From assembly GCA_049517335.1 (NCBI GenBank), contig JBEKSD010000011.1:9893-73892 (forward strand): DNA of 64,000 nucleotides, given 5' to 3'. The stretch's first letter is position 1. Each line of letters begins with the position of its first letter. Below are positions 1 to 64,000 of the stretch, one piece after another. The translations under genes and the position numbers were made by a program. The notes under the pieces are model-generated. The model was not told the origin of the DNA and made no database searches. It saw nothing but the letters and a program-made list of their open reading frames with translations. This DNA comes from Candidatus Omnitrophota bacterium. Lineage in GTDB: Bacteria > Omnitrophota > Gorgyraeia > Gygaellales > Profunditerraquicolaceae.

Positions 1-2
1 CT

Positions 3-1148
3 GCCCAGGAGCAAAAGGTTATCTTTGACGGTATTGATAGAGAAAAAGAAAAACTTAGCCAGAAAGGCGTAAACAATGCTGTAGGTTTAATTAAAGATAT
101 CCTTCCGCAGATTACGGAAAACTCTAGGAACAGGGATGAATTCTGGCATTGGTTAACCTTAGTTGTCAGCTTACCTAAGAATATCTTAGAGCAAGGGCAA
201 AGGCAGGTTTTAGCAGTCTTTACCGATCTAAGAGAATTTGACCGTGCCCAGGAAGAATCATTAAATAAGTTCGGTACTAACCAGGAAGCAGCTGCAAGAG
301 CCAGAGCTGCTATAAACGGTCTTGTGCAGAAATTGGAAAGAGACGGATTAAATTATCCTGGCATCCTCAAGAAAGCCTTAGCGGAAATTAATAAAGCCTC
401 GCGCAATTTAGATGAATTCTTATTCTGGATAAATGAGGTTATGCATTTTGACAAGCAATTATGGTCTTCAGGCGGGTTTCTTGGGCTATTGCAGACTCTT
501 ATTGCTTATGTGTGCGCTAAAGAAGAAGCGTCAAAAAAACTATGCCATAATCCACAGGAAACATCTCAATTATTCCAGACAGTTGACAGCTTACGGGAAG
601 AGTTGGGGAGGAAGCAGGTATCCGTGGATGTTTCCATGCTTAAAGATGTTATTCCAAGAGTAGCAGAAGCATCCCGCAATTTAGCAGAATTCTTTGATTA
701 CATTACTGTGTTAAAGGCCTTTGACAAGAATGTATGGTATGGCACACAGTCAGCATTACAGGCTTTTAACAATCACGTAGCCTACAAACAGGCAAGAGAA
801 AGCGCAGCAGTCAAATTTACGCAGGATGATGCAGCACGCCAGAAATTCTTTACCGATATTGATAATTTAAGAAATCAGCTGGTGCAAAAAGGATTGCCCC
901 AAGCCTCTGATTTACTTAAAGACGTTCTTCCAGAGGTTACTAAAACCTGCCGTTCAAAAGAAGAGTTTATTTATTGGCTAGGAGAATTGGTAGGTCTAAA
1001 CATTAGCGTATGGCGATCAGGGACTCAAACGGTAGTAAATAATTTTAATGACTTAGCAGGCTTCAGGCAGGCTAAGGAAATGGCCCTTGAGAAGCTTTGT
1101 GCTAATCAGCAGGAGAAGAAAAAAGACCGAGCTGCGCTGGTCTTATGA
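3..1148 (+). CDS. 5'-truncated helical-repeat protein (~75-80-aa repeats); upstream part or partner of the giant protein
   Basis: Frame is open from base 3, so the ORF starts before the window. Repeats of LKDV(L/I)Px(I/V)xxxSRNxxEFxxWL...VWxxG. Its stop overlaps the next start (ATGA, 1145-1148). Confidence 0.8.
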   Translation, partial: AQEQKVIFDGIDREKEKLSQKGVNNAVGLIKDILPQITENSRNRDEFWHWLTLVVSLPKNILEQGQRQVLAVFTDLREFDRAQEESLNKFGTNQEAAARARAAINGLVQKLERDGLNYPGILKKALAEINKASRNLDEFLFWINEVMHFDKQLWSSGGFLGLLQTLIAYVCAKEEASKKLCHNPQETSQLFQTVDSLREELGRKQVSVDVSMLKDVIPRVAEASRNLAEFFDYITVLKAFDKNVWYGTQSALQAFNNHVAYKQARESAAVKFTQDDAARQKFFTDIDNLRNQLVQKGLPQASDLLKDVLPEVTKTCRSKEEFIYWLGELVGLNISVWRSGTQTVVNNFNDLAGFRQAKEMALEKLCANQQEKKKDRAALVL

Positions 1149-4100
1149 AAGACATTGTCTTGGAGATTCTAAAAGACATTGATAGTCTTGCTAATTTGCC
1201 ATACAGAAAGAGCGATTTTGTCTGGTGGCTTACTATGTGTATTAATTTTGAACCTCAGGTTTGGGGCGCTGGAACAAAACAAGTTTTAGCTGGGTACCAG
1301 GAACTCAAGACTTACATAATAAAAAGGCGTGAATTATCCGCACGGTTTACCACCAATCCCGAAGAAGAAAAACGGCTTACTGCAGCATGGGATAGTCTGG
1401 ACAAAATTGCCAATTTCTCAAAGCCTGCAACCATAAGTTTACTCAATAATACCTTAAATAAAATTTCGGAGTTTGTAACGAATCCCAGAGAATTTGTCTT
1501 CTGGATAGGGACTATGTCTGAGCTTAATCAGGAAGCGTTAGAAGCTTTCTGTCGTGATATTACTACAACATTTGATTATTACAAAAGTAAAGGCAAAACA
1601 AGAGATTTTAACCATCTTCCCGCGGTTTTGAATCAGTATTACAAAATTTATCATCAGACAGTGCTTATTACGCCGGAACTTCTGGATATTTTAACTGATT
1701 CTCAACTAGAAGTAGATAAACGCATAGAGAAAATTTATCAGTATCTTGCGACACAGAAAATTGTGAAGTTAGGTGCGCCGCCTAACTTAGTAGGCTTGGT
1801 AGATTCTGTAAGTTTTGATGAACTCTTTAGAGCTGTAGAAGACGAAGATACCATCAGAAATATTATCCAATACTATGAACCCGTAAAAAGAGCAGCTAGC
1901 AAGATGGGCCGCGATGGCGTCTATAGTTATTTTGAGTCACAAAAACCGGCATTTTATAGACATTTCTTGGAAGAGGCAAAAGGATTGAAGCCAGGATTCA
2001 ATCAACCCGGAGAGAAATTCAGAGTTTCATATAAGAACCACTCTGTAGCATTTACGAAAGAAGAAGAGTCGCAACTAACACCGATTCCCGATAATGTCCA
2101 AGCTCTCAGACAGTTAATTCAATATCTGCGTATGGAATGGCCAAACCTTTATGATAATTTCATCGAGCCGAAGAGAGAATTAATTAAGGGGCGGCCTCTT
2201 GAGGAGTTTGTCACTTCGGACACTGTATCAAAGATGGCGCAGCAGTTGTTAAGCAAGGTTCAGGGCTGGCAATTTTCTGAACAGCAAAGAAATGTTTTTA
2301 TCATAAAAATTATAGAAGTGCTTTCTTTCCAGGGAACTGCTGATTTAAGAGCTCGTATTAACAATGCTACGGATGATTTTAGCAGGCTGAGATTAGTCGT
2401 GCAATATTGGGAGAGAGTTCTAAAGTTGGCCTTAGAACATAAATGGCTTCAGGAAAACTCTAAATATTTTAAAGAACCCGCCAAAGTTGTGAAACAAAGA
2501 CTCTCTTCTATTAATAACAAACTAGGGGATGGCGGAGAAGGTATATTACAGTTTTATTTATCCGGAGGGACTTTAGCTGACTTTTTTAAGGGCTGGGTAA
2601 GTAATGATTGCACAAAAAATACAGATGGCGATCATGCTCACTTCCCTGATACGCAGGCATTTGTTATGGATCCTGCTTGTTTTCTTTTTAAGGTGATCGA
2701 GAGAAATAAATGGGTAGCCAATATTTATACGTTCGCGTTTAAAGATAAAAATGGCAAATTCTATCTTTATATTGATATGTTCCAGCTTAACCTACAGCAT
2801 GAGATTACTAAGAGCAATCAGGATAAAGAGGAGTGGCGGGTAGAATTTTGCTCTAGATTTCTTAAGGAGCTAATTGGTTATCTTGGCTCTCTGGGGTTTG
2901 ATTATCTGGTTGTAAGTACTAATCCAGCACAGCATAGGATCGGACCCGATATATTAACTGCAGTAAAACGCCAATACGGTAAACAGAGCCCAGAAACAAT
3001 AAGTTTGCGTAAAATGGGAGGGACGGAATTTTTCTCTGAGGCAGGAGTGGGCGAGGAGTTTTTATGGACGTTAAATGGTAATCTTATAAGCAATGATTTT
3101 CAAGATGTTACTGGGTATAAAATTGAGATAGACAAGACTACCCCCCAGGTTCTTCAACTTAAGCAAAGCGAATTAGATCATCTAGAAAAGCTCCTAGGAG
3201 AAATGTCCAGCGAGGAAACTCGTCTTGCCAGCCTTGCTAAAGAAAGACGTGAAGAGTTAAGCCACTTGAATAGAAAAGGCCAGGAAGCAGCTAATACTGG
3301 TAAAAATGCATTGGCATCTCAGTTCAAAAATGCTTCTGACCAGAAGACTACAGAGGTTCAAAAGATAGAATATGAACTTAATGAATTAAGAATAAGAGTC
3401 AGAGAGAAGAAAGATGAGCTTGAGCATCTGGCGGTTGAATTAGGCTTAAGAAGGGGATCTAGCCCGCTTCTCGGAGGAAGGTTAGCATCTATAATCCCTG
3501 TTACTTTATTATCAGGTTTTCTCTTTGCAAATAAGGCGCAAGCGCAGGATTTTTCATCGGGAGATTGGTTTTACAATCCGCTTACGCCTTTAGTATTCGT
3601 AGCAGGTGTCGCCGGATTTGTCGGTTTAGTTTGTTACATTCTTTATAAACTTTTTCCGCAAAAACCAGAACGAGATACATACTACGAAAGAGAATATTTC
3701 CCAAGACCTGCTTTTCAGGAATATAGATTACCGGATGACTTAAAGACACAATTAAGCCAAGTTTTGGATAAATTATCCCCTGAAGCAAGAGGATTATTAC
3801 CTAACAGTATAGATGTTAGGATCCCTTTTGAGGTAGGTATTTCACGAGCCCAAGCTGTTAAAGCATTGGGCCTGCTCTATTCCAACCTTATTAAACACGG
3901 ATCCATTTTGGATTTCTTTAAAGACAAGGATTTCTACCGCAGCTTTAAGCAAAAAGCGAAAGAATTAGAGTTGGCAGATGATTTTGACCAGCCTAAAGGT
4001 AAGAGCTACTTCTTTACTGTCCCCAAAGAGAAGATTCGTTATGAAGAGGATAGGCGCGCTGAAGAGTTTATTACGCAATATTTGACTAAAATCAGGAAAA

Positions 4101-7100
4101 AACAGGTTTCAAACACTGAAGAGACATTGGAAAGAATCCACCAGGAGAGGTCGCGCTTACTAAGAAAAGAAATGTATAGGGGCGCAACGCAAACCGATCT
4201 CTATGCCTATTATCAATTGCTTTTATCTTATGCTACTTTAGAAAGTAAAGCCAAGCTTGATGAAGTTGATGATCTTTTATCTGAGAAAAATTACCTTGGC
4301 GCCTTAAGCGTATTAGAAGAGTTTTTCCGCATAGATATCGGCGGTGAGTTGATTTCCCTTGAAGAGAACGTCAGGTTAAAGGATGCCTTAAACAAGGTCC
4401 TGCAAACAGAGCTTGAGGATATCCGCTGGCAGTTTAACCGTTCCGCGGCATTCCAGACAAACAAGCAGCAGATCATTCGCGAGACAAATGATATCCAGTT
4501 TGAATTAAGGCTCTCTGAGAGAACCGCTGATGATGTTTTAAGAGGCGTGGCAAGCGGTGATTGTACTTCTATCAATGGTTCAGCTTTCTACAACACGATT
4601 CCGCAGTTTATGTTTGACCCCGGCCTGCTGGTCTTTAAGGTTATCCAGGATGACAAGTGGGTAGGTAATGTCTACACAATCGTTGCGGAAAAAGACGGCA
4701 ACCCTGTTTTAATTATGGATGCTGTACAGTTGCCGGTTTGGGGCAGGAGCTGGCCAGTTTCAGTAAAAGAACTTTCGGATAAGGTGTTAGAGAAGGTTGT
4801 TGAATACGCCAACTCGCAAGGATTTGCTCAAGTTTTAATGAGCAGCTTTGTCTCAAACTTTAACGCTATCCACGACCACTTTGACCAGAAATATCCCGCC
4901 ACGGCGCAGGAAATAGAAAAGGCTTCAGGCTTCGAACACTTAAAAGCCTTAGGCTTGTGGGATAATTATGCAGCACGCAATGAATACCTGGAGACTTTTA
5001 GCCCGCATTGGAATTATTCCTTAAAAAGAGTTGACCCAAACAACCCAAAACAGACCTTATTATTAAGAACAATCTGGCAGAGAAATGCCCCTGAAGAACC
5101 ACAGGAAATCCAGCCCTCTGATTCAGGAGAAACGGCAGTTTTAGATAGGGCAAAAGAAGAACAGAAGCCGGCATCCGCGCAGGATAATCTTGCGAGCAGC
5201 CCAAGCCAAACAAATCCTCAGTCAGTTAAGAAGAATACTCCTAAGCAAGGACATGCTTTCAGGAATTTCTGCACTGGGATTCTTTTGGCTGCTGCATTAC
5301 TTCTTTCAAGTGGGTGCGCTACGGCATTTAATTCAAGGATAGGACCTATAGCCATACACAGCCGGACAGAGGTTACCTTAAGTGAACCTAAGCCACACGA
5401 AGCGCCGTTAAGTATTTCCGGCAGTGTTGAGCTCGGAGAGAAAACTAAGAAAAAAGAAGCAAGTAAAACAGCGGAAGTCAAAAAATATTCTCAAGGGGCA
5501 GAACTTTTAACCTCCGGGAGCGCACGCCTTGGTCCTTTAACTGGAGATATAAATCCAAAAGTGGGTGTAAGTGAGGTTCCGGAAGGAGAAGCCCCTATTA
5601 GTATTGGCGCAAAGGCTTCCATAGGAGAAAAAGTAAAGCAGAACAAAGCCGATACCGAAGGAGTGGAGCTTGCGACAGAAGCAAAGGTTAGACTCGGACC
5701 TTTAACAGCGCAGGCAGATCCTAAAGTAGGCTTAAGTGATGTGCCTGAAGGGCAAAAGCCGGTTGATTTAAAAGGCGATATAAAAGTTCAAGAGGTAAAA
5801 GAAGAGCCTGTTTTACAGCAAGACGTGCAACCCGAGTCGCAGGCCCCTGATACCGCGCAAATCATTGCCCAGATTAATGAACAAATAAAGTCAATACAGG
5901 CGGAATTAGAAAAACTTCGCCAGGCAGATTCAGATCTAAAAATCGAAGTTTCTGATCTAATGGCAAAACTTATTGATGCCCAGAAACAGATAGAGCAGTT
6001 AAAAACAAGCCCGAAAGCTCCTGAAGAAGTTACTCAGCTTGAGGAGAAGAAATCCGATTATGAGCGCCAGATAGCAAACTTAGAGCTTCAGCAGAAGCAA
6101 GCGCAAAAAGAGCTGGATAGAATTCTGGCTGAGAAGGCAAAAGCCGGCCAAGAAGTAAGGCAATTACAAAACCAGGCTCCTCATATGCAGCAAAAGGTAG
6201 AATCTCTTCATACCGAAATAAACCAGCTTGAGACACAGAAAAAACAAGGAGCAGAGAGCGTAACACAGTTACAATCTCAAAAAACTGGCCTTGAAACTAA
6301 TGTTAATCAGTTAACTCAGGATAAGTCAAAACTAGAACAGGAATTAACCGGGTTAAGGCAACAGATAGGCCAGGCAAAAGCAGTTTTGGAAGAGGCTAAG
6401 GTAAAGTCCGAGCCTACGTTTAAAAACATCTGGTTTAGTCTACCCTGGCAGGAAAAACTAGGAATAATCCTGCTTAGTTTAACCGGTATAGGGATATTGG
6501 TTGGTGGGGTTATTCTTTGGAAGAGATGGTCAAGATTTAAGAATCTTTCTGACAGGGTTAAAGAATTGCAGCAGAAAGCAGATGATTTGGAAAGACAGCT
6601 TTCTACGCAAAGAAAAGAAAAAGAAGATTTAACCAAAGAAATTGAGCAGCAGAAAACAAAAACTCTTGATCTAGAGGCAGAAAGGAATAGACAGGCAGAT
6701 GAGTTAAAGAGAATAACCGAGCAGTTGGCTGCTTTAAAGGAAGAGCATGAAAGGATACAGGCTGAACTCATCCAAGTAAAAGAGGCAAAAGATAAAACTA
6801 CAGAGGAGTTACAGGCAAAGATTGCCGAATTAAAATCGCAAATTGCCCAGAAAGAATCTGAAATTGTCTCTTTATCTTTTAAAGAAGAAATAGCTCCTAG
6901 CGTTCCGGCGCCTCAAGAAATAAGTCAGAAATTAAGCGATGCGGAAATAGACAGGGCAGTTGAACTATTAAGAGCGCTTCCTTCCAGGGAAATGCAGCGC
7001 TTACTTCGTTCGCAGAAGATTGATGTAAGAGAAAGAATCCGTTTCCTGCATGATGAGCTCGGACTAGACATTGCAAACGGACACGGCAGAAGCCTTCTTT

Positions 7101-10100
7101 TCAGAAATCCGGATACCTTACGTAACCAGAAAGTCTTCCTTGAAAGTTTAGGTCTGCCGTTAACAGTTACCAATCTTGCTTCTTCAAAGAGAGGCTTTGC
7201 CAAAAAGGAATTGAATCAAATTATCAAACAGACAGCATGGAACGAAGAATGGCAGGTGTTGACTAATGAGGAAAAGCTTTCTGTGGTAAGCCATCTTTAT
7301 GATATTTACGGTCTTCGGGTATCTTGGCTGTTAAGAGATAATGACTGGTATCAGCTGCTTCATGCCTTTGGTCTGCCGGGTGAGCCCATAAACTACACCC
7401 CCCGCTCAATAGATTTTATCCAGCGTTATGAATTATCCAGATTCCAGAAATTCCATAATACAGCCCAAACCAAATACAGACTCTCCAAGATAAAAGAAGT
7501 CATCAAAATCTTAGATCTAAAAGTCATTAACCTCCTTGATGTCAAAACTACACCAGAAGGCTTTGAGATTTTTGTGGTAAAGCCCGAAGTTAGAGAAGGA
7601 AAAGTAGATTACCAGAAGGAACATTATCCTCTGCCGGATACTGATTTTATCCCCCCTGAAAGCGCAGGCGAGCAGCCTGAAGATATAGCAGCGCTTGAGC
7701 CTCAAGAGACTATACTCACCCCGCAATTAGAAGAAAAGGCATCTCATCTAAAAGAAGAAATAGCAAGCCTTGAAAAGACGATTGCTGGGCTTGAAGAAGA
7801 AAAAAAACAGAAAACCGCTCAGCTTGAGAAACAAATCCAAGATTTAACTCAGCAAAAAGAAAAGTTAGTCCAAGAAATTACTCAGCTTGAAAATGACCTA
7901 CAGGCAAAACAGCAAGCCATGTCTTTATCAATAACTCAAGAAGAAGATAGAATTAACAAACTTCAGGAAGAAAAACTTGGTTATGAGCAGGCAGTTCAGG
8001 ACTTAAAACAGAAAATTGATGCTTACCAACAAGAATTAAAGGCATTGGAACAGCAGAAAGATAAGGCACGCCAAGAATTAGAGGCCTTACAGGATACTTC
8101 AGCTGCCCGTGCCCAGATTGAGACATTGAATAAAGAACAGCAGCAGATAGAGGAAAACCTAAGAAAGATAAAGGCAGAGTTAGTAGATCTAACCGCCAGA
8201 AAAAAACAGCTTGAAGAAAATATCTCTGCTTATCAAGGCACAAGAGACAAGCTTCAAGAGGAAACAGCTGTTTTAAACAAGAAAATAGAGGAGCTGAATC
8301 AGTCCATCCATTCTCTTGAAGCTGAAAAGGACGCATTGGCTAAGCAAGAAAATGAGCGTGCAGCTCAAATTAAGGCCACACAGCTGAATCAAGAGATAGA
8401 AGGTTTAACCCGGCAGAAAGAAGAACTTTCCCGGCAGAACGCTACGTTAGAAAACGAGATTAAAACCAAGCAGAATGAGTTGGCATTATCTATTAGAGAG
8501 GCAGAAACACAAGCAAACAAGATAAAGGAAGAAATAGCCGGCCTTACGCAAGAGCTGGCAGTTTTAAGAGAAGAAAGAGAAAAGCTTAGAACCGAAACCG
8601 CAGGCTTAAAAGGTTATCAGCAGGATGTTGAAAGTAAAAAACAGGAGTTATTAAGCCTTGATAAAGAAAAACAGGCCCTGCAGGAAGAAATCCGAAGTTT
8701 AGAAGCCCAAAAAACAGCACTTAAGGAAGGTTTTGATAAAGCTCAGCAAGAGCTTGAGGCAGTAAAACAACGTTTGGAAGAACAGAAAACATCTCAAGCT
8801 CAGCTTAGCCAGCAGGCCTTGACCGCAGAGCAGCAAAAGTTGCAGGAACAGCTTGATACGCAAAGACAAAGTATCCAGGCACAAATGAATGCCTTGGAGC
8901 AGGAATTCAACAAACAAAGACAAGAGCATTTAGCAACACTTTTAAAGCTTGAGGAAGAAAAGAATAAATCCAAACATGAATTGGATGATCTTTTAGCTCA
9001 GAAAGATAAAGCTATAAACGAAATGAATAAGTTAAATGTAGCGCTTGAAGACCTTAAGAAGACTGAAGCTAGTTATAAAAAAGCAATTGGTTACTGGAAG
9101 TTTCAAATAGAACTCTTGAAGGAAGATATAGTTGAGCTCAAAGAAGAAAAGGAACAATTAGCCCGGGAGGTAGAAACATTAAAAAAGGCAAAAGAAGCAG
9201 CACCAGAAATAGAAGAGCTAATAGAAGAGGTTAGGATTGTCAGTGAAGAAGTAGATGCTCTCTTAGGCATAATTGGCCCTCAAGATAATACCAGTATATA
9301 CTCTGCTGTTATAGATAAGGTAAAAGCCACCCTAGGCAATCTCAATTACGAAATAAAAGAAGAGCCTTTGTCTGGAGACAGCAGAAGAAAAAATATAATT
9401 GTAAAAATACCTGCTTCCATAGGAATGGAACATCTCCCAAAAATCATCCTGAATGCGCATATGGATGCTTATTACGAACATGGATACACTGTTAATTCTC
9501 TTAAGGGTAACAGAAGATCCGGAGGGGCTTTAGATGATCGGGCTGGGGTAGTAGCCATATTAAGTGCATTGAACCTAATAAAAGAAAGATTTGTCAGGCA
9601 GAATTTAGCCCATGGACCTATTGTCTTGATTTTTACTGATATGGAAGAAAAAGGCGCTGTGGGTGCAAAAGATCTTGTGAGTAAATATAATAGTGGCAGT
9701 CGGGGAGCAACCGAAAGCCTATTCGATAACACCCGTATCGCCATTGTTTTAGACGGCCCAATTCTCTGGATGACCGATGTAGATATTCGTAGCTTAAATA
9801 ATGTTGAGATGAAAAATCCTTTTGTAATAGCCAAATTGCTTAATATAGGTAAAAATGACAAAGAATATAGAATAGTAAATGATTCCGTTGGTTTGGTGAA
9901 TTTCAGGGATTTTTCACGCCCACGATATGCTGATAAGGATGGGGAGGGTGACCATCGGGCATTCGCAGATGCCTACGATAAGAAATTAAAGCGAAAAGTA
10001 CCGGTTATCAATATTCGTTCACCGTATAACGATATTGATGAAAATGGCACAATACAGTATCATAGCCCAAATGAAAAGGTTGACATTGAAAATGAATTAG

Positions 10101-13100
10101 TTCCGGTAGCGCAATGGGTGGCAGAAATTGTGTTTAGATTGGTTAAAGATATGACACCAAAGACACGACAAACTTCAGCAATTATTACCACTCAAAAGAA
10201 CAATGAACTACCACTGCCTATATGGGAATATACAGTTGAATGGGACAAAGATTATTACCCTGTTTTGTCTCCGGCATCTTACCAGGTAGGGCCCTTATCC
10301 TCTGAAGCCTTAAAAGATCTAACGGATGTTCTTAAAAAATTGACAGACGTTTATCCAGTTAGAGGCGAAGATAAAATAAGAACTATAAAGATAGTAGCCG
10401 GTAATGATAGATTAGCAACTATTAATCGGGAAAAGGGAGAAATCGTCCTGGATATAAATGTATTTGCTTCCAAAGAATTATTGCTGATGGAGGTTGAACA
10501 TGAATTACTGCATTTGCATTTACCGTCTGGTCAAATAAAACAAGATGTTAAGAATGCAGTTATAGAAGAGTTTATAATCTTGTTATTTGAAATATCCCGT
10601 TTCCTCAAGTTCGATAATGAACAGCAACTTAGAGTACTCGTCATATTAAAGGATGATCCTCATTTAGACGATAAGGAGTTTTATAGGATATTATCAAAAG
10701 CTAAATCGGATGGTTTGGTTTCTGTTTTGGATGATGTTACAAGATATATGAAACAAGAAGGGGTGTATCCGCCAGAATTTGTGGAATACTTAAAAGATAA
10801 AAATGGCAGAGATATCTTTAAGGATATGGATCGAGATTTACATATGTGCAAGTTTTGTTTAGCAAATATTTTCTTGGATAGAAAGGTAATAGGAGAAATA
10901 GGTATAAATATCATGCCAATTATTTTCAATATTATTTATGGCTATGCCGAGATGAATACTGATATCTATACTAATCCGCTTTTCAATCCTGATACTTCAA
11001 AAATGCTTGTTGAAACATTTGGTACCGAATCTCTATTGGCAGATTTGGTAAAGATCACTCCTCGGTTACTCGACTTTGATAAGGAATTCACTGGTGAGTA
11101 TACCAACGCTTCTGGTTTGCCAAAAGCGATGATATTCGACTTGGATAGGACGCTTTCGCGGACGCTAAGGGTTGTGCCTACCGAGATTCTTGAGCAGATT
11201 AAGGGATTCTTAAAAGCAAGAGTTAAAGTTGCGATTATTACTGCTCAAAGCCTTGAGGAGGTAAAAACTTATTTTATAGAACCTTTATATAAGCTCCTTA
11301 AAGATTCAGGGGAACCAGAAGGATTGTTAAGCAATCTCTATGTTGGTACTTCAGAGGGTAGTCAGTTGTGGCAATTCTTTACTCAGGGGCAATTCAAAGA
11401 AGTCATATTAGATGATGCAACAGAAGCTCCTTTTGATACGGCAGAGCATAAAAAAGAACTGCATAAGATTGTAAGAGATGCAATCAGAGAGGTAATAAGG
11501 CCAAAAGGTGATATTCCTATTGTTGGACCTATCTTAATTCAGGCGCCGGGCATTACCTTTATTCATAATAGAGATTATTCCCTTTCTTTGGGTATACGGG
11601 AAAAAATCTCACCGGATCAAAGGAGTGAATTAATAAAGGCAATCAAGCGCAAAATCCCTGCAAACTGGCAGATAGATATTTTGGTCTCTGGAGGAGGGAC
11701 TATACACATAGTTTCCAAAGGGGTTGATAAGTCAACAGCTGTTGGAATGTTCAGGAACTATCTTTCTCCAGACATTAAGCCACAGCAAATTCTTATTATC
11801 GGTGATGACTTTGGCCCCGGAGGACTAGACCGCAAAATGATTATCCCCGGAGCAAAGATATATTCCGTAGGAGCTAAACACAATATTCCTCCGGAAGTAG
11901 AGTTTTACGGAGATGGCGGAGAACATGGCTGGCAACGTAGCATGCATTTATTTGTTAATAGAATCAAATCAGATTTCGCAGGTGCAGCAAAAGGAAGAGG
12001 TATGTTCAGCCCTGATGAACATATAGACGTCAATGAAGTTATTATGGCAGCCCAAAGAGAGCATAGAGGTAGCCTTATTTGGGGCGATGCCTCAGGCTGG
12101 CAGGATAATCGCGCAAAATACGCTCAAGATATTGCCTGGGTAATATCTTCTTTAAAGAGGTATCCAGAAATTAAGATTACCGGATTAGGCAAGATTGATA
12201 TCCCGGAGGTGCTTTCAACATCAAATATTGTTTTGATAGTCCCGCACAATAACTCTCCCCCAGGCCTCTTGGTAAATAGCGAAAACGCCTATCAGATCGC
12301 GCACAACGGACTTTCAAGGAATTCAATCTACATTGATGAGGTTAGTTACAGCCAGTTATATACTTTTGAAGTTGCGGTCTTGCTTGCCCACGAAGCAATT
12401 CTTTTGGGCGCAAAGAAACTCGCCGCAAGAAAAGGCATTCCTTGGACAGAACAGCTGGCCAGGGACGTTTCCCAATTAGCTGAAGATTATGAAATCAAAA
12501 TTGTCGGAAGAAGCGAAAAAGGCAAGGGAAGCCGTTTTGACGAAAGAATCGAAGAAATATTAGAGCTTAATAAACCAAAACCGAAGCAGGCAAGACCAAT
12601 TGAAGAACCGCCTGCATATGAGCCGGAGGAAAAGCCTCAGCCAACTATTCCCCCGCAGCCAGAACCTAAACTTCAGAAGAAACCGCAGCCTACTAATAAT
12701 AATTTTTCTCTTGATTTTCCTGACACAAAAGACAGTGTTATAGACGGCTTAAGGAAATTATTCTTCGACAGTATGTTTAGGGATACAACAAATCTGCCGG
12801 TTCCGATAGGCGATTTTCCGCCTCCAATGGCGCGGGAAATCAAGCAATCCTACGACCTAAATAAAGTCAAAGGGTTACCGCTGGATCCTGATTTCTTGGT
12901 TGCGCTTACAGTGTTTTTCTCACGCATATTCCCTAACCATGCTAATGACCTGATAAATTATTTAAGGTCTTTGAACATATATATCATTGATAACGGAAAC
13001 TCAACCTTTGGCGCAACCCTTAGCAGAAATACTTTCTATATTCAGAGGTCCTGCCTTGAGGATTTATTAGGAAGACCCGTTAGCGTTGAAGAGATAAAAC

Positions 13101-14356
13101 AGGGTATCAAAAACCGCGATAAACAAATCTTGGTTGCCTTATTTAGGATTATTGTCCATGAGATAGGTTCCGCATTCTTTAAGCTGTCTCATCCTGCGGA
13201 TCAGGATTTGGAGAGATTATTCTTGGCTTTATTGTCTAAAACCACAGTACCCTTGCCTCCAGGCACCGAGCAGGAATTTAGAACTATTAACAGCAGTGTT
13301 AATTTGGATAGCTTACCCAGAATTGACTGGGCAAGCAAAAAGCTTAAGCCCACGGATTTAATGCGGGAAGAGATTAGATTAACCCGGGATGATATGACTG
13401 GTTTGGTAAAAGAGATAAATTCCAAGCTCATTAATTCTTTATACAGCCCGAACCAGCAGGTAAGAAATAATGCAGCTATTTCTTTGGTGAAATTCGGAGC
13501 AACGGAAGCACTGCCTTTCTTAAGGCTGTTTCTTGAAAAAGAACCGGATAACAAGATAGTCAGTGATGCTATAGCAGCCCTTGAGGTCAGACTTAACAAT
13601 GAGAACGCCGAGATACTTAAGATAAAGACAGCCGATCCTTTTGCGCCAGCTCTGTTCAGCGTTGACGAGAATAATGATTTAGTTCTGGGCAACAGCGCAA
13701 TACAGGCTATTAATATGCTCTGTATAGGTTATGACGGGATGACTCTGGAAATCGATGTTGATACACTCATTGATACCTCTAAAGGCGCGCCTCAGTTAAA
13801 AGGCCTCGGCTTTAGAGAAGCGCTTGCCTCATTGTATCAGGCGCAGGAAAAGAAGCAGATTCCTGAAAATATACACGTCCGGCTTATCAATATTGATCCC
13901 GCATTGAATAGAGATAAGATTGTCAAAGTTTTGGGCTTAACTGATGACCTGCTTAAGAGTTTAGTTACTATCCCGGATATCCCTCAGGATTACATTATTA
14001 AGAGCCTTGAGCCGTATTTAATCGCAGGCTCAATCAGAATCATCTTTGAAGATAATGTCAGGTATTGGGGCAAGAAGGTTGATGTTTTAGTTAAGCGCGG
14101 AGAGGAGACTAAAACTCTCTCAAGCTTAGGCTTGATTGTTGCAAGCCTTGCCAAGGAACCCAAGTTCTACGAGCAGCTGCCTAAGGAGCTAAAGGAATAC
14201 ATTGTCGCCAAGACTGATGAGACCGGTAAAGTTCAGCTGGATGACGAAGGAAAGATAAAAGAGCTTATCTTTAAGCCGATTGAAAAGTCAAAGGTGGATA
14301 CGCAGTATCTGGACAAATTAGACAAGGCAAATAAAGAATTAGAAGGCATGGTGTAA
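1145..14356 (+). CDS. Giant 4403-aa multidomain protein: helical repeats, two copies of an unknown domain, TM/signal-like segments, coiled coils, M20/M28-type peptidase, HExxH, HAD-IIB hydrolase, HEAT-like repeat
   Basis: Peptidase motifs NAHMD...GALDDRAG...FTDMEEKG...YHSPNE (~9280-10140). EHELLH (~10500). HAD motifs IFDLDRT...AIITAQ...KGVDKS...IIGDD (~11130-11830). Long heptad-rich stretches. Confidence 0.85.
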   Translation: MKDIVLEILKDIDSLANLPYRKSDFVWWLTMCINFEPQVWGAGTKQVLAGYQELKTYIIKRRELSARFTTNPEEEKRLTAAWDSLDKIANFSKPATISLLNNTLNKISEFVTNPREFVFWIGTMSELNQEALEAFCRDITTTFDYYKSKGKTRDFNHLPAVLNQYYKIYHQTVLITPELLDILTDSQLEVDKRIEKIYQYLATQKIVKLGAPPNLVGLVDSVSFDELFRAVEDEDTIRNIIQYYEPVKRAASKMGRDGVYSYFESQKPAFYRHFLEEAKGLKPGFNQPGEKFRVSYKNHSVAFTKEEESQLTPIPDNVQALRQLIQYLRMEWPNLYDNFIEPKRELIKGRPLEEFVTSDTVSKMAQQLLSKVQGWQFSEQQRNVFIIKIIEVLSFQGTADLRARINNATDDFSRLRLVVQYWERVLKLALEHKWLQENSKYFKEPAKVVKQRLSSINNKLGDGGEGILQFYLSGGTLADFFKGWVSNDCTKNTDGDHAHFPDTQAFVMDPACFLFKVIERNKWVANIYTFAFKDKNGKFYLYIDMFQLNLQHEITKSNQDKEEWRVEFCSRFLKELIGYLGSLGFDYLVVSTNPAQHRIGPDILTAVKRQYGKQSPETISLRKMGGTEFFSEAGVGEEFLWTLNGNLISNDFQDVTGYKIEIDKTTPQVLQLKQSELDHLEKLLGEMSSEETRLASLAKERREELSHLNRKGQEAANTGKNALASQFKNASDQKTTEVQKIEYELNELRIRVREKKDELEHLAVELGLRRGSSPLLGGRLASIIPVTLLSGFLFANKAQAQDFSSGDWFYNPLTPLVFVAGVAGFVGLVCYILYKLFPQKPERDTYYEREYFPRPAFQEYRLPDDLKTQLSQVLDKLSPEARGLLPNSIDVRIPFEVGISRAQAVKALGLLYSNLIKHGSILDFFKDKDFYRSFKQKAKELELADDFDQPKGKSYFFTVPKEKIRYEEDRRAEEFITQYLTKIRKKQVSNTEETLERIHQERSRLLRKEMYRGATQTDLYAYYQLLLSYATLESKAKLDEVDDLLSEKNYLGALSVLEEFFRIDIGGELISLEENVRLKDALNKVLQTELEDIRWQFNRSAAFQTNKQQIIRETNDIQFELRLSERTADDVLRGVASGDCTSINGSAFYNTIPQFMFDPGLLVFKVIQDDKWVGNVYTIVAEKDGNPVLIMDAVQLPVWGRSWPVSVKELSDKVLEKVVEYANSQGFAQVLMSSFVSNFNAIHDHFDQKYPATAQEIEKASGFEHLKALGLWDNYAARNEYLETFSPHWNYSLKRVDPNNPKQTLLLRTIWQRNAPEEPQEIQPSDSGETAVLDRAKEEQKPASAQDNLASSPSQTNPQSVKKNTPKQGHAFRNFCTGILLAAALLLSSGCATAFNSRIGPIAIHSRTEVTLSEPKPHEAPLSISGSVELGEKTKKKEASKTAEVKKYSQGAELLTSGSARLGPLTGDINPKVGVSEVPEGEAPISIGAKASIGEKVKQNKADTEGVELATEAKVRLGPLTAQADPKVGLSDVPEGQKPVDLKGDIKVQEVKEEPVLQQDVQPESQAPDTAQIIAQINEQIKSIQAELEKLRQADSDLKIEVSDLMAKLIDAQKQIEQLKTSPKAPEEVTQLEEKKSDYERQIANLELQQKQAQKELDRILAEKAKAGQEVRQLQNQAPHMQQKVESLHTEINQLETQKKQGAESVTQLQSQKTGLETNVNQLTQDKSKLEQELTGLRQQIGQAKAVLEEAKVKSEPTFKNIWFSLPWQEKLGIILLSLTGIGILVGGVILWKRWSRFKNLSDRVKELQQKADDLERQLSTQRKEKEDLTKEIEQQKTKTLDLEAERNRQADELKRITEQLAALKEEHERIQAELIQVKEAKDKTTEELQAKIAELKSQIAQKESEIVSLSFKEEIAPSVPAPQEISQKLSDAEIDRAVELLRALPSREMQRLLRSQKIDVRERIRFLHDELGLDIANGHGRSLLFRNPDTLRNQKVFLESLGLPLTVTNLASSKRGFAKKELNQIIKQTAWNEEWQVLTNEEKLSVVSHLYDIYGLRVSWLLRDNDWYQLLHAFGLPGEPINYTPRSIDFIQRYELSRFQKFHNTAQTKYRLSKIKEVIKILDLKVINLLDVKTTPEGFEIFVVKPEVREGKVDYQKEHYPLPDTDFIPPESAGEQPEDIAALEPQETILTPQLEEKASHLKEEIASLEKTIAGLEEEKKQKTAQLEKQIQDLTQQKEKLVQEITQLENDLQAKQQAMSLSITQEEDRINKLQEEKLGYEQAVQDLKQKIDAYQQELKALEQQKDKARQELEALQDTSAARAQIETLNKEQQQIEENLRKIKAELVDLTARKKQLEENISAYQGTRDKLQEETAVLNKKIEELNQSIHSLEAEKDALAKQENERAAQIKATQLNQEIEGLTRQKEELSRQNATLENEIKTKQNELALSIREAETQANKIKEEIAGLTQELAVLREEREKLRTETAGLKGYQQDVESKKQELLSLDKEKQALQEEIRSLEAQKTALKEGFDKAQQELEAVKQRLEEQKTSQAQLSQQALTAEQQKLQEQLDTQRQSIQAQMNALEQEFNKQRQEHLATLLKLEEEKNKSKHELDDLLAQKDKAINEMNKLNVALEDLKKTEASYKKAIGYWKFQIELLKEDIVELKEEKEQLAREVETLKKAKEAAPEIEELIEEVRIVSEEVDALLGIIGPQDNTSIYSAVIDKVKATLGNLNYEIKEEPLSGDSRRKNIIVKIPASIGMEHLPKIILNAHMDAYYEHGYTVNSLKGNRRSGGALDDRAGVVAILSALNLIKERFVRQNLAHGPIVLIFTDMEEKGAVGAKDLVSKYNSGSRGATESLFDNTRIAIVLDGPILWMTDVDIRSLNNVEMKNPFVIAKLLNIGKNDKEYRIVNDSVGLVNFRDFSRPRYADKDGEGDHRAFADAYDKKLKRKVPVINIRSPYNDIDENGTIQYHSPNEKVDIENELVPVAQWVAEIVFRLVKDMTPKTRQTSAIITTQKNNELPLPIWEYTVEWDKDYYPVLSPASYQVGPLSSEALKDLTDVLKKLTDVYPVRGEDKIRTIKIVAGNDRLATINREKGEIVLDINVFASKELLLMEVEHELLHLHLPSGQIKQDVKNAVIEEFIILLFEISRFLKFDNEQQLRVLVILKDDPHLDDKEFYRILSKAKSDGLVSVLDDVTRYMKQEGVYPPEFVEYLKDKNGRDIFKDMDRDLHMCKFCLANIFLDRKVIGEIGINIMPIIFNIIYGYAEMNTDIYTNPLFNPDTSKMLVETFGTESLLADLVKITPRLLDFDKEFTGEYTNASGLPKAMIFDLDRTLSRTLRVVPTEILEQIKGFLKARVKVAIITAQSLEEVKTYFIEPLYKLLKDSGEPEGLLSNLYVGTSEGSQLWQFFTQGQFKEVILDDATEAPFDTAEHKKELHKIVRDAIREVIRPKGDIPIVGPILIQAPGITFIHNRDYSLSLGIREKISPDQRSELIKAIKRKIPANWQIDILVSGGGTIHIVSKGVDKSTAVGMFRNYLSPDIKPQQILIIGDDFGPGGLDRKMIIPGAKIYSVGAKHNIPPEVEFYGDGGEHGWQRSMHLFVNRIKSDFAGAAKGRGMFSPDEHIDVNEVIMAAQREHRGSLIWGDASGWQDNRAKYAQDIAWVISSLKRYPEIKITGLGKIDIPEVLSTSNIVLIVPHNNSPPGLLVNSENAYQIAHNGLSRNSIYIDEVSYSQLYTFEVAVLLAHEAILLGAKKLAARKGIPWTEQLARDVSQLAEDYEIKIVGRSEKGKGSRFDERIEEILELNKPKPKQARPIEEPPAYEPEEKPQPTIPPQPEPKLQKKPQPTNNNFSLDFPDTKDSVIDGLRKLFFDSMFRDTTNLPVPIGDFPPPMAREIKQSYDLNKVKGLPLDPDFLVALTVFFSRIFPNHANDLINYLRSLNIYIIDNGNSTFGATLSRNTFYIQRSCLEDLLGRPVSVEEIKQGIKNRDKQILVALFRIIVHEIGSAFFKLSHPADQDLERLFLALLSKTTVPLPPGTEQEFRTINSSVNLDSLPRIDWASKKLKPTDLMREEIRLTRDDMTGLVKEINSKLINSLYSPNQQVRNNAAISLVKFGATEALPFLRLFLEKEPDNKIVSDAIAALEVRLNNENAEILKIKTADPFAPALFSVDENNDLVLGNSAIQAINMLCIGYDGMTLEIDVDTLIDTSKGAPQLKGLGFREALASLYQAQEKKQIPENIHVRLINIDPALNRDKIVKVLGLTDDLLKSLVTIPDIPQDYIIKSLEPYLIAGSIRIIFEDNVRYWGKKVDVLVKRGEETKTLSSLGLIVASLAKEPKFYEQLPKELKEYIVAKTDETGKVQLDDEGKIKELIFKPIEKSKVDTQYLDKLDKANKELEGMV

Positions 14357-14357
14357 G

Positions 14358-15623
14358 GTGAAGAGGGTAATAGCGATTATGATTACAAGCGCTTTATTGC
14401 TATTCTTCAATGTCTCCAAAGGAGAAACAGATCCTGAGGCAATAAGCGCAGTGCAGCTTACTTCCCTGGCTGTTGATACCCAGGCAGGCCTGAATCATTT
14501 AAGGCTTACTGTCAAAGCCAGGAGAGCCGGAAACTTTGAAGGAATAGTGGATATAAATAAAGCAGCGCAGAAGTCCTTGGAGCATTTCTTCATAAGTTTA
14601 ACCATGCACGATGATGCTTTCTGGGTCAACTTAAATCCTGATGAGCCGGATAGGATCATAAATTCAAATCTCGCTAATACTGACCTGGGTAGGATTATGC
14701 TTAATGCGGATTATAGGCTAAAAGAGGATGTGGCTGGCATCATTAACCCACAAACTTCCCAGATTGGAAAGGAATTTTGGAGAAGGCTTTATCAAAAGGC
14801 AGAAGAGTTGGGTGCAGCAGACAGGATACCTTTAGTTACCAGGCTTTGGATTATGCCTGATTTAGCTCAAGTCTATGAAAAACAAAACCAGCTCTACATC
14901 AGAAAGAGCAGCCTTAAAGTTCAGCTTGAGCCTGCCTATGTCTCCCAGAGAATAACTTTTAAGGATTCAAGAGAAAAAGAACTGCAGGATTTTACTTCAG
15001 AGCTTATAGAGGAATTAGTTTTACCGCAGCTAAATAAAAAGATAAACGAAGCTTACGGCTATGCTGACCTAAGAGATGTCTACAACGCTCTTATTTTAGC
15101 CCATTGGTATAAGGAAAAATTCGGTTCAGGTTATAATTCGCTCCTTCAAACGGTGAACTATAAGGTCCTTGATGACGTAGAAACAGACTACACTTCAACT
15201 CCCAATGAAATCTATCAAAGCTATCTTAAATCCATTAAGGAAGGACAGTATTCATTCAGCGATACCGAAACCCTTGGCAGCCCCTTTGGCATGATTATTA
15301 CTACCAGACATTATTTTAGCGGAGGAGTTGATCTAAGAGGTATCCATTTGACACAATCTTCCAGCAGCCCTGTAGAAGAAACCGCTAAAGGCGATGTCTT
15401 ATACACCTGTGATCTGCTTATGCCGAGAAATGTCGAAAGGCCTTTACAGTATGCAAAAAATGAGCTTACCGTGACAAGAGGAGTTAATGTTCAGGATAAT
15501 CTTTCTACTATAATGTTGGCACGCAGCCTTCCAGCAATAACGCCGGTGCGCGTTTCTGACCAGAATATGCAGAGCTTAACCGTAATAAACAGGACAGAGA
15601 GAGTGTTGTTAAGCAAGCTTTAA
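14358..15623 (+). CDS. Secreted protein with conserved FWVNLxPD...TDxGRIxLxAD domain
   Basis: N-terminal signal peptide; clear homology to the N-terminus of the 16175 protein. Confidence 0.8.
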   Translation: MKRVIAIMITSALLLFFNVSKGETDPEAISAVQLTSLAVDTQAGLNHLRLTVKARRAGNFEGIVDINKAAQKSLEHFFISLTMHDDAFWVNLNPDEPDRIINSNLANTDLGRIMLNADYRLKEDVAGIINPQTSQIGKEFWRRLYQKAEELGAADRIPLVTRLWIMPDLAQVYEKQNQLYIRKSSLKVQLEPAYVSQRITFKDSREKELQDFTSELIEELVLPQLNKKINEAYGYADLRDVYNALILAHWYKEKFGSGYNSLLQTVNYKVLDDVETDYTSTPNEIYQSYLKSIKEGQYSFSDTETLGSPFGMIITTRHYFSGGVDLRGIHLTQSSSSPVEETAKGDVLYTCDLLMPRNVERPLQYAKNELTVTRGVNVQDNLSTIMLARSLPAITPVRVSDQNMQSLTVINRTERVLLSKL

Positions 15624-15644
15624 CCAAAAGAAGGAGGGAGTCAA

Positions 15645-15884
15645 ATGTACGGAGATTACAAAGTATTGCCAGTTGCATCGAAAGTATTTAAGGTCTTAGC
15701 CTACATAGGTGCGGTTTTGGGTGTGATCAGCGCTTTGATTATCTTTGCCGGCATGGGAACGCCTGAAACCCCGCGCTGGATGGGATTGGTTACATTGATA
15801 GTCGGCGCAGTCTATTTTTTCATCTTCACTGTGGCAGGTGAGATAGTGGATTTACTGTTGGATATGAATGCAAGGATAAAATAA
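15645..15884 (+). CDS. Small two-TM membrane protein
   Basis: Strong RBS (aaggagggag); two hydrophobic helices. Confidence 0.75.
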   Translation: MYGDYKVLPVASKVFKVLAYIGAVLGVISALIIFAGMGTPETPRWMGLVTLIVGAVYFFIFTVAGEIVDLLLDMNARIK

Positions 15885-15947
15885 CAAAAGAAGGGAGATA
15901 AGATAGATTCCCCACCAGCCACGGGGAAGCCGGTGCCAACATCCGGT

Positions 15948-15986
15948 AAAGTCCCGGAGGACGTAGTATGTCTTCCGGGACTTTTT
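15948..15986 (+). terminator. Intrinsic terminator
   Basis: AAAGTCCCGGAGGAC-loop-GTCTTCCGGGACTTT followed by a T run. Confidence 0.8.
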
Positions 15987-16000
15987 AGTAGCATCTTCCC

Positions 16001-16029
16001 TTGACCGTATCCTACCTATATGTTATATT
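16001..16029 (+). promoter_or_regulatory. sigma70-type promoter
   Basis: TTGACC-17 bp-TATATT with extended TG. Confidence 0.55.
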
Positions 16030-16063
16030 TATGTCGTTAACAATCTCTCGTAAAGCCATATTA

Positions 16064-16153
16064 AAAATCCGGTAGTCCTAGTATAGGAGGTAGCTGGGAT
16101 TGCCACGGAAATATGTAAGCCGGATTGATGAAAAGGGTCAGTCCGGATTTTTT
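16064..16153 (+). promoter_or_regulatory. Attenuator/riboswitch-like leader with terminator
   Basis: Hairpin CCGGATTGA...TCAGTCCGG followed by a T run; upstream AATCCGG is complementary to its 5' arm. Confidence 0.45.
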
Positions 16154-16174
16154 GTTTTTAATTGCCTTAAATCT

Positions 16175-19100
16175 ATGAAAAAGAAAATAACTCAAATATT
16201 TTCTCTTATACTATGCCTCCTGTTTCTCTTTGAGCAAACAGGTCTCGCTCAGAATATAGCTGTTTTGGATGTTTCAAGCTATCTCGCTCAGCAGCATAAT
16301 GCTATTGCTTTAAGCAATTTCCGGCCCCTGCATCTGCGTTATCTCAAGTTGAAGCCAAACGAAGATAATTTTAAGCTATTAATAGACAAAGGAAGCGCTA
16401 AAGACTTCACCCAGGAAGATCTTCAAGATGGTTCTAAAGAGCTTTTAAAATACTTCCTTATTGGCCTGACTTTACCTAACAGCGCCTTCTGGGTAAACCT
16501 AAGGCCTGACTCGCCAGAGCAGATTATTGATCCCCTGCTTGGAGAAACAGATATCGGAAGGATTCTTCTTGAAGCAGATTTAGAGTTAAAGAAAGACACC
16601 GCTCTTGCAACCTCACCAGCTACGCCAGAAGGAGCTGAATATTGGGATAAGCTCTACAAGAAAGCAGGAGAGCTCTTCGGCTCTGAAAACGTCACTATCC
16701 CTACCTTAACCCGGCCCTGGATAGTTCCGGATGAGATAATCATCAGCGAAACCCCTGACTCAGCCTATATCCATAAGGCAACCTTAAAGGTAATGTTGGA
16801 ACAGGATTATTTAAAGAATGATTCCGTATATAACTTTAAAGATGACAGGCTAAAAGAGCTTAACGAATACTCATCTCAACTTATCCGAGAGTTGATTATC
16901 CCAAAGCTTAACCAGGAGATAAACACTTCCAAGAAATACGCCAGCTTAAGGCAGGTTTACTATTCTTTGATTCTTTCCCAGTGGTTTAAGGCACGCTTTG
17001 CCTATAAGCAGAATCCTTATTCTTATCTTATTGAATCAAGAAGCCTAGATGGACTTACATCCGTTGAGCCATATTCCAAGAATACCTATTTTAAGGCTTA
17101 TCAGGAATCTTTTAAGAATGGCGAATATAATTACAAAACCCCGGCCTACACTATTTTTGGTCAGAGTATTAGAAGTTATTTCTCAGGAGGAGCAGACCTT
17201 AATCTAGGAAACGCCATACCTGCGCAATTTGGCGGTATAGCTGGTACTAATGTCAACGGAACGCAGGCTTGTGTTATTGCTTCCAGTCGAGATGAATCTA
17301 CCCTAAGAAACAATCCTTACCTACTCGCAGCCGAAGGAAAAATATCCTCGGGCGAGCTTGTTGTAAGAATAACAGGAGATACTCTATCTGATGAGGAAAT
17401 TCAAAGGAGAGTCCAAGGCATAGAAGATGCGCATCAGGTTGAGCTGGATAACGATCATCGCCTAGGTGAAAGAAATCCAGATGGCACTTATCAAAAAGAT
17501 GAAGATAAACCATATTCATCTGTCGGCATACGCAAAAAATCAGAAATTTTGAAAGAAGCCGGATTTAACCAAGAACAGAGAAGAAATATTATGCAGTATG
17601 GGATGGCAGGCCAAAAGAGAGAACAGGCGCTCAATTATTTTGTCAGACTTAAGGAAGCAGTATTAAATTTTCTAAAACCAAAAAGTCTAAGTATGAAGAA
17701 AGGATTCGATGGTTCAGATCATAAGCCAGCAGATATAAATAAAGTAAGAGCGCTTATTGAAGAACTAAATCGGCAGGGAAGCAGAATAAAATGGTCTGAT
17801 TCGTATCTTAACTTTATTACAGAACAAGGAGGTTATTTAATCGCGGCTAATCTGGATGATACAGTAAGGCAGAATTACATTCGGAGAGACAAGCCCGATA
17901 AATATGGCATCAGGGAGGCATTGACTTTATTGCATAAATTAAAACTCTTAGGTCACGGCACAGTAGGATTAAAAAATTTAGTGAAGGAAGAGGACTATTT
18001 TGATTGGCTATCCGCGTCAAACCTAGATGCAGATTCTATGCCGCCGAATCTTAAAGAGGCAGCGAATAATAAAGAATTTTTATGCGGCTTAGATTTTATC
18101 GGGGCGGTCTCACTGCTGAATGTAATTCTATCTGGTGAGATAAGAAATGCTTCGGTTCAACAATTTGCGGAAGAAGAATATGCATATCAGGGCGATGGTA
18201 AATTATACTATCCAAATTTCTATGGACCTTTCTTTGTAATCTTAAAACCTGGTACAGAAAAATCGGAAGGTTTTTCCGATTTGAATGCAGACAATCAGAT
18301 TATTTTCAAGAGTATTGGCAGCGAACTGCATTATTTATATCTACTGCCGAGAGATGATGATAAAGAATTTTTTACTAAAGCAATTGGTGAAGCTGTTAAG
18401 GAGGGTTTAATAACAGAAGAAAAAGCTCGTGAGGCATTGTCGAAATTAAAAACAGTGGCTGAGTTTATAAGGGATAACAGAACAGGAGACCCTAAGACGC
18501 AACAAAATGTCCCCGCGGGAGAAACTGGCAGAACAGTGAGTTCGCTAAGGCAAGAATTTGAGTACCACAGGTTTCAACCAATTGAGGATAATTTTAAGAA
18601 TGCAGCTTGGGGAGGAAGGTTGGCGACTTGGTTCAATGCAACCAGAAAAATAATAGCAGCAAACTATCAAAAAATAATAGTTTATTATCCGGGTGCTGCC
18701 AATGATTTATTATATGCCTTACTTGCAACGGATGGCGATACGTTTATTTTCATTGATAAAGCAAGCCCCTCGGGTAGACACAAGGAAGAGGTAAGTATTA
18801 TTTAAGATTCCGGATTTTCGGTAAAGAGCGAGAACTGTATTATTACTTTGGGGTTGACGCCGGAAAAGAGGAGCAGTTGCCAGATATCCTTAAAGAGGGC
18901 TATAATGTTTATATTGAAAAACGTTTTGTCAATGGCTATGGTGGATTTCTTGGCGATCTTACTGATTTGTGGAGAATTAATTTAAAATATCTGGCTCCGG
19001 GAGGATTTACTATAACAGACTATTCTGTAAGAAGCGCTGTGTCCAAAACAGAATTGTATCAAATAGGATATACGAGACATTCAGATAAATATAATGACTG

Positions 19101-19584
19101 GGCTGCAGATATACACAGCATACATTCGTTATATTTTAACATTTACTTTCCGACTTCTACTAATCCATCTTCAAGTCTGACATCGGAACCTCGTATACCT
19201 AGCACTCCGGGTGGTATAGACTTTCGCACTCTACCAATAGTCGATCAGGCAGCAAACAACTTAAGCGTAACTATGAAATATTCAAATATGAATAGACTTA
19301 CCAATGTCAATCTTGATGAGGAGTGGAGGGAAATAGAAAGGTTAGTTTCTTCAGGCATCACGCCTTCAACGGAAAGACTTGAAAACTATCTGCAGGCCTC
19401 TAGCGCTAAAGGAGAAATAGAAAGGAATAAAGAAAAGGTGATTAATTGTATTTCAGATCTTTTCCGCCAAGAAGAAGAGAAGTGTTGTCCTGCCGAACCA
19501 ACCTTAAAAAATATCCTTGTAGTACTTGAAGCAAATCCCTCTACGTTGGAATTAAGTAAAATATTTCTAGGTGACCTTCCCTAA
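16175..19584 (+). pseudogene. Large secreted protein split by a frameshift near 18770 (ORFs 16100..18805 and 18877..19584)
   Basis: Signal peptide MKKKITQIF...GLA and FWVNLRPD domain. A Rossmann/methyltransferase-like segment begins as YYPGAANDL and continues in the other frame to LAPGGFTITD. C-terminal PGGIDFRxLP motif. Confidence 0.65.
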
Positions 19585-19589
19585 AATAA

Positions 19590-19874
19590 CTATAGCTGAT
19601 AGAACTTCCTCAATTCCTTGGCCGCAAGTGACGCCTTAAGGGAATTCTGAATGACTTTCGTAAAGGCTTCTTTACGTTTCTCCTCAGTATCCAATATTCC
19701 ATTCTGAAGATTTTCAAGCACTAACAGGGCTCTGTGCAGATAACCGTTTACAGCATGGTTAATACACCTTAGTGTCTCGCCTATGTTGTTGGCTTCCGTA
19801 AGCCTTTTTATCTCGTCAAAAACTTTCTTATCATTATCGTCCAATTTTATATTATTAAAATCAAGCTCTTCCAT
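19590..19874 (-). CDS. Hypothetical helical protein
   Basis: ORF with RBS (gagaggtg), downstream of the response regulator. Confidence 0.65.
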   Translation of the reverse strand: MEELDFNNIKLDDNDKKVFDEIKRLTEANNIGETLRCINHAVNGYLHRALLVLENLQNGILDTEEKRKEAFTKVIQNSLKASLAAKELRKFYQL

Positions 19875-19936
19875 GATTCACCTCTCTTTTAGAAACCTGT
19901 CAAGGTAATTTTCAATCTTTTTTTAAAAATCCCGAA

Positions 19937-20027
19937 TGTGCGAAAGTGCTACATTCCGGGAATATGATTAGCATAAGCAATGTGCGTTTTCGCTCAAAAA
20001 GCGCTTTCTTTGTAGCAAAACCGCACA
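19937..20027. promoter_or_regulatory. Operator cluster TGTGCG-N5-GCTACA (3 sites)
   Basis: Sites at 19937-19953, 19981-19997 (degenerate) and 20011-20027; the last 17-mer recurs exactly at 20914-20930. Confidence 0.6.
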
Positions 20028-20097
20028 CAGGCATTTTTGGCTGATTTTGCCTGAATCCGGTTAAACCAAAAACCCATGTTATACTATATCAAAAGTT

Positions 20098-20673
20098 TCA
20101 AAGAGCCGGCTTTTTGATATAGAGCTTTTTCATCCAGCGGTCCAGGCACCAGCGCGTGATATTAAGATCTCCTGAAGTTTTTTCCAGGTGCCAGTCATTC
20201 TGCCTTAATGCCTTAAAGATAATTTCTTTAGAGACCTGGTATAAAGCTCTTCTTAGATCAAGGCCCTTTACTCTTACGGTGGTTATTTCGATATCATCTA
20301 TTGCGCGTTTAATAAATTCTTTTACTTTGTGAAAGTCGCATGGTTTTTGGAATACATGATAAGCGCCCAGGCGGATGAATTCATCTTGGTTGTATTCATC
20401 CATGTAAGCTGAAATAATGATGACATGGATATCGGGGAATTTCTTTTTGATGAGCTGGAGAACTTCGGCGCCGGTTAATTTAGGCATCTTGATATCCAGG
20501 AGCACTACGTCATAGTGCTTGTTCTTCTTGCTAAGGCAGGGAATGACCTGTGAGCTGTCGGAACAGATGTCTATTTCAAGATCGACCTCTGTCTCATGCT
20601 CGAGGTTCTCTTTGGCATCCTGCGCAAGGGTCGTATCATCGTCAACTATGAGAATTCCATATTTAGGTTTCAT
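20098..20673 (-). CDS. Response regulator (REC domain + Fis-type HTH)
   Basis: ILIVDDD, LLDIKMP, QKP motifs; C-terminal ALRQNDWHLEKTSGDLNITR; RBS aaggag before ATG 20673. Confidence 0.85.
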   Translation of the reverse strand: MKPKYGILIVDDDTTLAQDAKENLEHETEVDLEIDICSDSSQVIPCLSKKNKHYDVVLLDIKMPKLTGAEVLQLIKKKFPDIHVIIISAYMDEYNQDEFIRLGAYHVFQKPCDFHKVKEFIKRAIDDIEITTVRVKGLDLRRALYQVSKEIIFKALRQNDWHLEKTSGDLNITRWCLDRWMKKLYIKKPAL

Positions 20674-20694
20674 TAGAGCTCCTTTAATAAAGAC

Positions 20695-20734
20695 AAAAAA
20701 TCCCCATTCTACTTCTTTTTTCAGAAGAATGGGG
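20695..20734 (-). terminator. Riboswitch expression-platform terminator
   Basis: Minus strand CCCCATTCT...AGAATGGGG followed by ATTTTTT; the 5' arm can alternatively pair with aptamer AGAATGGGG. Confidence 0.75.
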
Positions 20735-20755
20735 CATAAAGAAAAAAAGTTTAAC

Positions 20756-20846
20756 TTCGGCAACTGACTGCCTTATTCCGAATCTTACCGGAAGTTAGGC
20801 TCTATAGCTTTGCGCCCCATTCTTTCGAATGGTTTGCTATTATCGA
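20756..20846 (-). ncRNA. c-di-GMP-I (GEMM-I) riboswitch, A20-type variant
   Basis: Minus strand CGATAATAGCAAACCATTCGAAAGAATGGGGCGCAAAGCTATAGAGCCTAA...AAGGCAGTCAGTTGCCGAA matches the GEMM-I consensus (GAAA tetraloop, GCAAAGC, CCTAA receptor). Confidence 0.9.
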
Positions 20847-20893
20847 CTTAAACTTTTATTCTGACCTATTTCTACTTAAAGTATACCATAAAA

Positions 20894-20930
20894 TGTGCGA
20901 AATAACAACGTCATGTAGCAAAACCGCACA
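20894..20930. promoter_or_regulatory. Second operator pair (TGTGCG.../TGTAGCAAAACCGCACA)
   Basis: Same motif as 19937-20027, in the divergent promoter region. Confidence 0.6.
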
Positions 20931-20980
20931 TTGTTTAATATGCCGCAAAATAAGCGGTTAGGAGAGGCTTAAGCAAATAA

Positions 20981-21163
20981 ATGGATAGACTGCACGAATA
21001 TATGCTTTCTTTGGTTAAGGAGCGATTCTTTGGCACCGTTAAGATAACGTTTGAAAACGGTCTTCCGATTGCCATGAAGGAGGAAAAATCTATTGATACC
21101 GCGCCTTTTAGAGAAGATATCAAAGAAGGCGTAAAGAAGGGATCCGTTGAAAGGGATAAGTAG
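20981..21163 (+). CDS. Small DUF2292/YezD-like protein
   Basis: FFGTVKITFENG...EEKSI pattern. Confidence 0.55.
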   Translation: MDRLHEYMLSLVKERFFGTVKITFENGLPIAMKEEKSIDTAPFREDIKEGVKKGSVERDK

Positions 21164-21263
21164 AGCTATTCTAGGAAAAAACTTGACAAGCCGGTTTTAT
21201 AGTGTATATTAATAATTGACAATTTGGTTTAAGAATTAAAACAGTCCTATTGGAAGAACCAGG

Positions 21264-21310
21264 GGGCTGGTGTTTCTGAGGAAACTCTCAGGAATGCCAG
21301 CCCTTTTTTT
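21264..21310 (+). terminator. Terminator/attenuator in the leader of the rep gene
   Basis: GGGCTGGTGTTTCTGAG-loop-CTCAGGAATGCCAGCCC followed by T7; promoter TTGACA..TATATT at 21183-21210. Confidence 0.75.
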
Positions 21311-21321
21311 ATTGCCTTTTT

Positions 21322-21684
21322 ATGACACAGACTATTTTTCAGATTACTGGTGGTTATACAAAGATTCCCAACAGCATATTACGGGCAATCTACAGGTCAC
21401 CCTTTAATGGCACCGAGATCCGGGTTATTCTTTTTGTAATCAGAATGACCAGCGGCTGGCATAAGGAAAATAAGCTCCTTAGTTACGGCTACATCGCGAA
21501 AGAAGCAAACCTTGATAAACGTAATGTCAGAAGGGCAATCAACATACTTATCCAGTCCAAGGTTATTATAAAAAGTAAAGACGGCCGTAAAAACAAACTC
21601 GCTATAAATCACAATTATACAACCTGGCAGTTATGCACAGGTTGTAATATCGAAGGGGCTAAATTACCCCTACATAAGGGGTGA
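21322..21684 (+). CDS. Phage lambda O-like replication initiator (N-terminal domain, short)
   Basis: GYTKIPNSIL...RMTSGWHK motif plus winged HTH; iterons at its 3' end. Confidence 0.75.
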   Translation: MTQTIFQITGGYTKIPNSILRAIYRSPFNGTEIRVILFVIRMTSGWHKENKLLSYGYIAKEANLDKRNVRRAINILIQSKVIIKSKDGRKNKLAINHNYTTWQLCTGCNIEGAKLPLHKG

Positions 21685-21785
21685 ATTAGCCCCTATTTTT
21701 GGGGGCCAACTAACCCCTGTAAAGAATTAAAGAAATAATTAAAGAAATAGTAGTAAAGAAATGTGGCTGTGAATTCTGTGGATAA
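21631..21785. repeat. Putative replication origin: three 18-bp hyphenated-palindromic iterons, A-rich tract, two DnaA boxes
   Basis: AGGGGCTAAATTACCCCT (21654), AGGGGTGAATTAGCCCCT (21677), GGGGGCCAACTAACCCCT (21701); TTATGCACA (21631); TGTGGATAA (21777). Confidence 0.7.
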
Positions 21786-21827
21786 GTCCAAAATCTGTTT
21801 TTTAAGAATTACATTGTAAGACTAAAT

Positions 21828-22091
21828 TTGTTAAGAGGAAATCTTAAAATGGATTCGCATAAAATAAAGCAGAAAAAACGTGCTGGGAAAGTGATTCGAG
21901 CTTTTAAGGTCGAAATCTGTGATGCTAGCTCTAATCCTGAGCTGTATGCTAATCCAAGCAATCCCTACGCTCAATTGTCAGATGAGGAGAGGCTGAAAGA
22001 TTTTGTTGAGGTTTTTGGTTTGCTTTGGGGAGAGTCATGCCGGGAAACCAGTAAAGACGTCTATGGAAATAAAAAAGATTGCAATAAGTAA
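21828..22091 (+). CDS. Hypothetical protein upstream of the recombinase (directionality factor candidate)
   Basis: ORF and position only. Confidence 0.45.
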   Translation: MLRGNLKMDSHKIKQKKRAGKVIRAFKVEICDASSNPELYANPSNPYAQLSDEERLKDFVEVFGLLWGESCRETSKDVYGNKKDCNK

Positions 22092-22132
22092 TATTAGTGA
22101 TATAGTATTACCCATACGAAAGTAGAGGGTAT

Positions 22133-23989
22133 ATGGATAATAAAGTTTCTTGGAAAAAAGTCACAACCGTTTATAGTTTTAAGGATTCAAAGACTGTCCG
22201 CGTTTTTGGTGTCGTCCGCGTATCGACAGATAAGCAGGCGCAGAAAATAGGCGAATCATTAGATCATCAGAAAGAAGTCCTTAAAAATTGGGTGAGGTCT
22301 AAATCAAGCCTGCACGCTCCCCAAGAATGGGGGCTTGTTGATATTTTTGTAGAAAATGAGGGTCCGGACGGCCAGAGAAAAGGACGGACTGCAACAAAGC
22401 GGGAAGGAAGAAGGGGATTAGCCAAAGCTCTTGAGCTTGCTAAATTAAAGCTTATTGACGTCGTTGTTGTAACAAAGCTGGATCGGATAGCTAGGAATGT
22501 AAGAGATTACATAGACATATCAGCAGAATTCAATGAGAGCGGCGTGGCGCTTGTCTGTTTAGATCTTGACATTGATACTTCAACGCCTGATGGACAGATG
22601 ATAATGCGTAATCACGCTAATCTTGCTCAATGGCAAGCGGAACGAATAGGGCAATATAGCATAGAAACCGTCCTAAGGCATCTTAACCAAGGGCGCCCGA
22701 TAGGTCCACCACCCATCGGTTACCGGATAAGCAAAGACTCTAATGGCAAGACTACTTATGAACCAGATCCTGCTTATAGGAAGCACGTTGAATTTATTGA
22801 TCAACTATATTTGAGAGTGAAAAGTGTTGGAAAAGTTGTCGATATCTTACACCAAAAGGGATATAAATCTAAGCGTAACAAGACGTATTCAAAGCCTATG
22901 GTATCTCGTATTCTCCAGAATATCCGCTATATTGCAAAGCAAGAACATGATGGAAAAATTTATGCCGGGAATTGGGAACCATTAAGAAGTGAAGACGTTT
23001 ATAAAACGATTCAGGCTACTTTCAAGAGAAATAGGCTGAGTAATCACAGTCCAAATAGCTCAAATCATCACTACGTCTACCTTGCTAAAAGCCTACTTAA
23101 ATGCAGCAGTTGCGGTTCAACCATGATCACAAGACCAGCTACCGGTAGAGGCGGGAAATATTATCCCTATTATATGTGTATGAAAGCATTTAAGACTAAT
23201 GGCATTGATTGCGAAGAAACCAATTATTTAGCATCAGAAGCTGTGGACGATGCGATTATTGAGATTTTACGGCATTTACATTTAAATCCTGATAATGTTG
23301 CTGAGATTATAAAAAAAGCTAACCAGGCGACTGCATCAACGATAGGGATTTTGGAGGATGATTTGGATAGGGTCCAAGCAAGCTTAAAAGATGTCCGCAC
23401 CAAAATTGCCAATTTAGTCGAGATACTCTCAGATAAGGGAATGGCAGGGATTGATGCAGTTAAGGAAAGGCTGGGAACCCTAAATCAAGACGAATCAGAG
23501 CTTGTCCTTGAAGAAAACAGACTGAAGTCAGAAGTTCAGGCAGAGAAGGTACAGGCTGGGACAGCTCATGAGTATATCAAGACATTACAGTTATTTGAAG
23601 ATTACTATGTGATGAATCAAAATAATAGGGAGCGTCTCCAGGCAATTCTTCCTAGAATAGTTAATTCAGTTATCTGTGAAATTAATGACAGGAAAAAGGG
23701 TATGGGCAAACTTAAGATTGGCTTATTCGGACGGCCTTTTAATAGAGGTCAGAACGCTGAGATATGGAATAAAACATTACAAAAAATAGCCGATGAGTGT
23801 TATAATAATAAAGTTTTTGAAGAAGCTAATGGTAAGTTCGGAACAAAAGCTTATAAAGAGAGAAATCCTTCTTCAGGCGCAGGAGTTCTCGTTAATTCAG
23901 ATAAACGGTATTATAATGTTTGTGGTTCGCAGAGGGTAACTTCTGTGACCCCAGTATCTCCTATCTCTATGTGGCACAATGAGTTATAA
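22133..23989 (+). CDS. Large serine recombinase (resolvase catalytic domain + recombinase domain + Zn ribbon + coiled coil)
   Basis: VRVST catalytic Ser, KLDRIAR, PPIGY, LLKCSSCGSTM...YYMC...C. Confidence 0.93.
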   Translation: MDNKVSWKKVTTVYSFKDSKTVRVFGVVRVSTDKQAQKIGESLDHQKEVLKNWVRSKSSLHAPQEWGLVDIFVENEGPDGQRKGRTATKREGRRGLAKALELAKLKLIDVVVVTKLDRIARNVRDYIDISAEFNESGVALVCLDLDIDTSTPDGQMIMRNHANLAQWQAERIGQYSIETVLRHLNQGRPIGPPPIGYRISKDSNGKTTYEPDPAYRKHVEFIDQLYLRVKSVGKVVDILHQKGYKSKRNKTYSKPMVSRILQNIRYIAKQEHDGKIYAGNWEPLRSEDVYKTIQATFKRNRLSNHSPNSSNHHYVYLAKSLLKCSSCGSTMITRPATGRGGKYYPYYMCMKAFKTNGIDCEETNYLASEAVDDAIIEILRHLHLNPDNVAEIIKKANQATASTIGILEDDLDRVQASLKDVRTKIANLVEILSDKGMAGIDAVKERLGTLNQDESELVLEENRLKSEVQAEKVQAGTAHEYIKTLQLFEDYYVMNQNNRERLQAILPRIVNSVICEINDRKKGMGKLKIGLFGRPFNRGQNAEIWNKTLQKIADECYNNKVFEEANGKFGTKAYKERNPSSGAGVLVNSDKRYYNVCGSQRVTSVTPVSPISMWHNEL

Positions 23990-24053
23990 TAAGTATCCGA
24001 CGGAGAAATCTGTCGGAGATTTTTTATGTAGCGATGTCCCTAGGAGTTAGGGC
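23947..24053 (+). repeat. LSR-end copy of the repeat right half (GACCCCAGTA core, terminator, tail)
   Basis: GACCCCAGTA at 23947-23956; hairpin TCCGACGGA-GAAA-TCTGTCGGA with T run; tail tttttatgtagcgatgtccctaggagttagggc is nearly identical to 33808-33840 and 36599-36630. Confidence 0.75.
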
Positions 24054-24260
24054 GTTATTTCCGTCGGAGAATTTCGCAATATTTTAAAACAAGATCTCCG
24101 TCGGAGGAGACAGGAATATTAAGTGCCAATTTTAAAAAAATAGCGCAATTCCTCTCGTAGTTTATGGGCGCTAGTTTATGGCTATTTCGCGATATTGCCG
24201 AATATTGGCACATCTAAATATGCCATAAACTAGGGAATAGGCCAGTTTTTCGAGGATAAA

Positions 24261-24313
24261 CTAGAGAGGTTTCCTGCCGCGCAATATTTATGGGCGTCCT
24301 CACGGGAGTTACC
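24261..24313 (+). repeat. Type-B repeat copy 1 (shares the GAGAGGTTTCC left half)
   Basis: ctagagaggtttcctgccgcgcaatatttatgggcgtcctcacggg; related to 35419-35462 and 59998-60028. Confidence 0.6.
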
Positions 24314-24433
24314 TTTAACTTGATAGAGTTAATAATCTTGACAAGCGTTTTTTTGATACTATAATTATTCATCATACTAATATTCAGATATAAAAATATA
24401 TATGAAAAAATATAATTTTTTAGGAAGAACCCC

Positions 24434-24757
24434 ATGAATAAGGCGAACAGTTTAATTGAGCGGATCAAGGTTGGGCTGGTGATTGGGCTATTGGCGGCCT
24501 TGACCGGATGTGCGGGGTACTGGACTGAAGGTTATTACGGAGACACGATGATGGTATCGGGTCCGGAACCTGATATGTTTCTTTTCGGAGGCGACTATTA
24601 CGGGAGGGGCGATGCGCATAATTATAGCCATCGTGGATCTGAAAGTCGCAGGGTAGCGCATCCCAGTAGTAGACAAAATCATGGAGTAGTGCATTCCAGT
24701 ACTGTACAAAGTCACGGAACGGCGCATCCTAGTGGCGAGCAAAGGGGAAAGCGATGA
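24434..24757 (+). CDS. Hypothetical lipoprotein
   Basis: Lipobox LTGC; low-complexity tail. Confidence 0.65.
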   Translation: MNKANSLIERIKVGLVIGLLAALTGCAGYWTEGYYGDTMMVSGPEPDMFLFGGDYYGRGDAHNYSHRGSESRRVAHPSSRQNHGVVHSSTVQSHGTAHPSGEQRGKR

Positions 24758-25782
24758 AGTACACATTGGATAAAAACAAACCCAATGAACTTATGAAATT
24801 TTTTAAACAACTTACATGTTTTGTCAGTTTTTTAACAATCGCATTATTGGTAAGTGTCTGGAGTATTTTGTTAGTTGATCTTCATGCGGCAGAACCTAAC
24901 CAAGCGCAACAGAAACCAGTAGTTGTACAACGGTTGTTTACTTCTCCAGATGAGGCTATAAAAGCTTTACAGGCGGCTACCCAAGCTAAAGATAAAACGG
25001 CCCTAAATGAAATTTTCGGCCCGGAGGTCCAAGAACTTTTAACCGGTGACGAAGTACAGGATACGAACAATTCGCAGAGGTTCGCTACCGCCATGGCGCA
25101 GGGCTGTACGCCTGTGAAAGAGGGAGAGGACAAAATCACTCTTGAGGTTGGCAAGAATAACTGGCCTATGCCGATTCCACTGGTGAAAGCTAACGGGCAA
25201 TGGCATTTCGATACTGCGGCAGGCAAAGAGGAGATCATCAGCCGTCATATCGGCAAGGACGAATGCCACGCCATCGGTGTTTGCCGGGCTTACGTGTTAG
25301 CGCAACGTCAGTATACAAGCATGAACCAGGGAGGAAAGAAGTACGCGCAAAAATTCAAGAGCACGCCTGGGGAAAAGGATGGTCTCTATTGGCCGTCTGC
25401 TGAGAACGAACCGACTAGCCCATTCGGGCCTTTGGTGGCAGAAGCCCATGCTGAAGGTTATGCCAAAAATAAGGTCATGCCGCATCCGTTTCATGGTTAT
25501 TATTTCAGAATTTTGACCCGGCAAGGCAAGGCTGCGTCTGGCGGAAAAATGGATTACATGAGCCACGGCAACCTGACGAAAGGATTTGCGCTGGTGGCTT
25601 ACCCGGCGCATTGGGACTACTCAGGCATCATGACATTTATCGTCAATCAGGACGGCAAAGTTTTTCAGCGAAATCTCGGCGAAAATACTTCTCAGGTTGC
25701 TAGGACAATAAAGGAATACAATCCGGACAGCGAATGGGCGTTAGTGTCAGATGAGGGGGTATGCGCAGTATCCGAAAGATGA
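24754..25782 (+). CDS. DUF2950 family protein
   Basis: WPMPIPLVK...W.FD..AG.EEI..R.IG; DGLYWP; PFHGYYFRIL; GFALVAYPA. Confidence 0.85.
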   Translation: MKYTLDKNKPNELMKFFKQLTCFVSFLTIALLVSVWSILLVDLHAAEPNQAQQKPVVVQRLFTSPDEAIKALQAATQAKDKTALNEIFGPEVQELLTGDEVQDTNNSQRFATAMAQGCTPVKEGEDKITLEVGKNNWPMPIPLVKANGQWHFDTAAGKEEIISRHIGKDECHAIGVCRAYVLAQRQYTSMNQGGKKYAQKFKSTPGEKDGLYWPSAENEPTSPFGPLVAEAHAEGYAKNKVMPHPFHGYYFRILTRQGKAASGGKMDYMSHGNLTKGFALVAYPAHWDYSGIMTFIVNQDGKVFQRNLGENTSQVARTIKEYNPDSEWALVSDEGVCAVSER

Positions 25783-25959
25783 TGTTGCAGCCGCTTGTTA
25801 AAATCCAGCCAATACAAAAATCTAAACCTAATTTCTAATAATATCTTGTAATCACTTTGAGATTTTTCTTGTAGCAAAAACAATTCTCTGATATCTGATT
25901 GTCTTGAATTGAAGAACGATCTAAGATACAATTATATTTAGAATTTGCACAGGAAGGTC

Positions 25960-26705
25960 ATGACGGTTATGACATCTCAAGGGAACAAAAAAATACATAT
26001 TTTATTTTACATTTTTTCTTTAATAGGATTTATTACTGCTATATTAGTTTATTCAGAAAAATCTCTGCCCCTACTTTATTTTCTTTGGAGACAGCCGTTT
26101 TTAATCTTCATCCGTATTTTCTGCATAGCCTTATTTTGTTTTTTTTTAAGCTCCTTAATCGCAAAGTCCTATCCTGGGGTTGGCTAAAATGGCTCGGGGG
26201 TATTATCTTTCTTCCAGTCCTGATTTTGCCGGCTATGCGGTGTTGTTTCAAGGTTCCCTATGTCTTCTGTCGCGTATGCCCAGATAAATGCCCTTGGGGA
26301 TTATCGAGAACCTTATTTTTTACCTCCTTTGTTTCGCTTAACCTTTCAGGAAGATTCTGGTGCACAGCCGTATGCCCTGTAGGCACTTTTCAGGAATGCC
26401 AGGCCCAGCTTTCAAAAAAACACCTAAAACTTTTTTCATGGCTATACGGCCTGCCTTATCTTATTTTGTTCTTGGTCATAGGGATGTATTTTTTAACCTT
26501 TTTCGCATCGCCTTGGGTGGGATTCTTTGAACATGGAGAATATGTTTGGGTTGCTGTAACAGCATCTATCGCTATTTTAATTATAGCAGCAGCGTTTTTT
26601 ATCACAAGGTTTTGGTGCCGATATTTCTGTCCTGTAGGCACTATCGCAGAGTTAAGCTTTAGGCTTAAGCGTTTGTTAAAGATAGGTAAATCAAAAACAA
26701 TCTAA
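25960..26705 (+). pseudogene. 4Fe-4S binding membrane protein (polyferredoxin/NapH-like), frameshifted in a T9 run
   Basis: FWCTAVCPVGTFQ and RFWCRYFCPVG motifs; the two overlapping ORFs join if the T run at 26139-26147 were T10. Confidence 0.7.
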
Positions 26706-26719
26706 AAAAGGAGAAAACT

Positions 26720-27376
26720 ATGGCTAGGAAACTATTTTTAACCGCGTGTTTGCTATTGATAAGCTTATTCATTTCTACTGAGGCAATCCATGCCCAAGAC
26801 ACAGCCTCCATCAAGTTATTAACTCCACAAATGCAAGGCGGTAAACCATTGATGCAGGCATTGAGGGATAGAAAAACTCAGCGCGCTTTTAGCCCTAAGG
26901 ATTTGCCTTTACAGGTACTTTCAGACATGCTCTGGGCTGCAAACGGCATAAACCGCCCAGAATCAGGCCACCGTACCGCCCCTTCTGCCATGAATATGCA
27001 GGAAATTGATATTTATGTAGCAAGAGCCGATGGTTTATATCTGTATGACGCTAAAGAGAATGTATTGAGGCAGATCCTGAAAGAAGACTTAAGGGCCTTA
27101 ACCGGCAAACAGGTATTCGTCAAAGACGCTCCCGTAAACCTTATCTTTGTGGCGGATTTTTTCAAGATGGGTAAAACCACAGGCAATACTACAGACTTCT
27201 ATGCAGCTACCGATACAGGCTTTGTCAGTGAGAATGTCTATCTATTTTGCGCATCAGAAGGCCTGGCTACAGTTGTGCGCGGCTTGGTGGATAAGCCGGC
27301 TTTGGCTAAAGCGATGAGATTAAGGCCTGATCAGAAGATAATTCTTACGCAAACAGTAGGGTATCCGAGAGATTAG
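26720..27376 (+). CDS. Nitroreductase family (SagB-like) protein with signal peptide
   Basis: LWAANGINR...RTAPSAMN; ENVYLFCASEGL. Confidence 0.85.
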   Translation: MARKLFLTACLLLISLFISTEAIHAQDTASIKLLTPQMQGGKPLMQALRDRKTQRAFSPKDLPLQVLSDMLWAANGINRPESGHRTAPSAMNMQEIDIYVARADGLYLYDAKENVLRQILKEDLRALTGKQVFVKDAPVNLIFVADFFKMGKTTGNTTDFYAATDTGFVSENVYLFCASEGLATVVRGLVDKPALAKAMRLRPDQKIILTQTVGYPRD

Positions 27377-27394
27377 AAATCCGGATATTTCTTA

Positions 27395-28051
27395 ATGAAT
27401 GAGAAAATTAAGATTATAGAACTGGATTTTGTTAACGCCTTTTTGATTAAGGCAAAAGATGACTTTGTTTTGATTGATACGGGGATGCCTTATCACTGGA
27501 AAAGATTGGAGGCGAAATTAATAGATGCGGGTTGCCTTCCTCCTAAATTGAAACTCGTCATTATAACTCATGGAGATCGTGATCATATAGGTAATTGTGC
27601 GAAATTACAGGAAAAATATAAAGCTAAGATAGCGATGCACGAAGCCGATGCCTTTATGGCAGAAGGTGGTGTGTTCCTGAAGCGTAAAGTAAGAACTTTA
27701 GCCGGCAGAATTCTTATTCTTCTTTCGAGATTGCGAAGACAAAAGATAAATTTACAGAAGTTTAAACCTGATATATTCCTGAAAGACGGACAGGGTTTAG
27801 AGGAGTACGGATTCAATGCAAAAATCATTCATTCGCCAGGTCATACAAAAGGCTCTATCGGGATTTTAACCGAAGAAGGTGATTTGTTTGCCGGAGATAC
27901 ATTGGTTAACTCAAAAAAGCCCGATATTGCAATATTTGTTGATAATTTTCAGGAGCTTAAGAATAGTATTGAAAAACTGAAGAAGTTGGAGATTAAAAAG
28001 GTTTATCCTGGTCACGGAAAAATATTTTTATTCTCTGATTTAAAGATATAA
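27395..28051 (+). CDS. Metallo-beta-lactamase-fold hydrolase
   Basis: THGDRDH, PGHT, GD and PGHG motifs. Confidence 0.9.
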   Translation: MNEKIKIIELDFVNAFLIKAKDDFVLIDTGMPYHWKRLEAKLIDAGCLPPKLKLVIITHGDRDHIGNCAKLQEKYKAKIAMHEADAFMAEGGVFLKRKVRTLAGRILILLSRLRRQKINLQKFKPDIFLKDGQGLEEYGFNAKIIHSPGHTKGSIGILTEEGDLFAGDTLVNSKKPDIAIFVDNFQELKNSIEKLKKLEIKKVYPGHGKIFLFSDLKI

Positions 28052-28085
28052 GTGAGATAGCGGGGAATACAGGAGGTATATTCTA

Positions 28086-28730
28086 ATGAAAATTATGGCA
28101 TTTAATGGCAGCCCGAGAAAAGAATGGAATACGGCAACGCTACTTAAAAAAGCCCTTGAAGGCGCATCGTCACAAGGAGCCAAAACCGAACTTATTCATC
28201 TGTATGATTTAAAGTATAAAGGATGTATTAGTTGTTTTGCCTGCAAAGAAAAAGGAGGTAAGAGCTATGGTAGGTGCGTGGTGAGAGACGATCTAAAGCC
28301 GATTTTTAAGAAAATTGAAACAGCCGATGCTTTCATATTTGGTTCGCCGATATACCTGGGGAATATTACCGGAGAGATGCAATCATTTCTGGAACGATTA
28401 GTATTTCCTTATCTAACTTATACCGATCCACCGGAGTCACTTTTCCCCAAAAATATCCCCGTGGGTTTTATTTATACCATGGGTCTTACCGAAGAGCTGA
28501 TGAATGAATTCGGTTATAACCAACGTTTCGCAGGTATAGACCGGTTTCTTGCTAGGATTTTCGGTTCAAGCGAGAAGCTTTTGTGTTTTGACACATATCA
28601 GTTTAAAGATTATTCTAAAGTGGTTGCGCCAAGATTTAACCCTGAAGAAAAATTAAAAAGACGCCAAGAAATATTCCCTAAGGATTGTCAGAAAGCCTTT
28701 GAAATGGGTGCCAGATTTGCCAAGAAATAG
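28086..28730 (+). CDS. Iron-sulfur flavoprotein / flavodoxin family
   Basis: NGSPRK, CISCFAC...C, GSPIY. Confidence 0.88.
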   Translation: MKIMAFNGSPRKEWNTATLLKKALEGASSQGAKTELIHLYDLKYKGCISCFACKEKGGKSYGRCVVRDDLKPIFKKIETADAFIFGSPIYLGNITGEMQSFLERLVFPYLTYTDPPESLFPKNIPVGFIYTMGLTEELMNEFGYNQRFAGIDRFLARIFGSSEKLLCFDTYQFKDYSKVVAPRFNPEEKLKRRQEIFPKDCQKAFEMGARFAKK

Positions 28731-28879
28731 AGAATTAAATGGAAAAAGGATTTGAAGCGATAAAGGAGCGGTACTTACACCGAACATTATACTACATGAT
28801 ATTTCATACTATTCATACATTACATACTTAGCTAAAAAACTGGATAACACTAAACAATTTTTGTTAGAAGAACTCACAT

Positions 28880-29683
28880 ATGAATGATAAAATAATCGAA
28901 GTCAAAAATTTGTCAAAACATTTCGGTCAAGTTTTAGCGGTCAAAGATATCTCATTTGAAGTTAAACGATCCGAAATCTTTGCCTTTTTGGGGCCGAATG
29001 GCGCAGGCAAAACGACAACAATTAAAATGTTCATTACTCTGCTTGCACCCACAAGCGGCGATGCAACCATTAACGGGTATAGCGTGATTCACCATCCAGC
29101 CGAAGTGCGCAGAGCCATCGGCTACGTACCTCAGATGATTTCCGTTGATGGAGCGCTTACAGTACAAGAAAACTTAATGCTTATGGCCCATCTTTATGAT
29201 GTTCCTCACAGGGAATGCAATAAGCGTATCAAAGAAATGCTCGTATTCCTTAAGTTGGAAAAATACGCCCGGTCACTCGTAAGGACACTTTCCGGAGGCA
29301 TGATCCGTAAGCTGGAAGTTGGGCAGGCCATGCTACATAATCCCCATCTGTTTTTTCTCGATGAGCCGACTACGGGGCTTGACCCTATAGCAAAACGCAG
29401 CATCTGGGAACACCTCGTAGATCTCCGCGATACCTTTGGCACAACGATTTTCTTTTCTACGCACAATATGGAAGAGGCAGAGGAGGCGTGTGATAGGGTT
29501 GCGATTATGAATGCCGGGGAAATTGTCGCTATCGGCTCAGTCTCGGAGCTAAAAGAAAAAACTAACAAAAAGGATGCTACGCTTGAAGACGCTTTTATGT
29601 TCTTCGCTGGAGATTCTCTTCAGTCGGGGGGTAATTTCCGCGATATAAAGCAGACAAGACAAACACATCACAGGTTAGGCTGA
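28880..29683 (+). CDS. ABC exporter ATP-binding subunit (DrrA-like)
   Basis: GPNGAGKTT, LSGGM, LDEPT. Confidence 0.93.
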   Translation: MNDKIIEVKNLSKHFGQVLAVKDISFEVKRSEIFAFLGPNGAGKTTTIKMFITLLAPTSGDATINGYSVIHHPAEVRRAIGYVPQMISVDGALTVQENLMLMAHLYDVPHRECNKRIKEMLVFLKLEKYARSLVRTLSGGMIRKLEVGQAMLHNPHLFFLDEPTTGLDPIAKRSIWEHLVDLRDTFGTTIFFSTHNMEEAEEACDRVAIMNAGEIVAIGSVSELKEKTNKKDATLEDAFMFFAGDSLQSGGNFRDIKQTRQTHHRLG

Positions 29684-29687
29684 AATT

Positions 29688-30464
29688 ATGCTGAACTATA
29701 TCTTGCAACTTATCATTAAAACATGGGTGATGGCTGAAATGGAGATAAGAAAACTCCTACATGACCCAACGGAGCTTATCACTCGAGCAATACAGCCTAT
29801 TTTATGGCTAGGTATTTTTGGAGAAGCAATGAGTAAAATCCGGGCGATACCGACCCAAGGGTTTACTTATTTACAATTTATCACCCCCGGCATCCTTACT
29901 CAATCAATAACGTTTGTTTCGATATTCTATGGTTTAGCAATCATTTGGGAACGCGATATGGGATTGCTGCAAAAAATCTTAGTTACTCCAACTCTACGCT
30001 TGGCGCTCGTATGGGGGAAAATGATTTCGGCTGGTATGCGTGGGTTAAGCCAGGCGATCATCATCTTTCTTTTTACCCTTATCCTGCAAATCCATCTTCG
30101 GATTACACTGTTCTCGATTCTTGGAGTGGTGATTATTACGATGCTTGGCGCTAGCTTTTTTACCGGGTTATCAATGATTATCGCCTCTATTGTGAAAACT
30201 CGCGAGCGATTCATGGGAATAGGGCAAATTATTACCCTGCCGCTATTTTTCGCCTCTAATGCAATATATCCTATTTCAATTATGCCTTCGTGGCTTCAAG
30301 TGGTTGCCAACATGAATCCTCTTAGCTATATGGTTGATGGTCTTCGTGCCCTGTTGGTTTCAGGAGATGTATCGCGGCTTCCTTTTGACATAGTTATTTT
30401 GATTATCGTTACATTTGCCATATCGTTTCTGAGCGCATATATGTATCCAAAGGTCGTTGTCTAA
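29688..30464 (+). CDS. ABC-2 type permease
   Basis: Six TM segments; NPLSYMVDGLR. Confidence 0.9.
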   Translation: MLNYILQLIIKTWVMAEMEIRKLLHDPTELITRAIQPILWLGIFGEAMSKIRAIPTQGFTYLQFITPGILTQSITFVSIFYGLAIIWERDMGLLQKILVTPTLRLALVWGKMISAGMRGLSQAIIIFLFTLILQIHLRITLFSILGVVIITMLGASFFTGLSMIIASIVKTRERFMGIGQIITLPLFFASNAIYPISIMPSWLQVVANMNPLSYMVDGLRALLVSGDVSRLPFDIVILIIVTFAISFLSAYMYPKVVV

Positions 30465-30493
30465 TGTTCTGATATGATTGAAAGGAGGGGATC

Positions 30494-30646
30494 ATGAAAA
30501 AGAAATGTGAAAAGGCAGAATTAACAAATTGTATCAAGGAAAAGGCTAAGGAGTTGTGGGAAAAAGATGGACGCAAGCAAGATCGTGATTTAGATTATTG
30601 GTTACAGGCTGAAAAGATTGTAAAATCTCAGACCACAAAATATTAA
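30494..30646 (+). CDS. DUF2934-like small protein (50 aa, not in the ORF track)
   Basis: MKKK...IKEKAKELWEKDGRKQDRDLDYWLQAE; RBS aaggagggg. Confidence 0.8.
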   Translation: MKKKCEKAELTNCIKEKAKELWEKDGRKQDRDLDYWLQAEKIVKSQTTKY

Positions 30647-30717
30647 AACTAGAGTCAGTCATAATTACTAAAGATTGATTCAGGTCTTACGACGACATCT
30701 AAAATAAGGAGGAATGC

Positions 30718-31218
30718 ATGAAAGCAGCAAGAAATGTGTTTTTCGGGTTAGCAATAGTAGGGGCAATAGTTTTTGTTTCAGGGGTATCATTCGCAGAAAC
30801 CGCAACGTCAACGCCAACGTCAACGCCAGCGGCAGCAGCAAATGATGTATCAGCAGCAAAGCAAGCAAAACATGAAGCTAGAATTAAGCTTCTACAGGAT
30901 TCCGCAGCAGCTCTTCAGACAACAAATCCAGATTTAGCAATGAAATTGACTGATATTGTGAATGGGGCATCAAAAGAGAAGACGGAAAGCAGCAAATTAG
31001 CAAAAGACTCGGCTGAATGGAAAGCAAAGCACGATGCAAGAATACAGCTTTATAAAGACGCAGCAGCAGCCCTTCAAGCGACAAACCCGGATTTAGCAAA
31101 GGGTTTAATGGATATGACAGTGCCAAAGCAGAAGACTGAAATGCAGAAGGCGGCTGAAGAAAAGAACGAGAAAGAAGAATCTGGAGAAAAGGTAGAGCCC
31201 AAGGGAAACAGTAATTAG
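30718..31218 (+). CDS. Secreted protein with two internal repeats
   Basis: Signal peptide; AKH(E/D)ARI.L..D.AAALQ.TNPDLA occurs twice. Confidence 0.8.
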   Translation: MKAARNVFFGLAIVGAIVFVSGVSFAETATSTPTSTPAAAANDVSAAKQAKHEARIKLLQDSAAALQTTNPDLAMKLTDIVNGASKEKTESSKLAKDSAEWKAKHDARIQLYKDAAAALQATNPDLAKGLMDMTVPKQKTEMQKAAEEKNEKEESGEKVEPKGNSN

Positions 31219-31240
31219 TTCGAATCTCTTCAGGGGGGGT

Positions 31241-31300
31241 GAGAGGAGTAGTATTTCGGTGAGTTCGGGCCCCGTCAGGTACCCCAATAATTATCTTCTC
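31241..31300 (+). repeat. Degenerate copy of the type-A repeat
   Basis: GAGAGG...GGTACCCCAATAATTATCTTCTC compared with GAGAGG...GGGACCCCAGTAATATCGTTCTC. Confidence 0.35.
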
Positions 31301-31362
31301 ATTCAGAGAGGTGAGAGCTTAAAGCCCTGATTACTTTGATTAATCAGGGGGAGGTAACTGAA

Positions 31363-32160
31363 ATGAAGGATGTGGTTAAAAGAGTTTACGGTGATATCGC
31401 AAAAAGCAAGAAGAAGAGTTGCTGTGGCCCAAAAAGCTGTGATTCCAGAGGTGCCACAGTATCCGAAAGAATAGGCTATACAAAAGAAGAATTGCAGTCA
31501 ATACCTGACGAAGCTGTCATGGGTTTAGGCTGCGGTAATCCTGTGGCACTTGCGTCCTTAAAAGAAGGTGAAACAGTAGTGGATTTAGGTTCAGGCGCGG
31601 GCATAGACGTATTTCTTGCATCGCGCAGAGTAGGCGATAGTGGCAAAGTCATAGGAATAGATATGACTGAAGAGATGCTTAAACGCGCCAGAGAAAACGT
31701 AAAGAAAGGAGAATTCAGTAATGTCGAGTTTAAGCTTGGTGATATAGAGGCAATGCCGCTTGAGGATAATATCGCCGATTGTGTGATAAGTAACTGCGTG
31801 ATAAATCTCGCGCAGGATAAGCAAAAAGTTTTTAATGAAGCGTTCAGGGTATTGAAGCAAGGCGGCCGGCTGATGGTCTCTGATATGGTTCTTCTAAAAG
31901 ATCTTTCGGAAAAGATTTCAAAATCAGCCGAGATGTATGCGGGCTGTGTTGCCGGAGCATTGAAACGGGATGATTATATCGCCAAGATAAAGAACGCAGG
32001 CTTTAAAGACATATCTATCATAAAAGAAGATCCGGTGCGCTTTCTCGACTATCTCGGCTCAGACAAGGTAGTAAGTAACATAATAGAGAATATGTCGGAA
32101 AAAGAAATAGAAGAGATTAATTCATCCGTTGTCAGTATTAAGATATCGGCGAAAAAATAA
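31363..32160 (+). CDS. arsM: Arsenite methyltransferase
   Basis: N-terminal CC, GLGCGNP, DLGSGAGID, ISNCVINL, GCVAGA. Confidence 0.88.
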   Translation: MKDVVKRVYGDIAKSKKKSCCGPKSCDSRGATVSERIGYTKEELQSIPDEAVMGLGCGNPVALASLKEGETVVDLGSGAGIDVFLASRRVGDSGKVIGIDMTEEMLKRARENVKKGEFSNVEFKLGDIEAMPLEDNIADCVISNCVINLAQDKQKVFNEAFRVLKQGGRLMVSDMVLLKDLSEKISKSAEMYAGCVAGALKRDDYIAKIKNAGFKDISIIKEDPVRFLDYLGSDKVVSNIIENMSEKEIEEINSSVVSIKISAKK

Positions 32161-32172
32161 ATCCATAATAAT

Positions 32173-32541
32173 ATGAAGAAGCGAAAGATCAAAAAAACAT
32201 CGCTGAACAAACGGGCGGTATATTTCTCTAGGAACATGTTGGAATTGAAACCTGATGTAGCGGGAGCACGGATGTGGGGAGTGGCCCTGGATAAGGTATT
32301 ATTGACGTATTTTGAAATGAAGCCAAACTGTAAATTTATCTATCATCGCCATAAAAGCGAACAAATCACTATGGTGCTAAGTGGTGAGTTGTTTTTTAAA
32401 CTCAAAGGACGGACTGTTTGCCTTAAAAAGGGTGAAGTTATCGCTATCCCTTCGAATGTAGCACATGCCGTTTACACAGCACATCTAGGTGTTCGGGCTA
32501 TTGATGCCTGGTCGCCTGTTATGAAGCAATATAAGAAATAA
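32173..32541 (+). CDS. Cupin domain protein
   Basis: HRHKSEQ...G...IPSNVAH. Confidence 0.85.
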   Translation: MKKRKIKKTSLNKRAVYFSRNMLELKPDVAGARMWGVALDKVLLTYFEMKPNCKFIYHRHKSEQITMVLSGELFFKLKGRTVCLKKGEVIAIPSNVAHAVYTAHLGVRAIDAWSPVMKQYKK

Positions 32542-32571
32542 AAACAATCAAAAAGAAGGGTGGTTGTAAAC

Positions 32572-33000
32572 ATGAGAAAGAGCGATCTTGCAGTTTCTAT
32601 GTTTAATGAAGGTTTTAGTTGTTCACAAGCGATTTTTTCCACTTACGGCAAAGAATTAGGTATAGACAGTGGAACCGCTATTAAAATTTCGGCACCTTTC
32701 GGCGGTGGTATGGCGAGGATGGGCGAGACTTGCGGTGCTGTAACAGGCGCATTTATGGTTATTGGACTTAAATACGCAGTAGGTAAAGATTCTAAAGATA
32801 AGGTTTATTCGCTTGTTAAGAAGTTTGTGGATGATTTTAAGGCTCGTAACAAATCTATCGTTTGTAAAGAATTGTTGGGTTATGATATAAGTAAGCCTGA
32901 AGGAATGAAAACCATAAAAGAAAAAGATCTGATTAAAACTCTTTGCCCGAAATTCGTGAAAGACGCTGCGGAAATTCTGGAAAAGCTTCTTTTGACATAG
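32572..33000 (+). CDS. C_GCAxxG_C_C family redox protein
   Basis: CSQA, FGGGMAR.GETCGAVTG, C.ELLG. Confidence 0.9.
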   Translation: MRKSDLAVSMFNEGFSCSQAIFSTYGKELGIDSGTAIKISAPFGGGMARMGETCGAVTGAFMVIGLKYAVGKDSKDKVYSLVKKFVDDFKARNKSIVCKELLGYDISKPEGMKTIKEKDLIKTLCPKFVKDAAEILEKLLLT

Positions 33001-33069
33001 TATTTACCATTAAGAATTAACTGGCATGACTGCCAGTTAATTCTATATTTTACCGCAGGAGGAAAGACT

Positions 33070-33633
33070 ATGGCACAGAAAAAGATCGCTGTTTTTGTAG
33101 GAAGCCTGCGCAAAGAATCATTTAACTGCAAAATGGCCAAGGCGCTAATTAAGGTTTCACCCGAATCGCTCAAGTTAGAGATTATCGAGATCGAAGGACT
33201 ACCTTTATATAATCAGGACTTCGATGATAATCCTCCGGTTTCCTATACGCAATTCCGAGAATCTTTAAGAGAGTTTGACGCGGTTTTGTTTATTACACCC
33301 GAATACAATCGTTCCGTTCCCGCCGTGCTCAAGAACGCTATTGATGTGGGGTCGCGTCCCTATGGGCAAAGCGCGTGGAATGGGAAGCCGGGTGCTGTGA
33401 TGAGCGTCTCGCCTGGCGCTATAGGCGGATTCGGCGCAAATCATCATCTGCGCCAATCGCTGGTTTTCCTTAATGTTCCTACGATGCAACAGCCGGAAGC
33501 GTACATCGGGAATGCCGATAAGCTTTTTGATGAAAAGGGTAATCTTACTAACGATTCTACCCGTGAATTTATCACAAAGTTTATGCAGGCATTTGCAGAA
33601 TGGATTGCGCGCTGCACGTCAAATAAAAAGTAA
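33070..33633 (+). CDS. NADPH-dependent FMN reductase (ChrR-like)
   Basis: VGSLRKESFN, TPEYNRSVPAVLKNAID. Confidence 0.9.
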   Translation: MAQKKIAVFVGSLRKESFNCKMAKALIKVSPESLKLEIIEIEGLPLYNQDFDDNPPVSYTQFRESLREFDAVLFITPEYNRSVPAVLKNAIDVGSRPYGQSAWNGKPGAVMSVSPGAIGGFGANHHLRQSLVFLNVPTMQQPEAYIGNADKLFDEKGNLTNDSTREFITKFMQAFAEWIARCTSNKK

Positions 33634-33678
33634 TTGTGGCCTAAATTAGAGGGTATTCATCTGAGTATATGGCGATTG

Positions 33679-33840
33679 TGGTATAATTGACCTGTGTAAA
33701 TTAAGAGAGGTTTCCCCTCGGCTTATACGAGAGGGACCCCAGTAATATCGTTCTCCTCGCATAACGGGAGAGTTTAAGGCCTATGATCGGAATACCGGTT
33801 ATAGGCCTTTTTATCTAGCGAGTTCCCTAGGAGTTAGGGC
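33679..33840 (+). repeat. Type-A repeat copy 1 (promoter, core hairpin, terminator, tail)
   Basis: TGgTATAAT (33679-33687); core 33705-33744; terminator AAGGCCTATGATCGG-AATA-CCGGTTATAGGCCTT+T; tail ccctaggagttaggg. Confidence 0.9.
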
Positions 33841-34043
33841 ATCGCATTTATTAGCCGTATTTCGATTATATCCGTACCATAAGCTGTTTTAAAAGCCTCT
33901 CTGAATATCGCTGTTTAATCGCCAAAATAGGCCAATTCCTCTCTTATATAATGGTCGCTATATAATGAAAATATCGGCAATATTCGAGGTATTTTAGAGC
34001 TTTAGGAGGCCATTATATACAGGGAGAGAGGGGTTTTCTATCG

Positions 34044-34250
34044 TTACGCGGTAGGGTTTTTAAGCAACTTCTGCCACTTTTCTTTTTGTTTTTCCCAATC
34101 TAACTCGCGGCAGATTTCGCGGAGTTTGTATTCGGGGATAAAGGGAATGTTTGAATTGTCTGAAAACAGAATATCTTCTTGGATGCTTGGTGCAAGCATG
34201 AGCAGATTCATGAGTAGATAGATTTTAACCTGGTTTATATTAAGCCAGCC
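34044..34250 (-). pseudogene. Startless C-terminal remnant of a serine-recombinase-associated HTH tail
   Basis: Translates GWLNINQVKIYLLMNLLMLAPSIQEDIL...EYKLREICRELDWEKQKEKW, resembling the LAPxIQExIL...DWxxQ tail seen with phage-type LSRs. Confidence 0.6.
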
Positions 34251-34262
34251 AGGATGAAATCA

Positions 34263-35129
34263 TTATGATAAATTAAACCTACGAATGATTTTTTTTATCC
34301 TTCTAATAAAAAATACTCGTTCCAAAAAGAGTACTGTTCTATTTGAAATAATCCGAGTGACTGGTATTTTGCCTCCAAACTGATTTTTATCCAAAGCAAA
34401 ATTATTAGGCAAATGATAACACCAAGCATCCGGGGGTATTTTATTTCCACTATCCACCGGAAGAAGAACTCTATGCTCATGTGGATGTTTCCATATCATG
34501 CCAGCAGATGCACGCTCCCTTATTTTCCATTCAGGATGATTGCCATCCGTCCATGCCGGATGATTTATAAATTCCAACATTTGCTTTTTGGTATATATCC
34601 AAAATGCGTGATAAGGGGCTGGAGTCAGGAACCACTTCAAATTCTCTATTGTTTTAAAAATTGGAGTATAAGCTTTTTTACCAAAATCTGAACTCATAAT
34701 TACCCCCTTAGGACTTTTTTCGACTCTTAAAAAGCCTCTGATATATCCTTGCGGATAAATAATAAGGGTGTCTTTATACCATCTTACAATAGCATCCCAT
34801 TGCACTAAAATATCATCTTCAATATACATAAAAAAATCATAGTTCTTTATGTTTTGCAGCATATTGCCACGGTGTTGCCACGTTAGCAGCCATGGATGCT
34901 TTAAGTTTTCATGCACCTGTATCCTGATTTTTAGACCACAAATAAATTCGCTAGGAAGTTTTTTTTCTGTTTCCGAACTATTTGTATCAATCACAATGTC
35001 TATTTCTGAAAATTTATAGGAACGAAAATTATCTAATACCTTAGCCAAGTAGTGAATTCTTTCCTTCACATAATGAAATGCGATATGGACTAGAAGCCTC
35101 CCTGGAATTTCTTGGCAAGAATTAAGCAT
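34263..35129 (-). CDS. Glycosyltransferase-like hypothetical protein
   Basis: YDFFMYIEDD (xDD motif); GT-A-like pattern. Confidence 0.6.
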   Translation of the reverse strand: MLNSCQEIPGRLLVHIAFHYVKERIHYLAKVLDNFRSYKFSEIDIVIDTNSSETEKKLPSEFICGLKIRIQVHENLKHPWLLTWQHRGNMLQNIKNYDFFMYIEDDILVQWDAIVRWYKDTLIIYPQGYIRGFLRVEKSPKGVIMSSDFGKKAYTPIFKTIENLKWFLTPAPYHAFWIYTKKQMLEFINHPAWTDGNHPEWKIRERASAGMIWKHPHEHRVLLPVDSGNKIPPDAWCYHLPNNFALDKNQFGGKIPVTRIISNRTVLFLERVFFIRRIKKIIRRFNLS

Positions 35130-35418
35130 AACCTTCTCTAGCTCCTTCTTTCAACCATATTTGATTCTTCTTAACAGCATAACCTCTAAAGCGTTTAGAA
35201 ATGACGGGGGATGAAATAATTGTATTTCTACGTCGTCTTCTTTATATACGGTTTTCTTAGTATTAAAAGGTAGCCTTTTCACTATTCTAAGCATTAAGTT
35301 TTTATCCATATTGAATATTATACGCTTGAAAGTTAACTTTGCAACTTCGTAATATGTAATGTAAAAAGTAGTCTAAATAATATCCTCATCCTCTCAAGGG
35401 GCTCTCTAGCAGTGTTTG

Positions 35419-35462
35419 GAGAGTTTTCCCCTTACTGGATATTCATGGACGCCCTTATGGGG
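35419..35462 (+). repeat. Type-B repeat copy 2
   Basis: gagagttttccc...atattcatggacgcccttatgggg aligns with 24264-24306. Confidence 0.55.
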
Positions 35463-35549
35463 ATCACCCTATAAATTTTCTCATACTTGAATTGGTGGAT
35501 AAACTAAGATATAATCATATATAATATTTACATAGGTAGGAGGTTAATC

Positions 35550-36206
35550 ATGAAAATTAATTTTGAAAAAGCCGTTTCATATATTGGTACCCTGTATGAG
35601 AACGATGAAGCGTCCAAAATAAATTATATTAAATCGACAGAACTAAAAAACTTCGGAACAGTTGTAGATAGCGACGTTTCAAGAATGATGCAGCTATTAA
35701 TACGTTTGGTACGACCGCAAAGGATCTTATAAATTGGAACAAGTGTAGGTTATTCAACAGTATCTATGGCTAACATTGCTAAAGAATACGGAGGTAAAAT
35801 TACCACGATTGAGTATAATGAACAATCAGCAAAGCAGGCAATAAAGAATTTTGAACGTGCTGGAGTTGCTGAACTTATCGAGGTAAAAATCGGTGACGCA
35901 AAGGAAATCATTCCAACTTTAAAAGAAAGCTTTGACTTAATATTTCAAGATGTCGGAGATAAAATGCTTTATTCTGTATTACTAAATGATTTAGTCACTC
36001 TTCTAAAACCAGGTGGAGTGTTATTGGCTGAAGATTCCCTTTTACCTTGTGCGAACCTCAAAAACTCCGACTTTGATCAAGCAGAATGGAATAGTGCAGT
36101 GAAAGCTCTCGATAAATTCAACAAAATGATTGCTCAATGCCCAGATTTAAAAAGTACATTACTTCCCATTGGTGATGGATTGACTATAGGCATAAAAATA
36201 GGTTAG
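35550..36206 (+). pseudogene. O-methyltransferase (YrrM/CCoAOMT-like) with an in-frame TAA
   Basis: RIL*IGTSVGYS: the stop at 35730-35732 replaces the E of the ILEIGT motif; the frame continues into ORF 35766..36206. Confidence 0.85.
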
Positions 36207-36296
36207 TACAAGGAAGCAGCTTAATTAAACATATTAATTCAAGGAATAGTATCTGAACTAGCCAGCCAATTGAACAGCAGGGTAGTAAATTACCAA

Positions 36297-36630
36297 TGTC
36301 CGGACAAAGATAGGCGGACAACCCTATCTCCTAATTACTCAAAGAGTTACGCGATTTTAAGCCAAAAATGACCGGACAAAACGGACGCATTTTCGAGCTT
36401 TTTTGTCCGTCACCAGGCCAGTAATGTGCCTCTCTAAAGCAGATAATTCTTGCTCTAATAGGGTAAGGGCTATATAATTGGTAGCTAGGAATTAAGAGAG
36501 GTTTCCCCTTGGCTCATACGAGAGGGACCCCAGTAATATCGTTCTCCTCATAGTATTGGATAGTTTAAGGCCTATGATCGCAGTAGCGGTTATAGGCCTT
36601 TTTATCTGGCGATGTCCCTAGGAGTTAGGG
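36297..36630 (+). repeat. Type-A repeat copy 2, full length (CGGACA module, promoter, core, terminator, tail)
   Basis: TTGCTC-17-TATAAT (36450-36478); core 36496-36535; the upstream ~150 bp aligns with 56702-56870. Confidence 0.92.
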
Positions 36631-36704
36631 GGGTTACTTACGAATGTTACAAAAGTTATAAAATAACCATTGCAATTGTTTATAAAATGATATAAAATGT
36701 TATA

Positions 36705-36902
36705 ATGGAATTGATACAGAAGTTAGATATATATCGCTTGGAAAACAGAATCTCCCAACAGTCGTTAGCCGCGAAGTTGGGAGTTTCTTTTGTTACGGTA
36801 AATAGATGGTTTAATAATAAGACCAAGCCGAATAAAATTCAAAGGTATCATATTAATAAATTTCTTAAGAACATTAAAGGAGGGGAGAAGCATGGAAAAT
36901 AA
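36705..36902 (+). CDS. XRE-family HTH regulator, probably leaderless
   Basis: SQQSLAAKLGVSFVTVNRW; TTGCAA-17-TAAAAT ends 6 bp before the ATG. Confidence 0.85.
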   Translation: MELIQKLDIYRLENRISQQSLAAKLGVSFVTVNRWFNNKTKPNKIQRYHINKFLKNIKGGEKHGK

Positions 36903-37158
36903 TGGTTTAGGATATTGGGTGTGGTTTCTCCTTATCGGTGCGGTGATAGGGTGGTTGGCAGGGCTCATCGTCAGAGGCCGGGGGTTTGGGATTATCGGAG
37001 ATATCGTAGTCGGGGTTGTAGGAGCTATGCTTGGTGGATGGATGGGGAGAGTAATAGGAATATATCCCGGCAGTTCAATTGGCGCGTTTTTAATGGCTCT
37101 TGTAGGTGCGGTGCTCTTAGTAGGCCTGACGCGCTTCATTAAACGAATAGCCGCATAA
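36892..37158 (+). CDS. GlsB/YeaQ/YmgE (transglycosylase-associated) membrane protein
   Basis: GWLAGLIVRGRGFGIIGDIVVGVVGAMLGGW. Confidence 0.88.
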   Translation: MENNGLGYWVWFLLIGAVIGWLAGLIVRGRGFGIIGDIVVGVVGAMLGGWMGRVIGIYPGSSIGAFLMALVGAVLLVGLTRFIKRIAA

Positions 37159-37192
37159 GTAGTAAATTATGTCTGTACGCTAGGATAACAAT

Positions 37193-38374
37193 ATGAGACA
37201 AAAGATGTTATGCCGCTTGTTTATATTAGTAACTTGTATTTCGACATTATCAGGGTGCGCCCATCTGCGAAATGCTGTACCGGAAAATCTTGTTGGTACG
37301 GCCGTCGTTGTCGGTATGCCGGATATGCGCTATTATACAGGTAAGCCTGAGTCTCTCTTTATGCGGCAGAGTCTGGCAGATTCGTTTAAAGACGAAGGTA
37401 AATCAGAATATCTGGTTGACGGTATAAAGACCTATCCGGTGCTTATTATCGGAGGGGGTGTATCTAACAGTGCTTACGGCTTAGGACTATTGAAAGGATG
37501 GTTAAAGGAAGGGTCTCGGCCGGCATTTAAAATAGTTACTGGCTATTCGAGCGGATCAATCCTCGCTGTTGCCACGTTTTCAGGAAAAGACTATGAAGAA
37601 CGGCTTGCGGACCTATTCACCTCGATATCTACCAAAGATGTTGTGAAACAGAGGAGCAGTTTTGCCCTTCTATTTGGAGATTCTGTGGTTAGTTCAGTTC
37701 CATTAGCTAAGAAAATCGATGACCTTGTGGATGAAAATTTAATGGTAAGGATCGCACAAGAGCATAGGAAGGGGCGCAGACTATATGTGGGAACCACGGA
37801 TTTTGACGCCCAAGGGTTTGTTATATGGGACATGGGAGCACTTGCTTCCATTGGAGGCCCCGATTCGCTGAAAATGTTCCGCAAAATAATTCTAGCTTCA
37901 TGTTCATTCCCAGCTATGCTTCCTCCGGTCTATTTTCAAGTTGAAGCCGGAGGCAGGCGTTATGATGAGATGCATGTTGATGGAGGGGTCATGGGTGGAG
38001 TTTTTTATATCCATCAGTTAATGGAAGGTGGGGGATTTAAAGAATTCAGAACTCGATTATATATCTTAAATCTGTGTTATATGTCACCGCACTCCAAACA
38101 GGTAGAAGACAACCTGGTGGCGATAACATCACGCCTGATTGAAAGCAATGGAGCGTCAAAAATGATCGGGGATACTTACAGGCTTTACGCTTTCGCTAAA
38201 GAAAAAGGATGGGATTATAATTTAGCCTATATTCCAGAAGATTTTAAGCCTTATCAAAAAGAGATGTTCGATAGGCAGGAGATGCAGAGGCTCTTTAAAC
38301 GCGGATATGACGATGCGGTAGTAGGATATAAGTGGCACAAAGCTCCGCCTGGACTTGTGGCAGATGGTAAATAG
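37193..38374 (+). CDS. Patatin-like phospholipase lipoprotein
   Basis: Lipobox LSGC; GGG, GYSSG, HVDGG. Confidence 0.85.
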   Translation: MRQKMLCRLFILVTCISTLSGCAHLRNAVPENLVGTAVVVGMPDMRYYTGKPESLFMRQSLADSFKDEGKSEYLVDGIKTYPVLIIGGGVSNSAYGLGLLKGWLKEGSRPAFKIVTGYSSGSILAVATFSGKDYEERLADLFTSISTKDVVKQRSSFALLFGDSVVSSVPLAKKIDDLVDENLMVRIAQEHRKGRRLYVGTTDFDAQGFVIWDMGALASIGGPDSLKMFRKIILASCSFPAMLPPVYFQVEAGGRRYDEMHVDGGVMGGVFYIHQLMEGGGFKEFRTRLYILNLCYMSPHSKQVEDNLVAITSRLIESNGASKMIGDTYRLYAFAKEKGWDYNLAYIPEDFKPYQKEMFDRQEMQRLFKRGYDDAVVGYKWHKAPPGLVADGK

Positions 38375-38398
38375 CCCGTTATACGTAATGGAGGATAT

Positions 38399-38593
38399 AT
38401 GAATAAAGGTATGTCGGTTGCGCTTTTAGTTGTAGGAGTTCTCTTGTTAGTTCTTGGGTTAAATGCGTATCACTCGACTAGTTCCGATGTTTCGCGATTT
38501 TTTACGGGTGCGCCTACAGATAAGGCTCTTTGGCTTCTGATTGGTGGAACGATCGCTGGTATAGTAGGGTTTTCAGGTTTAATTAAAAAATAA
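38399..38593 (+). CDS. DUF3185-like membrane protein
   Basis: SDVSRFFTGAPTDKALWLLIGG. Confidence 0.8.
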   Translation: MNKGMSVALLVVGVLLLVLGLNAYHSTSSDVSRFFTGAPTDKALWLLIGGTIAGIVGFSGLIKK

Positions 38594-38658
38594 GATAGTG
38601 TTCGTTTTAAAATATAGCGAGGCTGAATGAAGAACTTAAAAGTTTATTTAAAGCTCGT

Positions 38659-41343
38659 ATGAATACTAGAAAACAGATTATTCGGTTTTTAATTACGGGC
38701 ACTACTGTCAATGCAACAGACTTTAGTATCTATTATATTTTATTTCATTTTTTTTCTTATAGTATATCCAAGGGTATCTCTTTTACGTGCGCTGGTATTG
38801 TTGGGTATTTACTTTTGAAATATTGGACATTTAAACATAACCAACCATCGTATACTGAAGTTGGCCGGTATGCGTTAATTAATTTTTTAGCATTAGGCGT
38901 CAATGTTTTAACAAATCAAAGCATCCTTAACTTGCGGCCCGGTTCTGTTTTTTTAGCTTTAATTATCGCTTCGGCCTTAACAGGATTGTTTACCTTTGTT
39001 TGTTTTAAATGGTGGGTTTTTAGATCCTCTTTGAAAGAGAGGATCTATTTTGTATGGTGGAAATGGCTCCCCTGGAGATTTTTAGTAAGAGACGCTGCGC
39101 GTAGGCAAGGATTTTTAGATCCGATTAAGCTCCTTTCTCAATTGCAGAATTTTGCCCAACCCTCAGAGGTGGCAGTTCCGATGGAACTGTTGCGTTCAGG
39201 CGTTGTCTTACACGCTCGGGGCTTGATAAATAGTCTAGCCATTCAGCATAACCTTGATTGGATCTGGCCTTATTGGGTAGAATGCCAATATAACCCTCGG
39301 AACGAGGCGTTTATCCCGCGGTCATTTTCGTTGACTCAAATTAATCTTACCCATAGAAATTGGACAGCTTTGGGTGTTCCTGACGGGACTGAATTTCCTC
39401 TTGTAGACCCTCGCGGCCTGGTTACTCCCTATTACGACAGTTGGTCTATTGATGTTTGGATTGTTCCGGAGAAGGGAGAGCCATTAATTCCATCGCGCCT
39501 GCCTGCCGGACAAGCAGATAGCCAAAACGTATCGCAGAAGTTGAGTTTAAATGATAATCTTTGTGTGGTCACAGAATCCTGCTTGGATCAATTAAAGCTT
39601 CAATTGACAACGCAAGTTATCGGTTCAGCCGCAGTGCCTATTTGTCAGGTTAAAATCACAGGAACAGCTGGCGTAAAGGCCAAGTTAGTTATTTCGCTTA
39701 GGCCCTATAATCCCGAAGGCGTGAGTTTCATTAATAGCATTACTCTTCTTGAGGATTCGCTAGGTTGGCAAATAAACGGGAAAAGTTTCGTCTATTTCGA
39801 TAAGCCGCCGGATCAATGCGTATTTTCGGATTATCGTAGAGGAGATGTTTATAGCCGCCTGTCGTCGAAGGAAAATGAAAAAGAAATTTTAAGTAAAGTC
39901 GGTATGGCAAGTGCGGCAGCAATATATATATTGGAATCAGGGTTTGCGCTAGAAATTAACATTTCAATGCCTTTAACAAAAAACAAAATTGAAAAAGAAT
40001 CTTGTCGGGACTATGAAGAGTCTGCGAAATTAGCGTGGAAGAATAGTCTTCAAGGCGCCTGTTTATTACAAATTCCCGATAAACATTTTCAGTTTCTCTA
40101 CGAAGCCGCTATCCACACCATGGTTTTGCATTCTCCCAAGGAAGTATATCCGGGACCTTATATTTACCGGCGGTTTTGGTTTCGCGATGCAGCTTTTATA
40201 TTAAATGGCTTGTTGTGTGTCGGACTAAAGGAACGTGTTCGAAGGGCTTTGGATTGTTTCCGTTCTCGTCAAACAGCTCAAGGTTATTTTCTCTCTCAGG
40301 AAGGGGAATGGGATTCTAACGGAGAGGCCTTGTGGATTATGCGTCAATATTGTGAGATGACTGGAAATCTTCCGCCACAAGAATGGAGAGAGTCGATTAC
40401 TAAAGCGGGTAAGTGGATTTACAAGAAGCGCTTGTCTAGTAATTTGCAATCTCTCCATGCAGGATTATTACCTTCGGGATTTAGCGCCGAGCATTTAGGG
40501 CCGAATGATTTTTATTATTGGGATGACTTTTGGGCTGTTGCGGGGTTAAGAGCAGCATCATTTTTGTGCTCCGCTTACAATGATAATGATGAAGCTGCTT
40601 ATTTTGAAACGGAATCACACGCTTTGTTGAAGAGCATTAATCAAAGTTTAAAGAAAGTAGAAGTTCGTTTAAAAAGGCCTGCGATACCCGCCTCTCCTTA
40701 TCGGCGTTTGGATTCGGGAGCGATTGGTTCTTTGGCTGCCAGTTATCCGCTGCGGGTCTTTGAGCAGAGCGATCCGAGGGTTTTAGACACAGCCGATTTT
40801 TTAATGAAAAATTGTTTAGTTCACGGCGGATTTTTTCATGACATGACCCATTCAGGAATCAATCCTTATCTTACGTTACATTTAGCCCAAGTGCTTTTGC
40901 GTGCAGGTGATCCCAGATATTTTGGTTTGATGGACGCGGTGGCTAAACTGGCTTCACCTACAGGACAATGGCCGGAGTCAGTACATCCGCGTACAGGCGG
41001 TGGATGCATGGGGGATGGACAGCATGTTTGGGCCGCAGCGGAATGGGTTTTGATGATCAGAAATTGCTTTGTGCGCGAAGAAGGTAACCGGTTAATTTTA
41101 TGTTCTGGAATCCCACGAGCCTGGATTGATAAAAATCAAGCCATTAAGTTTGGGCCTGCTCCTACAAGTTTCGGGGATATTCAAATTTCTATAGAACCGC
41201 GAGGGGAGAATATTCTTGTCGAATGGAGGGGCAATTGGTTTGCGAAAGAACCTCTGATGGATATTCAATTACCGGGTTTTAAAAGCGTAAGGATTACCCC
41301 TGCGACAAATTCTCTTGAATTCAAAATTGAGGCGGGTAAATGA
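38659..41343 (+). CDS. GtrA-like membrane domain fused to a six-hairpin glycoside hydrolase-like domain
   Basis: N-terminal 4-TM GtrA pattern; FWFRDAAF, GEWDSNG, TGQWPE motifs. Confidence 0.7.
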   Translation: MNTRKQIIRFLITGTTVNATDFSIYYILFHFFSYSISKGISFTCAGIVGYLLLKYWTFKHNQPSYTEVGRYALINFLALGVNVLTNQSILNLRPGSVFLALIIASALTGLFTFVCFKWWVFRSSLKERIYFVWWKWLPWRFLVRDAARRQGFLDPIKLLSQLQNFAQPSEVAVPMELLRSGVVLHARGLINSLAIQHNLDWIWPYWVECQYNPRNEAFIPRSFSLTQINLTHRNWTALGVPDGTEFPLVDPRGLVTPYYDSWSIDVWIVPEKGEPLIPSRLPAGQADSQNVSQKLSLNDNLCVVTESCLDQLKLQLTTQVIGSAAVPICQVKITGTAGVKAKLVISLRPYNPEGVSFINSITLLEDSLGWQINGKSFVYFDKPPDQCVFSDYRRGDVYSRLSSKENEKEILSKVGMASAAAIYILESGFALEINISMPLTKNKIEKESCRDYEESAKLAWKNSLQGACLLQIPDKHFQFLYEAAIHTMVLHSPKEVYPGPYIYRRFWFRDAAFILNGLLCVGLKERVRRALDCFRSRQTAQGYFLSQEGEWDSNGEALWIMRQYCEMTGNLPPQEWRESITKAGKWIYKKRLSSNLQSLHAGLLPSGFSAEHLGPNDFYYWDDFWAVAGLRAASFLCSAYNDNDEAAYFETESHALLKSINQSLKKVEVRLKRPAIPASPYRRLDSGAIGSLAASYPLRVFEQSDPRVLDTADFLMKNCLVHGGFFHDMTHSGINPYLTLHLAQVLLRAGDPRYFGLMDAVAKLASPTGQWPESVHPRTGGGCMGDGQHVWAAAEWVLMIRNCFVREEGNRLILCSGIPRAWIDKNQAIKFGPAPTSFGDIQISIEPRGENILVEWRGNWFAKEPLMDIQLPGFKSVRITPATNSLEFKIEAGK

Positions 41344-42794
41344 TAAAAGATCTTGTAGCTAAAGTTAGAGATTTTGTCATAGTGAATTTGGAGGCAAAAG
41401 TTTACCCGGAAGAGATTGAGAAGTTCTATACAAAAATTGCTCCTATTAAAGAGATGTGCGTCTTTACTGTTTCCGGAATGGAAGGCGTAAAAGAATCGAG
41501 AGTGCTTTGGGCTATCATACAACCGGATCTTGATAATTTCAGGAAATTTGCCTCAGTGAATCTACATTTAGCCATTAAGGAGAGATTTGATAATGCCGAG
41601 CAATCGTTGCCTATTTATAAAAGGATTAAAGGTTTTACTATCACACTTGATGACCTGCCGCATGACCTGATTGGTAATTTAGATAGAAATGCGGTTAAAG
41701 AAATATATGAACCTAGGGTAATCGCGGGAATAGAGGGTGCTCTTCCGGTTTTAGGAGAGTTAACGGCTGCGGACCATCTGTTGATAGAATCCGCAATCGG
41801 CATAAGAATCTCGGAATGCTTAAAGGAACAGGGTGGCGTTAAAAGGCCGATAATACTGGAGGATTCTTTAGAGTTGGACTTGGGTATAGATTCATTAGGC
41901 AGGGTAGAGCTTGCTTTACGTCTTGAGTTAGCTTTTAGTATTGATATAAAAGACGAGGTAGTCTCCAGAGCTTTTACCGTAAAGGATCTTATTCTGGGAA
42001 TAATGGAAGCCTTAAGAGGGGCCAAACCCATCTCCCCGGAGGATCAAGGGATATCTTTAGGGTTAAATTTCTGGAAAGAAAGTTTAAGGGTACTGCCTAA
42101 AGAAGAACATTTGGGGGCGCTTGAATTCAGTACCGGTTTTTTCGCCTGGCTGCTTCGATTTAGTATAACAGCAATAGATTTTTTGATTTTTAAATTGTTT
42201 TTCCATATTAAGGCTGAAGGAGCAGAGAATGTACCTAAAGAAGGAGCTTATATTCTGTATCCCAACCACACCAGCGATCTTGATGGGCCGGCTATTAACG
42301 CTTGCTTGCCGCGTAGGCCGGTGTTTCAGCTTTTTTATTTTTTATTCATACCTTATTTCTTTAGGCCGTTTATAAAATCAACTTTTTTAAGAAATCTCGT
42401 TAAGATGGAAAGACTTATTCCTTTTGATTATTCAGCGCATTTTCTGGAGGCGTTACGCAGTGCCTATTTAGTCTTGCAGCGCGGTAAAGGCTTGTGTTTT
42501 TTCCCGGAAGGGTTGCGCAGTACTACTGGCGAAGTTGGGAAATTTAAAAAAGGTTTCGGTATCTTGGCTAAGGAAACGGGAGCAAAGCTTGTTCCTGTGG
42601 CTATAGAAGGGGCTTTTGAGGCATGGCCCAGTACGGTAAAGTATCCCAAATTCCGCGCGATTAGAGTCAGATTTGGCAAGCCGTTTCTCCCTGAAGATTT
42701 AGAAAAAGAAGGGTTGGCCATGGGCGCACAAGACTCTTATGAAGCAATATGCGTGGCGGCAAGAAAAGCGCTTATAGAATTGAAGGCTAAATAA
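41340..42794 (+). CDS. AMP-binding C-terminal-like + acyl carrier + PlsC-type acyltransferase
   Basis: KVYPEEIE; DLGIDSL (Ppant Ser); NHTSDLD; FPEGLRS. Confidence 0.82.
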   Translation: MIKDLVAKVRDFVIVNLEAKVYPEEIEKFYTKIAPIKEMCVFTVSGMEGVKESRVLWAIIQPDLDNFRKFASVNLHLAIKERFDNAEQSLPIYKRIKGFTITLDDLPHDLIGNLDRNAVKEIYEPRVIAGIEGALPVLGELTAADHLLIESAIGIRISECLKEQGGVKRPIILEDSLELDLGIDSLGRVELALRLELAFSIDIKDEVVSRAFTVKDLILGIMEALRGAKPISPEDQGISLGLNFWKESLRVLPKEEHLGALEFSTGFFAWLLRFSITAIDFLIFKLFFHIKAEGAENVPKEGAYILYPNHTSDLDGPAINACLPRRPVFQLFYFLFIPYFFRPFIKSTFLRNLVKMERLIPFDYSAHFLEALRSAYLVLQRGKGLCFFPEGLRSTTGEVGKFKKGFGILAKETGAKLVPVAIEGAFEAWPSTVKYPKFRAIRVRFGKPFLPEDLEKEGLAMGAQDSYEAICVAARKALIELKAK

Positions 42795-44155
42795 TGAATA
42801 TTCTTATGATGACCAATACTTATTTTCCGATGGTCGGAGGGTTAGAGCAATCGGTTTATTCTTTTAGCGAGGCATTTAGAAGCTTAGGGCATGAGGTTTT
42901 GATTGTTACTCCGGCTTTTGGTGGCGCGCCGAAAGAGGAACCAGGCGTTATTCGAATTCCTGCTTTCCAAAAATTTGGAGGGACTGTTTTTTCGGTTAAC
43001 TTTCCGATTTCCGGACTCTTAAAGCGATACATGAAAGAATTCGTACCGGATATGGTGCACAGCCACGGCCCGTTTTTCATGGGAGATTTCGCGTTACGCC
43101 TTAGCCGGCAGCACGCCATACCGCTTGTATTTACTTATCACTGTATGTTTGAACAGTATGTGCATGATTGGCCAGTTCAAAATGAGGGAGTAAAAAGATT
43201 TATGGTCAAGCTTGCTGCTGGATATTCCAATTTAGTAGATCAGGTAATCGTGCCTAGCGAAAGCGTGCAGGATATTTTACTTAAAAGAGGTGTTAAGACT
43301 CCCATGGAGGTTATCCCGACAGGGATAGATGCCCAACGTTTTGCAAAAGGCGACGGAAAAGCTTTTCGAAAGCAGAACCAGATCCCTTCCGATGCTTTAG
43401 TGGTTGGCCATGCTGGTAGACTGTCTCCGGAAAAGAATTTGGGGTTCCTGACAAATTGTTTGGTTGAATTATTAAAAAGAGATCCTAGGGTTCATGCCCT
43501 GATCGTGGGCCTTGGCCCATCGCAAAATTTGATTAAGGACGCTTTTAGAACAGCTGGCCTTGAAAAAAGATTACATTTAACCGGGGTTTTACGTTATCAG
43601 GATTTAGTGGATGCTTATTTTGCCATGGATGTTTTCGCATTTGCTTCATTAAGCGAAACGCAAGGGATTGTTCTTATCGAAGCCATGGCAGCAGGGGTTC
43701 CGGTGGTGGCGTTGGATGCGCCGGGAGTACGGGAAGTTGTAGAAGATTATCACAACGGTCGGTTGCTCAGCCAGATGGATCAGCAAAGTTTTATTGATGC
43801 GCTTATCTGGGTTTTATCCCGGACTCCTGAAGAGTTACAAACCATAAAGCAGATCGTAAGAATGACGGTACAGAAATACCCGATTATGTCTGGTGCCAAA
43901 CATATGTTAGAGATTTATGATAAAATTAGATCCAGGAGATCGGTTTCCTTAGGTAAAAAAAATAGTTCGCGGTATCTCATCCAGTGGCGCATGAAAGCGG
44001 AGTGGGATATTTGCAGCAATTATATTAAATCCGTAGTTACATCAGTATTCGAAGGAGGCTTTCAGAAAACAGAACCCATAAAAATTAAAGATACGACGGT
44101 AAAAAGTGGAGACCCTCTATCTAATAGTGCGACCAAGGGTTACTTAAAACAATGA
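42794..44155 (+). CDS. Glycosyltransferase family 4
   Basis: GRLSPEKN; ETQGIVLIEAMAAG. Confidence 0.9.
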   Translation: MNILMMTNTYFPMVGGLEQSVYSFSEAFRSLGHEVLIVTPAFGGAPKEEPGVIRIPAFQKFGGTVFSVNFPISGLLKRYMKEFVPDMVHSHGPFFMGDFALRLSRQHAIPLVFTYHCMFEQYVHDWPVQNEGVKRFMVKLAAGYSNLVDQVIVPSESVQDILLKRGVKTPMEVIPTGIDAQRFAKGDGKAFRKQNQIPSDALVVGHAGRLSPEKNLGFLTNCLVELLKRDPRVHALIVGLGPSQNLIKDAFRTAGLEKRLHLTGVLRYQDLVDAYFAMDVFAFASLSETQGIVLIEAMAAGVPVVALDAPGVREVVEDYHNGRLLSQMDQQSFIDALIWVLSRTPEELQTIKQIVRMTVQKYPIMSGAKHMLEIYDKIRSRRSVSLGKKNSSRYLIQWRMKAEWDICSNYIKSVVTSVFEGGFQKTEPIKIKDTTVKSGDPLSNSATKGYLKQ

Positions 44156-44916
44156 CTCCTAATTTTACTGGGGAGAATTGTTCCGTGATGACCGAGGATG
44201 GGAAACGTATTGCCTTGATTCACGTTAAAGGAGGATTTTCCAAAGTTATTATTATCGCTCACGGTTTTTATAATAACAAGGATACATTTTTATTTCGAGG
44301 GATAACTGAGGCGTTTAGTAAAGAATACGATGTTATCGTGTTCGATTTTCGAGGCCATGGCAAGAGTAGTGACGTGTTTACCTGGACAGCGCGTGAACAA
44401 AAAGATTTGCGAGCGATCATTGTCTACGCCAAAGATAATCGCTATACCAAAATTGGCGTGATTGGTTTTTCGTTTGGCGCAGCGATCGCCATGATTGAAG
44501 CCAGCCATCATCAGAATATTGATAGCCTAATCGCTGTTAGCGCCCCTGCAGATTTAAGAAGTATCAATTATCATTTTTGGGAAAAAGATATGTGGGAAGA
44601 TTTAAAGCTTAATTTTGGGATCAAGGGGCAGGGTAAGGGGGTCAGGCTGGGTAGTCTTTCTTTAGAAAAGATTCGACCCATTGATATTGTTGATAAGATA
44701 TCGCCCACGCCAGTACTTTTTGTTCACGGTGAAAAAGACTGGCTGGTTAAGCCAAACCATAGCCAGCGTTTATTTGAAAAAGCAAAAAACCCTAAAGCTC
44801 TGACGATCATTAAAGATGGTGGCCATGCGGAAAGGATGTTTGATGTTTTTCCTGATCAATTTATGAAAATATGCTTAGATAGATTTAGGAAAACTTTAGA
44901 AGAGGCGAATCCATGA
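44152..44916 (+). CDS. Alpha/beta hydrolase
   Basis: AHGF, DFRGHG, GFSFG, HGEKD, GGH. Confidence 0.88.
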   Translation: MTPNFTGENCSVMTEDGKRIALIHVKGGFSKVIIIAHGFYNNKDTFLFRGITEAFSKEYDVIVFDFRGHGKSSDVFTWTAREQKDLRAIIVYAKDNRYTKIGVIGFSFGAAIAMIEASHHQNIDSLIAVSAPADLRSINYHFWEKDMWEDLKLNFGIKGQGKGVRLGSLSLEKIRPIDIVDKISPTPVLFVHGEKDWLVKPNHSQRLFEKAKNPKALTIIKDGGHAERMFDVFPDQFMKICLDRFRKTLEEANP

Positions 44917-46193
44917 AAAATGAAAAGAAAAAAAAGAAATTACTTAAGGGAAAATGCCAGAATCAGGTAAAAACCCGCAGCGTCGCGGAAAGAATGATTA
45001 TTAAGCAGCTTCACCAAGAAATTGAACAGCGTAAAAAAACAGAACAAGTAGCTCAGGATGCACGTAATTATGCCGAAAATATCATCAACACCGTACGTGA
45101 ATCCTTAATTGCTCTGGACCAAGATTTAAGAGTAGTCTCCGTAAGCCGTTCCTTTTATGAATTCTTTAAGGTAAAGCCTGAAGATACCGTGGGGCAGCTT
45201 ATTTATGACTTGGGCAATAAGCAGTGGAATATCCCCAAGCTGCGGGAATTGCTGGAAACCATCCTTCCCCAAAAAACTACCTTTGATAACTATGAGGTTG
45301 AACACGATTTTGCTACCATCGGCAGGCGTATAATGCTTTTGAATGCCCGGCAAATTAAACGCGTGATGGGTAAGGAGCGGATCATTCTTCTGGCTATAGA
45401 GGATATTACTGAGCGTAAGAAGATAGAAAACGGCTTGGAAAAAGCCCATGAAGAGTTGCAGGATTTGGCTGCTGAGTTAAAACGTAGCACTCGGGCAAAA
45501 TCTGAATTCCTGGCCAATATGTCGCATGAGCTTAGGACCCCACTTAACTCCATCAATGGTTTTTCCGAGATATTATTTGATGGGACTTTCGGTTCGCTTA
45601 ATGAGAAGCAGGAAAAATACGTGAATAATATTTTAACCAGCGGAAAGCATCTTCTTTCATTGATAAATCAGATACTTGATATGGCAAAAGTTGAATCCGG
45701 AAAGATGAAGCTGACATTATCCAGCTTACCCATGAAAAGCCTGTTAAATGAGATTGCGCTGCTGGTAGCGGATATGGTCAGCAAAAAGAAGATCGAAATG
45801 TTGCTTGAGATAGCGGAAGATCTGCCGAATATTGAAGCGGATGAACTTAAGGTAAAAGAGATACTTTATAACCTACTTTCCAACGCAGTTAAATTTACCC
45901 CTGAGGGTGGTAAGATCGGCATGCGGGCACAAAAGGTTGATTCTAAAATAGAAGTAGTGGTCTGGGATACGGGGGCTGGTATCGCATTTGGGAATATGGA
46001 GAAAATATTTGAAGGTTTTTTTCGTGTTGATACTCCATATTCCCGGGTAACTGAAGGGACCGGGCTCGGTTTACCGATCTCGAAAAAACTGGTTGAGCTG
46101 CATGGCGGCAAGTTTTCTGTAGAATCAGAGGGACTAGGTAAAGGCACGCAAGTCAGGTTTACTTTACCGATTATAGCTAGAAAGGTGGTTTGA
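44913..46193 (+). CDS. PAS-domain sensor histidine kinase
   Basis: FLANMSHELRTPL; NLLSNAVKFT; DTGAG; GTGLGL. Confidence 0.92.
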   Translation: MKNEKKKKKLLKGKCQNQVKTRSVAERMIIKQLHQEIEQRKKTEQVAQDARNYAENIINTVRESLIALDQDLRVVSVSRSFYEFFKVKPEDTVGQLIYDLGNKQWNIPKLRELLETILPQKTTFDNYEVEHDFATIGRRIMLLNARQIKRVMGKERIILLAIEDITERKKIENGLEKAHEELQDLAAELKRSTRAKSEFLANMSHELRTPLNSINGFSEILFDGTFGSLNEKQEKYVNNILTSGKHLLSLINQILDMAKVESGKMKLTLSSLPMKSLLNEIALLVADMVSKKKIEMLLEIAEDLPNIEADELKVKEILYNLLSNAVKFTPEGGKIGMRAQKVDSKIEVVVWDTGAGIAFGNMEKIFEGFFRVDTPYSRVTEGTGLGLPISKKLVELHGGKFSVESEGLGKGTQVRFTLPIIARKVV

Positions 46194-46194
46194 A

Positions 46195-46560
46195 ATGAAG
46201 AAGAGAGCGTTAGTTGTGGATGATAATAAAAGCAATCTTATGCTGGAAAAAGACCTTTTGGAGGTCGCTGGTTTTGAGGTACTTGAAGCTGAAAATGCTA
46301 CCGATGGAATCAGTATCGTCAGGAAAGAAAAACCGGATATCATCATTATGGATGTGCGGCTTCCGGATATGCGTGGTAGCGAAGCGGCGAGAATATTGCG
46401 TGAAGATAAAAAGATAGGCGATATTCCGATAGTTTTTGTTACGGCTTCGGTTATGGTCGGTGAAAGAGAAGAGATAAACGCGATAACTAATAGCGGATTT
46501 ATAGGTAAGCCGATAGATACGCGTACCTTTGCTAAAACGATCAGCCAGTTTATTAAGTAA
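46195..46560 (+). CDS. Single-domain response regulator (DivK-like)
   Basis: LVVDDN, MDVRLP, KP. Confidence 0.9.
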   Translation: MKKRALVVDDNKSNLMLEKDLLEVAGFEVLEAENATDGISIVRKEKPDIIIMDVRLPDMRGSEAARILREDKKIGDIPIVFVTASVMVGEREEINAITNSGFIGKPIDTRTFAKTISQFIK

Positions 46561-46602
46561 GTTTTTAATATATCAGAAAGTCAAATTTAAAAGAGGTACG
46601 GG

Positions 46603-47574
46603 ATGAAGGATAAATCAGTAATTTTAGTTGTTGATGATCAGCTTCAAAACATCGAACTTCTTGAAGCATATCTTGTTCCTCAGGGTTATGAAATTATCAA
46701 GGCGGCTAGCGGCGCAGAAGCCTTTGAAAAAATTTCTGGAACTCAAATTGATTTGATTCTCTTGGACGTAATGATGCCCAAGATGTCCGGCATAGAAGTG
46801 CTGGAGAAATTACGTGCCGATGAAAAGACTAAGGCTATCCCAGTGGTGATGGTAACCGTGCTTAAGGAGACCGAAGATAAGGTAAAAGCCCTTGAGGCAG
46901 GTTGCGATGATTTTATCTCTAAGCCCATTGATAAGGTCGAACTATTAGCCAGAGTTAAGTCCATAATCAAGATAAATTATTACCGCCGACAGTTAGAGGA
47001 AAAAGAAAAATTTAAGGCAGTAGTTGATAAGATAAGCGATGGCATTGCTATTTGTAGCCCGGATTATCTAATTAAGGATAGTAATACCGCGATTTTAAAG
47101 TACTTAAATATTTCCGATACAACGAATGTTAATTTAGTCGAAATGCTATTTGCGAATTATTCTGTTTCCATAAATAAAGAAGCTCTTATGGATTTAACGG
47201 TTGCGCATAAAACATTTGATATTGTACGCCAAAAATCAGAAGCGATAGAGGTATTGTATTTAGAGGTAGATTTAAATGTGATTAAGAATGCAGCCGGAGA
47301 GTTGTTAAGCATTGTTTTTATTTTACGCGATGTTACCGCAGCGCGCACTGAAGAATTTATAAAAAAGGATACGTTAACGCTTATTTCGCACAAAATGCGC
47401 GCACCGTTGGGAGTGATTAACGGAAAGATATCGTTACTTCAGGACGGATCATATGGAGCTCTTAATGAGGAGCAAAAAAAAGCAATTGATGCTGTCTCCA
47501 AGCAATCTGCTTTGCTTATATCAATGGTGGAGGAACTGCTTGGGTTTACCATCGCAGGTGGCCACTCCTCATGA
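46603..47574 (+). CDS. REC-PAS-HisKA protein lacking the ATPase domain (likely truncated)
   Basis: REC domain and SHKMRAPL box; the ORF ends before any HATPase boxes. Confidence 0.75.
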   Translation: MKDKSVILVVDDQLQNIELLEAYLVPQGYEIIKAASGAEAFEKISGTQIDLILLDVMMPKMSGIEVLEKLRADEKTKAIPVVMVTVLKETEDKVKALEAGCDDFISKPIDKVELLARVKSIIKINYYRRQLEEKEKFKAVVDKISDGIAICSPDYLIKDSNTAILKYLNISDTTNVNLVEMLFANYSVSINKEALMDLTVAHKTFDIVRQKSEAIEVLYLEVDLNVIKNAAGELLSIVFILRDVTAARTEEFIKKDTLTLISHKMRAPLGVINGKISLLQDGSYGALNEEQKKAIDAVSKQSALLISMVEELLGFTIAGGHSS

Positions 47575-47845
47575 TACATATAAGTATAGAATCTCACGGT
47601 GATTAGATGGACTTTATTTCCAACTTAAAGATGTTAATTTTCATTCCTCTGCTAACATGCGGATTGTTGATATGGATTATTGCTAGTTTTGTAAGGCTGG
47701 TTTTTGTATATTGTTATTCGTGGTTGAAAGTGTTAAGCAGAAAACTTTTAGTAAATATTTGAACTAAGGTTAAGACAAGAAAGATGCCAAGGGAGATAGA
47801 GATGCACTTTATTTTGTTTAAGTTATTGCTACAAAGAAGGCAAGT

Positions 47846-48211
47846 ATGATTATGAAATATATTCGGGGATTTAGTATCTTAGTTTTAGGAATTACGGTTA
47901 TTTTACTTAGTGGCTGCGCTACATGCAAAACACCATACCGCAGAGAACTATCTAATAATCCCAACTTAGCAGAGGCGAATGTAAGTTATAAAAAAGCCAT
48001 AAATTGGCTGGATAAGGCAGAATGTTCAACAATCCCCGCCGAAGCGGAAAGGTTCTATACCACCGCGGAATCTTATATTTCAGACGCTATGTTTAAGTTA
48101 AAACAACTGGGACACGATAAAAATATAGATGTTTCTGAAGATGTCTATTATTGCGAAAAGATAAAGAGAGAAACAGATGTTCAAATAGGACAGGCTGAAA
48201 AAGCGAAGTAA
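47846..48211 (+). CDS. Hypothetical lipoprotein
   Basis: Lipobox LSGC. Confidence 0.75.
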   Translation: MIMKYIRGFSILVLGITVILLSGCATCKTPYRRELSNNPNLAEANVSYKKAINWLDKAECSTIPAEAERFYTTAESYISDAMFKLKQLGHDKNIDVSEDVYYCEKIKRETDVQIGQAEKAK

Positions 48212-48240
48212 TCCAAAAATAAATCATTCTTTAATGGCAA

Positions 48241-48453
48241 TGTCCGCCTCCCAAGGGCGGACATTCTGTATGCATTTATCTCTCAAATAGTTACATAATT
48301 CCAAGTCAAAAAATACCGGACAAATAAGACAAATACCACGAGCAAATAACCTCTCTAAATCCAGAATATTCTTGATATAGTGAGGTATTGCATATATAAT
48401 TACCCCTGTAAATAGAGAGAGGTTTCTACTCGGCTCATAAGAGTGGGACCCCA
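48241..48453 (+). repeat. Type-A repeat copy 3
   Basis: TGTCCG..CGGACA module; TTGATA-17-TATAAT (48372-48400); core 48417-48453. Confidence 0.88.
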
Positions 48454-48542
48454 ATTTTTTATAAAATTAATGGCTGAGAAATGAAAGAATATAAGGTCAC
48501 TATTCGCATTCCGCAATACAAGTACTAAATAATAAGGAAAGA

Positions 48543-49061
48543 ATGGAGCTGAAGCAGAAGATATTGCGCGAATTAAAAACGTACTGGGTAAATGTACTGT
48601 ATATAACTTTATTTTTCAGTATTTTCACCGATTACCGCAGATTAATGCTGGCTCATTATCAGATTACCTATAAGAATTATGGGATCAGTTTGATTAAGGG
48701 GTTGGTGTTAGCCAAGGTGATCCTGGTGGCAGAGCATTTGCACCTCGGAAGGGGATTTGAAAATAAAGCTTTAGTCGTCCCGACCCTGTACAAATCGTTT
48801 CTGTTTACTATTTGTGTTGCGATTTTAAGCGTAATAGAGGCTATGGTCCGCAATTTTTTAAAAGCAGAAAATTTTACCGGAGTGCCGGATATGTTTATAA
48901 GATGTTTCTCGTATGAATGGTTTGCCGGCATGCTGGTGGTATTCGCTGCTTTTATCCCGTTTTTTGCGATCAGGGAATTAGGAAGAGTGTTGGGAAGGGG
49001 AAAAATCAGTGAGCTATTTTTCCGTAAGGGGACAGACACCAAAACAAACCTTCCCGAGTAG
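48543..49061 (+). CDS. Four-TM membrane protein (single-gene block)
   Basis: Hydrophobic ORF filling the gap between repeat copies 3 and 4. Confidence 0.8.
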   Translation: MELKQKILRELKTYWVNVLYITLFFSIFTDYRRLMLAHYQITYKNYGISLIKGLVLAKVILVAEHLHLGRGFENKALVVPTLYKSFLFTICVAILSVIEAMVRNFLKAENFTGVPDMFIRCFSYEWFAGMLVVFAAFIPFFAIRELGRVLGRGKISELFFRKGTDTKTNLPE

Positions 49062-49140
49062 AGTAAGAGCTATATAATTGAATTGCTAGGCGTAAATAGC
49101 GAGAGGTTTTCCCTCAGCTCATGCAAGAGGGACCCCAGTA
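49050..49140 (+). repeat. Type-A repeat copy 4
   Basis: gtaagagctatataattg; core 49101-49140. Confidence 0.88.
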
Positions 49141-49300
49141 AATTCTCTCTCACAGAGTTACCACAATAGGCGGGGCATACCTGCAAAGCGCTAAAGGATG
49201 CCTTGGCGGTATATTAGCTTATAACGGAACAGAGATCTTGAAAGTTGGGGATAAGATTTTAGCTGTTCCTATAGCTTTGCTTTTGAGTTAAACATAAGCG

Positions 49301-49477
49301 TATGGCTCATGGGCAAAAGACATTGATTCTGTAGAAGAAGAAAATTTCTTGCAAAACATAAGAAAGTATACCTTTGCCGGGCGTCCTTTGGGAAGAGAGA
49401 CATTTATAGAAAGGCTGGAAGAGAGACTCAACAGAAGGCTATGTGCACTGCCGGTAGGGAGGCCAAAGAAAGATTAA
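49301..49477 (+). pseudogene. C-terminal remnant of a REP-associated/IS200-like (Y1) transposase
   Basis: Translates ...NIRKYTFAGRPLGRETFIERLEERLNRRLCALPVGRPKKD*, followed by aaaaacggtcccc. Confidence 0.65.
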
Positions 49478-49492
49478 GAAAAACGGTCCCCT

Positions 49493-49527
49493 ATTGTAGA
49501 TTGTATTGTAGATTGTAGGATTGTAGG
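49493..49527. repeat. Short tandem repeat (ATTGTAG)n, imperfect
   Basis: attgtagattgtattgtagattgtaggattgtagg. Confidence 0.7.
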
Positions 49528-49628
49528 TGGCTTAATATGCTTTACTCTGTATGACAGATATAATTTTTGCACCATGCGTATGAAATGCGATTTAAGAAAA
49601 CAGACCCGCTGTCCCTGCTTATAAGAAT

Positions 49629-50699
49629 ATGACTATTAAAAAAGGAGACTCAAATAATTTTTATGCTGATATAAATACCCTGGCAAGGAAGCATAAAATT
49701 CCCAGCAGGGTGATGTTTGAGCTTACCTATAAGTGTAATTTTCGCTGCATCCACTGCTATGTAGCCCCTGATAAGCGGAAGAAGGAACTCACTACGGCGC
49801 AGGTCTTTTTAATACTTGACCAGTTAAAAACGGCTGGCTCTTTTCATATAGGCTTCACCGGCGGAGAGCCGCTCTTGCGCGAAGATATTTTTGATATCCT
49901 TGATTATGCTAAAAATTGTGGATTTAGAATAAGCATTCTTACCAACGGCTCCCTCATAAATAAAGACACCGCCAAAAGAATAGCGTCGCTGGGGACAAGC
50001 TTAAACCGCGTTGATATATCCGTTTTAGGCTCCACAAAGAAAACGTTTGAAAAAATAACAGGAAAAACTGGAAGTTTTGAACTCGTCATGAAGGCCGTAA
50101 AATCGCTTAAGAAAGAAGGGGTAGATGTTCAGATCAAGGCAACGCTCTTATCATTAAATAAAAATGAGTTTCTGGATATTAAAAAACTAGCCGAAAGGCA
50201 GAAATGTCTTTTCAGGTACGACCCGTCTGTAACTCGTAAAGCTGACGGGAGCAAATCTCCCTTGCGATATCAGGTAGAACTAAATAAAATGTGCAGAATA
50301 AAGGGGGTGTTTGCCGCCGATAGGACCGCTGTTAACGAAGACGTCTTCTCGGAACTGAAACCAAAGGCTGTAGGACGCAAGAAGTTATTTCATTGTGGCG
50401 CCGGACAGTCAGAGGTCACGATAAGCCCGTATGGCGAAATGAACTTCTGCCCGGAGATTCATTATCCAGGATATAATATTTTAAAGATTTCTTTTAATGA
50501 CTGTTGGGGAAAGCTTAAAAAGCTGGTTAGGAAGATTGAAATACCCAAAAAATATCAGTGTAATACCTGCGCCTTGGCGGTTTTCTGTCATTGGTGTCCG
50601 GCCAGAGCATGGTTATTGAAGAAAGATTTTTTCACCTGTGATGAAGAGTCAAAAAAAATGGCGCTTGCAGAGGCGGGATTTAACCACGGGATGCCTTAA
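49629..50699 (+). CDS. Radical SAM/SPASM peptide maturase
   Basis: CNFRCIHC; CGAG...C...CNTC...CHWC SPASM. Confidence 0.9.
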   Translation: MTIKKGDSNNFYADINTLARKHKIPSRVMFELTYKCNFRCIHCYVAPDKRKKELTTAQVFLILDQLKTAGSFHIGFTGGEPLLREDIFDILDYAKNCGFRISILTNGSLINKDTAKRIASLGTSLNRVDISVLGSTKKTFEKITGKTGSFELVMKAVKSLKKEGVDVQIKATLLSLNKNEFLDIKKLAERQKCLFRYDPSVTRKADGSKSPLRYQVELNKMCRIKGVFAADRTAVNEDVFSELKPKAVGRKKLFHCGAGQSEVTISPYGEMNFCPEIHYPGYNILKISFNDCWGKLKKLVRKIEIPKKYQCNTCALAVFCHWCPARAWLLKKDFFTCDEESKKMALAEAGFNHGMP

Positions 50700-51759
50700 T
50701 AGTCTCCTTAGTCAAATTACAGAAGTAATCGATCGGCTCTTCCAAACAACCCTTTTCTAGAATCGCTATTCCCGGGCACCATTGGCAGATCATCCTATCT
50801 TCGCATGATCTGCACGTGCTTTCTGTTTTGAAACTCAAGCCGTGGACTTTTTTATTGAGTTTGTAAAAGCCGTCCTTAACCGTATGGCTTTTCTGCAATA
50901 AGTTATAATTGAATGTCCGCAGGTATCCACAGATGATCATCTCCCCTTGAGGCGTAATCCAGAAGGAAGCGCCGCCGGCTTTGCACAAAAGCAGTTTATC
51001 ATTTCTAGGTTTTCTGATGGGTTTGGCTATGTCTATCTTTCCTCCGGGTCGCGTTGATTCTTCGTCGTTAAAATAGCCATATTGTTTATTAACGAATACC
51101 GCTTTTTTCGGGTCAAGGCGCAGGGTGCAGGGGTGAGTATCGCCATTGAGGCGGGCAAAGATCATGGTGGACGGCCGGAAGGCAAGGCCGAGAGATTCGA
51201 CCAGTTTTTTTATTTCGTCTATCTGTGAGATATTTTGTTTTGTAACCTGAATCTTTACCTTTACCGGGATACCGTTTTCCAATAATTTTTTTATGTTATG
51301 GATGTGTTTTTCAAATAGATTCATCCCTGTTATCTCTTTATATTTTTCGCGTGTTGCCGCGTTTAAGGTGGTCTCAATGCTGAAGGGAGGTGAAGATTTA
51401 AAAATTTCAAGGGTCGGTTTATTCATTGAAACAAGAGGAGAAAATATCGTTGTTATAAAACCAAGCTTTTTGGCGTAAAGATAAAGCTCATCAAAATCTT
51501 TCCGCATCATGGGATCTCCGCCGGTAAAACAAAGCCATACAACCCCGCCAGATTTGCACTTATCCATTATTTTTTCCACCTGATTTGTTGACAAGTCTCT
51601 GGACGCGGAAATCCCGTTATTGTAACAATCAGTATAACAGTGTTCGCAGTGGAGAGGGCATTTGTGGGTAAGTTCTATCTGCGCCACAATCGGCTTATGT
51701 CCCGCCTCAGCATGCAGATTCCATGAAAAATCTTTATATTCTTGTGTCTTTATTGCCAT
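50680..51759 (-). CDS. Radical SAM/SPASM peptide maturase (apparently inverted)
   Basis: CPLHCEHC; CKAG...CRSC...CQWC. Confidence 0.9.
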   Translation of the reverse strand: MAIKTQEYKDFSWNLHAEAGHKPIVAQIELTHKCPLHCEHCYTDCYNNGISASRDLSTNQVEKIMDKCKSGGVVWLCFTGGDPMMRKDFDELYLYAKKLGFITTIFSPLVSMNKPTLEIFKSSPPFSIETTLNAATREKYKEITGMNLFEKHIHNIKKLLENGIPVKVKIQVTKQNISQIDEIKKLVESLGLAFRPSTMIFARLNGDTHPCTLRLDPKKAVFVNKQYGYFNDEESTRPGGKIDIAKPIRKPRNDKLLLCKAGGASFWITPQGEMIICGYLRTFNYNLLQKSHTVKDGFYKLNKKVHGLSFKTESTCRSCEDRMICQWCPGIAILEKGCLEEPIDYFCNLTKETIKASRG

Positions 51760-51860
51760 TTAAATTAGGAACCATATCTCTTCTTCGTGTGATAGATTAT
51801 ATCACATATCAGTAAATCCGTAATCTATTAATACTAATTTCCCCTTGACAAAAACACGCC

Positions 51861-51889
51861 TTGACAAGTTTGCTGTGGGGTAGTAAAAT
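51861..51889 (+). promoter_or_regulatory. sigma70 promoter of the precursor peptide
   Basis: TTGACA-17-TAAAAT. Confidence 0.7.
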
Positions 51890-51930
51890 TTACTCATACT
51901 TGGTCAGGCAGGTTTACAAAAGAGGAGAAT

Positions 51931-52077
51931 ATGAAAAAGGTAGGGAGAAGAAAGAAGAAATTACCGTGGAAAAGTATGAAGATTACAGGGATAAAACTCA
52001 ATCCGGACCAGGCGGTACTAAGCTGTTGCGTGATGTACTGTACCCCCATGGCCTCGGGCTTGACGTCGCACAGCTAG
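51931..52077 (+). CDS. RiPP precursor peptide (48 aa, not in the ORF track)
   Basis: MKKVGRRKKKLPWKSMKITGIKLNPDQAVLSCCVMYCTPMASGLTSHS; RBS agaggag; basic leader and Cys-containing core; lies among rSAM/PqqD genes. Confidence 0.8.
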   Translation: MKKVGRRKKKLPWKSMKITGIKLNPDQAVLSCCVMYCTPMASGLTSHS

Positions 52078-52585
52078 CCCTTTTTGTTAATTTGCAGATT
52101 TGAAGACTTGGAATTTGGTCCGTGAAAATCTAAAGAGAAAAAACTAAAAGGGCACCGCCTGTTATCATAAAATACAGTGGCAAGGATGAACGCAAAAATT
52201 TTAAACGTTTTTTTTGAAGCGAAGAAAACAGATATCTTTTAAACAGCGATTTTACCTTTCTGCTGTAAATTTGTTTGTAATTATTCCGTTTCACTCCTGA
52301 TAATAATACCTGATTAATCCTCCGGGTTTTGATTGACGTTTTATCTGACCGGTGTTATTCACGGTGCATGTTCAAGCAATTGATTGTTTAAGGATGAATG
52401 TGGTCGTGTTGTATTGTAGTGTTTTCATATTGTTTGGGACATAAAAGGGGTTTTTGTACGCTAAATCCGTCATTTTTAAACAATTCATCGAACTTTCCCG
52501 AAAATTTTGTATCCCGGCCAGGGATTAATAACTTTTTAAGGGCTCTTCGGCCATCAAGAAAGGTAGTATAGTAGAATTTAATAAA

Positions 52586-53566
52586 ATGAGTAATTCTAAG
52601 AATACGGGTAAGTTAAATATAAATAATAGAAGCATTGTTAGAAGTAAGAAAACTAACATGGAAATTGTACCCATACAATATGTCTTTAAAAGAAAATTTG
52701 AACGGCAAGAACAGATTAAAAAAGTAAAATACCATGCTGCGGGGTATTGTGTTCATGTGGGTAAACTTTCTCCGGGTTGCTATAGTTGTTTTGTGCCGGA
52801 TCCACACAGGAAGAACTTTGTTTTCGGATCGCGTTGTGATGCAAATTGCGTTTATTGCACTTCGAGGAAAAAAGAAAAAGATTTAACGAGAACACAAATT
52901 CAACAAATTAAATATAATGTGTTACGAGAGTCGACCTCTGTTGTGTTTAGTCCTTCGTCAATCAGTTTTAGCGGCGGAGGGGAACCGCTGTTATATCTTG
53001 ACATTATAGATGAATTTATGGTTTTTTATCGCGGTTTGGAAAAGTATATGAGTAAAAAACCATGGTATTATCTTTATACGAACGGGATACTTGCTACTAA
53101 TGATGTTCTTTTACGATTGAAAGATTTAGGTTTTGATGAAATAAGATTTCATCTCGGTGCCTCAAATTTTTCAAATCATGTATACGCCAAGATGAAAAAG
53201 GCTGTTCGTTATTTTAAGGCAATAACCGTTGAGACGCCCGCTTGGCCGTTACACAGGAAAAAACTTTTTGAAATGCTTCCCATTATTAAGGATATAGGAA
53301 TCAAACATCTCAACCTTGGTGAAATTGAAATAAACATATTTAACTACGACAGAATCGCGTCTGCGTTGCCTGATGGCAAGGTGTATCATGCCTTTGAGAT
53401 GCATCTATATGACGGGGGGTTGACGTATGATATCATCGAAGAAATAATAAAGAAAAAGTATTCCTATTCCGTGCTTGACTGTAGCTGTTTTGTTAAGATG
53501 ATGCAACGCGGGCATGCAAAGAATATTCGCCATTGCGATGTAACAGGATTGTGTGTTGAATACTAG
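52586..53566 (+). CDS. Radical SAM protein
   Basis: LSPGCYSC; CDANCVYC; SGGGEP; YTNG; DEIRFH. Confidence 0.85.
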   Translation: MSNSKNTGKLNINNRSIVRSKKTNMEIVPIQYVFKRKFERQEQIKKVKYHAAGYCVHVGKLSPGCYSCFVPDPHRKNFVFGSRCDANCVYCTSRKKEKDLTRTQIQQIKYNVLRESTSVVFSPSSISFSGGGEPLLYLDIIDEFMVFYRGLEKYMSKKPWYYLYTNGILATNDVLLRLKDLGFDEIRFHLGASNFSNHVYAKMKKAVRYFKAITVETPAWPLHRKKLFEMLPIIKDIGIKHLNLGEIEINIFNYDRIASALPDGKVYHAFEMHLYDGGLTYDIIEEIIKKKYSYSVLDCSCFVKMMQRGHAKNIRHCDVTGLCVEY

Positions 53567-53833
53567 GGACAGCTAATATTCTAAGTCAATCGGCGAAAAA
53601 ATTATAGCTGGTTTTTCTTTCAGTTTCAGTATAAATCTCCGGCCTCATCGGGGATTAAAAATGCTTTCACCGGTTGAATTTCTGAGGCAAAACGGATTGA
53701 CAGTCAAAGCGTTAAATTCTAATATCAGCTTGTACAGAAAAAGGGGTACGGTCATAGAGACAGGAGGTTTCAATAGATGCAGTGAATATTTTTAAAAACG
53801 CGCTATACAAGCTCGGGAAAGTGAGGTGTAAAG

Positions 53834-54115
53834 ATGGATGGAAAAAAAATGTTCATAAAGAACAACGACGTTGTGACAAGGGAGATTGAGGGCGAGGTTA
53901 TTCTTATGCCCCTGCATAGTTCATCAAAGGATCTTAACTATATCTATACCCTTAATGATACAGCATCTTACGCATGGTCTCTTATGGACGGCAAGACGGC
54001 TTTGTCGGATATAAAAGGCCGCATTATGGACAGGTATGAAGTGGATGAGGCAAAACTTGATAAAGAACTCGGTGAGCTTATAAAAGATCTGCGTTCTATT
54101 AAGGCGCTGATTTAA
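53834..54115 (+). CDS. PqqD-family RiPP recognition element
   Basis: VVTREIEGEVIL...YTLNDTA..AW.LMDG. Confidence 0.9.
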   Translation: MDGKKMFIKNNDVVTREIEGEVILMPLHSSSKDLNYIYTLNDTASYAWSLMDGKTALSDIKGRIMDRYEVDEAKLDKELGELIKDLRSIKALI

Positions 54116-54122
54116 AATCAAT

Positions 54123-55094
54123 ATGATGGAAACTTTTTTAAATATAGCCGATATAATTATCGGAATAAAGAGTAAATTTGCCCCGGAAAAAGAAACTGCC
54201 AGCCGTTTTCGCTACAGCAACTTTATTCTAAAAAACAGACCGCGGAAAGCCGACATAAAGATTACACTTAAGGTAATACCAAAATACAGGATATTCAGAC
54301 GCGAGGCGCTTTTTAAAACCGAAATGGATGTCCCGAAAAGTTACCGCTTGGAACTAGATAGATTGCCTGAATCGGGCCGCCGGAATTTGAGCCAAGCGGA
54401 AGAACGGTATCTTGGAAGCGGCCTTAATTGGCGGATCGAAAAATCCGGCCGGAAGATATTGATAGAAGGATGGACTTCCGGACGATATCAACTGCTGATA
54501 AACGAAGATTTGACTAATGGCGAGCTGTTTATAATAAACTCCGGCAATGACTGGAAATTGACAGACGTCATCTATGGATTTCTGCAGGTCTTAATAATCT
54601 ATTATATGGCTAAGCGGCGAATCGGAATATTATTTCATTCTGCCGGGGTGAGGGAAGGCAAAAATGGTTATCTTTTCGCGGGCATTAGCCGGGCGGGTAA
54701 ATCTACCACGAGCAGGATCTGGGACAAGATTCCGGGTATTAGAATTTTAAACGATGACCGGATTATAATAAGAAAAGATAAGAACGATCTTTATATGTAT
54801 CCGACGCCGTGGCACAGCAATTATTCGGATTATCTAGCAGAGGGTAGAGTCAGGAAGGCCAGATTATCAAAACTTTTTTATATATACCACCGGGAAACAA
54901 ACCTCGCCGAAAGGGTAAATTATTTAGAAGGGTTCAATCATTTTTTCAAGACACTCTTCCTCTCTTTTTGGGACAAGGGGTGCGTCAATTTCGCCTTTGA
55001 CTTTCTTTTAGATATACTGTCCCAAAAACCCTGCTACAAATTTGGCTTTAAGAACGACGAGAGAATAGTTAGTTATATAAGGAATCTGAAATGA
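54123..55094 (+). CDS. HPr-kinase-related P-loop protein (ScmC/HPr-rel-like)
   Basis: LFHSAGV...FAGISRAGKSTT...LNDDR...YPTPW. Confidence 0.8.
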   Translation: MMETFLNIADIIIGIKSKFAPEKETASRFRYSNFILKNRPRKADIKITLKVIPKYRIFRREALFKTEMDVPKSYRLELDRLPESGRRNLSQAEERYLGSGLNWRIEKSGRKILIEGWTSGRYQLLINEDLTNGELFIINSGNDWKLTDVIYGFLQVLIIYYMAKRRIGILFHSAGVREGKNGYLFAGISRAGKSTTSRIWDKIPGIRILNDDRIIIRKDKNDLYMYPTPWHSNYSDYLAEGRVRKARLSKLFYIYHRETNLAERVNYLEGFNHFFKTLFLSFWDKGCVNFAFDFLLDILSQKPCYKFGFKNDERIVSYIRNLK

Positions 55095-55103
55095 AGGAAT
55101 TAA

Positions 55104-55126
55104 GCTCGACCGGTGCAAAAAATATA
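55104..55126 (+). repeat. 23-bp direct repeat, second copy at 58993-59015
   Basis: GCTCGACCGGTGCAAAAAATATA is identical at both sites. Confidence 0.8.
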
Positions 55127-55271
55127 ACCGGTTTTTAAGAATAAAGGAAATGGGTTCTTACTTCTCTTCCTTAAAAACTGGTACAACTTATGTGACAGGT
55201 CAAAAGGGACATATGAGGGGAAAAGGATATCTTAGAAATAGTAGAAGAGTTGTTAAATAGAAAAATGCTGG

Positions 55272-56387
55272 TTGAGGTTCGCTGACGTGACCTGTAAAAA
55301 CTCCGATTATCAGGAATTCTGCAGCCAGGTTTATAAATACGTCCCTGCTTGCGAAGAGATAGACAAGAAGAATATAAATTCTTCATTTATTTTAAGTAAT
55401 TCATATGAATCGGGGTTAGTCTTACAGATCTTTGAACTGGGAAGGTTATTTGTAGAAAAGAAGATGGTTAAATTCCATCCCCAGGGAACCTGTATGTACC
55501 CCTGCATCCGGCCGCGAGATACTTTATATATCGAGCCCAGGAGCGTAGGCGAAGTTAAAATAGGGGATATTGCAGTTTACCGGCGTTATAACCATTTATT
55601 TGCCCATCGCACTATTGCTAAAGGTAATGATAATGGGCGGGATTATATTATTACCCGGCCAGATACCGCTAAATTTGGAAATGACGGCCCGAGTTTTGAC
55701 CAGGATATTTTAGGCATAGTAGCCCGGGTTGAAAGAAAGGGAAAAACTTTAGGCATTACAAGAAAAGATTACCCTTTAGTAAAACGGTTTTTCTTCAATC
55801 TTTATCTCCAGTATTATCATCTGAGACAATACCTCTGGATTAAAATAATTTATTTTATCAGCCATATACAGCAATATCAGGCCTATCAAAAGTTTGCCCG
55901 GTTTTTATTCATAAAATCAAAGAAAAAAATCGAATTTTCCCTGCAGGCGCCAATCAGCCCTAAGGCAAACAGCATGTTTTTTAGGGGACTTTCTACAAAA
56001 GAACTTTTAGAATCCCTAAAGTCAGAATCGCCTATTTCCAAGTGGACGATTGCTTTAAATATAAACTCTAAGCCAGCAGGCTGCCTCTCATTTGTCTTTA
56101 AGCCCGGAAATTGCCCGTTTTGCGGTTGGTGGCTTTATGAGGCCAAGTTAAGAATCAGATACAGGAGAACGAATTTAGAGAAAAGGCTTTTACAGGAGAC
56201 CTATAACTTATTGAAAGAGTCAGGCATAAAGAAAGTATCAATTAGCGTATTTAAAGACGCGCCTTTAGACAGAAAGATTTTTAAAAATATGGGTTTTAAA
56301 GAAGTATCCACCTATAAAGATATTTTTCTTAAAGACAAAAATAAAGAACCTGTTGAACGCCTGATAATGAAAAAAGAAATTGTATAA
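55272..56387 (+). CDS. S24/S26 peptidase-like domain + C-terminal GNAT-like domain
   Basis: GTCMYPCIRPRD...GDIAVY...AHR; C-terminal R.RYRR...E..L...F.NMGF. Confidence 0.7.
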   Translation: MRFADVTCKNSDYQEFCSQVYKYVPACEEIDKKNINSSFILSNSYESGLVLQIFELGRLFVEKKMVKFHPQGTCMYPCIRPRDTLYIEPRSVGEVKIGDIAVYRRYNHLFAHRTIAKGNDNGRDYIITRPDTAKFGNDGPSFDQDILGIVARVERKGKTLGITRKDYPLVKRFFFNLYLQYYHLRQYLWIKIIYFISHIQQYQAYQKFARFLFIKSKKKIEFSLQAPISPKANSMFFRGLSTKELLESLKSESPISKWTIALNINSKPAGCLSFVFKPGNCPFCGWWLYEAKLRIRYRRTNLEKRLLQETYNLLKESGIKKVSISVFKDAPLDRKIFKNMGFKEVSTYKDIFLKDKNKEPVERLIMKKEIV

Positions 56388-56400
56388 ATAGTTTAATTCC

Positions 56401-56655
56401 ATGAAAGATAAATTTATATCCAAAATTCCTTTGCTTGAATTTAACCTTTGGAATAAGTTTAAGTCCGGTGAAAGAAAACTGGTTTCTTTTGACTTGGAAT
56501 TAACTGGCCGCTGTAATAACAATTGCCGGCATTGCTATATAAATCTGCCAGTTAATGATAGCCAGGCAGTTCACAAGGAGCTAACCAAGCTTCTAGAACT
56601 TAAAGTTATTAAGTCGGTGGGAGAAGGTAGGGCTTTGCACTACATATTGGTATAG
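56401..56655 (+). pseudogene. Chimeric remnant: radical SAM N-terminus fused to a Fic-type winged-HTH C-terminus
   Basis: ELTGRCNNNCRHCY then abruptly QAVHKELTKLLELKVIKSVGEGRALHY. Confidence 0.7.
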
Positions 56656-56658
56656 ATT

Positions 56659-56694
56659 TTGGTTGATGATTTGGTTGATGCTTCAGTTGATGAT
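56659..56694. repeat. Three tandem 12-mers
   Basis: ttggttgatgat ttggttgatgct tcagttgatgat. Confidence 0.75.
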
Positions 56695-56701
56695 TTGATC
56701 G

Positions 56702-56948
56702 TGTCCGGACAAAGTGAGGCGGACAACTCTATCGCTAAACCGCTCAAAGAGTTACGCAATTTCCAGCCCAAAATGACCGGACAAAACGGACACATTTTAG
56801 GGCTTTTTTTGTCCGTCACCAGCCCAGTAATCCGCGAGGAATAGCCTCTCTAAACCCAGAATACTCTTGATATATTAAGGTATTGAGCCTATAATTGACT
56901 GTGTAAATTAAGAGAGGTTTCCCCTCGGTTCATCCGAGAGGGACCCCA
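56702..56948 (+). repeat. Type-A repeat copy 5
   Basis: CGGACA module; TTGATA-17-TATAAT (56867-56895); core 56912-56948. Confidence 0.92.
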
Positions 56949-57052
56949 AAATAATCTTTTATAAGGTATTGCGTATATAATTAGCCTTTTTGAGAAGCCC
57001 CAGTGATACATTTCTTTTTTATTATTGTAAGTGAAAATATAAGGGAGGCGCT

Positions 57053-57901
57053 ATGAAGAGAATGACTATTTTGGTTATCGGTATGGTTACGTTAATTACG
57101 GCTAATGTTTTCTGTATGGATATTAACACTATGATGTCGGTGCTTGAAAAAGCTAAAGAAGGTATACACGTCACGTTTGCTAACATAGATAAAGACCTTT
57201 CAGTAGCAGCAAAAAAGCTATCAAATATTGATTTGAAAGGGAAGGATGCGCGTAAGATACTAAGCGAGCTGTGTAAAGATCGGAATTATCTGGTTGATTG
57301 CGCTATTATCGATACCACCGGCAAGATGGTTATAGTTGAGCCAGCTGAATACGGGAAATATGAAGGCTCGGACATAAGTAAGCAAGCCCATATCATCACT
57401 CTTCTTCAGAACAAGAAGCCCATCTTTAGCGATGTCTTCCGTTCCGTCGAAGGTATAGAGGTCATAGATTTTGATTATCCTATATTCTCCGATAAAGGCG
57501 AGTTCCTTGGTTCGGTCAGTATGCTGGTAAAACAGGGTGCGCTCTCCGGCGATATCATTATGCCGCTTGTCAAAGATATGCCGTGCAAGGCATGGGTTAT
57601 GCAGAAAGACGGCCTGATCATCTACGATCCAGACCCAAATCAAATAGGGAGGAATATCTTTATAGATACGTTCTTCCGGCCTTTTAAAGATTTAGTTTCA
57701 TTTTCCAGAACTGTTGCCATGGCAAAAAATGGAGCTGGTTCATATGATTTTTATGCCAGAGGCCTGGAAGATAAAACACTAGTTAAGAAATATGCGGTTT
57801 GGGATACTGTTTCTTTGTATGGTATGCAATGGCGTATTATCGTAATGGAGGTTAATAGGCAGTTACCTATTGCAAAAGATGCAGCTAAGGCTCAGAAGTA
57901 A
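57053..57901 (+). CDS. Secreted Cache-domain protein (single-gene block)
   Basis: Signal-like N-terminus; GSDIS.Q.H, P.FSDVFRSVEG, W.MQKDG.IIYD. Confidence 0.8.
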   Translation: MKRMTILVIGMVTLITANVFCMDINTMMSVLEKAKEGIHVTFANIDKDLSVAAKKLSNIDLKGKDARKILSELCKDRNYLVDCAIIDTTGKMVIVEPAEYGKYEGSDISKQAHIITLLQNKKPIFSDVFRSVEGIEVIDFDYPIFSDKGEFLGSVSMLVKQGALSGDIIMPLVKDMPCKAWVMQKDGLIIYDPDPNQIGRNIFIDTFFRPFKDLVSFSRTVAMAKNGAGSYDFYARGLEDKTLVKKYAVWDTVSLYGMQWRIIVMEVNRQLPIAKDAAKAQK

Positions 57902-57904
57902 TCA

Positions 57905-57940
57905 GAGAAGTTTCCTCCTGGCTCATGCGAGAGGGACCCC
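57905..57940 (+). repeat. Type-A repeat copy 6 (core only)
   Basis: GAGAAGTTTCCTCCTGGCTCATGCGAGAGGGACCCC begins 3 bp after a stop codon. Confidence 0.85.
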
Positions 57941-58003
57941 CAAGTTATTTTAATTAGACTACTTTATTTATAAGAATTAAACGTCTTGAAGAAAAGAGAA
58001 AAA

Positions 58004-58507
58004 ATGAAGAAAGTACTCATAAGCACTCTTTATTTAGGCATGGTTTTGGCTATAGTTAACGGATGTACCACAATCCAGAAAGTCACCTACACGAAATCAG
58101 GCAGCATGGCCGGTCTGAAAAACTATGCTTGGCTGACTGATTCGCCACAGATAGTAGGAGAGCTGCGGACTGATAAATGGTCAGTCGATTCGCAGATAAG
58201 AAGACAGATTGATAATGAACTGGCTTCAAAGAGTTATGTAAAAACTATTAAAAGCAAAGCCGATTTCTATATTAATTATAAATTATCGGTACTGACACAG
58301 GAGAATATTTTATTCAGTAAAGAGATTGGTTCTTCAGTGGAAGAAATGGACAAAGGTTCTTTGGCTATCGAGGCAATCGATCCGCGCTCTGAGATGCCCA
58401 TCTGGCGGGGCGAACAGAAAGCCAAAACCTACCGCTATGATTTTATCGAAAGTAGGTTGAATCTTATCAAAAACTCTATACGCCAAATCTTAAGCAATTT
58501 TCCTTAA
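58004..58507 (+). CDS. DUF4136-like lipoprotein (single-gene block)
   Basis: VNGC lipobox; KNYAW; GSLAIE.ID....IWRG. Confidence 0.8.
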   Translation: MKKVLISTLYLGMVLAIVNGCTTIQKVTYTKSGSMAGLKNYAWLTDSPQIVGELRTDKWSVDSQIRRQIDNELASKSYVKTIKSKADFYINYKLSVLTQENILFSKEIGSSVEEMDKGSLAIEAIDPRSEMPIWRGEQKAKTYRYDFIESRLNLIKNSIRQILSNFP

Positions 58508-58553
58508 CCTTATAGTTCAGCATTCCGGATATTTGAGTTGTTTGACTCTCTCC

Positions 58554-58686
58554 GGCCAGTAATTCGTCTCTCTAGGACAGATAATTCTTGCGCTAATAGG
58601 GTAAGGGCTATATAGTTGTAGCTAGGAATTCAGAGAGGTTTCCCCTCGGCTCATACGAGAGGGATCCCAGTAATATCGTTCTCCTC
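58554..58686 (+). repeat. Type-A repeat copy 7
   Basis: TTGCGC-17-TATAGT; core 58633-58672; closest in sequence to copy 2. Confidence 0.92.
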
Positions 58687-58855
58687 GGGGATTATCGGAG
58701 ACATCGTAGTCGGGGTTGTAGGAGCTATGCTTGGTGGATGGATGGGGAGAATAATGGGAATATATCCCGGTAGTTCAATTGGTGCGTTTCTAATGGCTCT
58801 TGTAGGTGCGGTGGTCTTAGTAGGCCTGACGCGTTTGGTAGTAAGAAACGTATAG
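58687..58855 (+). pseudogene. 5'-deleted second copy of the GlsB/YeaQ gene
   Basis: Near-identical to 36988-37135; fused directly to repeat copy 7. Confidence 0.9.
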
Positions 58856-58897
58856 GTGAGTAGAATGTGTCGAAGGAACATTCTTAGAAGAAATAAG

Positions 58898-58960
58898 GCA
58901 CAGACACCCGGCGCTAATCTGAATTGCGCGGGTGTTGTGTCCGTACACAAGACACCCGGG
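58898..58960. repeat. REP-like palindromic cluster
   Basis: cacagacacccgg / cgggtgttgtgtc / cacaagacacccgg. Confidence 0.5.
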
Positions 58961-59064
58961 GATTTTGTGGTAATTGTAGAACCTATCATTAGGCTCGACC
59001 GGTGCAAAAAATATAGCCGATCTATAAAGGGTAATCTAGCATTAAGCGCGTTCGCGAGGGCAGG

Positions 59065-59934
59065 ATGTCCATAGTAGAGCCTGTTATAAGACCACCGGCG
59101 GAAGCGGACAGCTTTCTTTTGCAGGTAACGCTTGGATGTTCAGCGGATAGCTGCAGTTTTTGCGGCGCGTATAAGAGTAAAACTTTTCGCGTCAAAGACC
59201 GAAAAGAGATAACGGCGGACATAAATTGGTACGCACACAGATACCAAGACACGCGGCGTATTTTTCTTATAGACGGCGACGCCCTTGTTCTGGCCAATAG
59301 CAAGCTTGTTCCTATCTTAGAAGAACTGGATGCGGCCTTTCCTCGGCTAACCCGTATTTCAAGCTACGCGAACGGTTACAATATCACAAGAAAAAATGAT
59401 CATGAACTGGCAGAGCTATACAAGCATAAGCTAAGCCTTATTTACATGGGCCTCGAAAGCGGCAGTCAGGGCGTGCTTGATCGGTGCGGAAAATCTTCAA
59501 GCGTTGAGGAAATGATCGAGGCGGTCAATAAGGCGGCCAAGGCTCATATAAAGTCTTCCGTGATTGTTTTACTGGGGTTAGGCGGCAAGAAGCATTCCGA
59601 GGAGCATGTCAAAGGCACCATAGCGGCATTAAACAGGATGCAGCCAAGATACCTTTCGTTTCTTTCCCTGATGGTCATTCCCGGCACGCCGCTGGCGGAA
59701 GAGGTCAGAAGAAGAGAATTTGAGGAATTAAATTCTACGGAGTTATTAAAAGAGTCTTATGGGATTATAAAGGGAGTGGATCTTAAGAAAACCGTATTTC
59801 GATCGGATCACGCTTCAAACTATCTCGCGCTGGAAGGGGCGTTTCCCAAGGATAAAATGACGCTGTTAAATATCCTGGAATCCGCCATTGGCGGTGAGAT
59901 AAGGCTGAAGCCGGAGAGCTTAAGAGGCTTGTAG
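59065..59934 (+). CDS. Radical SAM protein
   Basis: IRPPAEA..LLQVTLGCSADSCSFC; GLESG; FRSDHASNY. Confidence 0.88.
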   Translation: MSIVEPVIRPPAEADSFLLQVTLGCSADSCSFCGAYKSKTFRVKDRKEITADINWYAHRYQDTRRIFLIDGDALVLANSKLVPILEELDAAFPRLTRISSYANGYNITRKNDHELAELYKHKLSLIYMGLESGSQGVLDRCGKSSSVEEMIEAVNKAAKAHIKSSVIVLLGLGGKKHSEEHVKGTIAALNRMQPRYLSFLSLMVIPGTPLAEEVRRREFEELNSTELLKESYGIIKGVDLKKTVFRSDHASNYLALEGAFPKDKMTLLNILESAIGGEIRLKPESLRGL

Positions 59935-59997
59935 TAAAAAACGGTCCCTCCCGGAGTAAAGATCACGGTCACCTTTCAAATTCCCTAATAGCTATGT

Positions 59998-60028
59998 CTA
60001 GAGAGTCTTTCCTTTGTGCAATATTTAT
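59998..60028 (+). repeat. Type-B repeat copy 3 (partial)
   Basis: ctagagagtctttcctttgtgcaatatttat compared with 24261 ctagagaggtttcctgccgcgcaatatttat. Confidence 0.5.
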
Positions 60029-60108
60029 TTAAAAATTACCCAGCTATTAGGCGTATAATCAAACTATATTTAAGGATAATTCAACAACTCTAATAGGAAA
60101 AATACAGG

Positions 60109-61581
60109 ATGAGAATAATTCAAATAGAAACCAATAGTAAGGTGAGTGTTAGAGTATGCAAATTAAAACAGAGTGGTAAAAAAATGTTTAGAATAGGTTT
60201 TCTTCAATGTCAGATTGTCAAGGAATTACCCCATATGAATATGCCTCTTTTTGTTCATGATATAAAGGCTCTTGGTTGTAGTTTTGAGTGCATTTGCGCG
60301 GCCCATAATAAATTAAATGACTTAATCGAATACATAAAGAAAAAGAAATTTGATTTGATCGCAGTAGATTACACTTTCCCCATCATGTTCCTTAATGAAT
60401 TAAAAGAGTTATTTCCTAAAAGTAAATTTGTTATAGGAGGAAGCGGATTTTTGGATACCTTTTTAAAGAGTACTATAGATTTTGCTGTAATTGGAGCGGG
60501 GAAGGAAAGTTTTTTAAGATTAGCAGAGGCCTTAAAAAATAAAACGGATGTATGCGAAATCCCCAATTTGCTTTTCAGAATAAAGAAAAGCAATAGAATG
60601 TTTATAGATTATTCAGGAAAAAATGTTAATTTTGATTTAAAGAGGGAATTATTACCGTATAATCCATTTCTTAAATGGAAATACATCGGATTTACAAGGA
60701 GGGACAAAGTTACTGATCCACCAGCAATTATTGCAGGCTTTGGGTGTGCCTATCGATCTAGAAAATTAAATCATAATTATGATAATCTCTCCAAACATGC
60801 GTTGAGCAGACATACATTTTCAGCAAAAGCAAGGAAGAGGATTATGGATTTGTTTGAGGAGCGGACGCACGGAGGGTGCAGTTTTTGTACGTGTGTTGGC
60901 ACACATGTTTTTTTACCCGTTAAAGAGACGATTGCCTGCTTGATGGAGCAGATCCATTTCTTACAAAAAACATATAAATTTAAAAGTTTTGTGGTCGGAA
61001 GCAAGAATCCCTTTAGATTTATTGAGCAACTGATTCATCAAATGGTGGAAGAAAATATTAACATAGAGACATTGGCTATACGCAGTAGGGTGGATTGGGT
61101 GAACAAAAATAAAAGAATATTGCTTAAAATAGTAGCTTTAGCTAAAAGAAATAATTTTGTGATTAGTCTGCAGCAATTAGGATTTGAGAGTTTTATTCAA
61201 AACGATCTGGATATATATAACAAAGGATATAGGGTAACTGAAAATTTTAAAGCAGTAGAATTAATGAGGAAACTCAAGAATATCGCCCCTAGAAATTTTC
61301 AAGATGGAGGGCATGGCTTCATTGGTATTAATCCCTGGATAACGCTACGGGATTTGGAAAAGTATTGTGAATCGGCAGAACATATGCAATTTCTATTTGA
61401 CTTATATCATTTTGGCAATGGTTTGGTTCTATACGATAGCTGTCTGCCTGTTTATTAGAAATTAAAAAAAGATGGGCTGCTGATTGAGTCTAAGACGGAT
61501 TTAGACCGTTGGAGATTTAAAGATAAAAATGTATTGCGTTTTATTAATGATTTTTATAACGGGCTTGATTATGAGACATAA
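60109..61581 (+). pseudogene. B12-binding-like radical SAM protein with an in-frame TAG at 61456-61458
   Basis: VIGG, GAGKE, GCAY...GCSFC, GFES; the frame continues KLKKDGLL...RFKDKNV to TAA 61581, 6 bp before the next gene. Confidence 0.7.
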
Positions 61582-61587
61582 CCTATA

Positions 61588-63114
61588 ATGGAAATATTGC
61601 TTTCTTCTATCTGTCTTGAAACCGGCACCGACATTCAGCTGGCCCTTTATTATTTAAAGGGTTATGTTCTAAAGATTAAGCCATCATCTGACATAAACAT
61701 ACGGGTTTTTAACGAAAACCAGAATATACTCGATATCATAAAAAAGATCCTTGACCTCAAGCCCTATCTTATCGGGTTTTCCTGCTATCTCTGGAACATT
61801 AAGAAAATTTTAAATATCTGCCGTCGGTTAAAAGAGATAAGCCCGGGCTTAAAGATTGTTTTAGGCGGCCCGGAAGTAAGCCCGCGCGCAGAAGAAATAT
61901 TGGCTAAAGAAAAAGCAATTGATGTAGTGGTAAAAGGAGAGGGCGAGGAGAGTTTCGCGCAATTAGTCGCCCAGATGGGGCGCACCCGCATATCCTTTAA
62001 AAGGGGTGCTGCCCAGACGGGGCGCTCTATAGCCGCAGATCTATCGGGTATTATAGGGATTTCATTTCGTAAAGGGGCAGAGATAATCCGTAATTCGGAT
62101 AGGCCGCTCTTGCGCAATGTCGGTGATATCCCTTCGCCGTATCTCTCTGGCTTGGTAAACCTCAAAGACAAAAATATTGTAGATGTGCCTTTGGAAACCA
62201 TGCGCGGATGTTCTTCCCGCTGCCACTATTGCTATTATCATAAGAATTTTCCTGTGGTGAGGTATTTTTCTCTTAGCCGGGTAGAGAAGGAGTTAAAGCT
62301 TATTCTCTCGCATAAGCCTCACGAAGTATACCTGATGGATCCTACCTTTAATTCCAACTCCCAAAGGGCAAAAAAGATCCTTAAAATCTTTATTAGATAT
62401 AATCAGGGCGCTAACTTGCATGTGGAGTTAAAAGCAGAACTGGTTGATGAAGAGATGGCTCGGCTTCTATCACAGGCCAATGCCTATAATATAGAAATCG
62501 GTATTCAGAGCACAAATCCCAAAACCCTAAAAGCGATCAACCGCAGGTTTAATAAAGAAAAGTTTATTAAGGGTATCCGTTACTTAAATAAATTTAAGCT
62601 TTACTATGAAATACAGCTTATTGACGCGCTCCCCCATCAGAGCTATGACAGCCTGATGAAATCTTTGGACTGGCTTTACTCAATGCACCCGGCAAAAGTG
62701 GTGATCTTTCGCCTGGCTATGCTTCTCGGAACAACATTACGGGATAGAGCTGCAAGCTTTGGTATTGAATATGATCATTGCGCGCCGTATTCTGCCTATA
62801 AAAGTAATGCTATGACTGATACGGAAGTAAAAAGTGTCGAGAAGTTATCTTATGCCATGGACCGGCTTTATGACAGCCAAGTGTTTCAGAAAACGCTCTT
62901 CGCTTTTAAGGCAAGAGCAGGGGTAAAGATCTCTACGATACTGGAGGATTGGGTGGCCTGGGAGAGCCGTTTTAAAAGGCAACCTGCAGATTACCCGGAA
63001 TTCTTAAATAAAAAATCTCCTATATTTCTGCAATACCTCTGTCGCAAACACTCTAAAGCCTATCTTTATAAGGAGCTTTTGCCGGGGTTGCTTAAGGGGT
63101 TATGTTTTCCCTGA
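61588..63114 (+). CDS. B12-binding radical SAM protein
   Basis: GFSCYLWN, LGGPEVS, GEGE, RGCSSRCHYC, EIGIQS. Confidence 0.9.
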   Translation: MEILLSSICLETGTDIQLALYYLKGYVLKIKPSSDINIRVFNENQNILDIIKKILDLKPYLIGFSCYLWNIKKILNICRRLKEISPGLKIVLGGPEVSPRAEEILAKEKAIDVVVKGEGEESFAQLVAQMGRTRISFKRGAAQTGRSIAADLSGIIGISFRKGAEIIRNSDRPLLRNVGDIPSPYLSGLVNLKDKNIVDVPLETMRGCSSRCHYCYYHKNFPVVRYFSLSRVEKELKLILSHKPHEVYLMDPTFNSNSQRAKKILKIFIRYNQGANLHVELKAELVDEEMARLLSQANAYNIEIGIQSTNPKTLKAINRRFNKEKFIKGIRYLNKFKLYYEIQLIDALPHQSYDSLMKSLDWLYSMHPAKVVIFRLAMLLGTTLRDRAASFGIEYDHCAPYSAYKSNAMTDTEVKSVEKLSYAMDRLYDSQVFQKTLFAFKARAGVKISTILEDWVAWESRFKRQPADYPEFLNKKSPIFLQYLCRKHSKAYLYKELLPGLLKGLCFP

Positions 63115-63196
63115 TCATAAATAACTTGTAGAAAGTGGTTGTTTGAAGTAAAATCTTTATCTACGCGGTATCTTAAGCGGGATTAAGGAGAGTATT

Positions 63197-63349
63197 GTGA
63201 CCAGAGATAATTATTCATATAAAAAGTATCAGAAAGAATTGGTCAGTAAAAAGAAGGCAGAGGAAAAGAAACAAAGAAAACTGGAGAAAAAAGCGATGGA
63301 GGCCACGCCTGTGTCTGGGCAGGCTCCCCCAATAACCAAGCTGTCTTAG
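63197..63349 (+). CDS. Small basic protein (50 aa, not in the ORF track)
   Basis: MTRDNYSYKKYQKELVSKKKAEEKKQRKLEKK; RBS aaggag. Confidence 0.7.
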   Translation: MTRDNYSYKKYQKELVSKKKAEEKKQRKLEKKAMEATPVSGQAPPITKLS

Positions 63350-63434
63350 AATAAAGAAATACTTGCAATCTTTTTTAAAAGTTCTATAGTCATAACTCAA
63401 GGCTAAATCTTTAGCAGAAATAAAAGGAGGAAAC

Positions 63435-63602
63435 ATGGCATATCAACAAGGTGGTGGCGGTGGATTTGGTGGTCCACGGGAGATGCACAAGGCTGTTTGC
63501 TCGGAGTGTAAGAAAGAGTGCGAAGTTCCGTTTAAACCAAGAGATGATCGTCCGATATACTGCAAGGATTGTTATTCAAAGCGCAAGAACGAAGGCCGTT
63601 AA
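63435..63602 (+). CDS. CxxC-x17-CxxC zinc-ribbon protein (55 aa)
   Basis: REMHKAVCSECKKECEVPFKPRDDRPIYCKDC; RBS aaggagg. Confidence 0.9.
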   Translation: MAYQQGGGGGFGGPREMHKAVCSECKKECEVPFKPRDDRPIYCKDCYSKRKNEGR

Positions 63603-63665
63603 AAGAAGAGATTTTGTTAGTTTTTTGTTTCTAATAGATCCGCAAAGGTAATGTTTTCAATCTTT

Positions 63666-63880
63666 CGCGAGGAATTCTTTCTCTGGTGCTCAAAAGTCCT
63701 CGATATAGTAGATATTATGCCTAAAATACAACCAGGCAAACAAGAGAGGTTTCTTTTCGGCTGATAGTAGTGGGACCCCAGTAATATCGTTCTCCTCGTA
63801 TAATGGGAGAGTTTAACGGCTATGATTCAAACAGCGGTCATAGCCGTTTTTATCTGACGCTGTGTTAAAGACTTAGGGGG
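63666..63880 (+). repeat. Type-A repeat copy 8 (diverged, with terminator and tail)
   Basis: Core 63744-63783; agtaatatcgttctcctcg; terminator AACGGCTATGA...TCATAGCCGTT+T. Confidence 0.88.
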
Positions 63881-63887
63881 TGAAACC

Positions 63888-64000
63888 ATGGAATATAAAA
63901 AGAATATGACAGAACAAGAAGTTCAGGCTGCCCTTGAATTCGCCGGAAACATCATAGATTCCGTGCGTGAACCCTTAGTAGTCCTGGATGGGGATTTAAG
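63888..64000 (+). CDS. PAS-domain protein, runs off the window
   Basis: AGNIIDSVREPLVVLDGDL resembles the PAS start of 44913..46193. Confidence 0.7.
   Translation, partial: MEYKKNMTEQEVQAALEFAGNIIDSVREPLVVLDGDL

Follow-up and report, generated by a model that had tools for sequence, protein, structure and literature searches.

Could a large serine recombinase (LSR) head an array of gene cassettes as an integrase heads an integron? Integrons rely on a tyrosine integrase, IntI, together with an attI site and arrays of attC cassettes. In the stretch of 64,000 nucleotides of Omnitrophota DNA analyzed here (the window), an LSR gene is followed by about 40 kb of genes that a recurring intergenic repeat divides into blocks, and a preliminary description had proposed that this is the cassette array of that recombinase. 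Our verdict is that the eight repeats and the LSR do not form a serine-recombinase integron. Instead, the repeats are probably a lineage-specific promoter-leader module of Omnitrophota that is reused in front of accessory genes and is also a tRNA-like target of serine integrases.

The repeats themselves are real. A repeat search of the window returned one direct repeat family (33704, 36495, 48416, 49100, 56911, 57904, 58632 and 63743) whose members are 71–83% identical to the reference copy over 48 nt, and four of the eight lie within three mismatches of the 36-mer first reported, with none expected from 100 shuffles. A profile scan of the 1.45-Mb genome recovered all eight with E values of 1e-12 to 1e-16, the next best matches having E values of 0.0095 and 0.029. 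Repeat search and profile thus confirmed eight direct-orientation cores at the starts originally given. Every strong copy of the genome (8/8) falls within a single 30-kb stretch adjoining the LSR and, as described, all eight cores are situated between the ORFs of a mechanical ORF list. The estimate of a core of about 40 bp was correct in that a repeat of this kind exists, but the repeated unit is far larger: homology between copies extends over 160–260 nt and, in comparison with relatives, reaches about 250 nt upstream of the core. The copies and the features next to copy 1 are as follows.

33477–33841, + strand: copy 1, weak or partial promoter part; core 33705–33740, trailer 33741–33841
33924–34040, + strand: word region after the copy 1 trailer, direct and inverted words TATATAATG
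34056–34253, − strand: remnant (last 66 residues) of an LSR of another type, the one on own-genome contig C7; convergent with copy 1
36247–36630, + strand: copy 2, full promoter module; core 36496–36531, trailer 36532–36630, with terminator (terminator scan)
48219–48460, + strand: copy 3, promoter module and core (48417), 90 nt before ORF 48543
49059–49146, + strand: copy 4, short promoter part and core (49101), upstream of a radical-SAM/PqqD cluster
56666–56957, + strand: copy 5, promoter module and core (56912), 105 nt before ORF 57053
57904–57949, + strand: copy 6, core alone, no promoter part
58554–58677, + strand: copy 7, partial promoter and core (58633)
63609–63878, + strand: copy 8, promoter part, core (63744), trailer 63780–63878

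Beyond the core, three of the eight copies possess a second hairpin, followed by a terminator and then a conserved tail. Copy 6 begins 4 nt past the stop codon of ORF 57053–57901 and 45 nt before ORF 57986, copy 7 runs straight into a Transgly_assoc-type gene fragment, a gene type also present about 490 nt past copy 2, and the contig ends 122 nt beyond copy 8. Core-to-core spacings of 2791, 11921, 684, 7811, 993, 728 and 5111 nt, along with ORFs 48543–49061, 57053–57901 and 57986–58507, bear out the reported blocks of about 0.7–12 kb, three of them holding a single gene. The blocks contain between one and about ten genes of unrelated function. One of them (49101–56912) had been read as a whole RiPP cluster; its three radical-SAM genes and PqqD-like gene fit that assignment, but a precursor was not identified. 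The cargo does lie on the + strand as stated, but this is a genome-wide trait and no speciality of the array, since 1087 of 1176 adjacent ORF pairs in the whole genome (92.4%) are co-oriented.

What, then, is the repeated unit? Each repeat terminates a longer unit on its 3' side, with a conserved promoter region of as much as about 250 nt ahead of the core. In the copies listed, a TATAAT box is followed, after 16–17 nt, by the core, a 36-nt hairpin ending GGGACCCCA. Several upstream types occur before the TATAAT box and core among the aligned copies, and alignment with relatives places the left edge of the module at a TGTCCG..CGGACA hairpin. The core hairpin is well preserved, with 97.2% of 1176 cells paired. 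One-sided changes are nearly all G-U compatible on the + strand (77 cells, versus 33 unpaired cells) and four of the nine pairs show changes on both sides, a modest covariation given how little the sequence varies. Where the same promoter is followed by a variant hairpin, the letters differ but the stem is retained. The module is composed of an upstream hairpin with repeated CGGACA words, a sigma-70-type promoter (TTGnnn, 17 nt, TATAAT), a predicted transcript start about 9–10 nt before the core, and the leader hairpin. Most copies would act as 5' leaders of unrelated genes, while some appear to be stand-alone, small-RNA-like units made of core, second hairpin and terminator.

The downstream genes are consistent with this architecture. 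ORFs of 100–660 aa begin 13–50 nt past the core, and their Pfam assignments are diverse (GIY-YIG three times, GreA, VTT, TENA plus beta-lactamase, GYD and DUF5674); a comparison of 85 downstream ORFs with one another left 72 without a relative in the set. A conserved promoter positioned 13–50 nt before the start codons of unrelated genes argues that the repeats work as expression modules, although transcription as such is predicted from the letters. The hairpin might stabilize the mRNA or bind a common factor. A metabolite-specific riboswitch is unlikely because the downstream genes share no function, being mostly unrelated to each other and diverse in their Pfam families. We also rejected a tRNA gene, as ARAGORN found no genes and no cloverleaf in the window and only the ..CCCCA end is common to the core and tRNA-His. 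No known RNA family was recognized at gathering score: the sole Rfam 15 match in the window is a c-di-GMP-I at 20756–20848, with none at the repeats, the unit at 36250–36700 gave only chance-level matches (E above 1), and 20 related loci yielded one tRNA and nothing else.

The module is not confined to this locus. Cores were detected in 13 of 40 relatives from five families of the order, with one to four copies each, and patchily in 9 of 24 genomes of the same family. An exact-pattern search matched 22 stretches in genome contigs, labelled Omnitrophota/Omnitrophica, Ca. Gygaella or with other submitter labels, and more than 120 in metagenome contigs. A model search gave 145 matches from 100 sources, and 24 of 97 loci carried at least two copies. 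Near-identical upstream regions therefore precede non-homologous genes both within and between genomes, as expected of reused or mobile promoters. Upstream regions alike before non-homologous genes, within a genome and across taxa, are treated as promoter reuse and putative mobile promoters in one report (Mob Genet Elements 2012, PMC3575422). The present module shares that likeness and adds a structured 5' leader with a fixed 3' edge, arrays and serine-integrase junctions.

A promoter region of about 250 nt that is 75–90% alike across families exceeds the needs of a promoter and points to recent spread. The module could accordingly be a small non-autonomous mobile element, moved by an unidentified transposase or by GIY-YIG-linked homing, with only an incidental link to the LSR. 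Its size of about 250–290 nt, its similarity between families, its sharp edges (the TGTCCG hairpin on the left, CCCCA on the right) and its patchy, clustered distribution would all agree with such an element, as would the fact that GIY-YIG forms the largest cluster of downstream genes (4/85). However, inspection of the alignments by eye showed neither terminal inverted repeats nor target duplications, the extent of truncation varies widely among the copies, viral contigs gave no match in the exact-pattern search, and no transposase was seen among the ORFs near matches. We consider this explanation unlikely and retain that of a promoter-leader module reused or propagated before accessory genes, its copies probably clustering in variable islands.

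The bearing of the LSR on these repeats depends on which side of it is conserved. The relevant features are listed below.

21322–21684, + strand: Replication-protein-O-like (RepO-like) HTH gene (PF04492, E 4.8e-18), part of the conserved block ending with the LSR
21655–21717, no strand: three GGGG-N8/9-CCCC palindromes (regex scan), candidate iterons, overlapping or just downstream of the end of the RepO-like gene
21828–22091, + strand: small ORF, 87 aa from TTG, conserved from about 21849, always directly upstream of the LSR
22133–23989, + strand: LSR, 618 aa, Pfam Resolvase, Recombinase and Zn_ribbon_recom
23945–23953, + strand: GTGACCCCA, candidate recombination junction; similarity to core and trailer begins here, inside the last LSR codons
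23954–24063, + strand: diverged trailer of the kind found after cores and tRNA/tmRNA genes, with second hairpin, intrinsic terminator and tail CCCTAGGAGTTAGGG
24137–24280, + strand: word region, direct and inverted 10-nt words TAGTTTATGG

All three LSR domains are present (PF00239, E 1.7e-24; PF07508, E 3.7e-8; PF13408, E 1.2e-9), and this only recombinase is of the serine type and not an IntI, which sets the locus apart from integrons proper. Its orthologues form one group with 82–85% identity and another with 53–62%. The RepO-like gene aligns upstream of the LSR, and the palindromes, which may function like iterons, are kept in the window, G101, G342 and G237. The small ORF accompanies the LSR in L077, G101, G342, G396 and G237; it has no Pfam family, and that it might act as a directionality factor is no more than a guess. 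Together with a giant protein, these features belong to a block, at least 34 kb long, that shares synteny with G101 from C11:71 to 33806 (= window 23914) at 80–96% amino-acid identity. Synteny stops 33 nt before GACCCCA, nucleotide homology to L077 ends at window 23857, and G101 shares no synteny with the window to the right of the LSR. The LSR is therefore the right-hand end of a block lying to its left, an integrase at the edge of a conserved segment as in integrative elements, and the array lies outside it.

This does not fit a proposal in which the LSR takes up cassettes in circular form at its own 3' end and the cores are attC-like, promoter-bearing borders. That proposal draws on several observations: the LSR 3' end bears the ..GACCCCA word of the cores with the same right-hand partners, the region right of the LSR differs between G000 and G101, the locus L077, with an 83% LSR orthologue, also has three co-oriented modules within 3.3 kb downstream, the blocks hold one to about ten functionally unrelated genes, and at one place (copy 3 versus L114) homology runs from the upstream gene up to the core end and is lost beyond it. 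On the other hand, two of four genomes with an 82–85% orthologue have no core at all (G101, neither within 20 kb downstream of the LSR nor in the whole genome, and G396, whole genome). Conversely, none of the 13 core-bearing relatives (of 40) carries this LSR type (best identity 29%), and two of the 13 gave no LSR-like match to the window LSR query. Arrays of three to four co-oriented cores (L084, L089, L095, L101 and L103) showed no LSR match within 9–14 kb of sequence each, cores precede genes such as greA by 13–50 nt, and the orientation of the cargo follows the 92% gene-strand bias. Furthermore, the same promoter with variant hairpins occurs on seven own-genome contigs besides that of the window (C28, C7, C18, C10, C21, C1 and C8), close to the genome-wide scatter that the preliminary description itself had named as counting against its idea. 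The search for circular junctions that it had suggested was followed in assembled Logan contigs against 44001–64000; these yielded only short-sided joints in which additional letters separate the two sides. Such joints represent further module copies rather than excision products, and none was informative. These comparisons do not support the 40 kb as the cassette array of this LSR, and we regard the cassette-capture proposal as very improbable.

The claim that fared better is that the repeats mark recombination junctions. The LSR 3' end shares with them GACCCCAGTA (23947), the terminator and the tail ..CCCTAGGAGTTAGGG (24021–24052), just as had been noticed. All six members of the 82–100% LSR group, including that of the window, end in AAC-N3-5-TG[GCT]GACCC(C)A, and what follows is a trailer, "family Y", "family X" with GIY-YIG, or TTTAGAAATGGGGTCC, each of which also follows cores elsewhere. 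Other LSR lineages abut cores as well. Remnants of the C7-type LSR come after core and trailer in the window (34056–34253; tblastn 50% identity over 66 aa, E 2e-16), L045 and L118, and a C17-type LSR ORF runs antisense through the core in L130 and L161. Similarly, the 53–62% relatives have their stop inside tRNA-His, antisense, in six of seven cases examined, the seventh being cut by a contig end, and LSR paralogues of the own genome adjoin tRNA-Glu, tmRNA and tRNA-Asn. These observations support the core 3' boundary (..GACCCCA) as a serine-recombinase junction.

The ..CCCCA end resembles the 3' end of tRNA-His, and several serine-integrase lineages appear to insert at cores or beside them, just as at tRNA and tmRNA genes. 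The conserved block, 34 kb or more in length, would then have integrated into one core-plus-trailer unit, leaving ..GTGACCCCA and the trailer at the LSR 3' end. The left junction is absent from contig C11 and none was recognized in G101 within 20 kb further left, nor was an empty integration site found, so integration into a core, like the crossover position, is suggested by one junction. G101 and G396 have ..GGGACCCCA at the LSR end yet no detectable core in the genome, so the word could be part of the LSR gene and the site proper to it instead of deriving from a target. The clustering of cores by the LSR in the own genome and L077 is not fully explained by insertion of LSRs into cores.

In tandem accretion, another alternative, LSR elements would have integrated one after another into a tRNA-like small-RNA gene, each event adding a block and the cores being the direct repeats left behind. 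At least three LSR lineages lie against cores or trailers, an LSR remnant sits within the array, the promoter length kept differs among copies (none to about 250 nt), and the trailer plus word region that precedes the reverse LSRs of own-genome contigs C7 and C18, with the layout seen at 24137–24280, recurs at 24054–24280 and 33842–34060. Against these points, eight copies face one remnant and one intact LSR, the duplication at the C11-type LSR junction is just 9 nt, many single cores precede ordinary-looking genes, and five of the eight copies retain upstream promoter sequence, a feature that duplicating a 3' end as an att site would not produce. Accretion thus seems quite doubtful. Also unlikely, in our estimation, is a bolder reading in which dispersed cores mimic the 3' end of tRNA-His and provide a landing pad for a serine-integrase family, inserts gaining a strong host promoter and leader and repeated use building co-oriented arrays. 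Were this so, serine recombinases would provide a platform for capture and expression whose function parallels that of attI and the Pc promoter, and the problem solved by integrons would have been solved a second time, independently.

Returning to the promoter-leader module, its likeness to integrons is that of a recombinase gene beside a variable, co-oriented array of short blocks split by a repeated structured site. Unlike in integrons, the repeats have their own promoters, are 5' leaders and occur genome- and lineage-wide without this serine recombinase, whose conserved block is on the other side. Islands at tRNA or tmRNA 3' ends also have the integrase at the element end and pile up remnants. 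Integrases that target tRNAs are mostly tyrosine recombinases, whereas here they are large serine recombinases and the target is a multi-copy, promoter-proximal 36-nt hairpin and no tRNA. Finally, the conserved promoter-proximal hairpin, partly with terminator, recalls the attenuators and small RNAs in Rfam, yet it has no Rfam 15 family and no common downstream function. A full-text literature search returned, among the matches listed, nothing on Omnitrophota promoters or non-coding RNAs. As Omnitrophota are uncultured, a near-invariant leader with a conserved promoter, absent from Rfam and counted more than 140 times in genomes and metagenomes, offers a handle on accessory-gene expression in these small genomes. 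LSRs that target tRNA-His, tRNA-Asn, the flanks of tmRNA and tRNA-Glu, and in addition a non-tRNA mimic, extend the range of targets known for these enzymes, whose short attachment sites make them of interest for genome engineering.

A repeat search of the window recovered a 48-nt family with eight members, starting at 33704, 36495, 48416, 49100, 56911, 57904, 58632 and 63743, spaced 684 to 11921 nt apart and 71–83% identical to the reference copy. This agrees with the eight direct repeats of the preliminary description, as does the profile built from these copies, which recovered all 8 in the 1.45-Mb, 31-contig assembly with E values of 1e-12 to 1e-16. The next-best matches in this genome were found on contigs C28 (E 0.0095) and C21 (E 0.029). 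Four of the eight copies carry at most 3 mismatches relative to the 36-mer described previously, compared to 0 in 100 shuffles, and all eight are located between ORFs, as had been stated. The reported resemblance of the 3' end of the large serine recombinase (LSR) gene to the repeats was likewise confirmed: GACCCCAGTA at 23947 is accompanied by a terminator and a 32-nt tail also found at 33808, 36599 and 63847. The repeat had been described as a core of ~40 bp, which proved to be only the terminal part of a larger unit, with in-window copies aligning across 60–260 nt.

We found a sigma-70-type promoter (TTGnnn, 17 nt, TATAAT) upstream of the core, with a gap of 16–17 nt between TATAAT and the core. 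Conservation against relatives extends ~250 nt upstream of the core and ends sharply on the left at a TGTCCG..CGGACA hairpin; this region encloses a AGAATATTCT palindrome over the -35 box, the word CCTCTCTAAA and CGGACA direct repeats. The core itself folds into a hairpin, and three copies (33705, 36496 and 63744) are followed by a trailer composed of a second hairpin, an intrinsic terminator and a tail. In related copies the second hairpin and terminator vary in sequence with pairing kept. Among 131 distinct core sequences, 97.2% of 1176 cells were paired, compared to 35–81% in slid controls; changes on both sides were observed in 4 of 9 core pairs, and one-sided changes in the stem were almost always G-U compatible on the + strand. 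The same promoter module is present on seven other contigs of the genome (C28, C7, C18, C10, C21, C1 and C8), followed by hairpins with variant letters and a preserved stem. Taken together, the pairing pattern and the variant hairpins that keep their stem are more in line with a predicted structure of the sense transcript than with a site in double-stranded DNA. A search of sequencing runs for this region returned 7 DNA datasets and no RNA dataset. One of the variant-hairpin modules precedes an ORF that, judging by eye from its first residues, we take to be GlmS-like.

Two other readings of the unit were considered. A small ORF within the core was rejected, as its open frame has no preceding start codon, and an invertible promoter flanked by ACCTCTCT/AGAGAGGT found no counterpart in the copies with the upstream region displayed, none of which was inverted relative to its core. 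A second type of leader, composed of AAGAGATAC, a hairpin with a GTGA loop and then GGGAC, was found downstream of promoter modules elsewhere in the genome:

C7:3573, second leader type
C10:4425, second leader type
C28:7150, second leader type
C18:11211, second leader type

The genes located behind the cores are diverse. An ORF starts within 600 nt downstream of 85 of 102 core instances, and 72 of these 85 ORFs have no relative among the remaining ones, the largest clusters comprising 4 and 3 members. For ORFs of 100–660 aa the distance from core to start was 13–50 nt, and a Pfam scan of nine such ORFs returned GIY-YIG (three times), GreA, a VTT domain, TENA plus beta-lactamase, GYD and DUF5674, with one ORF matching no family. 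Given such varied genes shortly behind the cores, the core is predicted to be a portion of the 5' untranslated region in many different mRNAs. A riboswitch was considered unlikely because the downstream genes are unrelated. In the window, two copies of a gene encoding a Transgly_assoc-type small membrane protein (36988-37173 and 58688-58871) are 87% alike over 187 nt; the latter is joined directly to the core at 58633, and the former is set apart from the core at 36496 by the trailer and ~350 nt that are missing at the second copy.

The scan with a repeat model proposed in the preliminary description gave 8 strong matches in the window's own genome and, with a covariance model of the core, matches in 13 of 40 same-order relatives distributed among 5 families (1–4 copies each). 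The exact IUPAC pattern matched 22 stretches in a species-genome collection, titled Omnitrophota/Omnitrophica, Ca. Gygaella or with other submitter labels, at least 120 stretches in metagenome contigs (a lower bound) and 0 in viral contigs. Overall, the model search yielded 145 core matches in 100 sources. No Rfam family was found for the unit in the window, in one full unit at permissive E or in 20 related loci.

Two or more copies were present in 24 of 97 loci (each at most 14 kb), the median distance between them being 1.6 kb, and clustering of copies is thus real and general. No recombinase match was detected in the sequence available for each of five arrays with 3–4 copies (L084, L089, L095, L101 and L103). 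Copies were co-oriented in all 24 multi-copy loci (31/31 adjacent core pairs). The co-orientation of cargo genes was likewise observed as described, but it is not special and was no longer taken to indicate an array mechanism, since 92.4% of all adjacent ORFs (at least 120 aa) in this genome are co-oriented. This strand bias is extreme, with contigs that are nearly one-stranded (178/186 ORFs on + in C1 and 5/109 in C3).

Locus L114 matches the window across the entire module of copy 48417 and the gene upstream of it, and similarity declines after ..GGGACCCCA. Other shared cargo, for example a 449-aa ORF (60109-61458) also present in L068, L093, L101 and L023, is arranged differently relative to cores, and its breakpoints are not always located at a core. 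Six joints between module copies on 44001-64000 were found in Logan contigs from four runs, with sides of at most 67 nt and, in most, extra letters in between; we read these as further module copies rather than excision or deletion.

The window recombinase is a large serine recombinase. LSR-like genes are common among the 40 relatives, yet none exceeds 29% identity to it. Out of 13 core-bearing relatives, 3 had an LSR-like match located 6–14.5 kb from the core on one contig, 8 on other contigs only and 2 none with the window LSR as query. Among 400 genomes of the phylum, orthologues at 82–85% identity were found in four (G342, G396, G101 and G237), along with further relatives at 53–62% identity; an 83% orthologue is carried by metagenome contig L077. 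Synteny with G101 extends from the first bases of the window's contig to position 23914 at 80–96% amino-acid identity, covering a 4403-aa protein, a RepO-like gene, the 87-aa ORF that precedes the LSR and three GGGG..CCCC palindromes, with no synteny to the right of the LSR. Because synteny stops there, the LSR closes on the right a conserved block that is at least 34 kb long, with the repeat array outside. The left junction of the block was found neither on this contig nor within 20 kb further left in G101, and no core was found in the whole genomes of G101 (96% complete) and G396.

Some other features of the region were also noted:

1145-14356 (+), 4403-aa ORF whose similarities are limited to an M28/M20 peptidase-like stretch in the center and weak matches of HEAT/ERM-helical type, kept at 80–96% amino-acid identity in G101, a different genus
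20756-20848 (-), c-di-GMP-I riboswitch (75.1 bits, gathering score 35) immediately upstream of a receiver-domain protein ORF at 20098-20763 (-)
34263-35129 (-), 288-aa ORF ruled out as an LSR remnant, with no paralogue in its own genome and no Pfam family

Next to LSR genes we found tRNA genes and core-associated sequences. In the 53–62% group the LSR frame ends within an opposite-strand tRNA-His gene in 6 of 7 loci, the seventh being cut by the contig end, and three LSR paralogues of the window's own genome lie against tRNA-Asn (overlapping), tRNA-Glu and tmRNA. In all 6 members of the 82–100% group the LSR 3' end reads AAC, 3–5 nt, TG[GCT]GACCC(C)A, and sequences diverge beyond this word.

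Sequence after the LSR-end word
Window: trailer
L077 and G237: unnamed 'family Y' stretch
G342: unnamed 'family X' stretch and a GIY-YIG gene
G101: TTTAGAAATGGGGTCC

Each of these four kinds of sequence is also found behind cores at other loci. Of only 10 GNGACCCCA words in the window's own genome, 6 belong to cores and one to the LSR end. The LSR lineage of the C17 type reads antisense through a core in L130 and L161, as the C17 LSR does into tRNA-Asn. The C7-type lineage is found as a remnant behind a core plus trailer in the window (34056-34253), L045 and L118, while in L026 and L106 it is located behind tRNA-His plus trailer. The trailer is also located directly after the CCA of tRNA-His, tRNA-Glu, tRNA-Met and tmRNA, and the ..CCCCA ending is common to tRNA-His and the core.

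We propose that LSRs would use cores as attachment targets just like the 3' ends of tRNA genes, and that, judging from one junction, the LSR block of the window may have integrated into a core-plus-trailer unit. Since G101 and G396 carry no core, ..GGGACCCCA may instead be part of the LSR's own site. We regard it as probable that the repeats represent a lineage-wide promoter-leader module that is located in a variable island and also used as a tRNA-like target of integration, and as unlikely that they form a landing pad serving as a capture-and-expression platform. Of the serine-recombinase 'integron' suggested earlier, the tie between core and serine-recombinase junctions stands, but with the array outside the syntenic block and G101 and G396 coreless, the region would not be this LSR's cassette array; the locus lacks the defining features of an integron. 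To our knowledge, a reused promoter, a leader hairpin and a tRNA-like integration target have not been described jointly. The locus fits promoter-proximal leader hairpins or small RNAs, reused or mobile promoters (PMC3575422) and, with serine integrases in this case, integrative elements at targets resembling tRNAs. Among the papers listed by a full-text literature search, none dealt with Omnitrophota promoters, and titles and abstract openings of the serine-recombinase/tRNA-gene literature named no such target.

Several recurring sequences accompany these junctions. In L134 (438-561) a core and a tRNA (anticodon His by eye) are convergent and 8 nt apart (..GGGACCCCA TTTAGAAA TGGGG..), and L076 (after a core) and G101 (after the LSR end) show this 8-nt spacer together with the inverted word. 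Regions of common layout, each with a locus-specific 10-nt word recurring in both orientations (TAGTTTATGG, TATATAATG, TAGTAAATGG, TAGTTACTGG), were found after trailers:

Window 24137-24280, 10-nt-word region
Window 33924-34040, 10-nt-word region
C7:22909-23160, 10-nt-word region between trailer and convergent LSR gene
C18:15903-16138, 10-nt-word region between trailer and convergent LSR gene

These words may be candidate binding sites of a recombinase or accessory protein. Another recurring word with a core-like start, CAGAGAG[GT]T.TTTCTGCCGCGC..ATTT.TGGGC, is located behind trailers or ahead of a module (window 24263-24300, L004/L036, L020 and L026). Family X, composed of a long hairpin with loop TTAATGTAAA and then GGCAC..hairpin..GAAAGTGCC, follows a core or LSR end in L062, L078, L086 (at least 2 repeats), L112, L122, L128 and G342:C68, often ahead of a GIY-YIG gene. 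Family Y, a conserved stretch of ~170 nt, follows a core or LSR end in L085, L108, L131, L018 and L077; neither family has an Rfam match. In L077, family Y overlaps with an opposite-strand ORF and may represent the end of a gene on the reverse strand.
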